From Nemertoderma westbladi (Eukaryota; Animalia; Xenacoelomorpha): a stretch of 64,000 nt of DNA. Within the stretch, counting starts at the first letter, position 1. The number at the start of each line of letters is the position of its first letter. The notes below the pieces were generated by a model. The model worked only from the letters and a program-made list of their open reading frames with translations. It had not been told where the DNA came from and did not search any database. Shown piece by piece: positions 1 through 64,000 of this stretch. The translations under genes were made by a program, and so were the position numbers. The stretch covers positions 1 through 64,000 of the forward strand of contig JAUCBJ010003036.1 of assembly GCA_032718475.1 (NCBI GenBank). Reading direction: 5' to 3'.

Positions 1-530
1 TAAATTAAGTGAGCATGTTAATTAGTGATTTATTGAGGTAACAGTTTATACTTTCGATAATTCAAGCAGTTTACTAGAGTTCTTCCCAAAAGGCCGGTGT
101 TTCTGGCTTAGACAGCAATAACAACAAAGTAACAAGAAAAAACAGTAAGACTGAACACTCTCCTTATGATCGACTAAAAAGCTACACGTCGACAGGAAAA
201 ATCGCTCTGATTGGCTCAAGCCAAACAAAGAACCTTGCATCTAATGGCTGTTTCCATGTCAGCAACCAGCTGCTAGATGTCGTAATATGAATCATCACGG
301 CTAAGCTGTGAAAGGTAGTTGGTGCATTACAGGTTTTTTGCCTTACCATGTCCGCCAAAACACGTATATAGCAGAATTACTTTTATGTCCGTTAAAACAC
401 CTGTAAAGGTACCTTGCGGGCGAGGGGAATATATATACAGTCCGAGAACCCTTTTAGAGTATTCCAGCGCCGGGGGGGGGAACTGGCCAGCAAAGGCAAA
501 CGTATCAGTTATCCCACAAAAGCTTTTACA

Positions 531-711
531 GGTCATCAAACCTGAATTGAACTAATACCGTTGTACCTTACTGCAGTATGCACCTATCACTGTGCACTGT
601 ACTGCTGTATCAGCCTTCCTGCCTTCTGCATGTCATATTATATTTTACTGTTTTACTTCATACTTACTGACTTATGTAAATATTAAACGTTGAGAGACTG
701 CGCTCTCTACA
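531..711 (+). repeat. 5' LTR, missing its first ~26 bp
   Basis: Matches 4637-4817 nearly exactly; ends CTCTACA immediately before the PBS; lacks the TGTAGTGGCC... start seen in the 3' LTR. Confidence 0.9.
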
Positions 712-712
712 T

Positions 713-729
713 TGGTGACCCAGACTTGC
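713..729 (+). promoter_or_regulatory. Primer binding site, tRNA-Trp type
   Basis: TGGTGACCCAGAC lies 1 nt after the LTR and resembles the complement of the eukaryotic tRNA-Trp 3' end (TGGTGACCCCGAC), the primer typical of CsRn1-clade elements. Confidence 0.8.
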
Positions 730-770
730 GTGAACGGATTTCGCGTACAGGCGTAGCTCTGTAGCTACCT

Positions 771-1460
771 ATGGCTAATGACCTCAACGCGGTCGCCATC
801 AAACTGCCCCCGTTCTGGGCGGAAAACCCATCCATCTGGTTCGCGCAGGTGGATGCTCAGTTCCAACTCCGGAGGATTGTCGACGACTCGACAAAGTACT
901 ACCACATCGTCGCCTCTCTCGACCAGCCGACCGCCGCTCGCCTCCTCGACACACTCACCACTCTGCCTACCGACGGGAAGTACGAGGGACTGAAGGCGAG
1001 GCTCCTCGGGACATTCGCCCTGAGTCGGTGGGAGCGCGCTGCAAGACTCCTCCATATGCGTGGGCTGGGCGACCGCAAGCCGTCCGAACTCATGGACGAG
1101 ATGCTGGAGCTCCTCACCGGGCACACGCCGTGTTTGCGGTTCGAGCAACTCTTCCTCGAACAGCTCCCCGAGGACATTCGGCTACAAATCTCAAACGACT
1201 CTTTCAAGGACCCCCGCGCCCTGGCTGCGACCGCCGACGTTCTTTGGTTGGCCAAACACCAGGGACAATCCCAACTGGCCAGCGTAGACAGGGGGATGAC
1301 AAACTCGCGTCGCCCCAGGGACTCCTCCACAAACTCCTCCAGCACTGCTCAGCCTGACACCAAAAGCGTGTGTTACTACCACGCTCGGTTCGGTAGCGCT
1401 GCCAAGCAGTGCAAGGTGTCGTGTTCCTTCCCGGGAAACGCCCCGACCAGCCGACGGTAG
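771..1460 (+). CDS. gag: Gag, CsRn1 type
   Basis: 229-aa ORF with KLPPFWAENPSIWFAQVDAQF, LGDRKPSELM and CYYHARFGSAAKQCKVSC (CHCC). Confidence 0.9.
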   Translation: MANDLNAVAIKLPPFWAENPSIWFAQVDAQFQLRRIVDDSTKYYHIVASLDQPTAARLLDTLTTLPTDGKYEGLKARLLGTFALSRWERAARLLHMRGLGDRKPSELMDEMLELLTGHTPCLRFEQLFLEQLPEDIRLQISNDSFKDPRALAATADVLWLAKHQGQSQLASVDRGMTNSRRPRDSSTNSSSTAQPDTKSVCYYHARFGSAAKQCKVSCSFPGNAPTSRR

Positions 1461-4430
1461 CCGCGGCATCGACTGATCGATACAAACAGCGGGATAACCT
1501 CCTCTACCTCTGGGACCGGAACTCCGGGCGCCACTTCCTTGTGGACACCGGTGCCCAGGTGAGTGTGTTCCCCGCCAGCGGATTTGACACCCGTTGCGGA
1601 CATACTGGGCCGCCGCTCCGCGCCATCAACGGATCATCAATTCGTTCCTACGGGACGCGCTCTATCCCTCTGTGTTGCAACGACCGGCGGACCCACTGGG
1701 ACTTCGTGATCGCAGACGTCCCCCAACCATTGCTTGGGGCTGATTTCCTCTGCAACCACGCCCTGATGGTTGCGTTAAGGGGCAGCAACTCATCAACATG
1801 GAAACTTTCCAGCCGATCCCCCTCTGTTGCTCCTCCTCCACCATCCCAGGAACCCATCCTTACCTCGCGTCGACCTCCGTGGACCGAGTTTACTCCGACC
1901 TCATGGCGGAGTTCCCCGCCATCACGACGCCAACCTTCTCGGACTCGTCCACTCATCACGGCGTGGAGCATTACATTCCGACCACTGGTCCTCCTGTTCA
2001 CGCCCGCGCCCGTCGACTCCCTCTTGATAAACTCGAGATCGCGCGTGAAGAGTTTCGCAAGATGGAGGTGATGGGGATTATTCGCCGTTCGAATAGCCCC
2101 TAGTCGTCTCCCCTCCACATGGCGCACAAACCAAACGGCAGTTGGCGGCCTGCGGCGACTACTGTCTCCTCAATGACGCCACGCCGATCGGTACCCCGTC
2201 CCGCACATCCAGGACTTCTCGGCGCGACTAGCAGGGGCCACGATATTCTCCAAGGTCAATCTGGTATGGTACTACCACCAGATCCCCGTGGCGCCCGGAG
2301 ACGTTCCCAAGACCGCTGTTGTCACTCTGTTCGGACTCTTCAAATTTGTTCGTATGCCGTTCAGCCTCAAGAATGCCGCCCAGGCCTTCCAAAGCCTGAT
2401 AGACTCTGTGTGCTCCGGGCTGGACTTCATCTATGTGTACCTCGACGATATCCTCATCGCGAGTGCAACCCCCAAGGAACACCTCGCCCATCTGCGTCAA
2501 CTCTTCCAGTGGCTCCAAGACTACGTATGGCCTTGTTGTCAACCTTGCGAAGTGCGTGTTCGGGGTGGCGGAAATCCAGTTCCTGGGCCACGTCGTCAAT
2601 GCATCCAGCGCCCATGCGCTCCCCGATAAGGTAGAAGCCGTCCACTCCTTCCCACGTCCAACCACCACCAAAGGGTTGCGGGAGTTTATCAGTATGGTAA
2701 TGTTTTACCACCAATTTATACCCGCAGCTGCTGCCGCACTGCAGCCACTTTACGCCGCCGTCGCCACCAAGGCTAAGGACGTCGACTGGACTCCCAAACT
2801 AGCCGCGTCCTTCGAGTCCTCCAAGCGGGCCCTCGCAAACTCCGCCATGCTCGTCCACCCTTGCCATGATGCGCCGACCTCCGTCACCACCGACGCATCA
2901 GACTCAGCTGTTGGCGCGGCACTAGAACAGTGGACCGATGGCAAGTGGCGGCCGCTCGCATTCTTCAGCCGACAACTTCGCCCTCCCGAATGGAAGTACA
3001 GTGCCTACGACCGCAAACTCCTCGGATTATACCTCGCGGTCCGCCACTTCCATTATTTTCTCGAAGGCCGAACGTTTGTGGCCTACACGGACCATAAACC
3101 CCTAACTCAGGCCTTCTCAAAGGTCACTGACCCCTGGTCCCCCTGTCAACAGTGCCATCTGGCGTACATCTCGGAATTCACCACGAATGTACGCCACGTA
3201 GACGGAAAGGACAACCAGGTCATGGACGCCCTCTCTCGCAGCTTCGTGGGCCATCTGTCGACCCAACTCGGGGTCGACTATAAGGCCATGTCGGCTGCCC
3301 AATTGGGAGGATGACAAACTCCAGGCCTTCCGGGCAAACCCTGGTAGCCTCGATCTACGTGATGTCACACTCGCGGATGATGACGTCACGCTCCTCTGTG
3401 ATGTCTCTACGGGCCAACCTCGGCCGATAGTCCCCAGCACGTGGCGCCACCACATGTTCGATGTGGTCCATTCGCTGTCCCACCCATCAATCCGCTCCAC
3501 TAGGAAACTCCTCCGAGCATTTCGTCTGGCACGGCCTGTCCAAACAAGTGACGAGCTGGGCCAAGGCTTGCGTCGCCTGCCAGACCTCTAAAGTTCAACG
3601 CCATATAAAGGCCCCCCTCGAGACATTCTCTGTTCCTCGACGCCGGTTCAACCATGTCAACATCGACCTGGTAGGGCCCCTCCCTCCATCCAGAGGCTCC
3701 ACCTACCTGTTTACAATCGTCAACCGGACTACTCATTGGCCCGAGGCCATCCCGCTTGCCGACTACACAACCGAGAGCTGCGCCCGCGCTCTCATGGCCC
3801 ACTGGATCGCCCGGTTCGGCGTACCAGTCAAACTATCCTCCGATGGCGGCAGTCAGTTCACCTCGGAGTTGTGGGCCGACATCAACAGACTCTTCGGCAC
3901 CAAACTCCACCAGACGACGGCCTACCATCCGCAGGCAAACGGCCTGGTGGAACGGTTTCACCGTTCCCTCAAGGCCTCCCTTAGAGCCCGACTAACTGGA
4001 CCAAACTGGGTCGACGAACTGCCATGGGCCCTTCTGGGCTACTGGACCGCCCTCATAGGGGACCTCCACTGCTCGTCGACTGAGCTGGTCTACGGCGAGC
4101 CACTCACGGTGCCTGGCAACTTCGTTGCCTCGCCAACCGACCCTCCAAACTTGACAGCTTTCCTCCCGGGCCTCCACAACCACTCACGGCAGTTCATGCC
4201 CACACCAACCTCCTGTCATGGCCAACCCAACTCGTCAGTGCCGTCACAACTAACAACAGTGACTATGTCTTTTTATGCACTGACGCTCACCGTGCCCCCT
4301 TACAGCGGCCCTACACCGGGCCGTAAAAGTTAGTACAGCGCGGCTCAAAGACGTTCATCATCGAGGTGGGCGGGCGTCAGGAGACCGTCTCCATCGACAG
4401 ACTCAAACTGGCCCACCTCGCTATCGATGA
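1409..4430 (+). pseudogene. pol: pol (protease-RT-RNase H-integrase), frameshifted
   Basis: FLVDTGAQVS protease, VYLDDILIAS RT, TDASDSAVGA RNase H and NIDLVGPLP...SDGG...NGLVER integrase, spread over several frames, with a stop at 2101-2103. Confidence 0.92.
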
Positions 4431-4610
4431 ACCCGTCATTGTGGCCATCCCACCGCGCCGTGGCCACCACCTACAGTGACACCCCCGGACCTCCCTCCCC
4501 CCAGTCCCTGCAGTTCACCCAAACCATCGCAAACTACCATAGCAACTCAAAGTGGGCGGGCCATCCGGCAGCCGGACTATTTTTATTAATTCAGGTTCTG
4601 GGGGGAGCCA

Positions 4611-4817
4611 TGTAGTGGCCATATATATATATTAGGGGTCATCGAACCTGAATTGAACTAATACTATTGTACCTTACTGCAGTATGCACCTATCACTGTG
4701 CACTGTACTGCTGTATCAGCCTTCCTGCCTTCTGCATATCATATTATATTTTACTGTTTTACTTCATACTTACTGACTTATGTAAATATTAAACGTTGAG
4801 AGACTGCATTCTCTACA
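4611..4817 (+). repeat. 3' LTR (207 bp)
   Basis: TGTAG...CTACA termini; directly follows the PPT. Confidence 0.92.
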
Positions 4818-5320
4818 ACACTACAATTGGTTACTTTATATACTTATTTATTTATAATATTCATAATTAAGGTAGGAATATTTTTAACAGTGGTCTATAA
4901 TTCCGGCGCTGCCTTCTAGGCACCCTGATGTTTTTCCCGTCAGTAAATGACATCAGCGAATAACATCCAGAGCGTCGGTCTAGAACTTTCATCCTGTCCC
5001 TTCTAATCTATCGTAGCTCTTCTCTTCTATCTTCATCCTGGCTTGTATGCTTCTTATCATTCCGCTTGCTCTTAATCACGAACGTAATGGGGTTCACGAC
5101 TCAAATTCAAAACCAGATTAATTAGATGCAATAATATCACAGAAACACAATGGCGTTTACAGAATTCAATAAGATGCTAAAATATCCGAGATATTTGTGT
5201 TTTCAGTTTAAAAATTATTCAAAATATGAAAACGATCTGTGATTGGTCGTGACGTCACTATACGCCTCCGCATTCAATTTATATCAACATTCAGATACCT
5301 AATACAATCTTTGTATAAAT

Positions 5321-6125
5321 TGGGGCAGTTTGTTGCTGCAGGGACTGCTATATTAGCACTGTAGTACAGCAGTACAGTGCAGCAGTGACCGGTACAAGCA
5401 CTGCAGCATTGTATACTTGCTTATTTATATGGCGAACGGAGAGTAAACGGGACAACGGCAAGGCACAAGGAGGAGCAAACAGGGGTTCCTGGAACAACGG
5501 CAACGGCAAGGAGGAGCGAATACGGCGAATGGGAGTACCTGGAGCCGCGAGCCGGAACGCCCGATGAGAATGTCCCATTAAGCCTACTACGACGGTATGG
5601 TACTGACAAAGGAAGAAAATGATGTATGTATAGGCCTACATAGATATTATGACGTGGCGGGTTCAGGCAAGAGGAGAATGACATTGTATCTGTACTGGCC
5701 GTATCAGATGTGTACAGTCACAAGTCAAGGAGGAATCGACCAACGGTTAGTGTTACACTCATCATGGGGGTCTGAGAATTAGTGCGTGATTCGACAAAAT
5801 GCTAACAATGATACCGGAACTAGTGGCGACGTAGTCGCTTATGTATTGCTGCAAAGCGCTGTTAGAAACGACTGAAGGTTGAACAATGTTTGGTTGCCTA
5901 GCAGAGTTGGTTAAACTATCTTACTAGAACGCATTCAGCGTAGAGACACGAGATTGCCATTCGGGCTCTGCGAGTTATCATATCCCAACCGCTTTAGTTG
6001 ACTCGGACTGCCCACATTTGAGTATCGATTCCACCGATTGGATTTAGTGCAATTCTACCAGAAGATTGGATTATAATGTATAGAGAAACTGATTAATACG
6101 GAATACACATTTCAGAGTCAGTGAA
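5321..6125 (+). pseudogene. Possible highly degraded and deleted Mag-like Gypsy internal remnant
   Basis: TGGGGCAGTT matches the PBS TGGCGCAGTT at 18367 in 9/10 positions; short peptides (TLIMGV, KMLTMIPEL, VDSDCPHLSI, EYTF) weakly echo gag and RNase H of the Mag-like element. Confidence 0.3.
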
Positions 6126-6354
6126 TGTTCATGGATTATTTATTCTAACCGCCCATGTAAAAAAATACCAGGATTTAACTTTTTGGTCGAATTTTTATTG
6201 GAATTTTATATATGGAGATTTTTTATTTTTTTAAATTTATATTTATTAAGTGTTTTATAGCGTTTATTTCTTTCTTATAACCTGTACATATACTTATTCG
6301 TTTATTGTTTTGGTTAGATTCGGCCCTTCTGTAACCTGTGTTTTTAGTGAAAAC

Positions 6355-8945
6355 CTGGTATTCTTCACATGGGGGTAACTGCAAAGTGAAATATAACGGC
6401 AGAAAGTCTGGTATTATTCACATGGGGTAACTTCAAAGTGAAATATAACGGCAGAAAGTCTGGTATTATTCACATGGGGTAACTGCAAAGTGAAATATAA
6501 CGGCAGAAAGTCTGGTATTCTTCACATGGGGGTGACTGCAAAGTGAAATATAACGGCAGAAAGTCTGGTATTCTTCACATGGGGGTGACTGCAAAGTGAA
6601 ATATAACGGCAGAAAGTCTGGTATTATTCACATGGGGTAACTGCAAAGTGAAATATAACGGCAGAAAGTCTGGTATTATTCACATGGGGTAACTGCAAAG
6701 TGAAATATAACGGCAGAAAGTCTGGTATTCTTCACATGGGGGTGACTGCAAAGTAAAATATAACGGCAGAAAGTCTGGTATTATTCACATGGGGTAACTG
6801 CAAAGTGGAATATAACGGCAGAAAGTCTGGTATTCTTCACATGGGGGTAACTGCAAAGTGAAATATAACGGCAGAAAGTCTGGTATTCTTCACATGGGGT
6901 AACTGCAAAGTGAAATATAACGGCAGAAAGTCTGGTATTCTTCACATGGGGGTGACTGCAAAGTAAAATATAACGGCAGAAAGTCTGGTATTCTTCACAT
7001 GGGGGTAACTGCAAAGTGAAATATAACGGCAGAAAGTCTGGTATTCTTCACATGGGGGTAACTGCAAAGTGGAATATAACGGCAGAAAGTCTGGTATTCT
7101 TCACATGGGGTAACTGCAAAGTGAAATATAACGGCAGAAAGTCTGGTATTCTTCACATGGGGGTAACTGCAAAGTAAAATATAACGGCAGAAAGTCTGGT
7201 ATTATTCACATGGGGTAACTGCAAAGTGAAATATAACGGCAGAAAGTCTGGTATTATTCACATGGGGGTAACTGCAAAGTGAAATATAACGGCAGAAAGT
7301 CTGGTATTCTTCACATGGGGGTGACTGCAAAGTAAAATATAACGGCAGAAAGTCTGGTATTATTCACATGGGGTAACTGCAAAGTGGAATATAACGGCAG
7401 AAAGTCTGGTATTCTTCACATGAGGGTAACTGCAAAGTGATATAACGGCAGAAAGTCTGGTATTATTCACATGGGGTAACTGCAAAGTGAAATATAACGG
7501 CAGGAAGTCTGGTATTATTCACATGGGGGTAACTGCAAAGTGAAATATAACGGCAGAAAGTCTGGTATTATTCACATGGGGTAACTGCAAAGTGGAATAT
7601 AACGGCAGAAAGTCTGGTATTCTTCACATGAGGGTAACTGCAAAGTGAAATATAACGGCAGAAAGTCTGGTATTATTCACATGGGGTAACTGCAAAGTGA
7701 AATATAACGGCAGGAAGTCTGGTATTCTTCACGTGGGGGTAACTGCAAAGTGAAATATAACGGGAGAAAGTCCGGTATTCTTCACATGGGGGTAACTGCA
7801 AAGTGAAATATAACGGCAGAAAGTCTGGTATTCTTCACGTGGGGGTAACTGCAAAGTGAAATATAACGGCAGAAAGTCTGGTATTCTTCACATGAGGGTA
7901 ACTGCAAAGTGAAATATAACGGCAGAAAGTCTGGTATTCTTCACGTGGGGGTAACTGCAAAGTGAAATATAACGGGAGAAAGTCCGGTATTCTTCACATG
8001 GGGGTAACTGCAAAGTGAAATATAACGGCAGAAAGTCTGGTATTCTTCACATGAGGGTAACTGCAAAGTGAAATATAACAGCAGAGAGTCTGGTATTCTT
8101 CACATGGGGGTAACTGCAAAGTGAAATATAACGGCAGAAAGTCCGGTATTCTTCACATGAGGGTAACTGCAAAGTGAAATATAACGGCAGAAAGTCTGGT
8201 ATTCTTCACATGAGGGTAACTGCAAAGTGAAATATAACGGCAGAAAGTCTGGTATTCTTCACGTGGGTGTAACTGCAAAGTGAAATATAACGGCAGAAAG
8301 TCTGGTATTCTTCACGTGGGGGTAACTGCAAAGTGAAATATAACGGCAGGAAGTCTGGTATTCTTCACATGGGGGTAACTGCAAAGTGAAATATAACGGC
8401 AGAAAGTCTGGTATTCTTCACATGAGGGTAACTGCAAAGTGAAATATAACGGCAGAAAGTCTGGTATTCTTCACATGGGGGTAACTGCAAAGTGAAATAT
8501 AACGGCAGAAAGTCTGGTATTCTTCACGTGGGGGTAACTGCAAAGTGAAATATAACGGCAGAAAGTCTGGTATTATTCACATGGGGTAACTGCAAAGTGA
8601 AATATAACGGCAGGAAGTCTGGTATTCTTCACATGGGAGTAACTGCAAAGTGAAATATACCGGCAGAAAGTCTGGTATTCTTCACATGGGGGTAACTGCA
8701 AAGTGAAATATAACGGCAGAAAGTCTGGTATTCTTCACATGGGAGTAACTGCAAAGTGAAATATAACGGCAGAAAGTCTGGTATTATTCACATGGGGTAA
8801 CTGCAAAGTGAAATATAACGGCAGAAAGTCTGGTATTCTTCACATGGGAGTAACTGCAAAGTGAAATATAACGGCAGAAAGTCTGGTATTCTTCACATGA
8901 GGGTAACTGCAAAGTGAAATATAATGGCAGAAAGTCTGGTATTCA
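6355..8945. repeat. Tandem satellite, 52-53 bp unit, ~49 copies
   Basis: Unit CTGGTATTCTTCACATGGGGGTAACTGCAAAGTGAAATATAACGGCAGAAAGT repeated head to tail with few variants and no spacers. Confidence 0.97.
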
Positions 8946-8952
8946 TCGTCTG

Positions 8953-10009
8953 GTACAAATAGTAATGGTGCTAATGTGTCACCTTGCAGTACGCCAGCCA
9001 GGATTGAGAAAAACTCAGTTTCACCATCTGGTGAGAGTACCTGCGCTTCTGTGTCACAATATAACAATCCAATGCCAGCAACAATTACTTCTGGTATTCC
9101 ATAAGCTCTTAGGATTTCAAGCATTTTACCTCTATGGATGGAGTCGAATGCCTTCTTGAAGTCCACAAAAGTCATGACTGCGGGGAGATTCTTTGACTTG
9201 ATTCCTTCAATCAGTCTCCATAGTGCAAGTATCTGGGCTATAGTTGATCTACTTGGTCGAAATCCGTTTTGGCTCTTACGCACTAGTTTCTCTATGTGAG
9301 GCCTAATCCTATATAGAATCATTTTATTGTATATTTTGGCAGCTACCACAAGCAGACAGATCCCACGATAGTTTGTTGGTATGCCAAGGTCTCCTTTCTT
9401 GGGGAGAGGCTTTAGTTGACCTTTAGTCCAAATTGGTGGTGGCTTTTCCCCTTTTAACATCCGGTTGCAAACATTCAATAATTCTACATTCAACATTCTG
9501 TTTAGCACTCCGGTTTTCCATACCTCCGCTGGGATTTCATCTAATCCACTCGCTTTATTATTGGACATGCTTTTAATGCTTCTTTGGAGTTCGGCAGGTG
9601 TGAAGTCCCCTGTTTCTATAGGTAGTGTCTTGTCATATATTTTCCTTGTAGGGCTGACCTCGATGTTTGGTGGCTGCCCAAGCAAGTTGCTGAAGTGATT
9701 TTTCCACTTCCCAACACGTTCTTCAGGACTATCGGCTTTGAGGCGCCCCTTTGCACAACTTTTCCGACCAGATACCTCATTTACAGTTTGCCAGGTAAGT
9801 CTTGATTGTTGTTGTATGTGAGCAGTTGTAATTGCTTCAGTTTTATCCTGTATGTACTTTTCCTGGCTGATGTTGTAGGCTAATTTAAGATCGTCCTTAG
9901 CTCTCTCAGCCTTGTTAATGTTTTCGGTTGTTGGTTGTTCGGTTTTAACTTTGTAGGCTATCTTAAGAGCTTCTCTCTTACAAGTAACCTCAGAGTTTTG
10001 CCATGGCAC
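8953..10009 (-). pseudogene. LINE reverse transcriptase, N-terminal half
   Basis: NYRGICLL, QNGFRPSRS, FVDFKKAFDS and GVLQGDTLAP motifs; ends at the satellite before the YADD motif. Confidence 0.9.
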
Positions 10010-10010
10010 A

Positions 10011-11189
10011 TTACTGTTTTCGTTTAGGTTTCTGGGGGATATGCCTCTTAGCTGATTCCTTGTGGGCTGTTATTATATTCTGGTATATTGAATCGGTGGA
10101 TTGGTCTTCATCCATTGACTGAAGTGCTTCAAAGCGGTTTTGAACTTCTACTGTATAAGCATCCTTTACAGCATTGTCAGTTCTGAGTTTCTCCCAGTCA
10201 TAGTTGATTTGCTTGCTTGTCCTGGGTTTGGTGGCTCTCAAACTGAGTCTGATCTCTGCAGTCACAATTCTGTGGTCCGAACCAATTAGGTTGAACGAGC
10301 TGTATGCCTCGCAGTTGACCATGTCATTTCTCCACTTTTTGTTTATAAGGATGTAATCCAGTTGTGCTTTGGTTCCATTAGGGTATTGAAAGGTCCATAG
10401 CTTCCCCTTACTCTTTTCAAATGAGTTGTTTGTTGGTATCAATTCACATTCTTCCATTAGGTCTAAAAGTAAGTACCCATTTCTGGTAGAACTGGTGTTA
10501 TAGGTGTAACCCTTGATGTCTTCTGGGCCAATTTGCGCATTCAGGTCACCAGCAATGACTTTAACATTGTGTTTCGGGATGTCCTTAATAAGTCCAGTCA
10601 GTTCTTCATAAAACTTGACTGCTTGTTCTGGCTCTGAGGCATTGGTTGGACTGTAGCAACATATAACTGTTGTCTTGGGATTCCCATCAAATGTTGCGAT
10701 CATAACCCTGGAATTTATAGATTCGATGTTGTTTAGGGTCTTAAGTGCAAATGGGCTTAGCAGAATTCCTACTCCACCAATTGATGCATTGGCCGAGTTT
10801 CTTACTGCTGAGCTTGTTACTAACGCCCATCCATTTCCAATGTCATTGTACTTCATGGCAGTGTCTTCATGACAAATCCGATGTTCTTGGATGCAGATGA
10901 TGTCGATGTTATATTCCATTGCCAGAGCGACCATGTCACCCTGTTTGCTCTGTGCTTTCAGCGTGCGTGCGTTCATTATAGCAATCTTTAGTGTCTTTTT
11001 ACATTTCAACATGTTGGTTCTTCTTTCTTCTCTGTCTTCTGTTCTAGTAGCCAATTTATCGACCCCAGCCTGGTGTACCACTGAGGGACGCGGTCCTTGT
11101 TGACCCGGGCGACGACCGAGCCGGTATTTCTCCTGGAGGGTTCTCATACTCATATCTTTCAGTTGCGGGAGTAAACCGCTTGTGGTCAC
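10011..11189 (-). pseudogene. LINE APE endonuclease domain
   Basis: MNARTL, CIQEHR, YSPT, GDLNA, LDYIL and SDHR motifs; separated from the RT part by a 1-nt frameshift near 10010. Confidence 0.9.
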
Positions 11190-11827
11190 AACTCCTACAA
11201 GCGTCTTTGCAGTAGGTCGCCGTTGGTTGATTACCTTCCGCCGACCTTGTCAGCATGTCTAGCCGTTGGTTGATTACCTTCTGCCTATCCATGGCCTACA
11301 GCCCTGCTGCCGACTGTAGGGGTCCATTTGTTACACCCTGAACCAAGTGTGCCTCCTGGGTTAGGTTACCTAACACTGGTAGAGGAGCATCCAGTATAGA
11401 CAGGGCGGGGCTTGTATCATCTCTAATGCAGATGCGTATCAAGCCTTTGCCTTCAATGGTGCCCTAGGCGCTATAGCCCTCAATGACTTATTTAGTTGAC
11501 GGGGCTGAACCAACCCACTCTTGATCAACTAAATAATGAATAGGCTATGCTTATCGGGCCTGCCCTACTGGGCTGACAGCTACAGGTAGTACCACATTAC
11601 TGCCATAGTGGTAGCAGGATCTGGGGACCTGACCTGACCTGAAGTGCTACAATACTAAATGTATTGTAGTATATTTATATTATTGTTGGCAAAATAAACG
11701 AAAGAGGGTTCAAAAAAAACTCATCAGAAGTATGTAATTTCCAATAAACCTAAATATTATGTACTTTAGTACAGGTGCACTCATCAGACGTATTTATGTA
11801 TGTTAGTACGTTTGTACTCATCAGACA

Positions 11828-13489
11828 GTAAAAGTGTTCTGAGTCTGTACTCCCAGATATTCCCATTGGCAATATCTCCTTTGCAGAAGTGAAGGCTGCT
11901 GCAAAGAGCATTAAGACCAATCGTGCCAGTGGAGTAGATGGTGTTCCCCCTGAGGTCTTTAAAATACCTGAGTGTTTAAAGCTCATCTATCCCATCATAG
12001 TAGACATGTACCGAACAACAAGAGTCCCACAAAAAATGAAAACAAATAAGTTGGTGCCAGTTCCCAAGAAGGGCAATCTAACACTCTATGGTTCTTTTCG
12101 GGGAATCTCATTGATCTCGATTGCTGCAAAGCTATACAATAGGATTCTATTAAATCGTATCAGGGATCCCATTGAGAGACTGCTCCATGGAAATCAGAAT
12201 GGGTTCCGTAAAGGTTGTGGGACCATGGAGCCCATTTTGGCACTTAGAAGGATAATTGAAGAGTTATCAAAAAAGAAAGACAGGCATCTGGCTGTTATCT
12301 TTGTTGACTTCTTTAAGGCCTTTGATTCAGTCTCTCGCTCACGTATGTTCAGCATACTTTAATTATATGGGATTCCTGATGAAATTATTGCAGCAATCAG
12401 ATCAGTATACGATGGTTCGACAACATTTGTGTCTACTGTTGATGGTGACACAGAACCATTTGAAGTGTTATGGGGCGTCCTCCAAGGAGACACACTTGCA
12501 CCATTCTTGTTCATTATTGTGGTTGACTATGTTCTACGCATGTCCTTAGATCATTATAATGATGATGGGGTGATGATAACTCCACCTACTGGCTCCAGAA
12601 GTCGAGGAAATCCTGCCAAGTACCTAACTGATCTAGACTTTGCTGATGACTTAGGAGTACTCTCAGAATCATTAGAGGGAGCCCAACGGCTCCTCAGCTC
12701 ATTAGAACATGCTGCTTCTAGTGTTGGTCTTTTTATTAACTCCAGAAAGACCAAAATTCTGACAGTTAACTTTGAAAGTCCTCAGCAAGTCTCTGATCGG
12801 ATGAGCATAAGCTCAAAGGATGGTATGCTTGAGCATGTGGACGACTTCTGTTACCTGGGATCATGGATCCGGAAGTCAGGTGGGGACCTTCGAATACGTA
12901 AGGGAAAGGCATGGGCAGCCTTGAATAGGCTTTCCGAGAGTCACCGAGAATTTATCGGAAACTTAAGGTCCGATTATTTAGAGCAGCAGTAGTTCCAGTA
13001 CTCCTCTACGGGAGTCCATGCTGGGCTCTAACTGCTGAGGACACCAAATCTCTTGATGGCACATTCACAAGAATGCTACGCCGGGTTCATTGTGTCAAGT
13101 ACAATGCACACATCTCCAACCAGACACTAATAACATTATAACTAATAACACTAATAACACTATAACATTGGAGGTGTCTCATTGGTTCCCCCAAGCTTGA
13201 CACTAGAACAAAATCGCCTCCGCTTTGCAGGACATTGCTTTTGCCGTGAGGACCAGCCAGTGCATAATCTTGTACATTGGCAGCCTCATGGAGTGAATAA
13301 GCATGGTGGACAGCCCATGACTTTCTTGAGACGCATCTTAAAGGACACTGGCCTTAAAGATGCGGATGATCTAGCAAATGTCATGGGTGATAGGGAGTTG
13401 TGGCAGTGCAATTTTGTTGACAAGCCGGCACAGCATTCTTAAAAATGCAGCTGCAATGCAGCATGCCGATCCTAGTAGTAGTAGTAGTA
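11828..13489 (+). mobile_element. 5'-truncated RTE-type LINE with (GTA)n tail and 14-bp TSD
   Basis: RT fragments 11889-12362 and 12429-12992 (DFADD); tail CTAGTAGTAGTAGTAGTA; TSD GTACTCATCAGACA at 11814-11827 and 13487-13500. Confidence 0.92.
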
Positions 13490-13639
13490 CTCATCAGACA
13501 TGTACTCTATAAACCTAACTACTATGAACATTAGTACAGGTGTACTCATCAGACTTATTTATCTATGTTAGTACGTTTGTACTCATCGGACGTACGTAAT
13601 TATATTTTATTTTTATTATTGTTATATTTTGTGTGGGAA

Positions 13640-15056
13640 GGATGTATAGCCCTCATTCCCACCCCCCTCAGTACAATTTATTGGACGACTCAACAACCTT
13701 AGGGCGATTCTTATTATATTCTGAGGTCTTCTTATCATTCGCCCTTGTCTCCTTGTCAATCCTGACTCCATCAGATCTGACCTTCCCCTCTTCTCCAGTC
13801 TCTGATCCAACCTTCCCGTTACCTCACAGAATTCTTCATCGTCTTTAGTGGTAGAATACCACCCTTCATCTTGTCGTCACTTGGTGGCAGAATGCCACCC
13901 TTCATCTTATCATCACTTGGTGGCAGAATGCCGCCCTTCATCTCATCGTCACTGGTACATTCCACCTCTGCTGGCCTCCTCCTCAATATGTGCGCCGGCA
14001 TTAAAGCCCCCGATGACCCTTGGTCATCACTTGGTACGCATAATGGCTTACCATTTAATGCCCCCTCGCACTCTGCCAGCCACGTGTTCAACACATCTCT
14101 TCTAACTTCCCCGTTTTCATCATCCTTCATCATCAGTTCTTCTCCCTTTGGATCGACCTTCTTATATTTCTTCCTTTTCCTCCTTTTCTTCTTATTCTAT
14201 CCCCCTGGTATCAGTATACTCATCAATTGGATCAGTGTCTCTTCTGGATATCTCTCCAGATATCTTGCTGTCCACACTTCCCCATCCTCGTACCGATACT
14301 CGCTAGGAACGTCTGTGTTCCATCCCATTGCTCCTCCGCCCACTCTCTTGCTGTTGCTTCTCGTCCTGTTTTCTCTATCGATGGTATTTCCCTGGACTCA
14401 TCCTCCACCCTTTCCACTATGCGTGGTTCCAGATCCATACCCGCCCCCGACTCCTGATATCCTTCCCCACTGCTTCTTATATGGGACCTCCCCATCGCCT
14501 GTCTTCGACTTCTGCTCTATGTCCCCAAAGGTACCAGACAGCATGTATCCAGATGTTTTGGGTGTGTGGAATGGAATGTTGGACTTAATGGGCCCAGTAA
14601 CCATCCATCCAAATGGCGTTAGGATCGCCACTGGGTCTCACTCCTTATCGTTCCCGAATATCATCTCATGGGCTGTCGGGCAATCCATCCCAACTATTAG
14701 AGATACGTTTGGCACATTGAGATTTGGTGTCATCAGGTCAATCGAGACCAGGTGCTGATATTGCTCGACTTCAATCATCGTCGGCCACCTGGTGTTGATG
14801 TTTATGGATTGAGTAATTCGTATAGGGTCTATAGTTGCTCCATAGTTGGAATCTGGATTTACAGCCCCTATCCGACACCTTCCTGTTCTCATTGGAAGAA
14901 TTTCATCCTTGGCGGATATGGTGGTGACCGCCATCTTACTCAACCTCGTTTTTAGTTGTAGCCTATCTGCTATCCAGTTTTCTGTCAATGTGAATGCTAC
15001 CCCACTGTTGATCAACATCAGTGTTGTTACTGATCACCCATTCTCTCCCATCATCC
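13640..15056 (-). pseudogene. BEL/Pao aspartic protease and integrase C-terminal remnants; RT and RNase H absent
   Basis: LINSG (for LIDSG), VSLIVGMD, AILTPFGWMVTGP, then LNTWLAECEGALNGKPL...ALMPAHIL, resembling the BEL integrase LAEVEAILNSRPL...LTPAHFL motif. Confidence 0.75.
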
Positions 15057-16174
15057 TTACTGGCACCACTCCCAGTAACACTGTTCCTCGCTTCTTAAAT
15101 TTCCCAGTACTTGTAGCCTCCAATGGCCTCCAATCTTATTGGTCTCAGCGTACTTCGGTGGATGCTCTCGACACCTATCCTTCCTATGTCCTCCTACTGT
15201 GCATCTGTGGCATAATAAGCTAATCGATCTTCCTTCTGCAATGCCTGCCACTGGTTGCAGTCGATGGTCTTATGCATCCCATTTCTATGCAGCTGACACT
15301 TGTAGTTTGGATTATAATGCTCTCTGTATAGCGATTCGCATATTTCGTCCAGGTCCAACTCAGATGGTTTATTGTTTTGGTTGAATATGCCCGCACCAGG
15401 GGTGTTGTTTCCTCTATAGCTAATACAGTTGTTCTTTGGACTTGTAGTCCCCTGAGTAGCCGCATATGGTAGCGATTGTCTTACTTTCTGAAGTGCGCTT
15501 GCTGTGCTATGTTCTGGTTTAGGTTGATTATATTCAACTTTCGGTGTTTTCCCGAGACTGTCTTCACTGTAAACTGGATCCGTTATTAATTCCGCCTCAT
15601 AAGTAAGAAAGTTCGACATTTCTTCCAACCCTGGCTCTGCACCGTTCTTCTCTCGAGTAGAGAAAGCGATCTTTCTCCATTTATTCCTCAACCATATGGT
15701 AGTGCCTGCGCTATTGTCATGATGTTGTTTGAAGCATTAAGTTCGTATGGTGCTTCTAGCATCTTCAAGAATTTCAATGCTTTCTCTATCCTGGTTACAA
15801 AAGCTTTGATACTGACAGGGTTATCCGCTAGTCCACCCACCTGATGTTATTCCATTTAAGGTATGTCGGTTGATCTTCGCCGGATGGCCAAATTCCCTAT
15901 CCAAGGCTCTCCATGCTGCTGTAAAACCTCCTTCGTTTCCTTGGTATTGCCTTACAATATCATAGGCTGGCTCTCCTGTATAAACTTGTAAGTACTTAAG
16001 GCACTCCGCTTGTGTCAAATTCTTTGTAAGAATTTTGTTGCTGTACATCCTCCGGAACTGCAGATATTCTTCCGGCTTACTACCATCAAACTTGAAAGGC
16101 TCCATGGGTGGTAGCTTTATTCTAGTTTTTGGCGCGTTGATGAGTGTTGCCATTCCCAACGCCTTAATTTCCAT
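15057..16174 (-). pseudogene. gag: BEL/Pao gag remnant (capsid-like region plus zinc knuckles)
   Basis: KLPPMEPFKFDG, ECLKYLQVYTGEPAYDIV, ALDREFG, NKWRK...FLTYEAELITDPVYS, CQLHRNGMHKTIDC and LCHRCTVGGHRKDRC; contains stops and frameshifts. Confidence 0.8.
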
Positions 16175-17976
16175 CGCATTCGACGGTACGGATGCAGGTT
16201 CTTTACATGCTGACTATGCTTCGCCTCTTGGGTTCGTCGACTTTCCTTGTGTAGGATATATCATTGGGGGCAATGGTCCCCTCCATATCTCTGAGTCGCA
16301 TGATTTGTTTAGATCTGAGGGGGTCACAATTTTTATTTTACTTTGCTGTATGTATTGTGGATACAGTGTATTACCCTGCCCCCCCCCCCCCCCCCCCCAC
16401 CGGTGTTATATTCTGCACTGGGGTTGATGTCATTATATTGGGACCCATACACTCATCTGCAATAACCCCCCCCCCCCCCCCCCTTTCCCCTGCGTTATAG
16501 TGATGCTGGGCTGCAGGTACTGGTATAGGCCTAACAGGTTCATGCATACTTATTGGTATGTAAGCCGCAACTTGCGGATCTAAACCAGGCATTCATGTTA
16601 CCCTATCACCTACACTATCTCTTCCACACATAGCCTACAGTATGTTCAGTATGGCCTATATTATGTCCTGCTGTCTGAATGTGGTCCTCCGGACCGAATT
16701 CTAATCTTCTCGAATATTCCGAGAACTCCTCCCTATGACTACCATATCCTCGATCCTGCCGTAACTACGTTCTGAAGGGAAGTTTCCCTTCGATCCCTTA
16801 TTCTCTCAGCTTCTTCATTGCGGTATACGGTATACTCTATACCCCTCTTCCGGTGTGTATTACACATCGACAAGCTGTGTTCCTTCGGGGTGACGGCAAT
16901 CTCCCGAAGCACAACCCCACCGGCTCTCTCCCTCCACTTCAACTATCAACGGTTCGCTGTCCATCCTATCCTGACATCTCTGGATACCCGTAGCAACACT
17001 CCATCTCTTATCCCTATCGGCCCCCTCACATCCTTTACTTCCGGCGTTATATCTACATTCATGAGACCTCGCATCGACTTCCTGGATGAACCCTACCGTT
17101 CTCCTTCTGTCTTCTGAATGGGTCCAATGTTCCCTCATTTGGTAATTTACGGCATGAACGCTTCTTCCCCTACCGGTTGTATGGCCTCGTAGATATTCGC
17201 TGACCCTCTATTCTCCCCCGTCATTGGGAGCCCTGGTTCACTTGACTCACCGGATGCATTATCCACTGACATCTGTGGGGCACTTATTGCCCCCCCCCCC
17301 CCCCTATCGTCGCTAACTGGTTGGGTGGGGTGCCCGTAGCCAACCCCACCCATCACTTCTGGTTGCCCCTCTATCTCCACTTCCCCCACACTCTCCTCTA
17401 GTTGACATGTTGCCTCTATCTCCTTTTTGTTCGTTCTCCTGCGTCTCCCTCTGCGTTTCCACATGGCCTTCTAGGCCACCACTAGGCAAATTGTTTATTT
17501 CATTAGCATTTATATTAATTATACCGTCATTACTTTTATCGTGATTACTTATTATATTATTATTTAAATTATTTTCTTCACTTTTATTATTTAAGTTATC
17601 TATCGCATTATTATTTAAATCATTTGAATTACTTACTGTACCAGTATTAACATTATTGTTCATTAAAACACTATTTCCTGTAAGAAAGGTATTTAAATTA
17701 AATTATATTAATTATATAAATTATATTTTTTATTATTATTATTATTTAATATTATTATCGACTACGGTATTATTAATATTAACATTCCCACCAAACGTAA
17801 TGTCATTACCCCCCCCCCCCCCCCTCATCCGTCCGGTTACACCAGTCTTGTGTTTTCCATCCAGTCCCAGTAAGTGGGGAGTTAACAAAGGTTTCCATGA
17901 CCTCTGGTTCCTCATAAATACTTCCTGAACCAACCTCACTCTCTGATAAACCCAGTTTTGCCAGAACGATACGGGA

Positions 17977-18366
17977 TGGAGTATCCCGGACATTATCTAC
18001 TACCAGTTATAACCCACCATTACTTATTATATTGTGATATTGTGTATTGGTGTTGGGTTGTTATGATTGAACTGACTTATCCTATTTTATATGATATAAC
18101 CTACGCATAGCTACTATAATAATCTACGCGTAGCTGCTATAATACCTACAGCAGTACTGCACAGCTGCAGTACCGGTATGCTTTACTGATTACTGAACTA
18201 CAGACAGAGCAGCAGAGGTATCTGACTGTCTGAGAACTACTGACCAATAATTATGGAAGTGTAATTAATAATAACCTACGCATTGCCCAGAGATATTATA
18301 TTATTATATTTTATGACACTGGCGTTCTTTTTACTTTTAATATAATGTAAAGTTAAGAACGATACA
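17977..18366 (+). repeat. Element D 5' LTR
   Basis: TGGAGTATC...AGAACGATACA; near-identical to 22722-23111. Confidence 0.92.
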
Positions 18367-18479
18367 TGGCGCAGTTATATTTCGGTAGCGACGTTCGCTA
18401 GCTGGAACCTATTATACGGAACTCAACACTGCAACCGGTAGGCCTACACGGATAGGGGTACCGGCAGTTGGATTAAACA

Positions 18480-19400
18480 ATGGCTACCGTTAGTGGCAAA
18501 CCCAACTTGGACGACACGACCGAGTTGGAGGAGGATGACGTGGTGATTATGGATCACGCATCCCTCTTGCAGCATTGCAAAAATGTGAATATCCATGCGA
18601 ATCCAAAGGATTCAACTATTTACCTGCGGCGTAAGTTACTCCGTTACATTGAGGGAGACTATACACCTGCAGCACAGACCCAGGGTACAATAGATCTCGT
18701 ACAACTCCTCGAGCGTCTCGAGATACAACGCCATGCGGATGACGAGGAATGCGAAGAACGCAGACGCGAGGAACCCGAGGAGTTTATCCGCTTCTTCAAC
18801 TGTAACCCAGCTGCCCCAACACAGGGAACCGGTGGGCGCCCACAACACAATGCCCCTATCGTAAAACTCCAGGTCCGCACACCGGATAAACTGGAGCAGA
18901 ACATAAAGCTGGCTATATTCCAGCACTGGCGTACTGCCTGGCAGAATTACCAGACGATAACGCGCTTAATGGATAAATCTAGAGAGGAGCAGGTGGCGAC
19001 CTTCTTTGCGTACTGTAATACGGAGCTACTAACAGACTTACACCACCTAATGGGAATACCCGCGGATACCAATCTCGATGTTGAGGCAATCTTGGAATGG
19101 ATCCAGGAACATATAAGAGCCCAACACAACATACTGGTGGACCGGTACCAGCTACTTAAAAACCGGCAGTCTTTTAACGAATATTGGGTTAAACTCCAGG
19201 AAACTTTTGATGACGCCCAGATTAACGAAATGACACAGGAGGAATGGAAACTTACCCTCCTGGTCTGTGGTTTAACCGATGAGAAGACCAGAGAGGAGGT
19301 GTTTGCTAAGAAGCCGAGACTTGATCTTGCCGGCACTGTAGAATTTTGCCAGGCTAGAGAGGTCGCTGCAAAGCCGGCGGCAGCCACTGATTCCGGTAGA
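18480..19400 (+). pseudogene. gag: Mag-like gag, apparently missing the zinc-knuckle region
   Basis: FQHWRTAWQNY and TLLVCGLTDEKTREEVFAKKPRLDLAGTVEFCQARE; ORF 18480-19547 runs directly into the protease region. Confidence 0.75.
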
Positions 19401-19461
19401 CTTCTATCTTCCACCTCGCAGCACAGGAGGAACCAGATATTATCTGACCAACCTTGCGTGC

Positions 19462-22400
19462 GTGGCAGATACCGGTGCGCAGGTCACCCTCGCGAGCACC
19501 GAAATCCAGGAGGAATGGGACTTTCCAACTGGAGCAGTTTACCGTGACCCGGTTTACCAACTCACAGGCGCAAACGGTGATATAATTCAATGTGACAGCT
19601 GCATCGACCTGCAGTTGGTTACAGGAGGCCGCACCCACACGGAGTGTATATACCTCTGTCCGGATCTCAAATACAACACGATTTTCCTTTCCCTCAACGT
19701 CTGCATCGGACTCAACATTGTCCACCCCGATTTCCCCATACCACTACATCAGGTAGCCTCTACCGACAGAGAGGCGCGCCTTAGTGTTAGTCGCAAGATT
19801 AACACTCTACAGGACGATAACATAGAGGATGTCACGACCTCACATCAAACTAGTGCAGTAGAAACATATCACAGCCTGGAGAAAGAATCCATAATACAGG
19901 AATATCATGATGTTTTCGATTGCAATGGGCCCCTTAAAATTATGGTAAGCCCCCCCATGAAAATCAAACTCAAAGATGGAGCAACACCATTCTGCCTAAA
20001 TGCACCACGTGCCATTCCCATCCCGTATCGTGAGAAAGCAAAACTGGAGATTGAGGAAATGCTAAAAAAAGGGGATAATCGAGCGTATCGGGGATAGACC
20101 CGTGGCGTGGAGCCACCCTATTGTGGTTTGCGGTAAACCAGGGTGCCCAGGGGATATCCGAATGACGGTAGACCTGACCAAGCTAAACAGGCAGGTCAAG
20201 CGGACCATCCACACCGCACCACCACCCCACAATCTTTTATTTGATAGATCCCCTGGAGCAAAAATTTTCAGTGTCCTAGATGCAAAATCAGGATACTGGC
20301 AGGTTGCACTTGATGAAGAGTCGCGCGATTTTACAACTTTCATTACGCCTTGGGGCCGATACCGCTATTGCCGGGCTCCCATGGGCTTCATCACCTCCGG
20401 CGATAGCTAGAACTACCGTGGAGATCTCGCACTCAACGGGCTAGACCGAGTTAAAAAGATAGTCGATGATGTTCTCAAAGAAGATACTGACATCGACACC
20501 CACCGCACACACATCCGGGAGGTTCTAAACTGTTGTCGTGACAACAGTATCACTTTAAATCCAAATAAATTCCAGTAAGCCCAATCGAGCGTTCGCTTCG
20601 CCGGATACATACTCAGTGGCGAGGGAGACGAAGCGAGGCGAGGCAGACCCAAATAAAGTCCGCACTATCAGGGAATACCCCACGCCGCAGAATATCACCA
20701 ACCTTAGAAGCTTCATGGGGTTGGTGAACCAGTTGGGTTATTTTTCGAGTGGGATCTCAACCACTGCGTCTCCCCTGCGCGACCTACTACGAGCTCGCAA
20801 CACTTTTATATGGACTCCAAACTATGAGGATGCCTTCATCGCAACCAAGGCGGCGCTTGTGAGTCCTCCAATTCTAACACCATTCGACGCCAGCCTTACA
20901 ACGCGTCTTAAAACGGATGCGAGTCGCCTCCATGGGCTGGGATACGACTTACTCCAGCAACACGGCGAGGATTGGAGACTTGTGGCTTGCAGAAGCCGTT
21001 TCCTCACAGAGCCGGAGAGCTGCTATGCCACCATTGAATTGGAATGTATCGCAATTAAATATGCGATAACAAAGTGTCGCATTTACTTGGCCGGTCTGCC
21101 AACATTTTCCGTGGTTACGGACCACCGGCCACTATTAGCGATTTTTAACTCTTATAACCTGGACCAGGTTGAAAATAAAAAAATACAGAAACTGAAAGCA
21201 GACTTAAAGTCAACCTACCAGTTCACCCTTGCCTGGCAGAAGGGCAAGCGCCACCGGATTGCAGATGCACTCAGCCGGGCACCCCTCGATCCCGCACCGG
21301 GTGACCCAGACGAAGAGACACCTTTACTCATAGCGGCGATTTCGGAGACACTCTGTTTCGAAGAACAGGACAGTCCCACGGCAGCCAAAGATATACACGC
21401 CAATCCACCCGCGCCGGACTCGTGCGATGAACTCATCGAGGAGTTGCAACTCGCCGCACGAATAGACCCGGACTACATTAAACTCGTGGAATGTGTGAGA
21501 GCAGGAGACCTCACCACCCTTACATCGATATCCGCGCTAACCCCGTACCGATCCATCATCGACCAGTTATCCATTTATTTCGACTTGGTTTTATACGGTG
21601 ACAGACTGGTCGTACCAGCCGCCTGCCGCGATGACACCCTTCGTCGCCTACACACACCCCACTTGGGCATCACTCGAACTAAACAACGGGTGCGCAGCAC
21701 AGTATACTGGCCGGGTATTAACAGCAACATCGAACAAGTTGTTGAACAGTGCGATGCATGCCAGGGTCTACTCCCTAGTCTTCCTAAAGAGACCCTGATG
21801 GCAGACCCCATCCCTACGCGTCCATTCGAATCCACATCCTCAGATTTATTTACCCTAGCAGGTAAACATTTCCTTGTATACGCAGACAGGTTATCAGGTT
21901 ACCCACTAGTAACCGAATGGCGTAACGATCCGTAGGCACAGCAGTGTGTTAACGCACTATGGCAATATTTTGTGGACCTTGGAGTCCCAAACATCAGATG
22001 CACAGATGGTGGTCCACAATACGCCGCCGAGGTATCCCAGAAATTCCTTAAAGAATGGGGTGTACGCTGGGAGCCAAGCACCCCACATTTCCCAAGCAGT
22101 AATGGCCATGCGGAGGCCAGTGTAAAGCAAATAAAAATGCTGCTGAGAAAGGTGCGGATCCCGGATGTGCGCTCCGAGGAGTTTCAGCGGGGGCTACTCG
22201 AGCGCCAGAACACGCCTCGTTCTAATGGGCAATCCCCAAACGAGACCATTTTCGGACGTTGCTTGCGGGCTACACTCCCCGCTCACCACTCCCACTACAA
22301 ACAGCAGTGGCAGTCCAACGCGCAGCGACCCAGCGTAGCACCACCATCGCGCGTTACAACCACACCACTCATGATCTCCCACCTATCAAAGTTGGGGAGG

Positions 22401-22549
22401 CTGTACGAGTACAAGACTCCAAATCAAAACAATGGACACATATAGGCGTCGTTGTTGAGGCTGGCCGACAACGTGATTACAGAGTGAAGCTAGAATCGGG
22501 CCGAACCTGGTGGCACTACCGCCGTTTCCTACGCCACCACCATTCCTAA
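19462..22549 (+). pseudogene. pol: Mag-like pol with stops and frameshifts
   Basis: ADTGAQVT protease, LDAKSGYWQV and IVDD RT, TDASRLHGLG RNase H, H-H-C-C and SDLF...TDGG...SNGHAE integrase. Confidence 0.9.
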
Positions 22550-22721
22550 CCGCCAGGAGGTGCTCCCGAACCGCCTGCGGCGACGACACCTAAGGTCGAA
22601 GCTAAACCGGCTACCCGCACTGCTTACCCCCATGCGTCCAAGCACGCTAGCCCAGCACAGGGTGCACTGGGACCTCCCTGATCGAAACTGAAAGTAATTT
22701 CGATCGCAGAGGAAAGGGGGA

Positions 22722-23111
22722 TGGAGTATCCCGGACAATATCTACTACCAGTTATAACCCACCATTACTTATTATATTGTGATATTGTGTATTGGTGTTG
22801 GGTTGTTATGATTGAACTGACTTATCCTATTTTATATGATTTAACCTATGCGTAGCTACTATAATAATCTACGCGTAGCTGCTATAATACCTACAGCAGT
22901 ACTGCACAGCTGCAGTACTGGTATGCTTTACTGATTACTGAACTACAGACAGAGCAGCAGAGGTATCTGACTGTCTGATAACTACTGACCAATAATTATG
23001 GAAGTGTAATTAATAATAACCTACGCATTGCCCAGAGATATTATATTATTATATTTTATGACACTGGCGTTCTTTTTACTTTTAATATAATGTAAAGTTA
23101 AGAACGATACA
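22722..23111 (+). repeat. Element D 3' LTR
   Basis: Follows the PPT; matches the 5' LTR. Confidence 0.92.
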
Positions 23112-24725
23112 CTAATCGGTACTTTTGTTTCCCCTTTTACTGCATTAACCCCCTCAACCGGGTATGATTTCATCCCGCATTCTCTTACCAGCTCTCTCTC
23201 CCTGTCCTCTCTAATACTCTGGTCCGCAAATATATTTCCCTCCTCAATCCTCTCAGCTTTCCTCGTGTCTCGGTCTTTACACTCGTCCACCTCCATCTCA
23301 GCCCTTTCTACTTTCCTCGTGTCTTGCTCTTTATGGTCGTTCGCTTCTCTCGTATCCCGTTCTTTACGCTTATTCACTTCCCTCGCCTCCCGTTCTTTAC
23401 GCTCATTCACTTCATTCTCCCCTTGTTCTTTATGCTCACTCATTTCCTTCTCAACCCATTCAGCCTCCCTTGCGTCTCATTCTCTATACTCTCTTGCTAC
23501 TTTTTCAGCCTTCCCTTTGCACTCTCTCGCTAACTCCCTTTCCATGTCTAACAACGCAGTCCCTTCATCCAACTGTCTCTCTAACTCATTTTCGTCTAGC
23601 GCAACAACTATATCTAGCTGACATGCCAGAGCTATCTCTAGCACCCTTCTTGCTTTTGTGGAGGATGTGGCGGACTTTTTGGTTGCGACGGTTGCTTTCC
23701 CATCGCCTTCTGGTTCTACTACTTCTATCATATTTACTAGTGGCGCCCGTTGTTCTTCCGACGGATGACACCGAATCCTCCAGGTTTACCTCTGGTTTGG
23801 TGTCGTTCGAACCTGCCCATCCCACTAACTTAATCCCCCGCTACTAGATAAGGCCCTACGTACACCACACCAGATCTATCTCTAGCACCCTTCTTGCTTT
23901 TGCAGAGGATGTGGCAGATTTTTTGGTTGCGATGGTTGCTTTCCCGTCACCTTCCGGTTCTATACTTCTATCATATTTACTAGTGCCGCCCATTGTTCTT
24001 CCGATGGATGACACCGAATCCTCCAAGTTTACCTCGGGTTTGGTGTCGTTTGAACCCACCCATCCCACTAACTTAATCCCCCGCACATCTACTAGATAAG
24101 GCCCTACATACACAATACTGTACAGCATTATCTGTGATTGCAACAATTCACATAGTTCTGTGGCGACCTCCCTCGCCCTTTCATTCGCCAGTTCACCCTG
24201 TCCAGAAATGTGTATTGCACTCACCGAGTCGGTGCTCCTGTTTACCGGTGGTCCTGGCGTCCTTGAGTATCCTCCTTGTGGCATTGTATCCCCGTCGCAG
24301 GCGATCGCTCGTCCCGACATCATCCTCCTGAACTTCTTGACCCCTTTCCTTGTCTGGCGTCGCACCATTGGCCCCACCATTGCCGTTCTGGGGGGATGTC
24401 CGCCGCCTGTAGCCACTGGTTGGCTGGCGACTCCAGTGCTTCTCTATCTGCTCCCATCCCGTGTCGACTCGCGCTCCCATTCATCTTCTATCCGTCCACC
24501 TTCCTCCTCTCCAACCAGACTGTTGTCTCTTGGTAAATACAGTATGGTGGGCCAATAGCATCGAGTCGCCGCCTCCCTGATCATTGCGTCTCTGCCGCTT
24601 AGGGTGCGCAGCGGACTCCCTTCTCCACCAATCGAACTTTGGGGAGTTTGTTCGCTCATTGTGTTGGCGCTGGTGCTTGTTGTCGTCACAGATCTCATCG
24701 TAGGTTTTAAAGTCTGGTTTTAAAC

Positions 24726-25331
24726 TGTGATGGGATCCGAGTAGGCAAGGGATCCCAACTGGAGTGTGTTTTGAGTCGTATGGGGAATACGCATTGCTGC
24801 GTCCACTTAGTTACTGAAAGGCTGTTAAAGGGGCTGAAAGGCCAAAGGCCGATATAATAACTAAGTTTATATTATATGGTTATTGGTAATGTCAGATATA
24901 TGACTATCGGTAATACAGAACAATCAGTATAGCACAATAATAGCAGTAACAACAACGACGGTTTAAAACCGTTTGACTTCTACACTCAACATAGCCAACT
25001 GAACCACAATCAACAGAGTAACGGTTATATTTTGCATGGAAGATTACACACATTCCTAACTATGTTTGGCCTACCAATAAATGCGCGTAATTGATGGAAA
25101 GCTGCCCCACTATTGGCTGGTTTACTTCTTGGCCAATCCCTATTTTCCCCTGGCCCTATGCTGGCTTCCACTGAGATGTATTGGCATCTCTCTCTGGGTG
25201 ACAATGTATATTGCCTCGTTCCCTCTAGTATACACTATTGCGTTGGGCAATATTGCATATCTAATCGTGATTTGTAATCCAGGATTTCCCTATTTTCCAC
25301 TAGGTGGTGCAGCGGATTGGATCCACTAACA
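24726..25331 (-). repeat. Element A 5' LTR (606 bp)
   Basis: Minus strand TGTTAGTGGATCCAATCCGCT...ATCCCATCACA; termini homologous to the element B LTR (TGTTAGCTTATCCAATTCCGCT...ATCCCGTCACA). Confidence 0.82.
24998..25029 (-). promoter_or_regulatory. Putative TATA box plus Inr of LTR A
   Basis: Minus strand TATAA (25025-25029) and TCAGT (24998-25002); same 27-nt offset as in LTR B. Confidence 0.6.
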
Positions 25332-26259
25332 GTGCCCATGTTTCCATTTTCAAATATTCCTGTAGGCTACAGTAGTCGGTTCAACATTATACTGCAGTAC
25401 AGCAATACTGATACCAGACTACCTAAATATTAGCACTTAGCTAGACTTAGCACCTACCTGTCCCTCTTCCCTTGCTGGGTCGGGATTCTGCATTTCCAGT
25501 TCACAAATCCAATGAATTACGATAATTATTTATTATAATCAGTTGAGAGTTGATTTGGAACCTATTTGGATTAATTAAACAAGGCGTTTGAAGTAAATAA
25601 TTTAGTTTTTCATACACAATGTTTCACTATTATGCTTTTGTATTCTACTCCTGTACTGTCCATAGGACACAGTTTAAAGTTAGGACCTTTACCTATTCAC
25701 ACCTACAGACTACAAATTACTTTCATTTGCCAATGAATCTTAATCCTGTACAGGTAATAGATGTAATCTAGGTAAGTAATAAAAGATTCCAGTCTTCACG
25801 ACAATTTAAAAAATTTAAAATTTATTAAAATTAACTTTCATTTTAACTTCATAATAAAACTTACCTTGTTAATTTGTTTCCCACCTTGATGTGAATTATC
25901 TTCTTGGGTCAAACTTATCTGCATATACAGCAGATATCAGCATCAATATAATTGTTATTCATATAGACTTAAAGATATATATCTATCAATAATCAATATT
26001 TATCAATTCGCTTATGCACATCAACATTGCATTGCGATTAAATCTCTTTAGTAAAGGGAATACCACTATACTTTTTTTTTTGCTGACTACAAGTTAATTA
26101 CAATTAGCCGAGCCAGCGTTAATGAGTGTGGCTAATTAGTTACTGCGCACTTTCAGGTTAAAATTGCCGTATGGTACGTAACCCTAACCCTAGGTCATAA
26201 TACTGTACTCCAAGAAATTTAGTGGAAATTTCCGACATAATTATCATTTATTGCATTAA

Positions 26260-27036
26260 GGGGGGTATCGGCGACTGCAAAATTTTAAAATTTCCTGAAA
26301 ATTTTTCGAAATTTTGTTTCTTCTAATTTTCTGGTTTGATAGGTCTTTCACGTGGTGACATCGGTTTGCACCATTGAATAATTTTCCACCACAAAACAGA
26401 ACTTTTCAACAACATAATTTATTGGTAATATTCATGACTCTCTGCATAAAACAACCTTTTACTCAGTTTGCCGATTTTTACATTTTTCATCACTAAATTC
26501 CCTACTACTTTTTTATTTTTCACTCAATTTTTATCAAACATATACCAAAATGTTCAGCATCTATAGGGCTACAATCCTTAGTATTGGTTTTGTAACATAT
26601 GTCCATTTGGATGTTCTATGATCCATTATGTAACTGCTTCTCTTTGTCTATCTCAAAATATATGATGCCCGAAATATAGCCCGAACATACTAAAACCCCC
26701 ATAAATTTTTCAAAAACAATAATTATTTTGTGTTGAAATTTTCACAAAAGATAATCTACATCTAGGTTCATTGGACCAAACTCTTGGAAAGAGAACGGCA
26801 ACCCAGTTGGTACTACAGATCCTTCTGCATGATATATTTTTCATAAAAACCCTCAAAATCTTTACAAATTTTGAAAAAAGCCGACTTGCACAAAACGTCC
26901 CATATTTTTCGAACAAAATGGTTTGCGAAGGTATTTATACCCAGTTCTCTTAGTTAAAGATCACAGATAATTGTGTTAGAGTTTCAGAACAGAAGCTATG
27001 AAATTAAAAAAAAATAGATTTGGGATGATACCCCCC
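26260..27036. mobile_element. Non-autonomous DNA transposon (MITE), Kolobok-like
   Basis: TTAA on both sides (26256-26259, 27037-27040); TIR GGGGGGTATC/GATACCCCCC; no coding capacity. TTAA with GG termini fits Kolobok better than piggyBac (CC termini). Confidence 0.8.
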
Positions 27037-28128
27037 TTAACTGACCATGCGGTCTGACTAACTAAATCATTGGTATAAGACCTGCAATAGATTGGCTACT
27101 GTCATGCAGTCAGGTTGCCAGTATATATGCCTAACAGCCAAAACTGTTAGTACTGTAGTACCGGAAAATGGGTTCTATCACATGTGAGGCACAGTGACAA
27201 ATTCCTTTCCCCAGTGGCCATTTTTGGACTAATTTGTCTCAAATTTCACACAGACACTCTCTGACCTATGTGTAACTTCAAAAAAAAAAAATTTAAATTA
27301 GGTGATTTTCCGGTTCGAGCAGCACGATATTTCAGCATTTCCTCAATGCAGCATTTCCTCAATTTTACTTCAATTAGCCGGAAAATCTACAGACAGACAC
27401 TTCAGGTCGTGTATTTAATGTGATGTAAATTTTACGGCTGCAGAGGACGATGTGCCCTTCGCGCGGCACGTGAAAAAAACTGTCTTTTCTAGAAAAATAC
27501 TTTTTAAATTGACCACTGTCAGTACTACTGCGACTGCCCTGCCAGTACCAGACAACCGCACTACAGCACTAGCGGACCTCTACCTACTACGCTGTAAGGA
27601 ATCGATAAAAAAAATTCTTACAACTGTGCCTCAAATATGATGTTACCGGAAAGTGTACTGTACCAAGGGGTCATATAAGAGAAACGTAAAATAATAAAAG
27701 AAAATAAATAAGTTATGCAATGGAATAATATTTTAATAAACTGTAGTTACTTAAGATATTACATTATACATTCACAGTTATTGAACGAAGTTATAAGTAA
27801 GTAAACGATAGGCTTCTATGCAGTCGGAATAATATTGATTGAGTCTGAAATTGTTTTGAACAAGAGAGTGTTGTATCAAGGATACAAGCAGAGAAGGAAT
27901 TTCCCAGATCAGCAATACTGTGGATATGTGTAGAGCTCTCATTATATCACTTATAAACTAATTAACTATGTGCAGTAGCAGTACTCTATACATGTATTCT
28001 TAGAGCTGCGTTGTGGTTTGGCTACAACCCTAATAATATAATAAAGTATATACATATAATTAGAGATAAATTAGTGATGAAAGAGACTAACATATTTAAA
28101 CAGTATTCTTAATATGCGTACTGATTAG

Positions 28129-28133
28129 GTATG

Positions 28134-28167
<34 letters not shown>

Positions 28168-28185
28168 TGTATGTATGTATGTATG
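28129..28185. repeat. (GTAT)n microsatellite
   Basis: Seen directly. Confidence 0.95.
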
Positions 28186-28231
28186 CAATAAATAAATATA
28201 TGGCCCGCGTGTATTGCTATGATACAACAAA

Positions 28232-28869
28232 TTAAGGTTTGATTATTTAGAGCAGCAGTAGTTAAAGTACTCCTCTATGGGAGTCCATGCTGGACTCTAA
28301 CTGCTGAGGACACCAAATCTCTGGATGGCACATTCACAACAATGCTACGCCGGGTTCATTGTGTCAAGTACAATGCACACATCTCCAACCAGACACTATA
28401 TAACATTGGAGGTGTCTCATTGGTTCCCCCAAGCTTGACACTAGAACAAAATCGCCTCCGCTTTGCAGGACATTGCTTTCGCCGTGAGGACTAGCCAGTG
28501 CATAATCTTGTACTTTGGCAGCCTCATGGAGTGAATAAGCATGGTGGACAGCCCATGACTTTCTTGAGACGCATCTTAAAGGACACTGGCCTTGAAGATG
28601 CGGATAATCTAGCAAATATCATGGGTGATAGGGCGTTGTGGCGGTGCTATTTTGTCGATAAGCCGGCCCCATCATTCTTAAAAATGCAGCTGCAATGCAG
28701 CATGCCGATCCTAGTAGTAGTAGTAGTAGTAGACACTAGAACAAAATTGCCTCCGCTTTGCAGGACATTGCTTTCGCCGTGAGGAACAGCCAGTGCATAA
28801 TCTTGTACTTTGGTAGCCTCATGGAGTGAATAAGCATGGTGGACAGCCCATGACTTACTTGAGATGCAT
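28232..28869 (+). mobile_element. Second 3' fragment of the (GTA)n-tailed RTE-type LINE plus an internal re-copy
   Basis: 28232-28732 matches ~12963-13489 including the tail; 28733-28869 repeats 28439-28575. Confidence 0.9.
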
Positions 28870-28948
28870 AGGACACCATTCATGGGACACCAAATATAAT
28901 ACAGTCTTACGTGCAAAGTATGATGCATGAATCATACAAAGTATAATA

Positions 28949-29549
28949 CAGTCTCACGCTGCCCTACCCCACAGCCACAGTCTCACGCCGCCCTACCACA
29001 CAGCCACAGTCTCACACTGCCCTACCCCACAGCCACAGTCTCACGCCACCCTACCCCACAGCCACAGTCTCACGCCGCCCTACCCGACAGCCACAGTCTG
29101 ACGCCGCCCACAGCCACAGCCACAGTCTCAAGCTGCCCTACCCCACAGCCACAGTCTCACGCCACTATACCCCACAGCCAGAGTCTCACGCTGCCCCATC
29201 GCCCTACCTGCCGCCCTACCCCACAGCCACAGTCTCACACTGCCTTACCCCACAGACACAATCTCACGCCGCCCTACGTCACAGCCACAGTCGCACGCTG
29301 CCATAACTAACAGCCAGTCTCACGCCGCCCTACCCCACAGTCACAATCTCACGCCGCCCTACCCACCCCCTACCCCACAGCCACAATCTGATGCGGCCCT
29401 AACCCACAGCCACAGTCTCACGCCACCCTACCTGTCGCCATACCCCACAGCCACAGTCTCACACTGCCCTACCTGCCGCCCTACCCCACAGCCACAGTCT
29501 CACGCCAACCTACCCGCCGTACTACCACACAGCCACAGTCTCACACCGC
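28949..29549. repeat. 29-bp satellite, left arm
   Basis: Unit CCCTACCCCACAGCCACAGTCTCACGCCG with variants; continues at 48655 after the nested insertion. Confidence 0.95.
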
Positions 29550-29782
29550 TGTGGTGCACGGGCCGAAATGAGTTCTAGTTGAATAAGGCCCCCATGCAAC
29601 CAAGAAGAAAAGAAGATAGACAGATTTACAGATAAAGTATATCAGTATTGCAGTATGATATTCAAACAGGTTACAGCATTAGGTACAACAGCAGTTCTCA
29701 CATACCGGTAGGTAGGACTATATGTACCAATGGGTTAGGACCACACGACATATCATATATATCTCAATTTGAGTTCCCCACA
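29550..29782 (-). repeat. Element C 3' LTR
   Basis: TGTGG...CCACA; matches 48422-48654. Confidence 0.95.
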
Positions 29783-29849
29783 CTACACCCCCCCCCCCCC
29801 CCCCAGTGTGGTACTTGTATGAAACCTGTACACTCTTGAGTCTTTACAT

Positions 29850-31162
29850 TTAGATGCCCAAGCGTGATGGAAGTCGGGAAAACCTGCCTGACCTTGTGAT
29901 AGTTGGTTGAGGAGCTGAGACCGGAGTCGGCCGAGATGGTGTTTGAGCTGGGATGAATGGGGGCGTTTCTGGACGGAGATGGTTCAGTGGCCGGGTTGGT
30001 GTGTCATCTTTGTTGTCGTTGGACCCATCAAGCCTGGCTGGCTTTAGACGGTCGATCGAGATACACTCAACTTTGTCATTTGGAAACAGAAGCCGATAGT
30101 ATTTGGGAGTACGCTCCACAACAAAATATGGGCCTCTGTATGGTGGCTGGAGACCACGGCGATTCTTGTCCGGTTGCCGAACCCACACGAAGCTACACTT
30201 GTGAAGCTCAGGAGGAATGTAGGGAGCACCACCGGTATTGTGGAGTACAGGAGGCAGGCGCAAGTCAGCCATGGCACTCTGTAGGCGAGGAAGGAAAATA
30301 CTTTGCCGTGAGTTTCGGTCTTGGATAAGCCCAGGAGGTGGTGATTCATGGAACTGACCAGGAACCGAGATTGGGGCACCAAACACCAGTTCGCATGGAG
30401 CAGCGCCGATGTCCTCTTTGATAGTGGTACGGTAGCCCAGCAGGACTGTGTCTAGCTCGTCCGCCCAGTTGTCGGAACCCTCCAGCCGGGCTCGCAGGCC
30501 ATCCTTGAGCTGCCGATGCAGCCTCTCAACCATCCCATTGGCCTGTGGATGGAAGGCAGTGGTAGTCGTGTGCTGGGTCCCCAAGATCCTGTTCAAAGCC
30601 GCCCAGATCTCCGCAGTGAACTGGCTGCCCCGATCTGAGGTGATCCTCTGAGGGACTCCAAACCGTGCAACCCATGCGCTGAACAATGCTCTGGCACAGT
30701 CATCTGAGGTCGGCGGTCCAGCCATTGGAATCACCTCACACCATCTGGTAAAGCGGTCAATGATGGTGAACAGGTGGTCAAAACCCCGAGACACAGGGAG
30801 AGGGCCAACTATGTCAACATGGATGTGCGCAAAGCGCTCCAGGGGTGCATCGAGGTGTTGGAGTGGAGCCCTGGTGTGTTTGGAGATTTTGGCATACTGG
30901 CATGCGTGGCACGTCTGTGCCCACTGAATACAGTTCTTTCTCATGGAAGGCCAGACGTATTTGGAGGCCACCATCTGGGCAGATGCCCGGGCTTCAGGAT
31001 GCAGTGGTGCGTGCAATGCCTGGAAGATTCGTCGACGCCAGGATGCTGGAACGAATGGCCGCGGTTGACTGGTCCGTCTGATGTTGCACCAGAGGCTGAC
31101 GCCATTGTCGGCACTTCGTATCTGTCGCAAGACGAGGCCGGTGGCCAAGTCTCCAGCCTGAA
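29850..31162 (-). pseudogene. pol: Element C pol, integrase part (separated by the B insertion)
   Basis: LHAPLHP...CHAC, HVDIVGPLP, TSDRG and NGMVER motifs; removing B restores the in-frame junction DLTRLLQ-AGDLATG. Confidence 0.93.
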
Positions 31163-31688
31163 TGTGACGGGATCTACGGATCCCGGTTTATCGGTTGGGT
31201 TTTCTATCCAAGCGTCCCCGCCGTGTGTGAAAGGTAAAAGAGTTCTGGTGTTCGGTTATATGTATAAGGTATAATAGTCTGATATATATATAGTATAACA
31301 CAACAGGTAATATAAGTATGATGGCGGTAGCGGACGGTGACAGAAGTCCCCGTTCCACCCTACTGATCTGACTGAGTAAACTGAATGAATGATTACAGGT
31401 TACTGGTTATATTGCACGGTGGCCTTATTGCTCCTCAATCGATGCCTTGCCCCCCTCTGATTGGTTGATATCCCTGTTGGCACCCTTTGGAGTGTTTCCC
31501 TTCACTCCCTGTGTTCTCTCTCGGTTAGGGGTTTGGCCCCTGACCCTTATTGTGTGTGTCTCCTTTGGGGCCTATTGTCCCCGTTTACTGGGCTGACACG
31601 AGGTTGACTGGTAATCAACCTCGTGCTCCCAATATTGCTTTATGGCTCACTCTATGGGTTTGTGTTAGCGGAATTGGATAAGCTAACA
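31163..31688 (-). repeat. Element B 3' LTR
   Basis: Preceded on the minus strand by the PPT; matches 44847-45372. Confidence 0.93.
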
Positions 31689-32049
31689 CTCCCCCCCATG
31701 CTATCTTCCCGGTGAGAAGATAGCATCCAACTCAAGTGCGCTACAATTCCGCTGGATCCCGATCTATTATCGGGTGTGGGGTGGGTCTATTTTTTTTCGG
31801 AGTCGGCTTTCCAGGCCGCTCCCTATGGGTATGATGTCACTACCCTCTGGCGTCTCGTGTCGGGCCGATCGTGCGCTTCTTTCACACAATTTTTGTTTCC
31901 CCAACACTCTCACCATTCTACTCCAACTCTCGCATACCCCCGGACCTCCTCGTCCCACACTCTTCCTCTCACTTCTCCTCCCCCACACTTGAATTGCGCC
32001 CACGCTCTCTTCGCACTCCGCACTATTACTCCATCCCTCCTTGTCACTC

Positions 32050-33520
32050 CCTAAGGCTTTAATCTCTAATGCTACCCCTGTGCTATCATACTATCTACCT
32101 ACTGCTTACTAACTCTAACTATCTAACTAACTCTGCTAACTACTAACTCTTACTACTTCTAGCTCTAACTGAGAGCCTCTAACTTTCTACTGACTCTAAC
32201 TCTCTACTAAGTCTAACTAACTCCTACTAACTTTCTACTTCTACTAACTCTACTTGACTCCTCTGAGTCTACCAACTCTGCTAACTAGCTCTACTAACTC
32301 TACTCCACTAGCTCTGCTAACTCTACTCCACTAGCTCTGCTAACTCTACTAACTAGCTCTACTAACTCTACTCCACTCTTCTAACTACGTGGCGCTTGCG
32401 GTGCCCACAACCATTCTACTATCTGGCACCCTATGTGCCCTTCTACTACTCAACTACCTCTCTAACTTACTACCTGGCACCCTATGTGCCCGTCTCTACT
32501 CTTCTACTCTCTGGCACCCTATGTGCCCGTCTCTACTCCTCTACATCCCCTTTACGTCTCATCGCCTACACGTGACGCTCTGAGTGCCGGCAGAGCGGGT
32601 ACGTTAATTATGTGAACTACTACTGACTCTACTAACTCTCTTCTAACTCTACTAACTCCTTTTGTGCCCGGCACCTCTTGTGCCCGGCACCTTCTAACTC
32701 TACTAACTCTCTTCTAACTCTACTAACTCTTTTTGTGCCCGGCACCTCTTGTGCCCGGCACCTTCTAACTCTACTAACTCAACTAACTCTACTACTAACT
32801 CAACTAACTCTACTACTAACTCTTTTTGTGCCCGGCACCTCTTGTGCCCGGCACCCACCCTAATTAACATACCCTGCTCTTACATCAAACACGTCATCAC
32901 GCCCGTGCCCCACTAAGTTCAGCGCATTCCCTACTAACTCTAACTACGTGGCGCTTACGGTGCCCACAACCCTCTACTGCTACTACTAACACCCCTAACT
33001 AGCGGTACTACGTACCCTCTTACTACTCTTACTCTCTAACGGTACTGCGTACCCCTTAACTCCTATTCTCTAACGGTACTGCGTACCCTCTTACTACTCT
33101 TACTCTCTAACGGTACTGCGTACCCCTTAACTCCTATTCTCTAACGGTACTGCGTACCCTCTAACTCTTACTCTAACTAGCGGTACTTACGTACCCTCTA
33201 ACTCTAACTACCTAGCGGTACTTACGTACCCTCTAACTCTACTAGCTAGCGGTACAACGTACCCTCTTACTACTCTAGCTCTCTCTACTAGCTAGCGGTA
33301 CTACGTACCCTCTTACTCTTACTCTAACACTAACTGTCAGTGCTAACTGACTAACTAACTAACTCTGACTCTAGGTACTACGTACCTCCTAACTAACTCC
33401 TCTACTAACGGTACTACACGTACCCTCCTACTAACTCTTCTACTAACGGTACTACGTACCACCCTTTAACTAACTAACTAACTAACTCTTACTACCTAAC
33501 TTCTACCTACTCTATTATTT
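32050..33520. repeat. Low-complexity 3' region of element B (CTAACT/CTACT repeats with GGTAC..GTACC and GTGCCCGGCAC motifs)
   Basis: Seen directly. Confidence 0.85.
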
Positions 33521-34240
33521 AATTATTTTCTTATTTTAATTAAATAATCATTTTATATTTTGCGCGTGGGAAGGGCGTCTCGCCCTCATTCCCACCCCCC
33601 TCAGTCCAAAACTTTGGACGACTAAAAACTCTCACGTGCCCCTTCTTCCGGTAGGCACTCTCCTGCTGCCCTCCTATACGTCCTCTAACTCTTCGCCACA
33701 CTCTCTTCGGTGCTACCTTTGCTGGCCTCCCCCTTCGTATGTGCGCTGGCATTAAAGCCCTCGACGACCCCCGCTCGTCCCTCGGTATACGCGGTGTCTG
33801 CCCGTGCAATGCCCCCTCGCACTGTGTCCGTCCTGCGTGTGTATGCAACACGCCTCCTTCTACTTTCCCGACTCCCTTTTTTTTTCAATTTTCAATTTAT
33901 TTTTCCTTTCAACAATTTCCTATTTCAGTACAATCAATACAAACATTGGATGAAGGTGATGGTGATGACGAAGTAGCAGACAATAGCGAAGCTAGTATAG
34001 CCTGCTACTCCGACTGGAAATTGATGGGTTGGAGGTGGGGTGGGGGGGGGGGGGTGGGTGGGCGTGTCTGCTCCTCTAGAATTTGTCTGGTTTTTGAGCT
34101 TTATTGTATGAGATATAATTGATGGTCAGCCGAATAGTGTAGCAGTAGCATTCTGGGATAGAAGACTTTGAGAGGCAATAAATGGCAGCGACTATAATAA
34201 AAGATACGTGGTGAGATATAAAAAGTGGGCATGGGCCTAA

Positions 34241-37200
34241 CTACAGGGACATTAACAGGTGGTATTTATACGCTGACGAAAATGCTTTTTTTGATTTTGA
34301 GTGTTTTAATTGAGATGGTAGTGCGTTCCAAATTGAAGGGCCTTGATAATTCATGGAAGCTTTGGAGGAAGTTAGGCGGACCTTCGGAATAGAGAAACCA
34401 TCCGTAGTAGCAAGGCGAGTTGGATATCTGTGTACAGAGGAAATTTTGGTGAATAATGAGCCTAGAGTAGAATCAGGTTTAAATAAGTTAGCGTTTACAT
34501 CGTACATGAGGGATCCTACTTGGTGCTTATAGAGGAGGTCAATAGGTAGGATGCCGAGAGACTTATAGATAGGTTTAGAAGAAGCTCGGTAGTGCGAGAA
34601 AGTAATACAGCGGAGGAGTTTGTTTATTTTTATACGTAGGGGTTGTAGGGTATAAGAATGGGTTTTGCCCCAGAGTAGAATGCCATACAATAAATAGGGG
34701 TGTACAAGTGAAAAATATAGTTGGCGAAGTATACGAAGGGGAAATATGTGACGCAGTTTGTAGAATATTCCGGAGGTTCTAGAGATTTTAGACGTAATAT
34801 GTTTAATGTGAGATTTCCAGTTTAAGTTGTCATCTACTAGAACCCCTAGAAATTTAGAATGTGGTTTCCGAGTAATGGGGGAATGGTTAATTAGTATTGG
34901 GTCGGAGTGAGTATTAGGGTAATTAGAGTATATAGCATATTCAGTCTTAGATAGATTGAGAGATAGACGGTTGTCTGATAGCCAGTCCGCAATCTTAGAT
35001 AATTCAGAGTTAGTTATGGAGATTAAAGAGTCCAGATTAGGTTTAGCTATATGAAGAGTTGTGTCGTCAGCAAATAATGTTGAGATTAGTGAGGTAGCAT
35101 TGGGAAGGTCGTTGATATACAATAGGAATAGGATTGGCGAGATAGTGGCGCCTTGTGGGACACCACATGTAATAGGTAAACTAGAAGAATGGTGGTTACC
35201 GATAGAAACAAATTGGGTTCTAGAATCTAGGAAGCTTGAGAGTAGTTGCTGTGGTATTCCCCGGATACCATAGGAGTTTAGCTTAGAGGTTAGGATAGAG
35301 TGATCAATAGTGTCGAAAGCCTTTTTTAGATCTATATAGATAGCACTGGTGAATAGTTTTTGGTCTAAGTATTTGTGAATATTCTCTACAACGGATAGCA
35401 GAGCATGGGATGTTGTAGATTTAGGGCGAAAGCCGAATTGAGAATTAGACAATATGGAATATTTTTTTAGGTACGAGAGTAGTTGGTTATTAATTATGGA
35501 TTCGTACAGTTTGCTTATTACGGGTAGAAGAGAAATAGGTCGGTAGTTATTAGTGTCCGATGGGTCGGCACTCTTGAATACGGGAATGACTTTGGCCGAT
35601 TTAAGAGCCTTAGGGAAGAAGCCTTGAGTTATCGATAGGTTAATTAGGTGAGATAGATGAATAGATAGTAATTTAGCAGACAACTGTAATAGTTTAATGG
35701 GGAAACAATCATGAGATGCAGATTTGGGGTCTAATTGGAGGATTAGATATTCGACTTCGACAGGGGATGTCTCTACCAGTGAAAATGAGTTAGAGCGAGT
35801 GTGGTTAATGAAGCGTAGTGGGGAGCGGTTGGATTTAGGAATATCGTTGGCTAGTTTAGGTCCTATGGTAGTAAAGTGTAGGTTGAAAGCTTCAGCAATT
35901 TGCTTTGGGTCGGTGATGGTTTTGGCAGAATTATCAGTACGGATAGTTAGTTTTTTTGGAGTATTTAAATGTTTTGTTTTATTTAATGCAGAGTTTATAA
36001 TTATCCATGTTTTGCGTATGTTACCTGAGTTAGTTTCGAATTCACTAGAGTAATAGGCCTTCTCGGCAGCCCTTAGAGTAGAAGTTAATTTATTCCTATA
36101 GGTTTTGTAAGCAAGAGTATTAGCAGGGGTAGGATTCCTAATGTAAATTCTGTATAATTTGTTTTTATTAATGGAACTTTTAATAAGATTATCAGTCATC
36201 CAGGGTTTAGATAATTTTTTACGGGGTGGAATAGATTTCTTAGGTAAATGTTTGTCGCAGATAGAATTAAAATCGGAGTAGAAAGAGTCTAGTTTGTCCT
36301 TGTCGGCTATAGTTGGAGTTAGATAAGACCAAGATTTACTACTGGCTACGTCTCTCAGAAATTGATCCTTGTTAAAACGCGAGTAATCGAATATTGTGTG
36401 TGGAGCTGCTGGATGAAAGTAACAGGAGTACTTCTGGAGGATAACGAATGTAGCATAGTGATCAGAAGTGCCTATTTGTGAGTTAAAAGTACCGGCTGTA
36501 GTAGTATAATTAGTAATGTTTGTAAGTATATGATCTATAAGAGTTTCAGAGTGTATTGTCTGATCGGGTAGTTCATTATGAAAAACACGTGTAGGTTGGT
36601 TGATAAGTTGTATAAAACCGTAGGAATTAATGAGGTCAGTATAGGATTTGGAAGTAGTGGTTGATTTTAGAAGGTTAATATTAATATCTCCTGTGATAAT
36701 TACATCATAGTTGTTTTTAGTAAGTTCAGTTAGAGCTAGATCGAGTAATTCAAGAAAATCAGTAGGGAGTACAGAATGTCTACGGTAAATAGTGCCTAGA
36801 ATTAAGGGCTTGGCATTTTGTGGTCTTTTGATTTGCACCCATGAATTTTCAAGACCATTCATTTTTAAATCAGGACGTGGGGACACATCCAGGGATTCCT
36901 TGACATAGATAGCAGTACCACCACGATTTAATTTGTCGCCTGTTTTCCGGATGTCAAGATAAGGGGTGTGAAAACCGGGAAAAGTGATTTCATTTAAATT
37001 TGAGTTACTGTCTAAAAAAGTTTCTGAAAATGTGATGACATCGAATTTGGTAGTTAATGTTAAGAGAAAAGTTTCAATATCAGATTTATTTTTGGGTAAG
37101 CTGCGGGCATTAAGGTGGAATATTTTTAGGCCTGTATTATCTAAATTTTTAAAGTCGTTGTTAAAAGTATCTTCTGTAAAATAACCGTTATTTATATTAA

Positions 37201-37522
37201 GTGAGACTGTATTATTTTCGGGGTCAAGCTGGCTAAATGTTTGGTTTATAATGTTTGAGTCTGTGTCATCATTTATTTCAGGAGAAAAATAGTGAAAAAT
37301 GTCGCTGTCATTATTGTCTACAACGGAAAACGGAAATATATCGAAATTACAGAATATACAGTAGACATAGGACATTGGGGTGGCTTCTATCTCAGAGCTG
37401 GATTGGTAAGATCCACATTGTGCATGATATGAATGGCCGCAAATATTACATTTAAAGTAGTAGTCCGAGGAGATAAATTGAGAGAAGCAGAGCGCGCATG
37501 AAGGGGTAGAAGGTTCATGCAT
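34241..37522 (-). CDS. LINE ORF2: PHD finger, APE endonuclease, reverse transcriptase
   Basis: 1093-aa uninterrupted ORF: CALC..CNIC..HAQC..CIFC, HLNARSL, FSETFL, GDIN, SDHY, NYRPISLL, DLKKAFD, GVPQG, LFADDT. Confidence 0.95.
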   Translation of the reverse strand: MHEPSTPSCALCFSQFISSDYYFKCNICGHSYHAQCGSYQSSSEIEATPMSYVYCIFCNFDIFPFSVVDNNDSDIFHYFSPEINDDTDSNIINQTFSQLDPENNTVSLNINNGYFTEDTFNNDFKNLDNTGLKIFHLNARSLPKNKSDIETFLLTLTTKFDVITFSETFLDSNSNLNEITFPGFHTPYLDIRKTGDKLNRGGTAIYVKESLDVSPRPDLKMNGLENSWVQIKRPQNAKPLILGTIYRRHSVLPTDFLELLDLALTELTKNNYDVIITGDININLLKSTTTSKSYTDLINSYGFIQLINQPTRVFHNELPDQTIHSETLIDHILTNITNYTTTAGTFNSQIGTSDHYATFVILQKYSCYFHPAAPHTIFDYSRFNKDQFLRDVASSKSWSYLTPTIADKDKLDSFYSDFNSICDKHLPKKSIPPRKKLSKPWMTDNLIKSSINKNKLYRIYIRNPTPANTLAYKTYRNKLTSTLRAAEKAYYSSEFETNSGNIRKTWIIINSALNKTKHLNTPKKLTIRTDNSAKTITDPKQIAEAFNLHFTTIGPKLANDIPKSNRSPLRFINHTRSNSFSLVETSPVEVEYLILQLDPKSASHDCFPIKLLQLSAKLLSIHLSHLINLSITQGFFPKALKSAKVIPVFKSADPSDTNNYRPISLLPVISKLYESIINNQLLSYLKKYSILSNSQFGFRPKSTTSHALLSVVENIHKYLDQKLFTSAIYIDLKKAFDTIDHSILTSKLNSYGIRGIPQQLLSSFLDSRTQFVSIGNHHSSSLPITCGVPQGATISPILFLLYINDLPNATSLISTLFADDTTLHIAKPNLDSLISITNSELSKIADWLSDNRLSLNLSKTEYAIYSNYPNTHSDPILINHSPITRKPHSKFLGVLVDDNLNWKSHIKHITSKISRTSGIFYKLRHIFPLRILRQLYFSLVHPYLLYGILLWGKTHSYTLQPLRIKINKLLRCITFSHYRASSKPIYKSLGILPIDLLYKHQVGSLMYDVNANLFKPDSTLGSLFTKISSVHRYPTRLATTDGFSIPKVRLTSSKASMNYQGPSIWNALPSQLKHSKSKKAFSSAYKYHLLMSL

Positions 37523-38100
37523 GGGGCGTTTAGTAAAGCGGGTGAGATGACATGAAATGATAAGCGAATGATGTTAGTAGTAATATTAACCACTATAAAT
37601 CATGACGTATACACCTGACTGACATGACATAATATATCAATTAATTATAAGAAATATTTTAGAACTAACAGTAATATATATATATATATATGTGAATGGG
37701 ATAATCAAAAACGGTATTAATTTAAATTTGACTTTATCCGTAATAAAGGTTTTCATCAGAAAGAAAATAAAATAAAGTAAAGATTGGTCCGTTCAAAACT
37801 TAGAGATAGGGCTAGTGTTTTTCATTTGTGGCGATTATTATCTTTCTGTTAAATAGTCCAAATGGATCTATGGTTGAAACATATATAAGTTCAATTATTA
37901 TCCCTTCAAAAAAAAATTTTAACCTACGATACCGGTACGCTTACATAGAATAACAACAAATTAAAGGCTAACAGAGCCAATAGTACAGTAATAGCCCACG
38001 ACCAATACTGCAATAGGTGAAATGAAGCTGCAACAGTACAGTGGGTAGTACATGACATCGCTCAATACTGCATTCAGTGTCGAGTTAGGCTCGATTCGAA

Positions 38101-38808
38101 TTATCCAGAAGAGTTTGGGATTGGTGGGCTACGACGATCAATGGTTTTCCTAGTTGGTAGGGTAGTCAACGACTCAAGGTCGGATTGGTTCGCAATGCGC
38201 AGTGGTAAATCATTTTCTTTAATGCGAATCATAACAACTCCATTGAATGAATATACCGCTCGTATTTCGTGTTTACGTTGTAGCTCACGCGCTTTGTTGT
38301 ACAGCTCAGCCCGGGATGGAATTAGATGTTCCGTTACGTATAACGGATTTGGCAACGATTTTTTACTCCGGATAGCTTGTAGTCGAGAAGCGTGGCCTAG
38401 AAGGCGTATTATAATAGGGCGACATTTAACTTTACCGTCTCCAGCAGCCCTTTCCTTGATTTTCTTGCCTAGCCTGTGGAACACATCGATCATAGAAGGA
38501 GGAATTCCGAGTTTATTTGTAATATCAAAGACAGCGGAACGTTCTTCATCTGGGTTGGTGTTTTCTGGTACAGCATGAATTAAGATATCGTGACGGCGAG
38601 AGTACTGGGCCAACTCTTCGTTTTCTGCTTTTAGCTGCTTGTTTTCTTTGACTAGATGATCAATGTTTTTTATCATGCCGGGGATAATCTTTAGAGTATC
38701 TTTTATTGCCGCGACGTCGTCTTTGATACCACTGAGGGATTTCAATTCGCTTTTAAGGATTTCGAGAGAATCCAGAATATCGTCACCTACGTCTTGCCAT
38801 CGAGTCAT
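38101..38808 (-). CDS. LINE ORF1 (coiled coil plus RRM-type nucleic-acid binding)
   Basis: 235 aa with LAQYSRRHDILIHAVPE, FHRLGK, RPIIIRL and YVTEHL motifs typical of L1/CR1-type ORF1. Confidence 0.85.
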   Translation of the reverse strand: MTRWQDVGDDILDSLEILKSELKSLSGIKDDVAAIKDTLKIIPGMIKNIDHLVKENKQLKAENEELAQYSRRHDILIHAVPENTNPDEERSAVFDITNKLGIPPSMIDVFHRLGKKIKERAAGDGKVKCRPIIIRLLGHASRLQAIRSKKSLPNPLYVTEHLIPSRAELYNKARELQRKHEIRAVYSFNGVVMIRIKENDLPLRIANQSDLESLTTLPTRKTIDRRSPPIPNSSG

Positions 38809-38989
38809 TTTGTGAACAGTTGGTGCGGAGGGTCGGTGCTGGCCAACGAGTTTAGCGTCTTACCGGTATCGCGGTAGTTACAGAGTTAGGCCTAATTATT
38901 TTGGAGATCAGCCAGTCTGTCAGTCAGTTGCCTACATCAAGTGAAGTACCGGTACCTGTACATCACCACTCAATCCAAATCATCAATAA

Positions 38990-41900
38990 TCAATTATTTT
39001 TATCAAAATCACATTTCTGTTTAATCTTGTTATTCTTCCTTCGTTTCTCAACAGTTATCCATTGGTCAGAAGAAATTGGAGTAAAAGATTCTGCTATTGC
39101 AGGTAAACAGGTGTTTATTCGACGACCAAACATTAAAGTAGCTGGAGCTACACCGGTTGAAGAATGTTGAGATGCAGCTAATTCCATAAACCCTTGAGCG
39201 AATTCATCTGAATGAAAGTCGCCATCAACTCGTTCTAATAATAACTTGACCTTTTTCACTGCGGCTTCTGCAGATCCATTGCTTTGGGGAAATTTTGGCG
39301 AACTAGGGCACCAATGGATTGACCAAGTTTTGAACCAAATCATCATTTCTTCTGATGAAAAACAAGTTTGACCATCAGATCTGATTACTTGAGGTACTCC
39401 ATACTCCATGAATAATGCGCGAAGTAGTTTTTTTATATATGATGATGATGTTGACTCATCGCAAAGGCGAATCCACAAGAATCCTGTTAACTCATCAACA
39501 ATTATGAGAAATTCCTGGCCCCCATACTTTGCAAAGTCCGTGCACAATACCTCCATTGGCCTTGTTGCACAAGGATAGGGAGTGAGTGGTTCAGCCGGAA
39601 GTGCTGGTCTAGATCTCTGACATGCATGACACTCATTCACCACTCGTTCAACGTCATCTCCAAGTCCAGGCCAATAGAAAAGTTCTCGTGCTCTAGCTTT
39701 CATCTTCTCTATTCCTGTGTGTGACTTGTGTAATTTACTCAATAATTCTGGTATTAATAATTGAGGAGGTATAAGCCGCTGGTTTCTGAGGATAACTCCA
39801 TCATTTCCAACTGTTAACTCATGTTTTATCTTTTTAAATTTTCTTGAATAATTGTTTTTTGAGAAATCGCCGGTATTTAATGCTACTATCAGTGATTGGT
39901 AATCCTGGTCTTCCATAGCCTTTGATCGTACCTGATCTAATCCTCTGTTGGGTATGAACTCTTTAACTGCTTCAGTCACGGCTGCTGCACAAATGGTTGC
40001 AAACTGATCAATATCAGTATTATCATCTTCATCTGGAGGTGAACAAGGGTATCGAGATAATGCGTCTGCCACATTATTTTCTTCTCCTTTTTTCCACTCA
40101 ACTGTAAAATTAAATCCAGTGAGTTTTGTTCGCCAATTTAGTATTCTTTTATTTTCTATCTCTGCAAGACTTTGTATATTGAAGATTGTCGTCAGTGCTC
40201 GGTGATCGGTTTGGATTGTGAAATGTGGACATCCCTCAACGTATATTTTAGTTTTGTTAATGGCCCAGTAGATTGCCAATGTTTCAAGTTCTACTGCTGC
40301 ATAATTTTCTTCTGCCGATCGTAACATGCGGCTGCCACATTGAAGTAGTGTCCGTGGTTCATTCAACTCCCCCTCCTGGAAGAGAGCAAATCCAAGTCCA
40401 CAAGTACTTGCATCTGTTTCTAAGATGAGATGTTTACCTCGTTCAAACATTCCGAGAATAGGTGGTGACAATAAAATATCCTTTGTTTTTTCCATTGCCT
40501 CAGTGTGTTCTTGTAACCAATGAAATGTGTTACGAGTTTGTAATATATTTCGGAATGGGGTCATTGTTTGTGCTAAATTTGGAATAAATGATGCCATCTG
40601 GTTGGCTAAACCAACAAATGAGCGTAAGTCTGTTCTTGTCTTTGGAATAGGAAATGACCTAATAGCTTCCACTTTACGTGAATCAGCTGTAATATGTCCA
40701 GCTGATATATGATAGCCAACAAAGTCAATTTGTTCTGTCGCCAATACACTCTTTGTAGAACTAATTGTGAACCCATGTTTCACACAACGTTCTAGAACTT
40801 CTGCCACATTTAGAACAAGTTCAGGTAATGTCTCCTTTCCAATAGCAATATCATCCATGACTTTCGATAAGTCATCAATGCCATTGAGTGCCACATCCCC
40901 ACGGAATGAAAAGGCATCTCCAGTGCTGGAAAAACCCATGGGACTACGTAAAAAGCGAAATTTACCTTTATTTGTTAGAAAAACGGTCATCCAGGAACTT
41001 TCATTATCGAGCTCCATTTGCCAATATCCTTTTACGAGATCTATTTTAGCAAAGAATCGGTGGTTCCGTTGAAACACATTCACAGCCTCCGCAGGTGTGG
41101 GTACTCTATGGATAGTGCGATCTATCTGATCATTGAGTTTCTTCAGGTCAACACAAATACGGACATCTCCTGATGGTTTGCCAACAACCACCAGTGGGTG
41201 ACACCATGGTGTTGGTGTATCCCCAACAGGTGTGATGATTCCGCGATTCAACATATAATTTAAGGCTTCATCAACCTTTTCCTTCAAATGAATTGGGATT
41301 GGTCGTGCTGCTGTAATGGCACTTGGAGTAGCATCTTCCTTGAGAAAAAAATGCATTGGTTCTCCAACTATGGGGAACTCCTTATGTTTGCTCATGGGCT
41401 TCTCTGCCCCTGGTCTAGTCCTTTCACATCCTCTCCCTTTCCAACACTCTCCGGATCTGTGTCCTTTTACCACACATCGATGACATAGTCCGTTTGCATC
41501 TGTGTAGGCTACACGATCTCGTTTGGGCAACGCTTGCCAGTACTTGCAACTCCTGGTCTTATGGGTTCCGTCCCGATGTAATTGACATTGGAATCCTGGA
41601 TTATAGCGTTTCCTGTATAGTCCTTCACGTATCGCGCTTAGGTTTATATGTACCGATTTAATGTTTTGGTTGTCTAGACTCGGCCTACTGGGTATATTGG
41701 GATTGTGTTTATTTTTGGTGTTATTTTCTTTCTGTCCCTGCCACGGTGTGGTCCTACTACCAGCTAACTGTGGACTGGTAGTCCCCTGTACGGCCGCGTG
41801 TGGTGGTGACTGTCCGCACGACCTGCTCTCGTCCAGGGAGTTCGATGTTCTTGCTCCTATCGGGGTATATTGTCGATATTGTGATGGGGGAATGTCACCC

Positions 41901-42832
41901 TGTCCCCCCCCAGCCGGTATGTTTGGTACTGGGGTTGATGTTAATATATTGGGGCCCATACATCTATCTCCAATAACTCCCCCCTCCCCTGGATATATGT
42001 TATGTCCCTGTGTATTATAGTCATGCTGCTGTACCGATATAGGCCTACCTACCTCTCGCCTACCTACCGGTATGTACTCCGCGGCTCCCGGGTTTAACCC
42101 CGTCGCTCGCGCTACCCCATCGCCTACTCTATCTCTCCCAGCATGGCCTATAATAGTATGTGCAGTAAGGCCTACAGTATGTCCTGCAGTCTGCATGTGC
42201 CCTTTGGAACCGAAGTTTATTCTTCGCGAATCTCGAATCTCCCCGCGACTACTGCACTCTCGATCGGCAGCTATATCCCGTCGGGAAGCTTCTCTCCGAT
42301 CCCCTCTCCTGTTCTCGACTCTGTATTGGTACGTCTTGTACCCCTCTCTTGGCGTGCGGTGCGTTTCTCCGGGGCGACGGCAATCTCCCGAAGTTCGACC
42401 CCACTGGCTCCCTGACTCCATCTCTACTGTCGACGGTCCGTTATCCGTCCTCGCACTGCTATCGTTCGTGGCGACACTTCTTCTACTATCTTCTCTTCTT
42501 CTCTTTTCTGTGTAGTATTCCGGCTCGTGAGGTCTCTCGTCGACTTCCCGGTTAAACTCCACTGTTCTTCTTCTCTCTTCTGATCGGGCTCGACGCTTCG
42601 TCTGCCCTCTCGCGACGTCAACCTGCCTCTCTCTGCTCGATCGCACGCCGCTGGGGACACTCGCAATCCCCCTATTACTCTCCGTCGCCGGGTGTTGCGG
42701 TTTACCTGATTCGGCCCGCGCATTATCCGCTGACGGCTGTGGGACACTCTCTGCCCCCCCTCTCTCTCTACTAATCTCTCGCGGTGGGGTGCCCGTAGCC
42801 CCCCCCCCCCCACCCGCCACTTCTAACTTCAC
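38990..42832 (-). CDS. Chimeric ORF: low-complexity N-terminus and BEL-type zinc knuckles fused to Mag-like Gypsy RT-RNase H-integrase
   Basis: 1280 aa open; CQLHRDGTHKTRSC and LCHRCVVKGHRSGEC, then KIDLVKGYWQM, VMDD, TDAS, VELE, TDH, H-H-C-C, TDFA, RSDG, SNGSAE; no protease or capsid. Confidence 0.85.
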   Translation of the reverse strand: MKLEVAGGGGGATGTPPREISRERGGAESVPQPSADNARAESGKPQHPATESNRGIASVPSGVRSSRERQVDVARGQTKRRARSEERRRTVEFNREVDERPHEPEYYTEKRRREDSRRSVATNDSSARTDNGPSTVEMESGSQWGRTSGDCRRPGETHRTPREGYKTYQYRVENRRGDRREASRRDIAADRECSSRGEIRDSRRINFGSKGHMQTAGHTVGLTAHTIIGHAGRDRVGDGVARATGLNPGAAEYIPVGRREVGRPISVQQHDYNTQGHNIYPGEGGVIGDRCMGPNILTSTPVPNIPAGGGQGDIPPSQYRQYTPIGARTSNSLDESRSCGQSPPHAAVQGTTSPQLAGSRTTPWQGQKENNTKNKHNPNIPSRPSLDNQNIKSVHINLSAIREGLYRKRYNPGFQCQLHRDGTHKTRSCKYWQALPKRDRVAYTDANGLCHRCVVKGHRSGECWKGRGCERTRPGAEKPMSKHKEFPIVGEPMHFFLKEDATPSAITAARPIPIHLKEKVDEALNYMLNRGIITPVGDTPTPWCHPLVVVGKPSGDVRICVDLKKLNDQIDRTIHRVPTPAEAVNVFQRNHRFFAKIDLVKGYWQMELDNESSWMTVFLTNKGKFRFLRSPMGFSSTGDAFSFRGDVALNGIDDLSKVMDDIAIGKETLPELVLNVAEVLERCVKHGFTISSTKSVLATEQIDFVGYHISAGHITADSRKVEAIRSFPIPKTRTDLRSFVGLANQMASFIPNLAQTMTPFRNILQTRNTFHWLQEHTEAMEKTKDILLSPPILGMFERGKHLILETDASTCGLGFALFQEGELNEPRTLLQCGSRMLRSAEENYAAVELETLAIYWAINKTKIYVEGCPHFTIQTDHRALTTIFNIQSLAEIENKRILNWRTKLTGFNFTVEWKKGEENNVADALSRYPCSPPDEDDNTDIDQFATICAAAVTEAVKEFIPNRGLDQVRSKAMEDQDYQSLIVALNTGDFSKNNYSRKFKKIKHELTVGNDGVILRNQRLIPPQLLIPELLSKLHKSHTGIEKMKARARELFYWPGLGDDVERVVNECHACQRSRPALPAEPLTPYPCATRPMEVLCTDFAKYGGQEFLIIVDELTGFLWIRLCDESTSSSYIKKLLRALFMEYGVPQVIRSDGQTCFSSEEMMIWFKTWSIHWCPSSPKFPQSNGSAEAAVKKVKLLLERVDGDFHSDEFAQGFMELAASQHSSTGVAPATLMFGRRINTCLPAIAESFTPISSDQWITVEKRRKNNKIKQKCDFDKNN

Positions 42833-43707
42833 TATTTCTTACTACACTTCTATACCCCTCTTGTGGAACATTCTCTGCCCCCCCTCTCTCGCCACTAATC
42901 TTATGTGGTGGGGCGCCCGTAGCCCCCCCCCCACCCGCCACATCTAACTTCAATATCTCTTACTTCGTCTCTACACCCCTCTCTAGTCGACGCGCTGTCT
43001 CTACTACGGCTGGGTCTATTCACCCCCGCCTCCCTCTCTACTACTGCGTGGCCCATCAGGCCTACTTCGGGTTGGCTCAACCCCGCTACCTCCTGCCTAC
43101 TAACTACGTGGCCTGCCAGGCCGCCGTCGGGTTGGCTCAACCATGCCACCTCCTGCCTACTAACTACGTGGCCTACCAGGCCCCCGTCTGCCGGGTTATG
43201 TACGTCCGACACGCTCACATTAATAGCACCATTCCCAATATTATTTGTTAAATCAATTAAATTATTAGAATTTGAAACGGGATTATTATTTAAATTATTT
43301 AAATTACTTAGATCACTACCATTCTCTAAACTTAAATTATTATTCGAATTATTTTGCGAGTTTGAATTGAAATTATTATTTAGAGTATTTGTATTTAAAT
43401 TACTACTACCTGGTAAAATATTATTATTTCCTGTAATAAAGGGATTAGGGTTATCTACTACGGTACTATTAATATTAACATTTCTTAACGTACTACTACT
43501 ACCCCCCCCCCCCCCGCCCGTACGGCTACACCAGTTCTGGCTCTCTCGCCCGGTGCCTGTAAGTGGGGTCTCACTCTCTGACAGTTCCAACCGCGCCAGT
43601 TTTAGTCGGCGCTGATTCAGTTCGGCTTGATATTGCGCAAGCCTCCCTATCCGGGCACATAAATCATCCCGCTCACGCTCTTTCTCTATCTCTCTCTCTC
43701 TGTACCC

Positions 43708-44757
43708 TCATAAACTTTGCTCGGCCGTCTCTCTCGCAAGCATATCAAACCAGCTCGCCGGCTCGCTCTCTACTCTCATCTCCCGATCTCTACGCTCCTC
43801 GGCTCTCTCTCTATTCTCCCTTGCAAACTCTAATAATCTGGTTTCACTCCTCAGTCGCCCCTCTAACTGTTTCTGCTCTGCCGCCGCCATTCCTAATTTA
43901 AACTTTAGATTTATCTTCAGCACCCTTCTTTCTTTCGCGGAGGATGTAGCAGACTTATCGGTTGCGACGGACTCCCGTCGCCCCTCCGTCCTACCAACTT
44001 TCCCCCGCTTCCCGGAACTTCCTCCAACCGACGAGACCGAATCCTCGGAGTTAACCTCGGATTCGCCCTCCCCAGGTCTCTTCCAACCCACTAACTTAAA
44101 TTCCCTGGCATCGACTAAGTATGGCCCTATGTACACTACACCAGGCCCCATACCCCTACGTTGCCATAGCCAAAACAGTTCGAAGGCAACCCCTCTCGCT
44201 CTCTCCCTGGCCAGTTCTCCCTGCCCAGAACGCACTAGGTGATCAAAGTATCTGTTCGACTCACCTAGTCGTCTCCTCAGTCTCACCTCGTCTATCTTCG
44301 CCCCTCCTTTGGCCTCTCTCAGTTGCTCCCGGGTCGCGAGGTAGGCCCGTCGAAGTCGATCAGAAACCCCGACGTCCTCGTCGCCGACCTCTCCTCCGTC
44401 TCTCCGGGTCCGACGTCGTACCGACGGCCCCACCGTCGCCGTTCCGGTGGACCGTTCGTCGTCCTCAGCCTGTGGCTGGCCGGTGACATCGGTATGTCGA
44501 CCCTCACTCCGCGTCGACTCGTCTTTCTCTTCTCCTCCCTTCTCGTCTCCTTCCCTCGACTCGCTCTCCGGTTGTAGACGACCCCCCACATCTTGGTTCG
44601 CCGGGTTGCTCGTTATCGACGTGGCGTCAACCTGCGTCGACGTGGTCGGCGTAGCATCGATCGGCGTCGTGGGTTCGTATCGTCTCGCCGTGGCCTCGCG
44701 GATCGTTAGATCGTCGTCCGGGGTCCGCGGCGGTGTCGTTCCTCTATCTCGACTCAT
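43708..44757 (-). CDS. First ORF of element B, charged/low-complexity protein of unknown function (possibly an extended Gag N-terminus)
   Basis: 349 aa starting ~90 nt after the LTR; GQGELARERAR...YIGPYLVDAREFKLVGW is conserved in element A (23856-24416). Confidence 0.55.
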   Translation of the reverse strand: MSRDRGTTPPRTPDDDLTIREATARRYEPTTPIDATPTTSTQVDATSITSNPANQDVGGRLQPESESREGDEKGGEEKDESTRSEGRHTDVTGQPQAEDDERSTGTATVGPSVRRRTRRDGGEVGDEDVGVSDRLRRAYLATREQLREAKGGAKIDEVRLRRRLGESNRYFDHLVRSGQGELARERARGVAFELFWLWQRRGMGPGVVYIGPYLVDAREFKLVGWKRPGEGESEVNSEDSVSSVGGSSGKRGKVGRTEGRRESVATDKSATSSAKERRVLKINLKFKLGMAAAEQKQLEGRLRSETRLLEFARENRERAEERRDREMRVESEPASWFDMLARETAEQSL

Positions 44758-44846
44758 CTTCGTCTTTAGTAGCTGGTCGTCGCTAGCTAGGACGGTAGCT
44801 CTATTCTATCTCTGTCAGGGCAGCTGGGCGGATCTGATTCTGTCAC

Positions 44847-45372
44847 TGTGACGGGATCTACGGATCCCGGTTTATCCGTTGGGTTTTCTATCCACGCGTC
44901 CCCGCCGTGTGTGAAAGGTAAAAGAGTTCTGGTGTTCGGTTATATGTATAAGGTATAATAGTCTGATATATATATAGTATAACACAACAGGTAATATAAG
45001 TATGATGGCGGTAGCGGACGGTGACAGAAGTCCCCGTTCCACCCTACTGATCTGACTGAGTAAACTGAATGAATGATTACAGGTTACTGGTTATATTGCA
45101 CGGTGGCCTTATTGCTACTCAATCGATGCCTTGCCCCCCTCTGATTGGTTGATATCCCTGTTGGCACCCTTTGGAGTGTTTCCCTTCACTCCCTGTGTTC
45201 TCTCTCGGTTAGGGGTTTGGCCCCTGACCCTTATTGTGTGTGTCTCCTTTGGGGCCTATTGTCCCCGTTTACTGGGCTGACACGAGGTTGATTGGTAATC
45301 AACCTCGTGCTCCCAATATTGCTTTATGTCTCACTCTATGGGTTTGTGTTAGCGGAATTGGATAAGCTAACA
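44847..45372 (-). repeat. Element B 5' LTR
   Basis: TGTTAG...GTCACA on the minus strand; flanked by the CTGAA TSD. Confidence 0.93.
45064..45095 (-). promoter_or_regulatory. Putative TATA box plus Inr of LTR B
   Basis: Minus strand TATAA (45091-45095) and TCAGT (45064-45068). Confidence 0.6.
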
Positions 45373-47460
45373 CTGAAGGAGTCGGGTTAGGTCTGGATCA
45401 GTCTTCTGAGCTTTTGCCATGTCGGCAAAATCGATAGTGACTGGCAGGATGGGTGCTAAGTCAATGGCATCGTTCGTAAACGGTGTGGATGCAGCATCGG
45501 AGGCTGACCTCGACATTGCGTCGGCAACAGCATTGTCTCTCCCTGGAAGGTGCACCAGGTCAGTAGTAAACTCGGAGATGTAACATAAATGGCGGATCTG
45601 GCGTGGTGTCCTATCTGCAGATGATGTGATGACGCCGACCAATGGTTTGTGGTCGGTAAAAACAGTGAATTTTCGCCCCTCGACGTACCAGGCAAAGTTC
45701 CTGATGGCCAGGTAGACTGCCAGTAGCTCACGATCGAAGGTGCTGTATTTAGTTTCAGCCAACTTCATTTTTGCTGAAAAGAAGGAGAGAGGAACCCACA
45801 TTCCATCCTGGAATTGTTCAAGGACAGCGCCGACTGCACGGTCAGATGCATCTGTGGAGATAGCAGTAAGGGCTCCCTCTCGGGGAAAAGCAAGAGTCGC
45901 GGCATTGAGCAGCAGCATCTTGACCTCCTGAAATGCATGAAACTGGGGCCAATTCCACTCCAGTCGTGTTGGTTTACCTGCCAGAACCTTGTGGAGAGGT
46001 TGGAGGACGTGGGCGGCATGGGAGAGGAAGCGTCTATAGAAGTTTATGACACCCAAGAACTCCTGAAGGTCTCTGACTGTTACCGGTTCTGGGTACTGCT
46101 GGATTGCATCGATTCTGTCAGATGGTGGGTGGATGCCATCAGCAGAGATGGAGTGTCCCAGGATTGTGAGACTAGGAACACCGAAGACACACTTTTCAAG
46201 GTTGATCACCAGCCCATTTGCTGCGAGACGCCCACATAGCATCCTGACATCCTTCTCATGGTCAACCATCCCACAACTACCGATGAGAATGTCGTCCTGG
46301 TAGGGCTTGGAGGCTGGCACTGGTTCGCATACCTCATCCATCAGTCTCTGCTGTGCCTGAGATGCATTGGACAGTCCAAACCCGACTCTGGTAGACTCGA
46401 ACAGGCCGAACGGAGTCGTTATTGCTGTCTTTGCTATGTCGTCTTCATGGACAGGGATCTGATTGTAGGCGCGTTTGAGGTCAATCTTAGTAAAGAGATT
46501 GCAACCTGCGAATGTGTGTGCAAAGTCCTGGATGTTGGGCAGTGGGTATGAGTCATCCTCTGTGATTGAGTTCAATTTGCGGTAATCACCGCATGGGCGC
46601 CAAGAACCATCTGGCTTTGGCACCATGTGGAGTGGGCTGCTCCAGGCGCTCTTGGACCGCCGCATGCTGCCATCGGCAACTTGCCCAAGAATGACTCTCT
46701 TGGCAATTGCCAACTTTTCAGGAGAGAGTCTGCGTGGTTTCGACCGGACAGGCGGCCCATGGGTAGGTATATGGTGGGTTACACCATGGGCGACTGTCTT
46801 CGAAGAGAAATCTGGCTGAGTAATCGACGGAAACTCGGCCAGGATGTCATTCCAGCGACTGCTGGAAGATGGCAGGAGGGAGGAGATGCTTGGGCAGTGC
46901 CCATATGCCAGGATCTGGAGGGAGGCAAAGTCGATGCAAACACCCAAAAAGCGGAGGATGTCTAGGCCAATGATAGGGCAGATGACATCGGCGACAGTGA
47001 ACAACCAAGAAGTCGGTTCATGGTGTGGCAGTGCCACAATCTGTCGCCTGAATCCATAAGTTTTGATGTTGGCACCATCTGCTGCACGGAGCGACCCGGT
47101 AGGGTCGCCATAGCGGTCCCCCGCAACAGCGGGAAGGACGGAAACAGTTGCACCCGAGTCGACCAGGAATTTGACACCAGACTCCTGGTCCCGGACATAC
47201 ATGAGAGAGGCCCCAGCACTATAGGCGGACCCACCTACAGCATAGATCGACCCATGGAGGAAAAGCAACGGTTCGACGGTGCCGTTGTCTCGCACATGAG
47301 AGATCAGGCCATTGTAGTTGACGCCGGTCGCCTTGCCTATTGGCGACCGGCACGTGCGTTTCCCGCCGATAACGACTTGGGTGTCGAGGAAGCGGATGGA
47401 TGGGAACATGGATCGTGGCATGTGCGGGCAGCATTGCCGAAACGGGTGTGGTAAAAGCAC
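45373..47460 (-). pseudogene. pol: Element C pol, PR-RT-RNase H part (interrupted by B)
   Basis: FLVDSGATVS, KIDLKRAYNQI, YQDDIL, TDASDRAVGA and ADAMSR in one open frame. Confidence 0.93.
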
Positions 47461-48386
47461 ATTCCTTTGCTCGCCGAGACTGTGTTCCAGTCTTTGTGTG
47501 AGCGGAAGCTGCCGGCTGGGGTTTTCTGCGACTTGGCAATCATATAGGTAGTAGCAGCCATCGGAGACTCCCGGACGATGATGTCGGCCTTCTCCGCATA
47601 AATCTCGAGTGGAATAGTATCATCCGCCATGATCCGGCGGACTTCAACCGGCATGCAGGACATGAAGTGTATGCGGAAATCGGTTGACTGTGGGGCATCT
47701 GACAGCGCCTCCATGCGGGCGAGCAGATGCGATGGCTTTTGGTCGCCGAGCGAGACGATCTTGGCCAGATCCTGTGCACGGTCGTAGCTCGATTTGGCAA
47801 AGAGGCGGATCAGTTTCAATTTCAGTTCGAGGTAGTTTGTGCCAGCATTGTTGGGATGAAGAACCTCGTTGTTTACCAGGTCGAGTGTGCTGTCATCGAT
47901 ATCAGCGATAAGTCGGACAAACTTATCCTGGTCTGCCACTATTCCCCTCTGCTCGAATGCGCTCTCGACTCGGACGAAGTAACGGCGAATTTCGGTGGTC
48001 GAGAATGGCGGTAGTTTAAATGGGAGAGGGACTTGGTGGGCGATCGCCGCTCTGGCAACTCCTGCCTGGAGGATAGGAGACTGTTGGATGATGGCGGTAG
48101 CAGCATCAGCGTGGGTTGGCGGAACCGTCGCATCGGCTGGCTGACGATCTCTGTGAGCTGGGGTAGGCATTTCGAGGGCTTCCACAGCGGCGAGAGCATC
48201 GGCTGGGCCCACATGGAGAAGGGCCAAGTTGCCCGGGTCCTGTCTGATCAGCAGGATAGCAACTGGGTTTTGGGTGAGGGCTGCCGCTGCGACTTGGGCA
48301 TTGTGGATGAGTTGTTCCGCCTCTTCCCTCAACTCGTGGGGGGCGTTGGCGATCGCCTGGATTTGGTCCGCCAGCAACTTCACCAT
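47337..48386 (-). CDS. gag: Element C Gag
   Basis: 349 aa with FKLPPF, LGDQKPSHLL and CFYHTRFGNAARTCHDPC (CHCC); overlaps the pol frame. Confidence 0.9.
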   Translation of the reverse strand: MVKLLADQIQAIANAPHELREEAEQLIHNAQVAAAALTQNPVAILLIRQDPGNLALLHVGPADALAAVEALEMPTPAHRDRQPADATVPPTHADAATAIIQQSPILQAGVARAAIAHQVPLPFKLPPFSTTEIRRYFVRVESAFEQRGIVADQDKFVRLIADIDDSTLDLVNNEVLHPNNAGTNYLELKLKLIRLFAKSSYDRAQDLAKIVSLGDQKPSHLLARMEALSDAPQSTDFRIHFMSCMPVEVRRIMADDTIPLEIYAEKADIIVRESPMAATTYMIAKSQKTPAGSFRSHKDWNTVSASKGMCFYHTRFGNAARTCHDPCSHPSASSTPKSLSAGNARAGRQ

Positions 48387-48421
48387 TATGCTGCGAGTTC
48401 AGATCTCGTCTGGGTCACCAG

Positions 48422-48654
48422 TGTGGTGCACGGGCCGAAATGAGTTCTAGTTGAATAAGGCCCCCATGCAACCAAGAAGAAAAGAAGATAGACAGATTTA
48501 CAGATAAAGTATATCAGTATTGCAGTATGATATTCAAACAGGTTACAGCATTAGGTACAACAGCAGTTCTCACATACCGGTAGGTAGGACTATATGTACC
48601 AATGGGTTAGGACCACACGACATATCATATATATCTCAATTTGAGTTCCCCACA
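48422..48654 (-). repeat. Element C 5' LTR
   Basis: Followed on the minus strand by the tRNA-Trp-type PBS. Confidence 0.95.
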
Positions 48655-49786
48655 CCGCCCTACCCACTGCCCTACCCACCGCCCTACCCGCCGCCCTGCC
48701 CCACAGCCACAGTCTCACGCCAACCTACCCGCCATTCTACCACACAGCCACAGTCTCACGCTGCCCTAATGCACAGCCACAGTCTCATGCCGCCCTACAC
48801 CACAGCCACAATCTCATGCCGCCCTACCCGCCACCCTACTCCACAGCCACAGTCTCACGCTGCCCTAACGCACAGCCACAGTCTCACGCCACCCTACCCG
48901 TCGCCATACCCCACAGCCACAGTCTCACACTGCCCTACCTGCCACCCTACCCCACAGCCACAGTCTCACGCCAACCTACCCGCCGTTCTACCACACAGCC
49001 ACAGTCTCACACCGCCCTACCCACTGCCCTACCCACCGCCCTACCCGCCGCCCTGCCCCACAGCCACAGTCTCACGCCAACCTACCCGCCATTCTACCAC
49101 ACAGCCACAGTCTCACGCTGCCCTAATGCACAGCCACAGTCTCATGCCGCCCTACACCACAGCCACAATCTCATGCCGCCCTACCCGCCACCCTACTCCA
49201 CAGCCACAGTCTCACGCTGCCCTAACGCACAGCCACAGTCTCACGCCACCCTACCCGTCGCCATACCCCACAGCCACAGTCTCACACCGCCCTACCCGCC
49301 GCCCTACCCCACAGCCACAGTCTCACGCCAACCTACCCGCCGTTCTACCACACAGCCACAGTCTCACACTGCCCACTGCCCTACCCACCGCCCTACCCGC
49401 TGCCCTGCCCCACAGTCTCACGCCAACCTACCCGCCATTCTACCACACAGCCACAGTCTCACGCTGCCCTAATGCACAGCCACAGTCTCATGCCGCCCTA
49501 CACCACAGCCACAATCTCACGCCGCTCTACCCGCCACCCTACTCCACAGCCACAGTCTCACGCTGCCCTAACGCACAGCCACAGTCTCACGCCACCCTAC
49601 CCGCCGCCCTACCCCACAGCCACAGTCTCACGCTGCCTTACCCCACAGCCACATTCTCACGCTGCCCTACCCCACAGCCACAGTCTCACGCCGCCCTACC
49701 CCACAGCCACAGTTGCACGCTGCCCTAACTAACAGCCACTGTCTCAAGCCACCCTACCCTACAATCACAATCTCACGCCGCCCTAC

Positions 49787-49856
49787 TACTACTACTAGGA
49801 TTGGCATGCTGCATTGCAGCTGCATTTTTAAGAATGCTGTGCCGGTTTATCGACAA
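49787..49856 (-). mobile_element. 70-bp 3' tip of the (GTA)n-tailed LINE inside the satellite
   Basis: Reverse complement of ~13415-13485; flanked by CAYGCCGCCCTAC on both sides. Confidence 0.9.
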
Positions 49857-51901
49857 CACATGCCGCCCTACCCACCCCCCTACCCCACAGCCACAATCGG
49901 ACGCGGCCCTACCACACAGCCACAGTCTCATGCTGCCCTAATGCACAGCCACATCCGCCCCCCCCCCTAGTCCACAGCCCCAGTCTCAAGCTGCCCTAAC
50001 GCACAGCTACAGTCTCATGCCGCCCTACCCGCCGCCCTACCCCACAGCCACAGTCTCACGCTGCCGTACCCCACAGCCACATTCTCACACCACCCTACCT
50101 GCCGCCTACCCCACAGCCACAGTCTCACGGCCGCCCTACCCCATAGCCACAGTCTCACACTGCCCTAATGCACAGCCACAGTCTCATGCCGCCCTACAGC
50201 ACAGCCACAATCTCACGCTGCCCTACCCATCGCCCTACCCCACAGCCACAGTCTGACGCGGCCCTACACCACAGCCACAGTCTCACTCTGCCCTACCGCA
50301 CAGCAACAGTCTCATGCCGCCCTGCCACACAGCCACAATCTGATACGGCCCTATCCCACAGCCACAGTCTCACGCCACCCTACCTCACAGCCACAATTTT
50401 ACGCCACCCTAGGTGCCACCCTACCCCACAGTCACAGTCTGATGCGACCCCCACCCCGCAGCCACAGTCTCACGCTGACCTACCCCACAGCCACAATCTC
50501 ACGCCGCCCTACCCGCCGCCCTACCCCACAGCCACAGTCTCACGCCGCCCTACCCGCCGCCCTACCCCACAGCCACATTCTCACACTGCCCCACCTCACA
50601 GCCACAGTCTCACGCACCCTACTCCACAGCCACAGTCTCACGCCGCCCTACCCCACAGCCACAATCTCACGCCGCCCTAGGCGCCACCCTACTCCACAGC
50701 CAGAGTCTGACGCGGCCCCACCCCGCAGCCACAGTATCAAGCTGACCTACCCCACAGCCACAATCTCACACCGCCCTACCTGCCGCCCTACCCCACAGCC
50801 ACAGTCTCACGCCGCCCTACCCGCCACTCTACCCCACAGCCACAGTCTCACGCTGCCCTACTCCATAGCCACATTCTCACACTGGCCTACCTCACAGCTA
50901 CAGTCTCACGCACCCTACCCCACAGCCACAGTCTCACGCCGCCCTACCCCACAGTCACAATCTCACACTGCCCTACCCCACAGCCACAGTCTCACGCCGC
51001 CCTACCCCACAGCCACAGTCTCACACTGCCCTACCCCACAGCCACAGTCTCATGCCGCTCTACCCGCTGCCCTACCCCACAGCCACAGACTCAAACTGCT
51101 CTACCCCACAGCCACAGTCTCACGCTACCCTAACCCACAGTCTCACGCTGCACTACCCGCCCCCCTACTCCACATCCACAGTCTCACGCTGCCCTACCCG
51201 CCGCCTACCCCACAGCCACAGTCTCACCCCGCCCTACCCCACAGCCACAGTCTCACGCTGCCCTACCCGCCGCCTACCCCACAGCCACAGTCTCACCCCG
51301 CCCTACCCCACAGCCACAGTCTCACGCTGCCCTACCCCACAGTCACAATCTCACACTGCCCTACCCCACAGCCACAGTCTCACCCCGCCCTACCCCACAG
51401 CCACAGTCTCACGCTGCCCTACCCCACAGCCACAGTCTCACGCCAACCTACCCGCCGTTCTACCACACAGCCACAGTCTCACACTGCCCACTGCCCTACC
51501 CACCGCCCTACCCGCTGCCCTGCCCCACAGTCTCACGCCAACCTACCCGCCATTCTACCACACAGCCACAGTCTCACGCTGCCCTAATGCACAGCCACAG
51601 TCTCATGCCGCCCTACACCACAGCCACAATCTCACGCCGCTCTACCCGCCACCCTACTCCACAGCCACAGTCTCACGCTGCCCTAACGCACAGCCACAGT
51701 CTCACGCCACCCTACCCGCCGCCCTACCCCACAGCCACAGTCTCACGCTGCCTTACCCCACAGCCACATTCTCACGCTGCCCTACCCCACAGCCACAGTC
51801 TCACGCCGCCCTACCCCACAGCCACAGTTGCACGCTGCCCTAACTAACAGCCACTGTCTCAAGCCACCCTACCCTACAATCACAATCTCACGCCGCCCTA
51901 C

Positions 51902-51971
51902 TACTACTACTAGGATTGGCATGCTGCATTGCAGCTGCATTTTTAAGAATGCTGTGCCGGTTTATCGACAA
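51902..51971 (-). mobile_element. Duplicated copy of the 70-bp LINE tip
   Basis: Identical to 49787-49856 with the same flanks, offset 2115 bp. Confidence 0.9.
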
Positions 51972-54900
51972 CACATGCCGCCCTACCCACCCCCCTACCC
52001 CACAGCCACAATCGGACGCGGCCCTACCACACAGCCACAGTCTCATGCTGCCCTAATGCACAGCCACATCCGCCCCCCCCCCCCCCCCTAGTCCACAGCC
52101 CCAGTCTCAAGCTGCCCTAACGCACAGCTACAGTCTCATGCCGCCCTACCCGCCGCCCTACCCCACAGCCACAGTCTCACGCTGCCGTACCCCACAGCCA
52201 CATTCTCACACCACCCTACCTGCCGCCTACCCCACAGCCACAGTCTCACGGCCGCCCTACCCCATAGCCACAGTCTCACACTGCCCTAATGCACAGCCAC
52301 AGTCTCATGCCGCCCTACAGCACAGCCACAATCTCACGCTGCCCTACCCATCGCCCTACCCCACAGCCACAGTCTGACGCGGCCCTACACCACAGCCACA
52401 GTCTCACTCTGCCCTACCGCACAGCAACAGTCTCATGCCGCCCTGCCACACAGCCACAATCTGATACGGCCCTATCCCACAGCCACAGTCTCACGCCACC
52501 CTACCTCACAGCCACAATTTTACGCCACCCTAGGTGCCACCCTACCCCACAGTCACAGTCTGATGCGACCCCCACCCCGCAGCCACAGTCTCACGCTGAC
52601 CTACCCCACAGCCACAATCTCACGCCGCCCTACCCGCCGCCCTACCCCACAGCCACAGTCTCACGCCGCCCTACCCGCCGCCCTACCCCACAGCCACATT
52701 CTCACACTGCCCCACCTCACAGCCACAGTCTCACGCACCCTACTCCACAGCCACAGTCTCACGCCGCCCTACCCCACAGCCACAATCTCACGCCGCCCTA
52801 GGCGCCACCCTACTCCACAGCCAGAGTCTGACGCGGCCCCACCCCGCAGCCACAGTATCAAGCTGACCTACCCCACAGCCACAATCTCACACCGCCCTAC
52901 CTGCCGCCCTACCCCACAGCCACAGTCTCACGCCGCCCTACCCGCCACTCTACCCCACAGCCACAGTCTCACGCTGCCCTACTCCATAGCCACATTCTCA
53001 CACTGGCCTACCTCACAGCTACAGTCTCACGCACCCTACCCCACAGCCACAGTCTCACGCCGCCCTACCCCACAGTCACAATCTCACACTGCCCTACCCC
53101 ACAGCCACAGTCTCACGCCGCCCTACCCCACAGCCACAGTCTCACACTGCCCTACCCCACAGCCACAGTCTCATGCCGCTCTACCCGCTGCCCTACCCCA
53201 CAGCCACAGACTCAAACTGCTCTACCCCACAGCCACAGTCTCACGCTACCCTAACCCACAGTCTCACGCTGCACTACCCGCCCCCCTACTCCACATCCAC
53301 AGTCTCACGCTGCCCTACCCGCCGCCTACCCCACAGCCACAGTCTCACCCCGCCCTACCCCACAGCCACAGTCTCACGCTGCCCTACCCGCCGCCTACCC
53401 CACAGCCACAGTCTCACCCCGCCCTACCCCACAGCCACAGTCTCACGCTGCCCTACCCCACAGTCACAATCTCACACTGCCCTACCCCACAGCCACAGTC
53501 TCACCCCGCCCTACCCCACAGCCACAGTCTCACGCTGCCCTATTCCACAGCCACAGTCTCACACTGCCCTACCCCACAGCCAGATTCTCACGCTGCCCTA
53601 CCGCCCTACCCACTGCCCTACCCCACAGCCACAGTCCCACACTGCCCTACCACACAGCAACAGTCTCATGCCGCCCTACCACACAGCTACAGTCTGATAT
53701 GGCCCTATCCCACAGCCACAGTCTGACGCCGCCCTACCCCACAACCACAATCTCATGCTGCCCTAGGCGCCGACCTACCCCACAGCCACAGTCTGATGCG
53801 GCCCCACCCCGCAGCCACAGTCTCACGCTGACCTACCCCTCAGCCACAATCTCACGCCGCCCGTACCCACCACCCTACCCCACAGCCACAGTCTTACGCC
53901 ACCCTACCACCCTACCCGCCACCCTACCCCACAGCCACAGTCTCACGCCGCCCTACCCGCCGCCCTACCCCACAGCTACAGTCTCACGCTGCCCTACTCC
54001 ACAGCCACATTCTCACACTGCCCCACCTCACAGCCACAGTCTCACGCGCCCTACCCCACAGCCACAGTCTCACGCCGCCCTACCCCACAGCCACAATCTC
54101 ATGCCGCCTAAGGCGCCGCCCTACCCCACAGCCACAGTCTGACGCAGCCCCACCCCACAGCCACGGTATCACGCTGACCTACCCCACAGCCACAATCTCA
54201 CACCGCCCTACCCGCTACCCTACCCCACAGCCACAGTCTCATGCCGCCCTACCGCACTACCCGCCGCCCTACCCCACAGCCACAGTCTCACGCTGTCCTA
54301 CTCCACAGCCACATTCTCACACTGCCCCACCTCACAGCCACAGTCTCACGCGCCCTACCCCACAGCCACAGTCTCACACCACGCTACCCCACAGTCACAA
54401 TCTCACACTGCCCTACCCCACAGCCACAATCTCACGCCACCCCACCCCACAGCCACAATCTCATGCCGCTCTACCCACCGCCCTACCCCACAGCCACAGT
54501 CTCACACTGCTCTACCCCACAGCCACAGTCTCACGCTGCACTACCCACCGCCCTACCCCACAGCCACAGTCTCACGCTGCCCTACCCCACAGCCACAGTC
54601 TCATGCCGCCCTACCCGCCGCCCTACCCCACAGCCACAGTCTCATGATGCCCTACCCCACAGCCACAGTCTCACGCCGCCCTACCCCACAGCCACAGTTG
54701 CACGCTGCCCTAACTAATAGCCACTGTCTCAAGCCACCCTACCCCACAGCCACAATCGGACGCGGCCCTACCACACAGCCACAGTCTCACGCTGCCCTAA
54801 TGCACAGCCACATTCTCATGCCGCCCTACCCGCCCCCCTACTCAACATTCACAGTCCCAAACTGCCCTACCACACAGCAACAGTCTCATGCCGCCCTACC

Positions 54901-57900
54901 ATACAGCCACAGTCTGATACAGCCCTATCCCACAGCCACAATCGCATGCCGCCCTAGGTGCCGCCCTACCCCACAGCCACAGTCTGATGCGGCCCCACCC
55001 TGCAGCCACAGTCTCACGCTGACCTACCCCACAGCCACAATCTCACGCCGCCCTACCCACTGCCCTACCCCACAGCCACAGTCTCACGCCGCCCTACCCG
55101 CCACCCTAACCCACAGCCACAGTCTCACCCCGCCCTACCCCACAGCCACAGTCTCACGCTGCCCTATTCCACAGCCACAGTCTCACGCTGCCCTACTCCA
55201 CAGCCACATTCTCACACTGCCCCACCTCACAGCCACAGTCTCACGCGCCCTACCCCACAGCCACAGTCTCACGCCGCCCTACCCCACAGCCATAATCTCA
55301 TGCCGCCTAAGGCACCGCCCTACCCCACAGCCACAGTCTGACGCAGCCCCACCCCACAGCCACAGTATCACGCTGACCTACCCCACAGCCACAATCTCAC
55401 ATCGCCCTACCTGCTACCCTACCCCACAGCCACAGTCTCACGCCGCCCTACCGCCCTACCCGCCGCCCTACCCCACAGCCACAGTCTCACGCTGTCCTAC
55501 TCCACAGCCACATTCTCACACTGCCCCACCTCACAGCCACAGTCTCACGCACCCTACCCCACAGCCACAGTCTCACACCACGCTACCCCACAATCACAAT
55601 CTCACACTGCCCTACCCCACAGCCACAATCTCACGCCACCCCACCCCACCCCACAGCCACAGTCTCACACTGCCCTACCCCACAGCCACAGTCTCATGCC
55701 GCTCTACCCACCGCCCTACCCCACAGCCACAGTCTCACACTGCTCTACCCCACAGCCACAGTCTCACGCTGCCCTACCCCACAGTCTCACGCTGCACTAC
55801 CCACCGCCCTACCCCACAGCCAGGGTCTCACGCTGCACTACTCCACAGCCACAGTCTGACGCGGCCCCACCCTGCAGCCACAGTCTCACGCTGACCTACC
55901 CCACAGCCACAGTCTCATGCCGCTCTACCCGCCACCCTACCCCACAGCCACAGTCTCACACTGCTTTACCCCACAGCCCCAGTCTCACGCTGCCCTACCC
56001 CACAGTCTCACGCTGCACTACCCGCCACCCTACCCCACAGCCACAGTCTCACGCCGCCCTACCCGCCGCCCTACCCCACAGCCACAGTCTCATGATGCCC
56101 TACCCCACAGCCACAATCGGACGTGGCCCCTACCACACAGCCACAGTCTCACGCTGCCCTAATGCACAGCCACATTCTTATGCCGCCCTACCCGCCCCCC
56201 TACTCCACATTCACAGTCCCAAACTGCCCTACCACACAGCAACAGTCTCATGCCGCCCTACCACACAGCCACAGTCTGATACAGCCCTATCCCACAGCCA
56301 CAGTCTCACGCCGCCCTACCCCACAGCCACAATCGGACGCGGCCCTACCACACAGCCACAGTCTCACGCTGCCCTAATGCACAGCCACATTCTTATGCCG
56401 CCCTACCCGCCCCCCTACTCCACATTCACAGTCCCAAACTGCCCTACCACGCCGCCCTACACGCCGCCCTACACGCCGCCCTACACGCCGCCCTACCCCA
56501 CAGCCACAGTCTCATGCCGCCCTACCCGCCACCCTAACCCACAGCCACAGTCTCACGCCGCCCTACCCGCCATCCTACCCCACAGCCACAGTCTCACGCT
56601 GCCCTACTCCACAGCCACATTCTCACACTGCCCCACCTCACAGCCACAGTCTCACGTGCCCTACCCCACACCCACAGTCTCACGCCGCCCTACCCCATAG
56701 CCACACTCTCACGCCGCCCTAGGCGCCGCCCTACCCCACAGCCACAATCTCATGCCGCCCTAGGCGCCGCCCTACCCCACAACCACAGTCTGACGCGGCC
56801 CCACCCCGCAGCCACAGTATCACGCTGACCTACCCCACAGCCACAATCTCATGCTGCCCTACCCCACAGCCACAGTCTCACGCCGCCATACCCGCTGCCC
56901 TACGCCACAGCCCTACGCCACAGCCACAGTTTCACGCTGCCCTACTCCACAGCCACATTCTCACACTGCCCCACCTAACAACCACAGTCTCACGCACCCT
57001 ACCCCACAGCCACAGTCTCACGCTGCCCTACCCCATAGCCACACTCTCACGCCGCCCTACCCCACAGTCACAATCTCACACTGCCCTACCCCACAGCCAC
57101 AGTCTCACGCCGCCCTACCCCACAGTCACAGTCTCACGCCACCCCACCCCACAGCCACAGTCTCATGCCGCTCTACCCACCGCCCTACCCCACAGCCACA
57201 GTCTCACGCACCCTACCCCACAGCCACAGTCTCACGCCGCCCTACCCCACAGCCACAATCTCACGCCACCCCACCCCACAGCCACAGTCTCATGCCGCTC
57301 TACCCACCGCCCTACCCCACAGCCACAGTCTCACGCACCCTACCCCACAGCCACAGTCTCACGCTGCCCTACCCCACAGCCACAGTCTCACGCTGCCCCA
57401 CCCCACAGTCACAATCTCACACTGCCCTACCCCACAGCCACAATCTCACGCCACCCCACCCCACAGCCACAGTCTCATGCCGCTCTACCCACCGCCCTAC
57501 CCCACAGCCACAGTCTCACGCCGCCCTACCCCACAGCCACAGTCTCACACTGCCCTACCCACCGCCCTACCCCACAGCCACAGTCTCACACTGCTCTACC
57601 CCACAGCCACAGTCTCACGCTGCCCACCCCACAGTCTCACACTGCCCTACCCGCCGCCTACCCCACAGCCACAGTCTCACCCCGCTCTACCCCACAGCCA
57701 CAGTCTCACGCTGCCCACCCCACAGTCTCACACTGCCCTACCCGCCGCCTACCCCACAGCCACAGTCTCACCCCGCTCTACCCCACAGCCACAGTCTCAC
57801 GCTGCCCACCCCACAGTCTCACGCTGCCCTGCCCCACAGCCACAGTGTCACGCCGCCCTACCTGCCGCCCTACCCCACAGCCAGTCTCACGCTGCCCTAC

Positions 57901-60739
57901 CCCACAGCCACAGTCTCACGCTGCCCTAACGTACCGCACAGCCACAGTCTCACACCAGCATACCCGCCGATCTACCCCACAGCCACAGTCTCTCGCTGCC
58001 CTACCCCACAGCCACAATCTCACGCTGCCCTAACGCACCGCACAGCCACATTCTCACGCCAGCCCACCCGCCGCTCTACCCCACAGCCACAGTCTCACAC
58101 TGCCCTACCCCATAGCCACACTCTCACGCTGCCCTACCCCACAGCCACAGTCTCACGCCGCCCTACCTGCTACCCTACCCCACAGCCACAGTCTCACGCT
58201 TCCCTACCTGCTACCCTACCCCACAGCCACAGTATCATGCTGCCCTACCCCACAGCCACAGTCCCACGCCGCCATACCCGCTGCCCTACCCCATAGCCAC
58301 ACTCTCACGCTGCCCTACCCCACAGCCGCAGTCTCATGCCGCCCTACCCCACAGCCACAGTCTCACGCCGCCCTACCCCACAGCCACAGTCTGACGCGTC
58401 CCTACCCCACAGGCACAGTCTCACGCCGCCCTACCCCACAGCCACAGTCTCACGCCGCCCTACCCCACAGCCACAGTCTCACGCCGCCCTACCCCACAGC
58501 CACAGTCTCACGCCGCCCTACCCGCCGTCCTACTGTCCTACCTACACGCCGCCCTACACGCCGCCCTACACGCCGCCCTACCCCACAGCCACAGTCTCAT
58601 GCCGCCCTACCCGCCACCCTAACCCACAGCCACAGTCTCACGCCGCCCTACCCGCCATCCTACCCCACAGCCACAATCTCACGCTGCCCTACTCCACAGC
58701 CACATTCTCACACTGCCCCACCTCACAGCCACAGTCTCACGTGCCCTACCCCACACCCACAGTCTCACGCCGCCCTACCCCATAGCCACACTCTCACGCC
58801 GCCCTAGGCGCCGCCCTACCCCACAGCCACAATCTCATGCCGCCCTAGGCGCCGTCCTACCCCACAACCACAGTCTGACGCGGCCCCACCCCGCAGCCAC
58901 AGTATCACGCTGACCTACCCCACAGCCACAATCTCATGCTGCCCTACCCCACAGTCTCACGCCGCCATACCCGCTGCCCTACGCCACAGCCCTACGCCAC
59001 AGCCACAGTTTCACGCTGCCCTACTCCACAGCCACATTCTCACACTGCCCCACCTAACAACCACAGTCTCACGCACCCTACCCCACAGCCACAGTCTCAC
59101 GCTGCCCTACCCCATAGCCACACTCTCACGCCGCCCTACCCCACAGTCACAATCTCACACTGCCCTACCCCACAGCCACAGTCTCACGCCGCCCTACCCC
59201 ACAGTCACAGTCTCACGCCACCCCACCCCACAGCCACAGTCTCATGCCGCTCTACCCACCGCCCTACCCCACAGCCACAGTCTCACGCACCCTACCCCAC
59301 AGCCACAGTCTCACGCCGCCCTACCCCACAGCCACAATCTCACGCCACCCCACCCCACAGCCACAGTCTCATGCCGCTCTACCCACCGCCCTACCCCACA
59401 GCCACAGTCTCACGCACCCTACCCCACAGCCACAGTCTCACGCTGCCCTACCCCACAGCCACAGTCTCACGCTGCCCCACCCCACAGTCACAATCTCACA
59501 CTGCCCTACCCCACAGCCACAATCTCACGCCACCCCACCCCACAGCCACAGTCTCATGCCGCTCTACCCACCGCCCTACCCCACAGCCACAGTCTCACGC
59601 CGCCCTACCCCACAGCCACAGTCTCACACTGCCCTACCCACCGCCCTACCCCACAGCCACAGTCTCACACTGCTCTACCCCACAGCCACAGTCTCACGCT
59701 GCCCACCCCACAGTCTCACACTGCCCTACCCGCCGCCTACCCCACAGCCACAGTCTCACCCCGCTCTACCCCACAGCCACAGTCTCACGCTGCCCACCCC
59801 ACAGTCTCACGCTGCACTACCCGCCGCCCTACCCCACAGCCACAGTCTCACGCTGCCCTGCCCCACAGCCACAGTGTCACGCCGCCCTACCTGCCGCCCT
59901 ACCCCACAGCCAGTCTCACGCTGCCCTACCCCACAGCCACAGTCTCACGCTGCCCTAACGTACCGCACAGCCACAGTCTCACACCAGCATACCCGCCGAT
60001 CTACCCCACAGCCACAGTCTCTCGCTGCCCTACCCCACAGCCACAATCTCACGCTGCCCTAACGCACCGCACAGCCACATTCTCACGCCAGCCCACCCGC
60101 CGCTCTACCCCACAGCCACAGTCTCACACTGCCCTACCCCATAGCCACACTCTCACGCTGCCCTACCCCACAGCCACAGTCTCACGCCGCCCTACCTGCT
60201 ACCCTACCCCACAGCCACAGTCTCACGCTGCCCTACCTGCTACCCTACCCCACAGCCACAGTATCATGCTGCCCTACCCCACAGCCACAGTCCCACGCCG
60301 CCATACCCGCTGCCCTACCCCATAGCCACACTCTCACGCTGCCCTACCCCACAGCCGCAGTCTCATGCCGCCCTACCCCACAGCCACAGTCTCACGCCGC
60401 CCTACCCCACAGCCACAGTCTGACGCGTCCCTACCCCACAGGCACAGTCTCACGCCGCCCTACCCCACAGCCACAGTCTCACGCCGCCCTACCCCACAGC
60501 CACAGTCTCACGCCGCCCTACCCCACAGCCACAGTCTCACGCCGCCCTACCCGCCGTCCTACTGTCCTACCCAACAATACCTGAATACTGCCGCAATATG
60601 CTAATTTAATAACGGTAATATTTTCACTAGGCCTATAGATCTTTTTTATTTTTACATAAAACTAATATAAAACCTAATTACACTATGTACATGTACAATT
60701 TTACCGAGAGCGTGACAATGTCCGACTCAAAGATAAAGA

Positions 60740-61390
60740 TGTAATGTACAGAACAATTTATTATAAAACGTATTTGCAGTATTAATAGTAAATAAATTAA
60801 TAAACTAATAACTTACTGTAGGACTATTGTACCTATTTTTACATTGCACTCGGAGGTGAGATTTAACTGCAGATTTAAAAGAATGTTGATTATCTAGGTT
60901 TATTATCCAATCCAATTCTTAATACCGTTAAAAAAGAATGTATCAGATTCCATCATTTGAAGGATTTACAATTTGGGAGGTAGAAGTTTGAAGCACTAGC
61001 TCTGGTACTGTAAGAGTGTGTATCGCGTACTCTGTTGAATTTTTGTTTTAGGTAATTGGGACATTTACCATTATACACTTTATGCACATGGTTAAGGCGT
61101 AGCTGCTTAACTCTACTATCTAAGTTAAGTAGTCCAGATTCAGAAAAGTCATCTTGAGTTAGGTGGTGCCTAGGTTTGTAGTCTTTAATAAATCGTACTA
61201 CTTTATTCTGAGCTACTTGTAATTTACATTTAAGCTGTTTGGTTAAGCCTTCATACCAATTTAAGATACTAACAGGTCTGTAATTACAGGGTTCTACTTT
61301 ACTATTCTTTTTATAATACAGAGGAACAACCTTAGCTAATTTCATTTCGTCTGGTACTACATTATCTACGATAGAGTAATTAATAATAAA
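60740..61390 (-). pseudogene. Degraded, internally deleted CR1/L2-group LINE ORF2 fragment
   Basis: KLAKVVPLYYKK..NYRPVSIL joined directly to the C-terminal WYEGL..KLQVAQNKVVRF..HSYSTR; RT core missing. Confidence 0.75.
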
Positions 61391-62385
61391 AGTATTGCGA
61401 ATAACTATTAATATATTATATTATATTATACCACCCAAGACCCCTCACACCCCTGGAGGGTTCAGACCACGGCTAGTATTAAGTAATAAATGTATATATT
61501 AATATTATTTATACATGTCAAATGGGAATGGGGTGAAATGTTCTAATATAGGCCACTGTAATGTTGTGTTATTTTTATTGTTATTAGACAGAATAAATAA
61601 ATTGTTATTAATTCCCTATAATAATATATTAGGCCTAATTACTATTTAATACAACCGGTATAATATTGGTGGTTTTATTGTAGGTAGTTAGTTAGTACTG
61701 TAGTAGTTTGACCGATAGGTTAAACATTGAACTCAAAACATATGAATTGGTTGCCAATCCTGCCTATTATATTCAACCAGCGACATCTAAATTAGTATAG
61801 TAAAGTACATCCCTGGGAGAATGTAGATGATTGCTGATTGGCCAATAACTCCCTGCCTAGCCGTACAGCTATATATCTGATTCCCACCAGTATGTAAGGC
61901 TAACGCCTTATATTTGACCGCTAGTACAACTAACAGCAACAGTTTGTGTGAACGTATTTCCAGTTGCCATGGTGAGGACTGTAGCAGGCCATAAAATTTT
62001 CGAATTCTTCATTTAATTCCAGGAAATAATATATATAATCTATACCTATAAAAATCAAATTTTCTCTCTCTCTCTCTCTGTGTTCGAACTCCTCCAAAAC
62101 GGGCAGAGAGATTGCGCTGGAACTTGGCATGTGTGTATAACTTTAACCAGCGGTCGTTATAGGCCACTTTTCGAAAAGTTTAATTAATGTAGTCCCATTC
62201 ACGCACTCACCAGTACGCCAGTAGGCCTATACCGGTACCAGTACGCCAGTAGACCTATGCCGGTAGCGGGAAATACCGGGTAACATGCCTCGGGTATTGC
62301 CTGCTAGTAATATATAATAATAATAAATATGATAATAATATATATAATTCCACAATAATAATTCATTACATATTGCAGTGCAATC

Positions 62386-64000
62386 TACCCCACAGCCGCA
62401 GTCTCATGCCGCCCTACCCCACAGCCACAGTCTCACGCCGCCCTACCCCACAGCCACAGTCTGACGCGTCCCTACCCCACAGGCACAGTCTCACGCCGCC
62501 CTACCCCACAGCCACAGTCTCACGCCGCCCTACCCCACAGCCACAGTCTCACGCCGCCCTACCCCACAGCCACAGTCTCACGCCGCCCTACCCGCCGTCC
62601 TACTGTCCTACCTACACGCCGCCCTACACGCCGCCCTACACGCCGCCCTACCCCACAGCCACAGTCTCATGCCGCCCTACCCGCCACCCTAACCCACAGC
62701 CACAGTCTCACGCCGCCCTACCCGCCATCCTACCCCACAGCCACAGTCTCACGCTGCCCTACTCCACAGCCACATTCTCACACTGCCCCACCTCACAGCC
62801 ACAGTCTCACGTGCCCTACCCCACACCCACAGTCTCACGCCGCCCTACCCCATAGCCACACTCTCACGCCGCCCTAGGCGCCGCCCTACCCCACAGCCAC
62901 AATCTCATGCCGCCCTAGGCGCCGTCCTACCCCACAACCACAGTCTGACGCGGCCCCACCCCGCAGCCACAGTATCACGCTGACCTACCCCACAGCCACA
63001 ATCTCATGCTGCCCTACCCCACAGCCACAGTCTCACGCCGCCATACCCGCTGCCCTACGCCACAGCCCTACGCCACAGCCACAGTTTCACGCTGCCCTAC
63101 TCCACAGCCACATTCTCACACTGCCCCACCTAACAACCACAGTCTCACGCACCCTACCCCACAGCCACAGTCTCACGCTGCCCTACCCCATAGCCACACT
63201 CTCACGCCGCCCTACCCCACAGTCACAATCTCACACTGCCCTACCCCACAGCCACAGTCTCACGCCGCCCTACCCCACAGTCACAGTCTCACGCCACCCC
63301 ACCCCACAGCCACAGTCTCATGCCGCTCTACCCACCGCCCTACCCCACAGCCACAGTCTCACGCACCCTACCCCACAGCCACAGTCTCACGCCGCCCTAC
63401 CCCACAGCCACAATCTCACGCCACCCCACCCCACAGCCACAGTCTCATGCCGCTCTACCCACCGCCCTACCCCACAGCCACAGTCTCACGCACCCTACCC
63501 CACAGCCACAGTCTCACGCTGCCCTACCCCACAGCCACAGTCTCACGCTGCCCCACCCCACAGTCACAATCTCACACTGCCCTACCCCACAGCCACAATC
63601 TCACGCCACCCCACCCCACAGCCACAGTCTCATGCCGCTCTACCCACCGCCCTACCCCACAGCCACAGTCTCACGCCGCCCTACCCCACAGCCACAGTCT
63701 CACACTGCCCTACCCACCGCCCTACCCCACAGCCACAGTCTCACACTGCTCTACCCCACAGCCACAGTCTCACGCTGCCCACCCCACAGTCTCACACTGC
63801 CCTACCCGCCGCCTACCCCACAGCCACAGTCTCACCCCGCTCTACCCCACAGCCACAGTCTCACGCTGCCCACCCCACAGTCTCACGCTGCACTACCCGC
63901 CGCCCTACCCCACAGCCACAGTCTCACGCTGCCCTGCCCCACAGCCACAGTGTCACGCCGCCCTACCTGCCGCCCTACCCCACAGCCAGTCTCACGCTGC
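62386..64000. repeat. 29-bp satellite resumes (another copy of the second higher-order unit)
   Basis: Matches ~58316-59920. Confidence 0.95.

Follow-up and report, generated by a model that had tools for sequence, protein, structure and literature searches.

The window, the 64-kb stretch of DNA analysed here, contains a full-length Ty3/gypsy element (17977-23111) whose two ends are joined to the host in different ways. The right end is exact at CA and is fused to the host with neither filler nor homology. The left end is extended by 12 nucleotides, composed of an 8-nt copy of the U5 tip and the GGGA of the polypurine tract (PPT), and 2 bp of the host are missing. Concerted integration by integrase leaves both ends exact and a 5-bp target site duplication (TSD), an arrangement that the window copy does not have. 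The insertion was probably made by one-ended integration, in which integrase would have joined one end and host repair the other, unprocessed end; we assign this reading a probability of roughly 0.6.

Both long terminal repeats (LTRs) of the element have a length of 390 bp, are in direct orientation, begin with TG and end with CA, and differ from each other at six positions (1.5%). The pol region has the gypsy order of reverse transcriptase, RNase H, and integrase, contains the Pfam domains RT_RNaseH, Integrase_H2C2, and rve, and is interrupted by stops and frame changes. The primer-binding site (PBS) TGGCGCAGT is presumably complementary to tRNA-Ser. A search for homologs yielded 211 passing sequences from 7997 scored candidates; the best 120 of these are at most about 52% identical to the element over most of the query and include several crustacean sequences and three named K02A2.6-like. 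None of the 67 pattern matches in a viral contig set is related to the element. The assignment of the element as Mag-like is plausible and is based on its size of 5.1 kb, PBS type, and the 5-bp TSDs of its relatives. PMC3286476 gives a PBS for tRNA-Ser or -Leu, a length of about 5 kb, and a 5-bp TSD for the Mag lineage. The window element shares with the Mag elements in the Culex table of that paper the length, short LTRs, gypsy domain order, and TGGCGCAG-type PBS, and its relatives share the 5-bp TSD; its 390-bp LTR is longer than the 119-304 bp listed there. The accessible text of PMC3587641, on Mag in crustaceans, holds nothing decisive for the window element.

Table 1. Features of the inserted element, its junctions, and the interrupted host element
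Feature	Position	Strand	Description
Host, downstream half	13620..17964	-	large gypsy-like element in decay that received the insertion; colinear with relative 31163-45372 (blastn/tblastx)
AG	17963..17964	+	only bases that the LTR tip (TAAG) has in common with the host (GCCAG); microhomology of 2 nt, chance 1 in 16
Filler AACGATAC	17965..17972	+	identical to LTR positions 382-389 (3' tip minus final A); present in X1 contig
GGGA	17973..17976	+	identical to last 4 nt of PPT; LTR-LTR identity reaches 4 nt upstream of the LTRs (17973/22718)
5' LTR	17977..18366	+	390 bp, TGGAG...GATACA
PBS TGGCGCAGT	18367..18375	+	adjoins CA of 5' LTR; same word adjoins CA in relatives
gag-like ORF	18477..19547	+	no Pfam match; lacks 416 nt seen in family contigs at 19373/19374
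pol	19342..22445	+	protease-like, RT, RNase H, integrase (H2C2, rve); gypsy order; from Pfam, piecewise translations, and homologs
PPT AGAGGAAAGGGGGA	22708..22721	+	adjoins 3' LTR
3' LTR	22722..23111	+	stops exactly at CA; same exit base in two other family copies, with different flanks
Host, upstream half	23112..25330	-	begins CTAAT; lacks the TT that paralogs have between the halves

The left junction consists of the 10-mer AGAACGATAC followed by GGGA and TGGAG, and the right junction of the same 10-mer followed by A and CTAATC. In the window, the 10-mer is located at 17963, 18356, and 23101 and nowhere else, and TGGAGTATC at 17977 and 22722 only. Reading from the host, the left junction is thus ordered as GCCAG, 8 nt of U5 tip, four PPT bases, and U3. 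The immediate flanks of the insertion, CGGGA and CTAAT, differ, so that there is no TSD. A search of the window bore out the junction words, positions, and mismatched flanks given in an earlier note on this DNA, and supports its proposal of a missing TSD and of PPT bases on an unprocessed end; the GGGA is likely to be the unprocessed U3 end. Assuming uniform base composition, eight nucleotides would match the LTR tip by chance with a probability of about 1.5e-5, and the four PPT bases would occur with one of about 0.004. The host flanks resemble neither the PBS (CTAAT compared with TGGCG) nor the PPT. The possibility that the boundary is shifted and that GATAC is a TSD was rejected, as GATACA is likewise the end of the 5' LTR and of two further copies.

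Three public sequencing runs cover the region. Runs X1 and X2 are from one sample, and X3 is from a second sample and a second study. A further run, X5, has just short pieces, in 4 of 30 bins, and was left out of the evidence. The contigs compared with positions 22670-23200 number 34 in X1, 33 in X2, and 22 in X3, and the results refer to the matches listed. Family contigs cross from the PPT into TGGAGT ungapped (X2 record 9 up to 22745, X1 records 1-2 and X3 records 17-18 up to 22727), and X2 record 10 begins exactly at 22722, with no gap recorded at the LTR start. TGGAG is therefore the normal LTR start of the family and is not damaged. The earlier note had read this start as an attachment site disrupted by a 3-nt insertion, a claim contradicted by the TGGAGT shared throughout the family and by relative L021, which combines a TGGA-type end with a perfect 5-bp TSD. 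It is possible that an ancient 3-nt insertion into a TGTATC end predates the spread of the family. Family contigs are about 96-97% alike to the window copy, and the differences are dominated by CpG decay in the window copy. The 416 nt that the window copy lacks at the gag-pol boundary (19373-19374) are present in X2 and X3 family contigs. The family also includes a second LTR subtype (22728-23061), which has the same PPT, TGGAGT start, and GATACA end and a different interior, in which 170 nt are replaced by 135.

Relatives of the element were examined in the best 80 of 395 metagenome loci, eight of which have a PBS and both flanks readable; six of these eight belong to one family in one record series. 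Loci with one flank cut off were left out of the TSD count, as was L046, an opposite-strand element with a one-mismatch TSD. An exact 5-bp TSD is present in seven of the eight (L013, the outer LTR pair of L014, L015, L018, L019, L021, and L042). The terminal inverted repeats of the relatives are just 2-5 bp long, and at most one PPT base is retained in comparable relatives, compared with four in the window copy. The eighth relative, L011 (2600-7290), is intact and its LTRs are 99.4% identical, and it has neither a TSD nor filler; loss of the TSD hence has other causes too, which counts against one-ended integration. Locus L014 (895-7640) contains four LTR copies, one of them partial, and only the outer pair is flanked by the TSD.

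The host of the insertion, at about 13.6-25.3 kb on the minus strand, is colinear with its relative at 31163-45372 in the same window. Empty sites were identified by comparing positions 16500-24600 with contigs of other host copies that jump the insertion; these copies are paralogous and do not represent the orthologous allele, they are about 65-90% alike near the site, and both contigs with readable letters are from run X2. At the site, CCAG-TT-CTAA is found in both of these X2 contigs, which have depths of 187.4 and 74.5. In the first, 18 of the next 20 nucleotides match the right flank when compared by eye; the second has a bridge of exactly 6+2+26 letters. Two further joints that jump the insertion were among those listed, one in X1, X2, and X3 and the other in X1 and X3. 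The relative in the window reads GCCAG-TT-TTAGT, with 21 of 30 positions matching in the left anchor and a weak right placement, in which 9 of 20 match, as many as at two other offsets. Compared with the paralogs, the window insertion therefore lacks two host base pairs, TT, beside the joint of the right end. A normal insertion with the same right end would place TT-CTAAT ahead of the TG of the element.

The earlier note had interpreted the 10-mer AGAACGATAC as a 10-bp microhomology with the host. The 10-mer is absent from all three readable empty copies of the host family, which have only AG in common with it, and AACGATAC is therefore not host sequence; this absence is among the outcomes that the note had set as refuting its reading. 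Collapsing the insertion on the 10-mer was also claimed to restore the host peptide PISVSFWQNW, which is not in the conserved frame: the frame of the left flank conserved with the relative in the window is LAKLGLSESE..PLTGTG, with a local score of 97, compared with 54 for the WQNW.. frame and 49 for the remaining one. Alignment of the translated right flank (23112-23230) to the relative gives scores of 27-29 across all frames and so favours none of them. The host element contains a local 240-bp tandem duplication (23626-24113, 90%), and its family is high-copy, with a summed contig depth in the thousands.

One-ended integration could have produced the insertion as follows. RNase H would have mis-cut the plus-strand PPT primer, leaving a U3 end that integrase was unable to process. 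Integrase would have joined the intact U5 (3') CA end to the host in a single strand transfer. A free host 3' end near the U5 tip may then have paired with it through AG, with a 2-nt flap being trimmed, and may have copied the U5 tip as a template to its end, over 8 nt. The copied strand would finally have been ligated to the U3 end, still bearing the four PPT bases. A polymerase-theta-like repair route could account for these steps, and the direction of copying is unreadable from the product. The same product could also result from an end-to-end jump of reverse transcriptase or from ligation of one strand of both element ends, which the sequence cannot discriminate. Snap-back copying of the U3 GTATC was rejected as the source of the filler, as it accounts for 5 nt, compared with 8-10 nt for the U5 tip.

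The pattern at the locus fits one-ended integration in that the filler extends from the 2-nt homology as far as the LTR terminus, and in that the host has lost nothing beyond 2 nt beside the right joint. Several observations argue against it. The AG homology is at the level expected by chance, the terminal A of the LTR is absent from the filler, and the joint between the filler and GGGA is shaped exactly like the junction of a 2-LTR circle. Furthermore, the PBS adjoins CA in this clade, so that linear cDNA may have a blunt end there, and plain end-joining of such a molecule may yield the same right joint.

The left joint could instead be what is left of an LTR-LTR junction that had formed beforehand, an explanation that we consider unlikely. 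The substrate would have been a 2-LTR circle or an end-to-end cDNA dimer, or such a molecule would have recombined into a chromosomal LTR, and the upstream LTR except for 8-10 nt would have been lost together with the TSD, either at insertion or by later deletion at AG. A U5 tip minus one base, a PPT remnant, and a U3 start are the typical form of a circle junction (PMC9198661), and the GATAC|GGGA joint lacks homology, as after end ligation. Circles with two LTRs exist for fly gypsy-type elements, where they make up 6.4% of the circle reads from HMS-Beagle (bioRxiv 2022.09.25.509424), and deletions at tandem junctions are described as common (bioRxiv 158386). However, a single 2-LTR circle carries the 8-nt tip twice and the locus carries it three times, from which it follows that the tip must have been copied. 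At the position of the G in the left joint, the right end carries A, which requires an A-to-G change, a rare class in X1 (11, compared with 68 in the reverse direction), or a CpG G-to-A change, a common class (9 of 11 checked), combined with a stop exactly one base beyond the junction. Among 27 of the 40 listed rows of 228, where the family has G preceded by C, the window copy has A in 9 of 11 cases, and where the family has C followed by G, it has T in 10 of 16. Since CpG decay is common in the window copy, the A-G difference at the junctions is not decisive. Later deletion requires both breakpoints to be within 10 nt of unit boundaries. A tandem that arose through two insertions was rejected because the GGGA spacer differs from a TSD of CTAAT, a criterion taken from bioRxiv 158386, and recombination between copies at different sites because the flanks are colinear and 2 bp apart.

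It is improbable that a linear, unprocessed cDNA was captured at a double-strand break independently of integrase, with end-joining on both sides and templated filler on the left. Such an origin would explain the lack of a TSD, the small host deletion, the filler, and the unprocessed U3 end, and the U5 end could have been blunt at CA given the adjacent PBS. Nevertheless, the non-classical HERV-K insertions described in PMC10742618 lack both ends and the element here is complete. Similarly, integrase-independent insertions of Tf1 (PMC11042837) use host homology to the PBS or PPT and are mostly found at existing elements, whereas the host flanks here match neither, and a Tf1-type insertion was rejected by the same criterion. 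The earlier note had favoured integrase-independent insertion of a 2-LTR circle or cDNA; the topology of an LTR-LTR joint was retained from this proposal, and independence of integrase is disfavoured by the right end, which is exact at CA with neither filler nor homology.

The same note envisaged a crossover of a 2-LTR circle with a host site that already carried AGAACGATAC. The 10-mer on both sides of the element agrees with such an event, which is nonetheless highly improbable, given that the readable empty relatives share AG alone and that the collapsed peptide is off the conserved frame.

The junctions are real. The left joint is present in an X1 contig, which has 38 loose letters before 22718, the 30 readable ones being identical to window positions 17943-17972; among the matches listed, it was found in X1 only, in none of X2 or X3. 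The right junction was recovered with no differences in X1 record 6 (23082-23166), X2 record 14 (23084-23166), and X3 record 22 (23083-23200), thus in two samples and two studies. On the LTR side, these contigs have 30 letters in X1 and 28 in X2, compared with a bridging rule of 31, and 29 aligned and 21 unaligned letters in X3. The region is repeat-rich and X1 is possibly from the same sample as the window, yet an assembly artefact has hardly any probability in view of these contigs, as has a chimera of two copies from different sites, since the flanks on the two sides are halves of a single host element, colinear and separated by 2 bp.

One-ended integration has counterparts in retroviruses. 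In end mutants of ASLV, and in HIV-1 with integrase inhibitors or a weak integrase, integrase inserts the good end and host enzymes the bad end, where viral or host sequence is added, short homology is used, and host DNA is deleted or duplicated (PMC5041404). The window copy shares with these events one normal CA end, another end with an element-derived addition, short homology, and a host deletion, and the lack of a standard TSD. In contrast to them, it arose in nature, not in a laboratory infection, and is inherited as a retrotransposon copy within an invertebrate-type genome, the change is tiny (2 bp lost and 12 nt added), and the integrase step is putative. For wild-type XMRV, PMC2857682 describes one of 15 proviruses with a defective U3 end and an abnormal duplication. 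According to PMC9198661, a retained PPT renders HIV ends unfit for integration and is seen at HIV circle junctions. The window joint shares the head-to-tail order of U5 tip, PPT remnant, and U3 start with such junctions of HIV-1 (PMC9198661) and HMS-Beagle (bioRxiv 2022.09.25.509424). Unlike them, it is chromosomal, retains just 8 nt of the upstream LTR, and is accompanied by a third copy of the tip. With insertions of Tf1-INfs (PMC11042837) and non-classical HERV-K (PMC10742618), it has in common the lack of a TSD, the involvement of repair, and PPT bases at the cDNA end; it differs from them in lacking host homology to the PBS or PPT, in not being located at a pre-existing copy, and in being untruncated with an exact right end. 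A literature search returned no natural invertebrate example of one-ended insertion, which is weak evidence, most subscription journals being outside its coverage.

The window insertion is likely an inherited one-off accident of an ordinary gypsy element inside another repeat, a known rare event that involves no new mechanism. As a germ-line fossil resolved to single bases in an invertebrate-type genome, it suggests that an accident described from retrovirus laboratories also occurs in nature and that elements without a TSD are not always products of recombination. It also calls for caution, as repair filler, and not target homology, can account for short repeats on either side of an insertion. 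A single decayed copy within a repeat has no evident function, and the insertion would gain greater weight only if the whole family inserted by the one-ended route.

The PPT tail and LTR start (17973-17987 and 22718-22732) together make up an inverted repeat of 5 bp, GGGAT/ATCCC, whose loop is 5 nt long; the repeat is located exactly at the primer cleavage site. It is conceivable, though very unlikely, that this hairpin and the TGGAG start make mis-cleavage of the primer habitual, so that the family routinely spreads by one-ended integration and scars resembling circle junctions replace TSDs. If so, the family would be a natural, inherited model of insertion by integrase plus repair.

The gypsy-like element at 31163-45372, used as a control within the window, is 14.2 kb long and has 528-bp LTRs (99%), a 5-bp TSD (CTGAA) on both sides, and no TGG-type PBS directly after the 5' LTR. 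Its long 5' region contains ORF-like stretches with no Pfam matches (42901-44805). The element lies inside another gypsy element and in turn harbours one of APE-RT type (L2/CR1-like), at about 34.2-38.9 kb. Satellites are located at 6300-8900, 28800-29550, and 48500-64000, and comprise a 53-bp array and a 29/41-bp satellite with higher-order repeats of about 2.1 kb.

Follow-up and report, generated by a model that had tools for sequence, protein, structure and literature searches.

Reverse transcription in BEL/Pao elements is held to start from a tRNA, and the ICTV profile of the Belpaoviridae, in which replication is called poorly understood, lists a primer site of 18 nt that matches host tRNA-Arg or tRNA-Gly (PMC8742986). 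Self-priming is described for Ty3/gypsy chromoviruses, namely Tf1 and Tf2 of Schizosaccharomyces pombe, Tj1 of S. japonicus and the Tf1/sushi and Tcn1 groups, in the available text of three sources (PMC7175516, PMC4600332, PMC5341516). According to the first of these, likewise in its available text, the first 11 bases of Tf1 RNA anneal to the primer site, and the RNase H cut falls between base 11 and base 12 (PMC7175516). For the plant TAR lineage of Copia (Houba, Osr-1), self-priming has been predicted from at least 10 complementary nt within 0-5 nt of the LTR end (PMC6317226, available text). Our search of a partial literature collection recovered no paper on self-priming in BEL/Pao elements.

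We analysed a 64,000-nucleotide stretch of the Nemertoderma westbladi contig JAUCBJ010003036.1 (hereafter the window), which contains two LTR elements, A and B, with the following features in and around their LTRs:

24726..25331 (-): 5' LTR of A, 606 bp, TG...CA, homologous to the LTR of B
44847..45372 (-): 5' LTR of B, 526 bp
31163..31688 (-): 3' LTR of B, with 5 differences in 526 from the 5' LTR
31689-31697: purine tract of B
31158-31162 and 45373-45377: 5-bp target duplication of B
24998..25029 (-): TATAA (25025-29) and TCAGT (24998-25002) of A, putative start site
45064..45095 (-): TATAA (45091-95) and first TCAGT (45064-68) of B, putative start site
24716..24725 (-): post-LTR word of A, located where the primer site is expected, without TGG
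24961..24970 (-): segment of the A LTR complementary to this word, predicted 3' end of a self-primer, followed by CGTC
44838..44846 (-): post-LTR word of B, located where the primer site is expected, without TGG
45021..45029 (-): segment of the B LTR complementary to this word, followed by CGTC

B thus carries TG...CA LTRs, a purine tract and a short target duplication, and A one LTR only. As no 3' LTR of A was found within the 64-kb window, the LTR ends of A rest on homology to B (alignment score of the two LTRs 26.8, versus -113 +/- 15 in 100 shuffles). An earlier note on this DNA had claimed that neither element has a TGG-type primer site and that the 10 nt (A) or 9 nt (B) abutting the 5' LTR are instead the perfect reverse complement of a segment within that LTR, directly followed in both cases by CGTC. 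All of this holds at the coordinates listed above, and neither match can be extended by even one more Watson-Crick base. The two words differ and pairing is nonetheless kept, again as the note had it; by our count, 5 of the 9 pairs are altered on both sides. The words do not cross-pair (longest matches 5 and 6), and the segments align with each other, that is, they occupy the same aligned place in two homologous LTRs. The 27-nt spacing between TATAA and TCAGT, which we take to be an initiator-like word, is also confirmed as common to both elements; B has two extra TCAGT words at 45055-59 and 45046-50. Counted from these promoter words the segment would begin at +31 (A) and +38 (B) of the predicted RNA, TATAA lying 59 nt (A) and 66 nt (B) upstream of it.

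In 20,000 dinucleotide shuffles per LTR, such pairing at offset 0 had P=0.0006 for A and 0.0006 for B, and with offsets 0-3 allowed 0.0027 and 0.0020, respectively. Internal k-mers with a complement in the LTR number 7 of 11,116 in A and 30 of 13,138 in B, and three Gypsy elements of the window with tRNA-type TGG sites, used as controls, pair over at most 5 bases with their own LTRs. We rejected a primer encoded in another part of the element: within the window the complement of each word occurs solely in the LTR copies, and no tRNA gene was found. In this A and B differ from Cer7, a BEL-type element of Caenorhabditis elegans that reportedly encodes its own tRNA-like primer, a tRNA mimic in its 3' region, and so does not rely entirely on host tRNA. 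Of the best-supported differences listed for B-family contigs in public DNA data, none falls in 44838-46 or 45021-29, and the flanking positions 44836, 44837 and 45033 are variable. In a public run that we guess to be RNA (X6), coverage of B is confined to its U3 part.

The internal regions hold the following coding remains:

13625..17972 (-): broken BEL/Pao gag of A, with Cys-His boxes, protease remnant and integrase tail; no RT/RNase H
23112..24715 (-): 5' internal region of A, homologous to its counterpart in B
38990..42838 (-): ORF of B, 1282 codons; BEL gag remnant with two Cys-His boxes, in frame into Gypsy RT-RNase H-integrase
33555..33880 (-): integrase tail of BEL type plus a 3' motif in B, with homology to A 13603-14075

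The BEL/Pao origin of both elements, asserted in the earlier note, is borne out by a DUF1759 domain in A (15824-16213, E 8e-8) and by the nearest full-length relatives, which are BEL/Pao polyproteins with Peptidase_A17, DUF5641 and DUF1759 (P0033, P0041) or with Peptidase_A17 and DUF1759 (P0049). DUF1759 is absent from B, and the homology between A and B skips that region. Both have lost their own BEL RT, RNase H and integrase core, with protease and integrase-tail remnants left; A and B are non-autonomous BEL/Pao-derived deletion products. The long ORF of B is mostly Gypsy pol, an unrelated piece, not BEL pol; the joint with the BEL gag lies near 41420, neither a capsid nor a protease was found in the 1282 codons, and the Gypsy piece has K02A2.6-like named relatives, with no chromodomain listed by Pfam. 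That the pairing signature of B is owed to this Gypsy pol was rejected, as A lacks an ORF of this type and the signature is also seen in intact BEL relatives. The gag of A shares only ~30-35% identity with its relatives, and an attempt to place it in their tree failed, its end branch of 3.45 joining another long branch. Named relatives come from aquatic invertebrates. A word-index protein search with the gag piece of A gave no match and an Atlas search weak zinc-knuckle leads only; among viral contigs the LTR-end DNA pattern had 12 matches, 0 of them similar to the window, and a protein scan found no relative. In their DUF1759 gag, Cys-His boxes, integrase tail, TG...CA LTRs, purine tract and 5-bp duplication the elements resemble the Belpaoviridae, but neither they nor any of the 31 placed relatives considered below has the 18-nt tRNA-Arg or tRNA-Gly site of that family (PMC8742986).

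The relatives are 31 BEL/Pao entries from metagenomes with placed LTR ends. Loss of the complementarity among relatives, which the earlier note had put forward as evidence that would count against it, is not what we observe; instead, covariation extends lineage-wide through these distant BEL/Pao elements. Pairing of at least 10 nt (10-14 bases) with the own LTR is present in 22 of the 31, versus 29 of 922 non-cognate word-LTR pairs, and pairing of at least 11 nt in 19 of 31 versus 9 of 922, where 24 of the 31 LTR ends were assigned manually, at ACA|GT-type sites and with knowledge of the pairing, and the counts are not independent because the families are related. Where the point at which the two LTR copies diverge fixes the LTR end, 7/7 families pair over 10-13 nt and 0/7 have TGG; a tRNA-type site is found at no placed LTR end, be it of A, B or the 31 relatives. 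The pairing relatives display 17 different words. In A, B and 19 of the 22 the paired word directly abuts the LTR end (offset 0); in the other three its offset is +3 or +4. The matches of A (10) and B (9) are shorter than the 11 usual among relatives. Nine relatives fall below the 10-nt mark: on visual inspection six have a matching half site, L045 and L086 each carry a mismatch, and one further relative is not covered. When the LTR end was freely chosen in 24 other families, 10-nt matches appeared in 10, of which 9 were chance-like and one (L054, outside the count of 22) is a clear case.

In 16 of the 22 pairing relatives the partner of the word exists only across a predicted intron joint, and one further family has both forms. 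The criterion of the intron search was GT and AG only; the donors of these canonical-looking introns are GTA in 14/16 (background 24%) and the acceptors YAG in 16/16 (background 51%), though in L013 the donor may fall outside its LTR. Two families hold an exact intron-free copy beside intron copies (the L018 3' LTR beside the L018 5' LTR and L023; L035 versus L021 and L025), and hence the joining takes place in RNA that is subsequently reverse-transcribed. In both A and B the partner is uninterrupted, and an intron-built primer was rejected for them, as 0 of 847 (A) and 0 of 547 (B) possible introns lengthen the pairing. Given that the partner is intron-split in most relatives, A and B belong to a wider system as intron-free forms. 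An intron-split stretch sets these BEL/Pao elements apart both from the Tf1-like elements, for which the available texts make no such mention, and from the TAR lineage, a plant Copia group for which the available text mentions no intron-split primer (PMC6317226).

Folding predictions add the following elements:

24731..24757 (-): hairpin GGGATC...GATCCC predicted close to the A LTR end and shared by B
44852..44869 (-): hairpin predicted close to the B LTR end
24679..24689 (-): 3' arm of a rival helix in A; its 11 bp, two of them G-U, are formed with 24946-24956
45030..45064 (-): B leader; its predicted partner is 44805-44837, behind the post-LTR word
44897..44901 (-): GGACG in B, which is predicted to pair with CGTCC behind the B segment; same word in A at 24800-24804

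The folding results are mixed. When A is folded from the start to +35 nt, its segment-word pairs are predicted with p 0.96-0.98; when 65 nt behind the LTR are included, the 24946-56/24679-89 helix is preferred and these pairs have p <0.4. In B the leader pairing reaches -30.2 kcal/mol (P about 0.002); in A it does not exceed chance expectation (P 0.31 and 0.55). For A and B, folding predicts a stem behind the primer as well as a U5 hairpin, and with the pairing forced it does so for many relatives; titles cited for Tf1 refer to such structures there. Competing predicted folds in both RNAs would suit a reading in which the pairing is real and selected, but serves as a structural switch in packaging, dimerisation or translation, with some other primer in use; the rival helix of A adjoins the first ATG-containing stretch behind the LTR, and the long leader pairing of B would fit as well. 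Against a switch stand the near-constant offset of 0, the polarity, which is that required of a primer, and the uniform want of tRNA-type sites, and we regard it as unlikely. A host tRNA fragment or other small host RNA might alternatively prime, with the LTR segment as a copy or decoy: Copia lineages use half-tRNA primers according to the available text of PMC6317226, and most words of the relatives begin with GT and are A-rich. Yet each of the 17 words matches its own LTR, most of them only after intron removal, and not the LTRs of other families, so that we find this reading hard to credit. A mature tRNA end, for its part, would give TGG.

The start of the RNA bears on how closely these elements follow Tf1. 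If it began at the segment itself, with a primer of 9-11 nt and TATAA/TCAGT not marking the start, the mechanism would be that of Tf1, which uses its own first 11 bases (PMC7175516, available text). The B helix is indeed most stable in that form, with p 0.94 from the segment; folding from the first TCAGT gives 0.11 and from the third 0.59, and forcing it costs 0.9 (first) and 0.7 kcal/mol (third). Against such a start, TATAA lies too far from the segments in both elements and fits TCAGT, the B leader pairing begins at TCAGT, and the first exon of intron-bearing relatives would be only 4-7 nt; we therefore deem it very improbable. Coincidence, or a single template switch by which LTR sequence was copied beside the LTR end, gains from the short words (9-10 nt) and the A/T-rich, nearly palindromic word of A, but deserves practically no credence, being already refuted by the relatives (7/7 independently bounded ones pair, and partners are intron-split) unless A and B are unrelated to them in this trait, and facing the same aligned position with 5 double changes in two diverged LTRs.

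Judging from sequence, we consider it quite probable that A and B belong, as non-autonomous elements, to a BEL/Pao lineage whose primer site pairs with the LTR of the same element and not with a tRNA, and which likely uses its own RNA as primer. The pairing, the BEL/Pao origin and the covariation support the earlier proposal of tRNA-independent self-priming from an internal R segment, with two refinements. One is the intron-split partner of most relatives, described above; the other is that the primer would not be a free internal piece but, provided that the RNA starts at TCAGT, the whole capped 5' fragment of ~40-46 nt, pairing through its 3' end. We infer the start site, the cut and the priming itself from sequence features, in the following order: 1) The RNA would start at TCAGT, with the segment 30-37 nt further downstream. 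2) The segment, which A and B have ready-made and which host splicing would put together in intron-bearing relatives, would anneal to the post-LTR word. 3) The annealed word would adjoin the stem starting directly behind it and the hairpin near the LTR end. 4) RNase H of an autonomous BEL partner would cut behind the segment (AC|C). 5) The capped 5' fragment, about 40 (A) or 46 (B) nt, would prime minus-strand DNA at the first U5 base. 6) Plus-strand copying of the primer 3' end would rewrite the primer site in each cycle, by which both words would stay matched. Like Tf1/sushi elements, in which the complementary stretch is ~11 nt according to the available text of PMC7175516, PMC4600332 and PMC5341516, A and B have a primer site beside the 5' LTR complementary to what would be the R region of their own RNA; in the former a cut behind the paired stretch yields the 3'-OH, and in A and B this cut is predicted. 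Their signature at the LTR end is of the kind from which self-priming was predicted in the TAR Copia elements (PMC6317226, available text). Unlike Tf1/sushi elements, they belong to the BEL/Pao superfamily, with a BEL gag and tail in place of a Ty3/gypsy chromovirus pol, and the predicted place of their paired stretch is not base 1 of the RNA but 30-37 nt further in.

We also lean, with less assurance, towards a broader reading: a large aquatic branch of BEL/Pao may have dropped tRNA priming completely in favour of its own capped 5' RNA of ~40 nt, cut behind a pairing of 9-14 nt. In the main clade the spliceosome would assemble the pairing stretch, so that splicing would license reverse transcription, and the uninterrupted form of A, B and two clades that lie outside the intron-bearing clade is maybe the older one. 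If true, this tRNA-free route in a widespread animal lineage would be another origin of self-priming beside those of the Tf1/sushi Gypsy and TAR Copia elements, and would explain why primer-site finders fail on such BEL/Pao elements. Their short words yield exact, testable predictions of RNA ends. The elements may further stand outside control by host tRNA fragments, and in the intron-split form host splicing would be coupled directly with priming.

The bases directly behind the 5' LTR of A and B, the two BEL/Pao-derived LTR elements of the window, form at the primer-site position a word that pairs with a segment of the element's own LTR. In A the 10 post-LTR bases (24716-24725) are the exact reverse complement of 24961-24970, and in B the 9 post-LTR bases (44838-44846) are that of 45021-45029; re-reading the window bore out the positions that the earlier note had given for both words and both segments. 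Each pairing is flush with the LTR end and has the polarity required of a primer. The elements concerned are:

LTR elements of the window
A, (-) strand: BEL/Pao-derived, with one LTR (24726-25331), cut off near 13590
31163-45372, (-) strand: B, BEL/Pao-derived; LTRs differing at 5 positions, purine tract, 5-bp target duplication
38990-42838, (-) strand: ORF of B, in which a BEL gag remnant is fused in frame to an uninterrupted Gypsy RT-RNase H-integrase piece
29544-48672, (-) strand: Gypsy element with TGG primer site, host of B
17973-23111, (+) strand: Gypsy element with TGG primer site, inserted in A in opposite orientation
526-4817, (+) strand: Gypsy element with TGG primer site

Tested against 20,000 dinucleotide shuffles per LTR, the word-segment match had P=0.0006 in A and in B, or 0.0027 and 0.0020 with offsets 0-3 permitted; an LTR partner of this kind exists for 7 of 11,116 and 30 of 13,138 internal k-mers. 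As a control, the three Gypsy elements carry TGG sites and show a self-complement of at most 5 bases. The LTRs of A and B are homologous (score 26.8 versus -113 +/- 15) and their segments align with one another; 5 of 9 pairs are altered on both sides, and cross-pairing of A's word with B's, or the reverse, is absent. None of the 847 possible introns tried in A or the 547 in B lengthened the pairing, so the partner is uninterrupted in both. Public DNA contigs from a single organism hold many members of the B family; among the best-supported differences listed, none falls inside the word or segment and three fall just outside. The partner ends in AC in A, B and several relatives, and so does a short purine-rich word in front of it.

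An alignment of 45 BEL proteins, built around one full-length match of A, was scanned against metagenome contigs and gave at least 596 matching stretches, at least 542 of them relatives; the best 80 of these, forming 54 families, were analysed. The LTR end was set by the divergence point of two LTR copies in 7 families and placed by hand in a further 24 cases, giving 31 entries from 30 families. In all 7 families with divergence-fixed ends the self-pairing with the LTR covers 10-13 bases, and none of them has a TGG site. Consistent with the lineage-wide self-priming proposed in the earlier note, relatives retain the complementarity: at least 10 bases pair in 22 of the 31 entries (24 ends being hand-placed) versus 29 of 922 non-cognate pairs, and at least 11 bases in 19 of 31 versus 9 of 922 under identical scoring. 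The 22 pairing entries hold 17 different words. Judged by eye, the 9 misses comprise six matching half sites with an incomplete LTR, two mismatches and one site that is not covered. In 24 families, 11 of them missing the 5' end, no LTR end was placed; a free scan of LTR ends there found matches in 10, one real-looking (locus L054) and nine chance-like. The latter imply that placing ends by hand can raise the counts, which leaves the 7 fixed ends as the clean set.

Among the 22 pairing entries, 16 pair only across a GT-AG intron, 5 pair contiguously and one family has both forms. The predicted introns of the 16 span 98-612 nt, with GTA donors in 14 (background 24%) and YAG acceptors in all 16 (background 51%), the search having demanded just GT and AG; as the families are related, the 16 do not count as independent events. 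Two families (L018/L023; L035 with L021/L025) have an exact intron-free LTR copy beside intron copies, an indication that the RNA is spliced and then reverse-transcribed. The L084 word (4418-4430) is the sole paired word seen to begin with AT rather than GT at offset 0; by eye, a 12-nt intron joint matching it is present in each of the two LTR-like copies. In an unrooted RT-RNase H tree with 46 rows (7 proteins and a single locus from each of 39 families, 15 other families being left out) every intron-bearing family fell inside one 40-row clade (99/97), with the contiguous L071 and L074/L089/L092 outside it. The latter clade has short LTRs that start with TGTTAG, as in A and B, and an uninterrupted self-complement of 10-12 nt lying 3-4 nt off the LTR end; its members are the top but weak matches to the integrase tail of A. 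A gag tree gave no placement for A.

In both LTRs TATAA lies 27 nt upstream of TCAGT, an initiator-like word, and 59-66 nt upstream of the segments. This spacing makes an RNA start more likely at TCAGT than at the segment. From these promoter words RNA is predicted to start at TCAGT, and the primer would be the capped 5' end of that RNA, a fragment about 40 or 46 nt long annealed through its 3' end; by analogy with Tf1, the self-priming Gypsy-type element of Schizosaccharomyces pombe, an RNase H cut would precede priming. Beginning at TCAGT, the leader of B is further predicted to pair with the 35 bases that follow the word (P 0.0017 and 0.0013); leader pairing there is not above chance in A. 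The predicted folds contain a primer helix, immediately followed by a stem, and a hairpin close to the LTR end. Two predictions, however, count against the mechanism: 1) with more downstream sequence the fold of A shifts to a rival 11-bp helix; 2) from the first TCAGT the primer helix of B is a minority fold (p 0.11), short by 0.9 kcal/mol. The rival fold of B includes 44895, one of the five positions at which its LTRs differ.

The number of LTR differences, purine tract and target duplication point to a recent insertion of B, which sits between the RNase H and integrase of its Gypsy host. A-B homology spans the 5' region, gag remnants and integrase tail; DUF1759 is present in A and missing from B, and BEL RT is missing from both. 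Full-length relatives of A, the four named ones from copepod, limpet and hemichordate, are BEL/Pao polyproteins. The Gypsy piece within B has no LTRs or protease of its own, and its top named relatives are crustacean, which would make a crustacean host probable. Behind it comes a LINE (33880-38960, (-) strand) with an endonuclease-RT ORF (34241-37573), a poly(A) tail and a short upstream ORF weakly matching a baculovirus FP domain (E 0.0007). Directly behind the integrase stop A and B share a word rich in G and a short inverted repeat (13625-13700 and 33555-33630, (-) strand); in B these lie about 1.9 kb upstream of the purine tract and may be a further purine tract or act as an RNA signal. 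The long 3' untranslated region of B (32000-33550) consists of short strand-biased tandem repeats with units of about 34-71 nt. Repeated CTGATGAG words at the truncation point of A (11719-11826, 13489-13591) may resemble hammerhead ribozyme cores of Penelope-like elements. A long C-rich satellite with 29/41/70-nt units, higher-order repeats and long open frames occupies 48500-64000 and 28800-29550, and a second, 53-nt satellite about 6300-8800.

Cer7 has a self-encoded, tRNA-like primer. BEL/Pao elements are credited in the ICTV profile with an 18-nt site for tRNA-Arg or tRNA-Gly (PMC8742986). The terms 'PBS' and 'tRNA' are absent from the main text of three BEL/Pao surveys (PMC554778, PMC6238403, PMC3118150), and the accessible portions of PMC13524379, PMC6934838 and PMC3601003 hold nothing on BEL priming. 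No paper on BEL/Pao self-priming or an intron-split primer appeared among the literature listings; earlier mention is possible in subscription papers, Repbase/GyDB notes or supplements. In Tf1 the primer site pairs with the first 11 bases, and the RNase H cut falls between bases 11 and 12 (PMC7175516); other papers describe Tj1 and Tf2 as following this scheme (PMC4600332, PMC5341516) and predict self-priming for plant Tcn1 Gypsy and TAR Copia elements (PMC6317226, PMC2864245). Judged by its sequence, the feature of A and B would act like Tf1 self-priming, yet it lies outside the Tf1 group. The self-complementary feature is real and lineage-wide, and it is quite probable that the A/B lineage primes from its own RNA; A and B themselves would need an autonomous BEL partner.

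Follow-up and report, generated by a model that had tools for sequence, protein, structure and literature searches.

A 7.5-kb cassette in the 64,000-nt stretch of Nemertoderma westbladi DNA analysed here (the window) raises the question of how a continuous piece of Gypsy pol and a same-sense LINE came to lie end to end inside a third retroelement. We find that a single insertion, ending at the LINE tail and flanked by a 5-bp duplication, is the best single reading of the cassette. We tentatively suggest, as an account that falls somewhat short of probable, that it arose by one LINE 5′ transduction, in which target-primed reverse transcription (TPRT) by the LINE would have inserted a read-through RNA carrying the Gypsy pol.

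Nested retroelements in the window

Retroelements and satellite occupy the window nearly throughout, and all readings given here are based on one locus, on a distant relative of the host element in the same window (element A) and on distant homologues. The nesting order is Gypsy C, then element B within it, then the cassette within B (Table 1). Gypsy C (29544-48655) encodes a DUF7041 gag and a pol; B interrupts it between RNase H and integrase, and the frames of C that were checked are free of stops. A large C-rich satellite is found on both of its flanks (48650-64000 and 28947-29550), and C was therefore inserted into the array.

The LTRs of element B differ at 5 of 527 compared positions, and B gave no Pfam hits. 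B and element A are colinear, with an identity of about 60-75%. A contains the BEL gag domain DUF1759 (E=8e-8), and its protease resembles a protein in which DUF1758 is weakly recognized. Since B is homologous to A, which carries a BEL gag and a BEL-like protease, we assign B to BEL/Pao, and on this homology B is a BEL-derived non-autonomous element. The DUF1759 gag region of A is missing from B. One stop codon interrupts the long upstream ORF of B, as does a shift of frame at a tandem duplication of about 122 bp (42738-42982, 43708-43710), so that its first ATG (44757) is not connected to the pol fusion by any single frame. Primer-binding sites for tRNA usually begin with TGG; the sequence that follows the 5′ LTR of B (44815-44846) starts otherwise. 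The 3′ region of B (31690-33530) is about 1.8 kb of non-coding sequence with short strand-skewed repeats.

Element A (about 13500-24700) is a degenerate, BEL-derived relative of B in which gag and protease were found and RT was not. It is interrupted by Gypsy D (LTRs at about 17973-18366 and 22718-23111, 6 mismatches) and includes a tandem duplication of about 245 bp (23626-24113). Elsewhere in the window, a tandem array with a 53-bp period (6349-8947) adjoins a LINE (ORFs 8840-11249), and two truncated copies of another LINE family, about 90% identical, lie at 11827-13489 and 28229-28869, the latter with its 3′ part internally duplicated.

Table 1. Positions in the window of the cassette, its parts, its flanks and the elements around it
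Feature	Position	Strand	Remarks
Gypsy C terminal repeats	29544-29783 / 48416-48655		240 bp, 2 mismatches
Element B 3′ LTR	31163-31688	-	5-bp duplication 31158-31162; polypurine tract adjoining
Element B 5′ LTR	44847-45372	-	Duplication 45373-45377
Left flank in B	33715-33870	-	Homologous to A 13964-14113
Left ACTCC	33871-33875		Candidate target-site duplication
Right ACTCC	41377-41381		Candidate target-site duplication; 2 nt from the edge of pol homology
Rival 8-bp repeat	33872-33879 / 41433-41440		Three of its bases belong to the tail; right copy 57 nt beyond the pol edge
LINE 3′ terminus	33877-33904	-	Polyadenylation hexamer, two TTGA-type units, A9
LINE 3′ UTR and tail	33877-34240	-	364 nt
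LINE ORF2	34241-37522	-	AP endonuclease, RT, N-terminal PHD/RING-like finger (weak); no stops
LINE ORF1	38101-38808	-	About 235 aa, no stops; weak coiled-coil-type and weak Baculo_FP_2nd hits
Probable LINE 5′ leader	38809-38995	-	About 190 nt; 5′ end not fixed exactly
Pol/LINE junction	38970-39001	-	Tail-like; three ATTGA units, the only such cluster in the cassette
Gypsy pol fragment	38990-41374	-	RT, RNase H, H2C2, integrase core (rve); truncated at both ends
Element B ORF with zinc-knuckle region	41377-42838	-	Homologous to A; first ATG 42421
Stretch of A missing from B at the cassette position	14114-15170	-	BEL-like protease 14590-15093

The Gypsy pol fragment

The pol fragment is a single stop-free frame of about 2.4 kb in which RT, RNase H and integrase follow in the order of a Ty3/Gypsy pol. 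Homology to its relatives runs from 41374 to about 38996, and a stop codon stands at 38990-38992. Its best relatives are 42-46% identical and include two Tigriopus proteins; the first-pass annotation had labelled it Mag-like. Gypsy D (18477-22445) was considered as the donor and rejected at 42-45% protein identity.

Both ends of the fragment were compared with relatives. Over the 25 residues upstream of the pol edge, seven relatives that share a boundary motif gave a summed score of 11 against a null mean of 11.4 (p=0.31), and the same seven scored 229-307 against each other. The upstream residues are thus at chance, which places the 5′ edge of pol within 2 nt of the right ACTCC. An extension of pol homology to a short motif near 41401, suggested by some tblastn hits, was rejected since it scores at chance; base composition did not place the right edge between 41377 and 41401. 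The first-pass annotation had pol start abruptly at the beginning of RT, of which the sharp edge holds good, but the edge lies about 60 codons ahead of the Pfam RT domain. At the other end, 49 relatives were examined and 19 dropped by identity, reach or length filters; all 30 that were retained carry a further 47-308 residues, which makes a natural integrase stop at 38990 unlikely and bears out the proposal that pol ends inside the integrase C-terminus.

No gag, protease or integrase C-terminus was found in the interior of B with 12 Gypsy relatives as queries, the fragment itself being the only match, and a DNA self-search returned no LTR pair for pol, as had been noted before. The pol piece is likely dead, because a protease and an integrase end are missing from its sequence. 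Its frame is open across the 5′ junction and joins the zinc-knuckle ORF of B in frame (38990-42838, 1,282 codons), a fusion expected in one of three cases by chance.

The LINE

A LINE in the same sense as pol does adjoin it, as first proposed, with both ORFs open. It has the traits of the CR1/L2 group, namely two ORFs, an AP endonuclease and RT in ORF2 and a short-repeat tail, and from this layout we take it to be of CR1/L2 type. No match to ORF1 was found among PDB sequences, and Tnp22 was not detected in it. The hits of ORF2 were nearly all to unnamed sequences; the best relatives are 31-39% identical, and several of them have a Pfam PHD; the PHD hit at the start of ORF2 itself is below the cut-off. 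An AT-rich stretch of about 580 bp lies between the ORF1 stop and the first ORF2 ATG (37574-38100). Comparison of the leader with the four LTRs in the window gave no significant LTR remnant (best p=0.02 in 8 tests).

The tail was compared with 80 related loci, 40 of which reach past the end of ORF2. With an automatic rule, 20 of the 40 were scored as having a tail, some of them plainly in error, and 2 as having a strict TTGA repeat; by eye, ATTG/TTGA-type repeats follow the hexamer in 6. As a tail of this form is typical of its relatives, the tail is probably the LINE's own and its sequence a natural end. The A-rich tail that had been placed at about 33877 is a LINE tail at that position, although it is composed of a hexamer, TTGA-type units and A9, and one extra base (33876) separates it from the left ACTCC.

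Repeats and flanks of the cassette

Both copies of ACTCC are present where the first-pass annotation had placed them. In B-like sequence such a repeat would occur by chance in 2.3-3.7% of cases with the right edge pinned down to 3-5 nt, and in 20-30% with an edge free to float over 30-50 nt. An 8-bp repeat competes with it, and taken as the duplication it leaves 57 bases of the insert unexplained. Other repeats bracket the LINE alone. Positions 38983-39001 match the tail (33885-33904) at 17 of 20 aligned bases, forming an imperfect repeat of 19-20 bp, and among 742 cassette windows scored against the tail only this one and a spot near 37060-37080 score that high; an exact 8-mer pair also brackets the LINE alone. 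The first-pass annotation had named a duplication around only the LINE as evidence against one event; the imperfect, tail-like repeat bears on this and may conceal such a duplication. ACTCC brackets the whole cassette. The tail-like bases at the junction would fit either a donor target similar to the tail or additional nucleotides acquired at the junction.

Homology between A and B halts at 33870, the base that adjoins the left ACTCC. On the right, the best match joins 41378-41419 to A 14180-14215, but its score was not significantly above that of dinucleotide shuffles under any of the 24 settings used (p 0.07-0.76), and of 351 49-mers drawn from B as controls, 5% reached the same score. A simpler shuffle of bases yielded p=0.013, in one test whose window was picked after the fact. 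The earlier suggestion that the empty site would resemble A around 14100-14215 is not upheld, since only the left flank aligns and the right flank is at chance. The next firm anchor past the right flank is the zinc knuckle, where 41444 aligns with 15171. The interval between the two anchors measures 1,058 bp in A, a distant relative, and contains the protease; in B it amounts to 74 bases once the cassette is set aside. B shows two losses of about 1 kb relative to A within its 5.66 kb, and by our own arithmetic an independent insertion would land within 74 bp of such a loss in about 5% of cases. As aligned, the cassette coincides with an apparent internal deletion of about 1 kb in B relative to A, and this points to capture by template switching of an LTR element.

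Searches for further copies

In protein collections no same-species copy was found of pol (best 46%) or of ORF2 (best 31-39%), and a peptide spanning the pol/LINE junction gave matches on its RT side only (39-52%). A metagenome scan with the junction peptide confirmed none of 38 candidate stretches, and a scan with an ORF2 alignment gave 80 distant loci (best segment 46%); no loci matched in viral contigs. The literature searched, which was not matched on the name 5′ transduction itself, contained no CR1/L2 case that carries the pol of an LTR element, a weak result.

Discussion

The order and sense of the parts, the intact frames, the truncation of pol at both ends, the natural tail and the 5-bp repeat can all be read directly at this locus. 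The reading that we favor, one 5′ transduction, would begin at a donor locus where a Gypsy integrase gene carried the LINE in the same orientation, at a site like the LINE tail; a donor target with microhomology to the tail would fit the tail-like junction. A transcript started upstream in the Gypsy would have run through pol and finished at the LINE tail, and ORF2 would have nicked B and copied first the LINE (5.1 kb) and then pol over 2.4 kb before halting early, leaving the 5-bp duplication. Two features support this, namely that the cassette ends at a natural LINE terminus, without the missing integrase residues after it, and that the sharp 5′ edge of pol lies so close to ACTCC. Duplications made by ZfL2-1 are about 5 bp (PMC4245944), ZfL2-2 in wild-type cells left a duplication at 20 of 25 inserts with long target deletions rare (PMC2666801), and most human LINE-1 chimeras with 5′ transductions have their parts in the same sense and are nearly full length (10.1101/2025.02.02.635956). 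The reading is weakened because the right flank lacks a match to the adjacent sequence of A, because A-B homology halts at 33870 and neither donor nor sister copies were found in the collections searched, and because the cassette lies near the deletion in B, a coincidence of about 5%. It is weakened further by the rarity of full-length L2 inserts (2 of 33 for ZfL2-1; PMC4245944), 7.5 kb being longer still, and by that of 5′ transductions, which make up less than 1% of new human L1 insertions (PMC9341517) and are short in SVA (mean 172 bp; PMC12593883), as well as by the rival 8-bp repeat and the imperfect repeat around the LINE alone. The single 5′ transduction of the first-pass annotation therefore still leads on tail, ACTCC and sense, but it has lost the support of the empty site and has to face the deletion in B and the LINE-only repeat.

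The annotation had missed one rival, LTR-mediated capture, which we consider unlikely and yet the foremost competitor. While a BEL-family RNA was being reverse-transcribed, the enzyme would have switched at the tail onto a co-packaged pol+LINE read-through RNA, copied 7.5 kb and switched back, replacing the protease region of B; B would have integrated with the cassette already inside, and ACTCC would be due to chance. The cassette stands where A has its 1,058 bp with the BEL-like protease and B its 74 bases, although A is only about 60-75% identical to B and the family of B may have lost the protease independently. The cassette is also in the same sense as B and in frame with its ORF, which chance would grant often enough anyway, and B retains both LTRs and its own integrase-type 5-bp duplication, as equally expected if the cassette came later. 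In a survey of LTR-mediated retroposition, captured copies take the place of some of the ORF sequence of the element, and their flanks are discontinuous (PMC5131818). Dating the cassette by its intact frames proved uninformative, with about 1.3 nonsense changes expected and the older Gypsy C likewise without stops in checked frames, and these frames are no proof of youth relative to B. Against capture, the switch must have occurred exactly at the LINE tail, whereas poly(A) tail and duplication are absent in all 15 LTR-captured Drosophila retrocopies of the same survey (PMC5131818), and ACTCC must be an accident of 2-4%. Priors lean to capture, given the rarity of full-length L2 copies and of long 5′ transductions. 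A LINE insertion, then, has to accept the deletion coincidence, and capture both the accidental repeat and the switch at the tail; 5′ transduction and capture need the same donor transcript.

An improbable variant dispenses with the donor locus: ORF2, once it had copied the LINE RNA, would have jumped to a separate Gypsy RNA, entered it internally, copied 2.4 kb of it and joined the target. The marks at the ends would be the same as under 5′ transduction, LINE template-switch chimeras inside one duplication are documented (PMC2104539), and the ATTGA units repeated at the junction could represent scars of the switch. The deletion coincidence is shared, however; the pol piece stops inside a run of codons and not at a known RNA end, and the LINE is nearly complete, whereas in human U6-type chimeras the LINE part is often 5′-truncated (10.1101/2025.02.02.635956). 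Because the LINE is near full length and the pol end internal, read-through is favored over template switching among LINE-made insertions, and a LINE-made insertion of either kind is, in our judgement and not by computation, somewhat more probable than not. Slightly less probable than the LINE template switch are separate events, with pol entering B first (by LTR template switch, DNA repair or as a LINE-made retrocopy with a tail-like end) and the LINE inserting later at the 3′ end of pol, its own duplication concealed by the tail. The 17/20 match of 38983-39001, rare among cassette windows, and the exact 8-mer pair speak for this order. However, T runs excepted, the LINE 5′ end shows no match of at least 5 bases to the sequence beyond the tail, and the tail, being of a form typical of relatives, is probably the LINE's own; the LINE must also have struck the pol end with an error of no more than a few bases, or else a long and precise deletion must have followed, such deletions being rare for ZfL2-2 in wild-type cells (PMC2666801). 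Because separate events would require two such closely placed hits, or else such a deletion, one RNA-templated event is in our judgement likely. An assembly misjoin of repeats could be entertained in a window that consists almost wholly of repeats, but it is very improbable, with the LTR pair, duplication and polypurine tract of B coherent around the cassette, the segments of B colinear with A and every cassette frame open.

We conclude that the composite is real and unusual, probably a dead single copy produced by a known class of mechanism: the individual mechanisms are already known and their combination is unusual. It seems highly doubtful that B and the cassette form a mosaic of three superfamilies, a BEL shell with its protease-pol swapped for a Gypsy RT-RNase H-integrase that is joined in frame to the gag knuckle, and with an intact LINE, which has moved to other sites as a 14.2-kb unit. 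If 5′ transduction is correct, a CR1/L2-type LINE copied 7.5 kb at once and carried most of the enzyme gene of another retrotransposon, which would extend long 5′ transduction past primate L1 and SVA and offer a route for domain swapping among retroelement superfamilies. If capture is correct, a whole Gypsy+LINE transcript was taken up by a BEL particle.

Among known systems, 5′ transduction by L1 and SVA likewise has same-sense foreign sequence 5′ of a near-full-length element with a 3′ tail, and there one duplication surrounds cargo and element, for which the cassette has only the candidate ACTCC (10.1101/2025.02.02.635956; PMC9341517; PMC12593883). Here, by comparison, the carrier is a CR1/L2-type LINE, the candidate duplication is 5 bp and not about 15 bp, the cargo is 2.4 kb of continuous Gypsy pol and not a short flank or spliced exons, and another LTR element served as target. 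LTR-mediated retroposition (Tan et al. 2016, PMC5131818), which accounts for about half of the young retrocopies in mosquito, zebrafish and chicken, one of them inside a BEL element, also leaves a foreign same-sense insert in a non-autonomous LTR element with both LTRs kept; there the insert replaces a coding part, as it may do in B. The present insert differs in its LINE tail and candidate duplication, which the 15 Drosophila cases lack, and in that its cargo consists of other retroelements and not of host mRNA. LINE template-switch chimeras (U6/L1; Magnaporthe WEIRD/MGL, PMC2104539) are similar head-to-tail RNA copies with the LINE 3′ and short direct repeats, whereas here the LINE is near full length and its partner is an internal coding fragment of an LTR retrotransposon. 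The LINE itself resembles L2 subgroup 5, described (PMC4120745) with a Tnp22-type ORF1 and a PHD at the start of ORF2, in its short ORF1 and in the PHD-like finger that opens an ORF2 with APE and RT, and it departs from that layout in its ORF1, without a detected Tnp22, and in its sub-threshold PHD hit.

What the first reader, a model, noticed from the sequence alone, without database searches (positions are those of the whole stretch)
38990..42832. Inter-superfamily chimeric ORF: BEL zinc knuckle fused in frame to intact Gypsy RT-RH-IN
Seen: one 1280-codon frame runs from the element B backbone (BEL-type Cys/His knuckles) through ...EKPMSKHKE/FPIVGEPMHF... into AT-rich pol with RT (D..VMDD), RNase H and integrase HHCC and D,D,E residues all present. 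Relative to A, B lacks the capsid region and protease. Inference: an element that had lost its own RT regained an enzyme module from another superfamily. An in-frame landing has a 1-in-3 chance, so function is unproven.
Basis: partly seen in the sequence, partly recalled or inferred. Interest (0 to 1): 0.75.

Follow-up and report, generated by a model that had tools for sequence, protein, structure and literature searches.

The report
LINE-delivered Gypsy fragment in BEL copy
A real open frame joins a BEL-type gag remnant to a clipped Gypsy enzyme segment, but it likely arose by accident when a LINE retrotransposon pasted a Gypsy RNA fragment plus itself into one copy of an enzyme-less element, so it is probably not a working hybrid.

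Summary
The frame is real: minus strand, 38993-42838, 1282 codons. It joins a BEL-type knuckle region to Gypsy RT-RNase H-integrase with the catalytic residues present. It is not intact: there is no protease or capsid, the third knuckle is degenerate, and the integrase stops about 100 residues short of its relatives.

The Gypsy part is the front 2.4 kb of a 7.5 kb insert. The rest is a near-full CR1/L2-like LINE ending in poly(A). A 5-8 bp direct repeat flanks the whole insert.

Contigs of three DNA runs (two samples) show other B copies joined straight across this insert with no pol. They also show the same Gypsy segment (2 differences in 2378 bases) continuing into its own flanks elsewhere.

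Best reading: one young LINE insertion, likely with a template jump onto a Gypsy RNA, landed in one copy of an RT-less BEL family and fell in frame by chance. This copy's own gag start is cut off from the fused frame by a stop and a frame change. No second fused copy was seen; the copy number and transcription of the fusion were not measured. A neat case of a known process, not a shown enzyme rescue.

The parts
38993..42838 (-). Fused open frame, 1282 codons stop to stop (stop codon 38990-38992); first Met at residue 140
41378..42838 (-). B part of the frame: BEL gag remnant without capsid; knuckles 1 and 2 (C418-C431, C452-C465) kept, knuckle 3 degenerate
38993..41370 (-). Internal Gypsy pol fragment: RT, RNase H, integrase HHCC and D,D(35)E core; no protease, no integrase tail, no Gypsy LTR; 2 synonymous differences from a contig of the source family
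41371..41376 (-). 6 bases between B and the point where source-Gypsy contigs stop matching; filler or diverged Gypsy bases
41377..41383 (.). Right copy of candidate target-site duplication (ACTCC plus TT on the + strand)
38983..38992 (-). 10 bases matched by neither the Gypsy nor the LINE contigs; they hold the stop codon of the fused frame
33877..38982 (-). Near-full-length CR1/L2-like LINE in the same orientation: ORF1 38101-38859, ORF2 34241-37573 (Cys-rich start, endonuclease, RT), A-rich tail and poly(A) at 33877-33885
33871..33878 (.). Left copy of candidate target-site duplication, merging with the poly(A) tail
33543..33875 (-). B backbone resumes: short remnant like the one at the 3' end of element A (56% over 50 codons); read as the end of a BEL integrase from recalled motifs
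42901..44805 (-). Upstream gag-like frames of B (first Met 44757), broken by a stop at 43708-43710 and in a different frame from the fused ORF
44847..45372 (-). 5' LTR of B, 526 bp, TG...CA; 5 bp target-site duplication CTGAA outside it
31163..31688 (-). 3' LTR of B, 5 differences from the 5' LTR; purine tract just before it

Best explanation
The fused frame is likely a by-product of one LINE retrotransposition event into an existing copy of an RT-less BEL-derived element. Shown: a 7.5 kb insert made of an internal Gypsy pol piece, then a same-strand near-full LINE with poly(A), sits between two copies of a short direct repeat, at a site where other B copies are continuous. Inferred: the LINE enzyme nicked B, primed on its own poly(A), copied almost all of its RNA, jumped to the RNA of an active Gypsy element just behind the integrase core, copied 2.4 kb back to the start of RT, and was joined to the target. 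The Gypsy piece fell in frame with B's gag remnant by chance (1 in 3). Predicted: no working hybrid, since capsid, protease and integrase tail are missing and this copy's gag start does not read into the frame.
For:: joints from 33858/33875 to 41382-41401, skipping the whole insert, in all 3 holder DNA runs (2 samples, 2 studies), 5 joint rows, contig depths 152-798. The 33875-to-41382 joint loses no B sequence. Source-Gypsy contigs stop matching at 41370 and 38993 and run on unlike the window (X1 records 7 and 8: 536 and 520 letters; X2 record 15: 300 and 270). LINE contigs run on 35-85 letters past 38982. ACTCC lies at both ends of the insert, beside poly(A). Both Gypsy differences are synonymous. 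B's LTRs differ at 5 of 526 against 2 of 2378 for the Gypsy piece (P=0.03 that they are equally old), so the insert looks younger than B's own integration; integrase tail and protease missing; upstream B frames are in another phase. The layout fits LINE chimeras in print (passages of PMC4476161, PMC2104539, 10.1101/2025.02.02.635956).
Against: The direct repeat is short: 5 bases unambiguous, 7-8 with one indel and overlap with the poly(A); the papers read report 10-20 bp. No listed contig piece bridges either junction of the fused form (one search shows 32 of about 24,700 pieces), so the junctions are seen only in the window. Template jump and 5' transduction give the same final structure. The age test rests on 7 events and assumes equal rates. 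Contig depth is not copy number. The catalytic residues and a long open frame are kept, as a functional fusion would also show, though youth explains this equally.
Confidence: 0.58

Rival explanations
1. LINE 5' transduction. The LINE first inserted into the integrase tail of a Gypsy copy elsewhere. A transcript from the Gypsy LTR read through to the LINE poly(A), was copied by the LINE enzyme, was 5'-truncated at the start of RT, and landed in B. Still one accidental LINE insertion.
For: Same final structure, poly(A) and direct repeat. The 10 filler bases could date from the first LINE insertion. 5' transductions are described.
Against: Needs three events in a very short time, as the Gypsy piece differs from its family at only 2 synonymous sites in 2378. 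No donor junction appears among the listed contigs, whose main Gypsy path runs on into other sequence.
Confidence: 0.22
2. Double template switch by an LTR reverse transcriptase inside a particle: from B RNA to a co-packaged Gypsy-LINE RNA and back, so the chimera integrated as a new element.
For: The insert lies inside an LTR element with both LTRs and its own 5 bp duplication. The process is documented in animals, including a BEL case (PMC5131818 passages). The short repeat could be read as microsimilarity.
Against: In that paper part of the element was replaced, and poly(A) and duplications were absent. Here no B sequence is lost at the main joint, and poly(A) and a repeat are present. The insert looks younger than B's LTRs (P=0.03).
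Confidence: 0.07
3. Separate DNA-level steps (Gypsy insertion, deletions on both sides, then LINE insertion), or an assembly join of repeats.
For: The window is a nest of young repeats. No listed contig bridges the junctions.
Against: One direct repeat flanks both parts at the exact empty site, no Gypsy LTR trace remains, and short fillers at both junctions are unlike an overlap join.
Confidence: 0.1
4. One reading: a selected, functional hybrid in which a BEL-derived element regained RT and integrase from Gypsy and spreads.
For: In-frame junction right at the RT start; catalytic residues kept; the two differences from the source are synonymous; both B LTRs present.
Against: No protease or capsid, integrase tail cut, gag start out of frame. 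A 5 kb LINE with a poly(A) signal sits before the 3' LTR. B copies without pol are present in every holder run. The knuckle's 5 relatives are BEL-like gag proteins, none fused to RT.
Confidence: 0.03

Closest known systems
LINE chimeric insertions by template switching (U6/L1 in mammals, U6/L2 in platypus, MINE and tripartite chimeras in Magnaporthe)
   Same: 5' piece of another RNA, then a same-strand LINE ending in poly(A), the whole inside one direct repeat (passages of PMC4476161, PMC2104539, 10.1101/2025.02.02.635956).
   Different: The 5' partner is a 2.4 kb internal coding piece of an LTR retrotransposon, the LINE is nearly full length, the repeat is only 5-8 bp, and the target is another retrotransposon's reading frame.
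LTR-mediated retroposition (PMC5131818)
   Same: Foreign RNA-derived sequence inside an LTR element that keeps both LTRs.
   Different: There the insert replaces internal sequence and lacks poly(A) and duplication; here nothing is replaced at the main joint and both marks are present.
BEL/Pao retrotransposons (Sinbad, PMC554778)
   Same: Knuckles 1 and 2 fit the BEL Cys-His pattern (knuckle 1 with His for the second Cys, as in 2 of 5 database relatives); related element A carries DUF1759.
   Different: B has no capsid, protease or BEL RT, and its third knuckle is degenerate: a non-autonomous derivative.
Ty3/Gypsy pol, near copepod (Tigriopus) elements; 'Mag-like' is a recalled label, from no call
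   Same: Gypsy-type RNase H and integrase Pfam families, D,D(35)E spacing, 43-46% identity to the top three hits.
   Different: No protease, no integrase tail, no LTR of its own at this locus.

Membership tests
LINE chimeric insertion | LINE 3' end with poly(A) at the 3' junction | tested here: met
   A-rich tail and 9 A at 33877-33885
LINE chimeric insertion | One target-site duplication around both parts | tested here: inconclusive
   ACTCC at both ends and once at the empty site of other copies, but only 5 bases are unambiguous
LINE chimeric insertion | Both parts in the same orientation | tested here: met
   Gypsy pol, LINE ORF1 and ORF2 all on the minus strand
LINE chimeric insertion | Empty site continuous, parents exist apart | tested here: met
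   Joints across the insert in other B copies, and Gypsy and LINE contigs running on past the junctions; these are sister copies, not the empty allele of this locus
LINE chimeric insertion | Template jump rather than a pre-joined donor locus | not testable with these tools
   No whole genome held
BEL/Pao element (B backbone) | Triple Cys-His box in gag | tested here: inconclusive
   Two of three boxes kept, third degenerate (pattern from PMC554778). All 5 hits show the triple box, 2 of 5 carry DUF1759
BEL/Pao element (B backbone) | BEL protease, RT, RNase H and long-spaced integrase | tested here: not met
   Absent from B; B is BEL-derived, not a complete member
BEL/Pao element (B backbone) | TG...CA LTRs with short target-site duplication | tested here: met
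   526 bp LTRs, 5 bp duplication; not specific to BEL
Ty3/Gypsy pol | RT-RNase H-integrase order with Gypsy-type domains and D,D(35)E | tested here: met
   BEL spacing is longer
Ty3/Gypsy pol | RT groups with Gypsy, apart from BEL, in a tree | tested here: inconclusive
   Nested in a 100-support clade of 18 rows of Gypsy-type relatives (quick tree), but no BEL RT was in the tree
Autonomous LTR retrotransposon | Capsid, protease and complete integrase in a translatable gag-pol | tested here: not met
Autonomous LTR retrotransposon | Several copies at independent loci; transcription | not tested
   No genome held; junction-level contig look-up not answered
CR1/L2-group LINE | ORF1 plus ORF2 with endonuclease and RT | tested here: met
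CR1/L2-group LINE | Clade by RT tree | not tested
   Label rests on layout and recall

The most novel reading that the evidence does not exclude
LINE template jumps can carry a nearly whole pol module from one LTR superfamily into another, and this copy is a hybrid caught at birth: transcribed from B's LTR, translated from an internal Met into a knuckle-RT-RNase H-integrase protein, and already copied to further loci with capsid and protease from other elements.
Probability: 0.04. Interest if true: 0.75.

Novelty: new variant of a known kind. Interest (0 to 1): 0.3.

Why it matters
Under the best reading it shows a route by which three retrotransposon classes mix in one step: a LINE enzyme moves Gypsy enzyme-coding sequence into a BEL backbone, in frame. 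That is raw material for module exchange between superfamilies. It is also a warning that long, clean 'chimeric' frames in repeat nests can be young accidents. It would matter much more only if the fused form were multi-copy or translated.

Tried and rejected
No whole genome is held, so copies could not be counted. No RNA holder was listed; this says nothing on expression. Run X5 (another organism label, RNA only by guess, share 0.10) laid on B backbone pieces at depth 2-4 and not on the Gypsy part: not used. A second contig lay aimed at the junctions did not complete, so presence and depth of the junctions in other samples stay open.

Word-based protein searches with the knuckle (44 candidates, 0 scored) and with A's DUF1759 segment (90 candidates, 0 scored) were blank, so no BEL RT was obtained for the tree. 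The careful tree did not finish; the quick one is cited (33 of 120 hits picked by hand, plus 2 window proteins). The atlas search did not complete, nor did the metagenome scan. No earlier findings near this place.

Rejected: that this knuckle is the normal knuckle of this Gypsy lineage (best score 10.5 bits among 120 pol relatives against 35-39 for the 5 knuckle hits). Rejected: that B lost its pol by this event (sister copies are continuous across the site). Summed depth (B 1e4-1e5, Gypsy 129-510) was not read as copy number, as the tool warns. dN/dS between A and B (0.20-0.52 in 7 of 8 blocks, 0.98 in one) is biased by protein-guided local alignment and dates from before the fusion.

Full report
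OBSERVATION. The frame lies on the minus strand, 38993-42838, 1282 codons between stops; the plus strand is full of stops. Pfam finds RT, two Gypsy-type RNase H models, the integrase zinc domain and rve in residues 554-1181. The catalytic motifs are present, and the integrase spacing is D1155-E1191, that is D,D(35)E; BEL integrases have a longer spacing (PMC554778, passages). GC falls from 0.53 to 0.40 across 41377. The first 487 codons are a real gag-derived frame: 0 stops against 22 and 33 in the other frames, and 44-62% protein identity to segments of element A.

THE KNUCKLE IS BEL-TYPE. A full-library search with the knuckle region gave 5 proteins at E up to 0.001. All 5 show a triple Cys-His box; 2 of 5 carry DUF1759 and 1 of 5 DUF1758. 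B keeps boxes 1 and 2; box 3 is degenerate. Element A carries DUF1759 (E 8e-8). The knuckle scores at most 10.5 bits against 120 relatives of the pol part, and none of those 120 lists DUF1759, DUF1758 or Peptidase_A17 (read by eye; 120 of 453 hits were listed). So the two halves have different origins.

THE POL IS NOT INTACT. Of 125 stored proteins, 42 matched at E up to 1e-100 and were at most 2000 residues long. 40 of these 42 run on 40 or more residues (median 101) past the end of the frame, and 39 of 42 have a protease motif within 260 residues upstream of the junction; the frame has none (alignment). A quick tree nests the RT-RNase H among Gypsy-type relatives next to three proteins, two of them named from Tigriopus (support 99); it held no BEL RT. 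B's own gag-like frame starts at 44757, is broken by a stop at 43708-43710, and is in another phase from the fused frame. The fused frame's first Met is residue 140. No TGG-type primer site follows the 5' LTR (the expected form is recalled).

THE CONTEXT. B (LTRs 31163-31688 and 44847-45372, 5 differences, 5 bp duplication) interrupts the pol gene of a host Gypsy. Directly behind the fused frame, on the same strand, lies a LINE with ORF1, ORF2 (endonuclease and RT) and a poly(A) at 33877-33885, after which B resumes. The motif ACTCC lies at 33871 and at 41377, at the two outer ends of Gypsy piece plus LINE.

OTHER COPIES. Seven runs were listed, three holding 84-86% of the words (two samples, two studies; one may be the window's source). 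Four were laid. All three DNA holders have contigs that join 33858 or 33875 to 41382-41401 and skip the whole 7.5 kb, in 5 listed joint rows with depths 152-798 (15 of 49 joints shown). So B without pol is a standing, varied family form. The Gypsy segment is held near-identical (2 differences in 2378 in X2, both synonymous), on contigs that stop matching at 41370 and 38993 and run on for 270-536 letters unlike the window: a fuller source element exists elsewhere. LINE contigs stop matching at 38982 and run on 35-85 letters. Ten bases between LINE and Gypsy match neither and supply the stop codon. No listed piece bridges a junction of the fused form, but only 32 of about 24,700 pieces were shown and contigs drop rare forms, so this shows neither absence nor single copy.

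MECHANISM. Shown: insert make-up, orientation, poly(A), short repeat, continuous sister copies, separate parents. Inferred: one LINE-primed insertion into an existing B copy, most likely with a jump from the LINE RNA to a Gypsy RNA. The insert looks younger than B's LTR pair (5 of 526 against 2 of 2378; P=0.03; few events, equal rates assumed). This layout matches LINE chimeras described in mammals, platypus and a fungus (passages only of PMC4476161, PMC2104539 and 10.1101/2025.02.02.635956). It departs from LTR-mediated retroposition, where internal sequence is replaced and poly(A) and duplications are absent (passages of PMC5131818). 5' transduction from a Gypsy copy that holds this LINE cannot be told apart without the genome. 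Against my reading: the repeat is shorter than those in the papers, and the junctions are seen only in the window.

NOVELTY. Five literature searches (listings only, apart from the five papers read as passages; no supplements seen) showed no title or abstract start on a BEL/Gypsy hybrid or on a LINE chimera with an LTR-element RNA. The searches were narrow and the library lacks most subscription papers, so this is weak. I file it as a new variant of LINE chimeric insertion, probably without function. The labels 'Mag-like' and 'CR1/L2-like', and the reading of the 3' remnant as a BEL integrase end, are recalled, not from a call.

VERDICT. Observation mostly right, 'intact' wrong, 'regained' unsupported. 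One LINE-driven accident, by either route: about 0.80. Working hybrid: about 0.03-0.04. Interest 0.3.

Noticed in passing
window 31163-45372 (element B): B looks like an abundant family that lacks RT and, in this copy, capsid, yet keeps a long gag-like frame: 5 of the 8 listed family differences in 41378-42838 are synonymous. What this protein does, and which element moves B, is open.
   Followed up: partly
window about 13600-24800 (element A): A second RT-less BEL-derived element, decayed, with DUF1759 and a protease-like segment; its local matches to B are about 61-79% identical.
   Followed up: partly
window 17973-23111: Gypsy element nested in A on the opposite strand, 394 bp LTRs with 6 differences, pol 36-38% identical to the captured fragment: related but not the source.
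   Followed up: partly
window 29544-48655: Host Gypsy (DUF7041 gag), 240 bp LTRs with 2 differences, split by B at the start of its integrase and set in a C-rich satellite.
   Followed up: partly
window 48650-64000 and 28947-29550: More than 15 kb of C-rich tandem satellite with strong GC skew (about -0.6) and long spurious open frames.
   Followed up: no
window 6349-8947 and 8840-11249: Tandem array with a period of about 53 bp running into a truncated LINE with endonuclease and partial RT.
   Followed up: no
window 531-4817: Decayed Gypsy with 181 bp LTRs (96.7%), gag similar in kind to the host Gypsy.
   Followed up: no
window 32100-33500: B's 3' region is made of short A/G-rich tandem repeats on the minus strand.
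   Followed up: no
window 37574-38100: About 530 AT-rich bases with a TA run between LINE ORF1 and ORF2; single contigs cross it, so it belongs to the LINE family. ORF1 weakly matches Baculo_FP_2nd (E 7e-4).
   Followed up: partly
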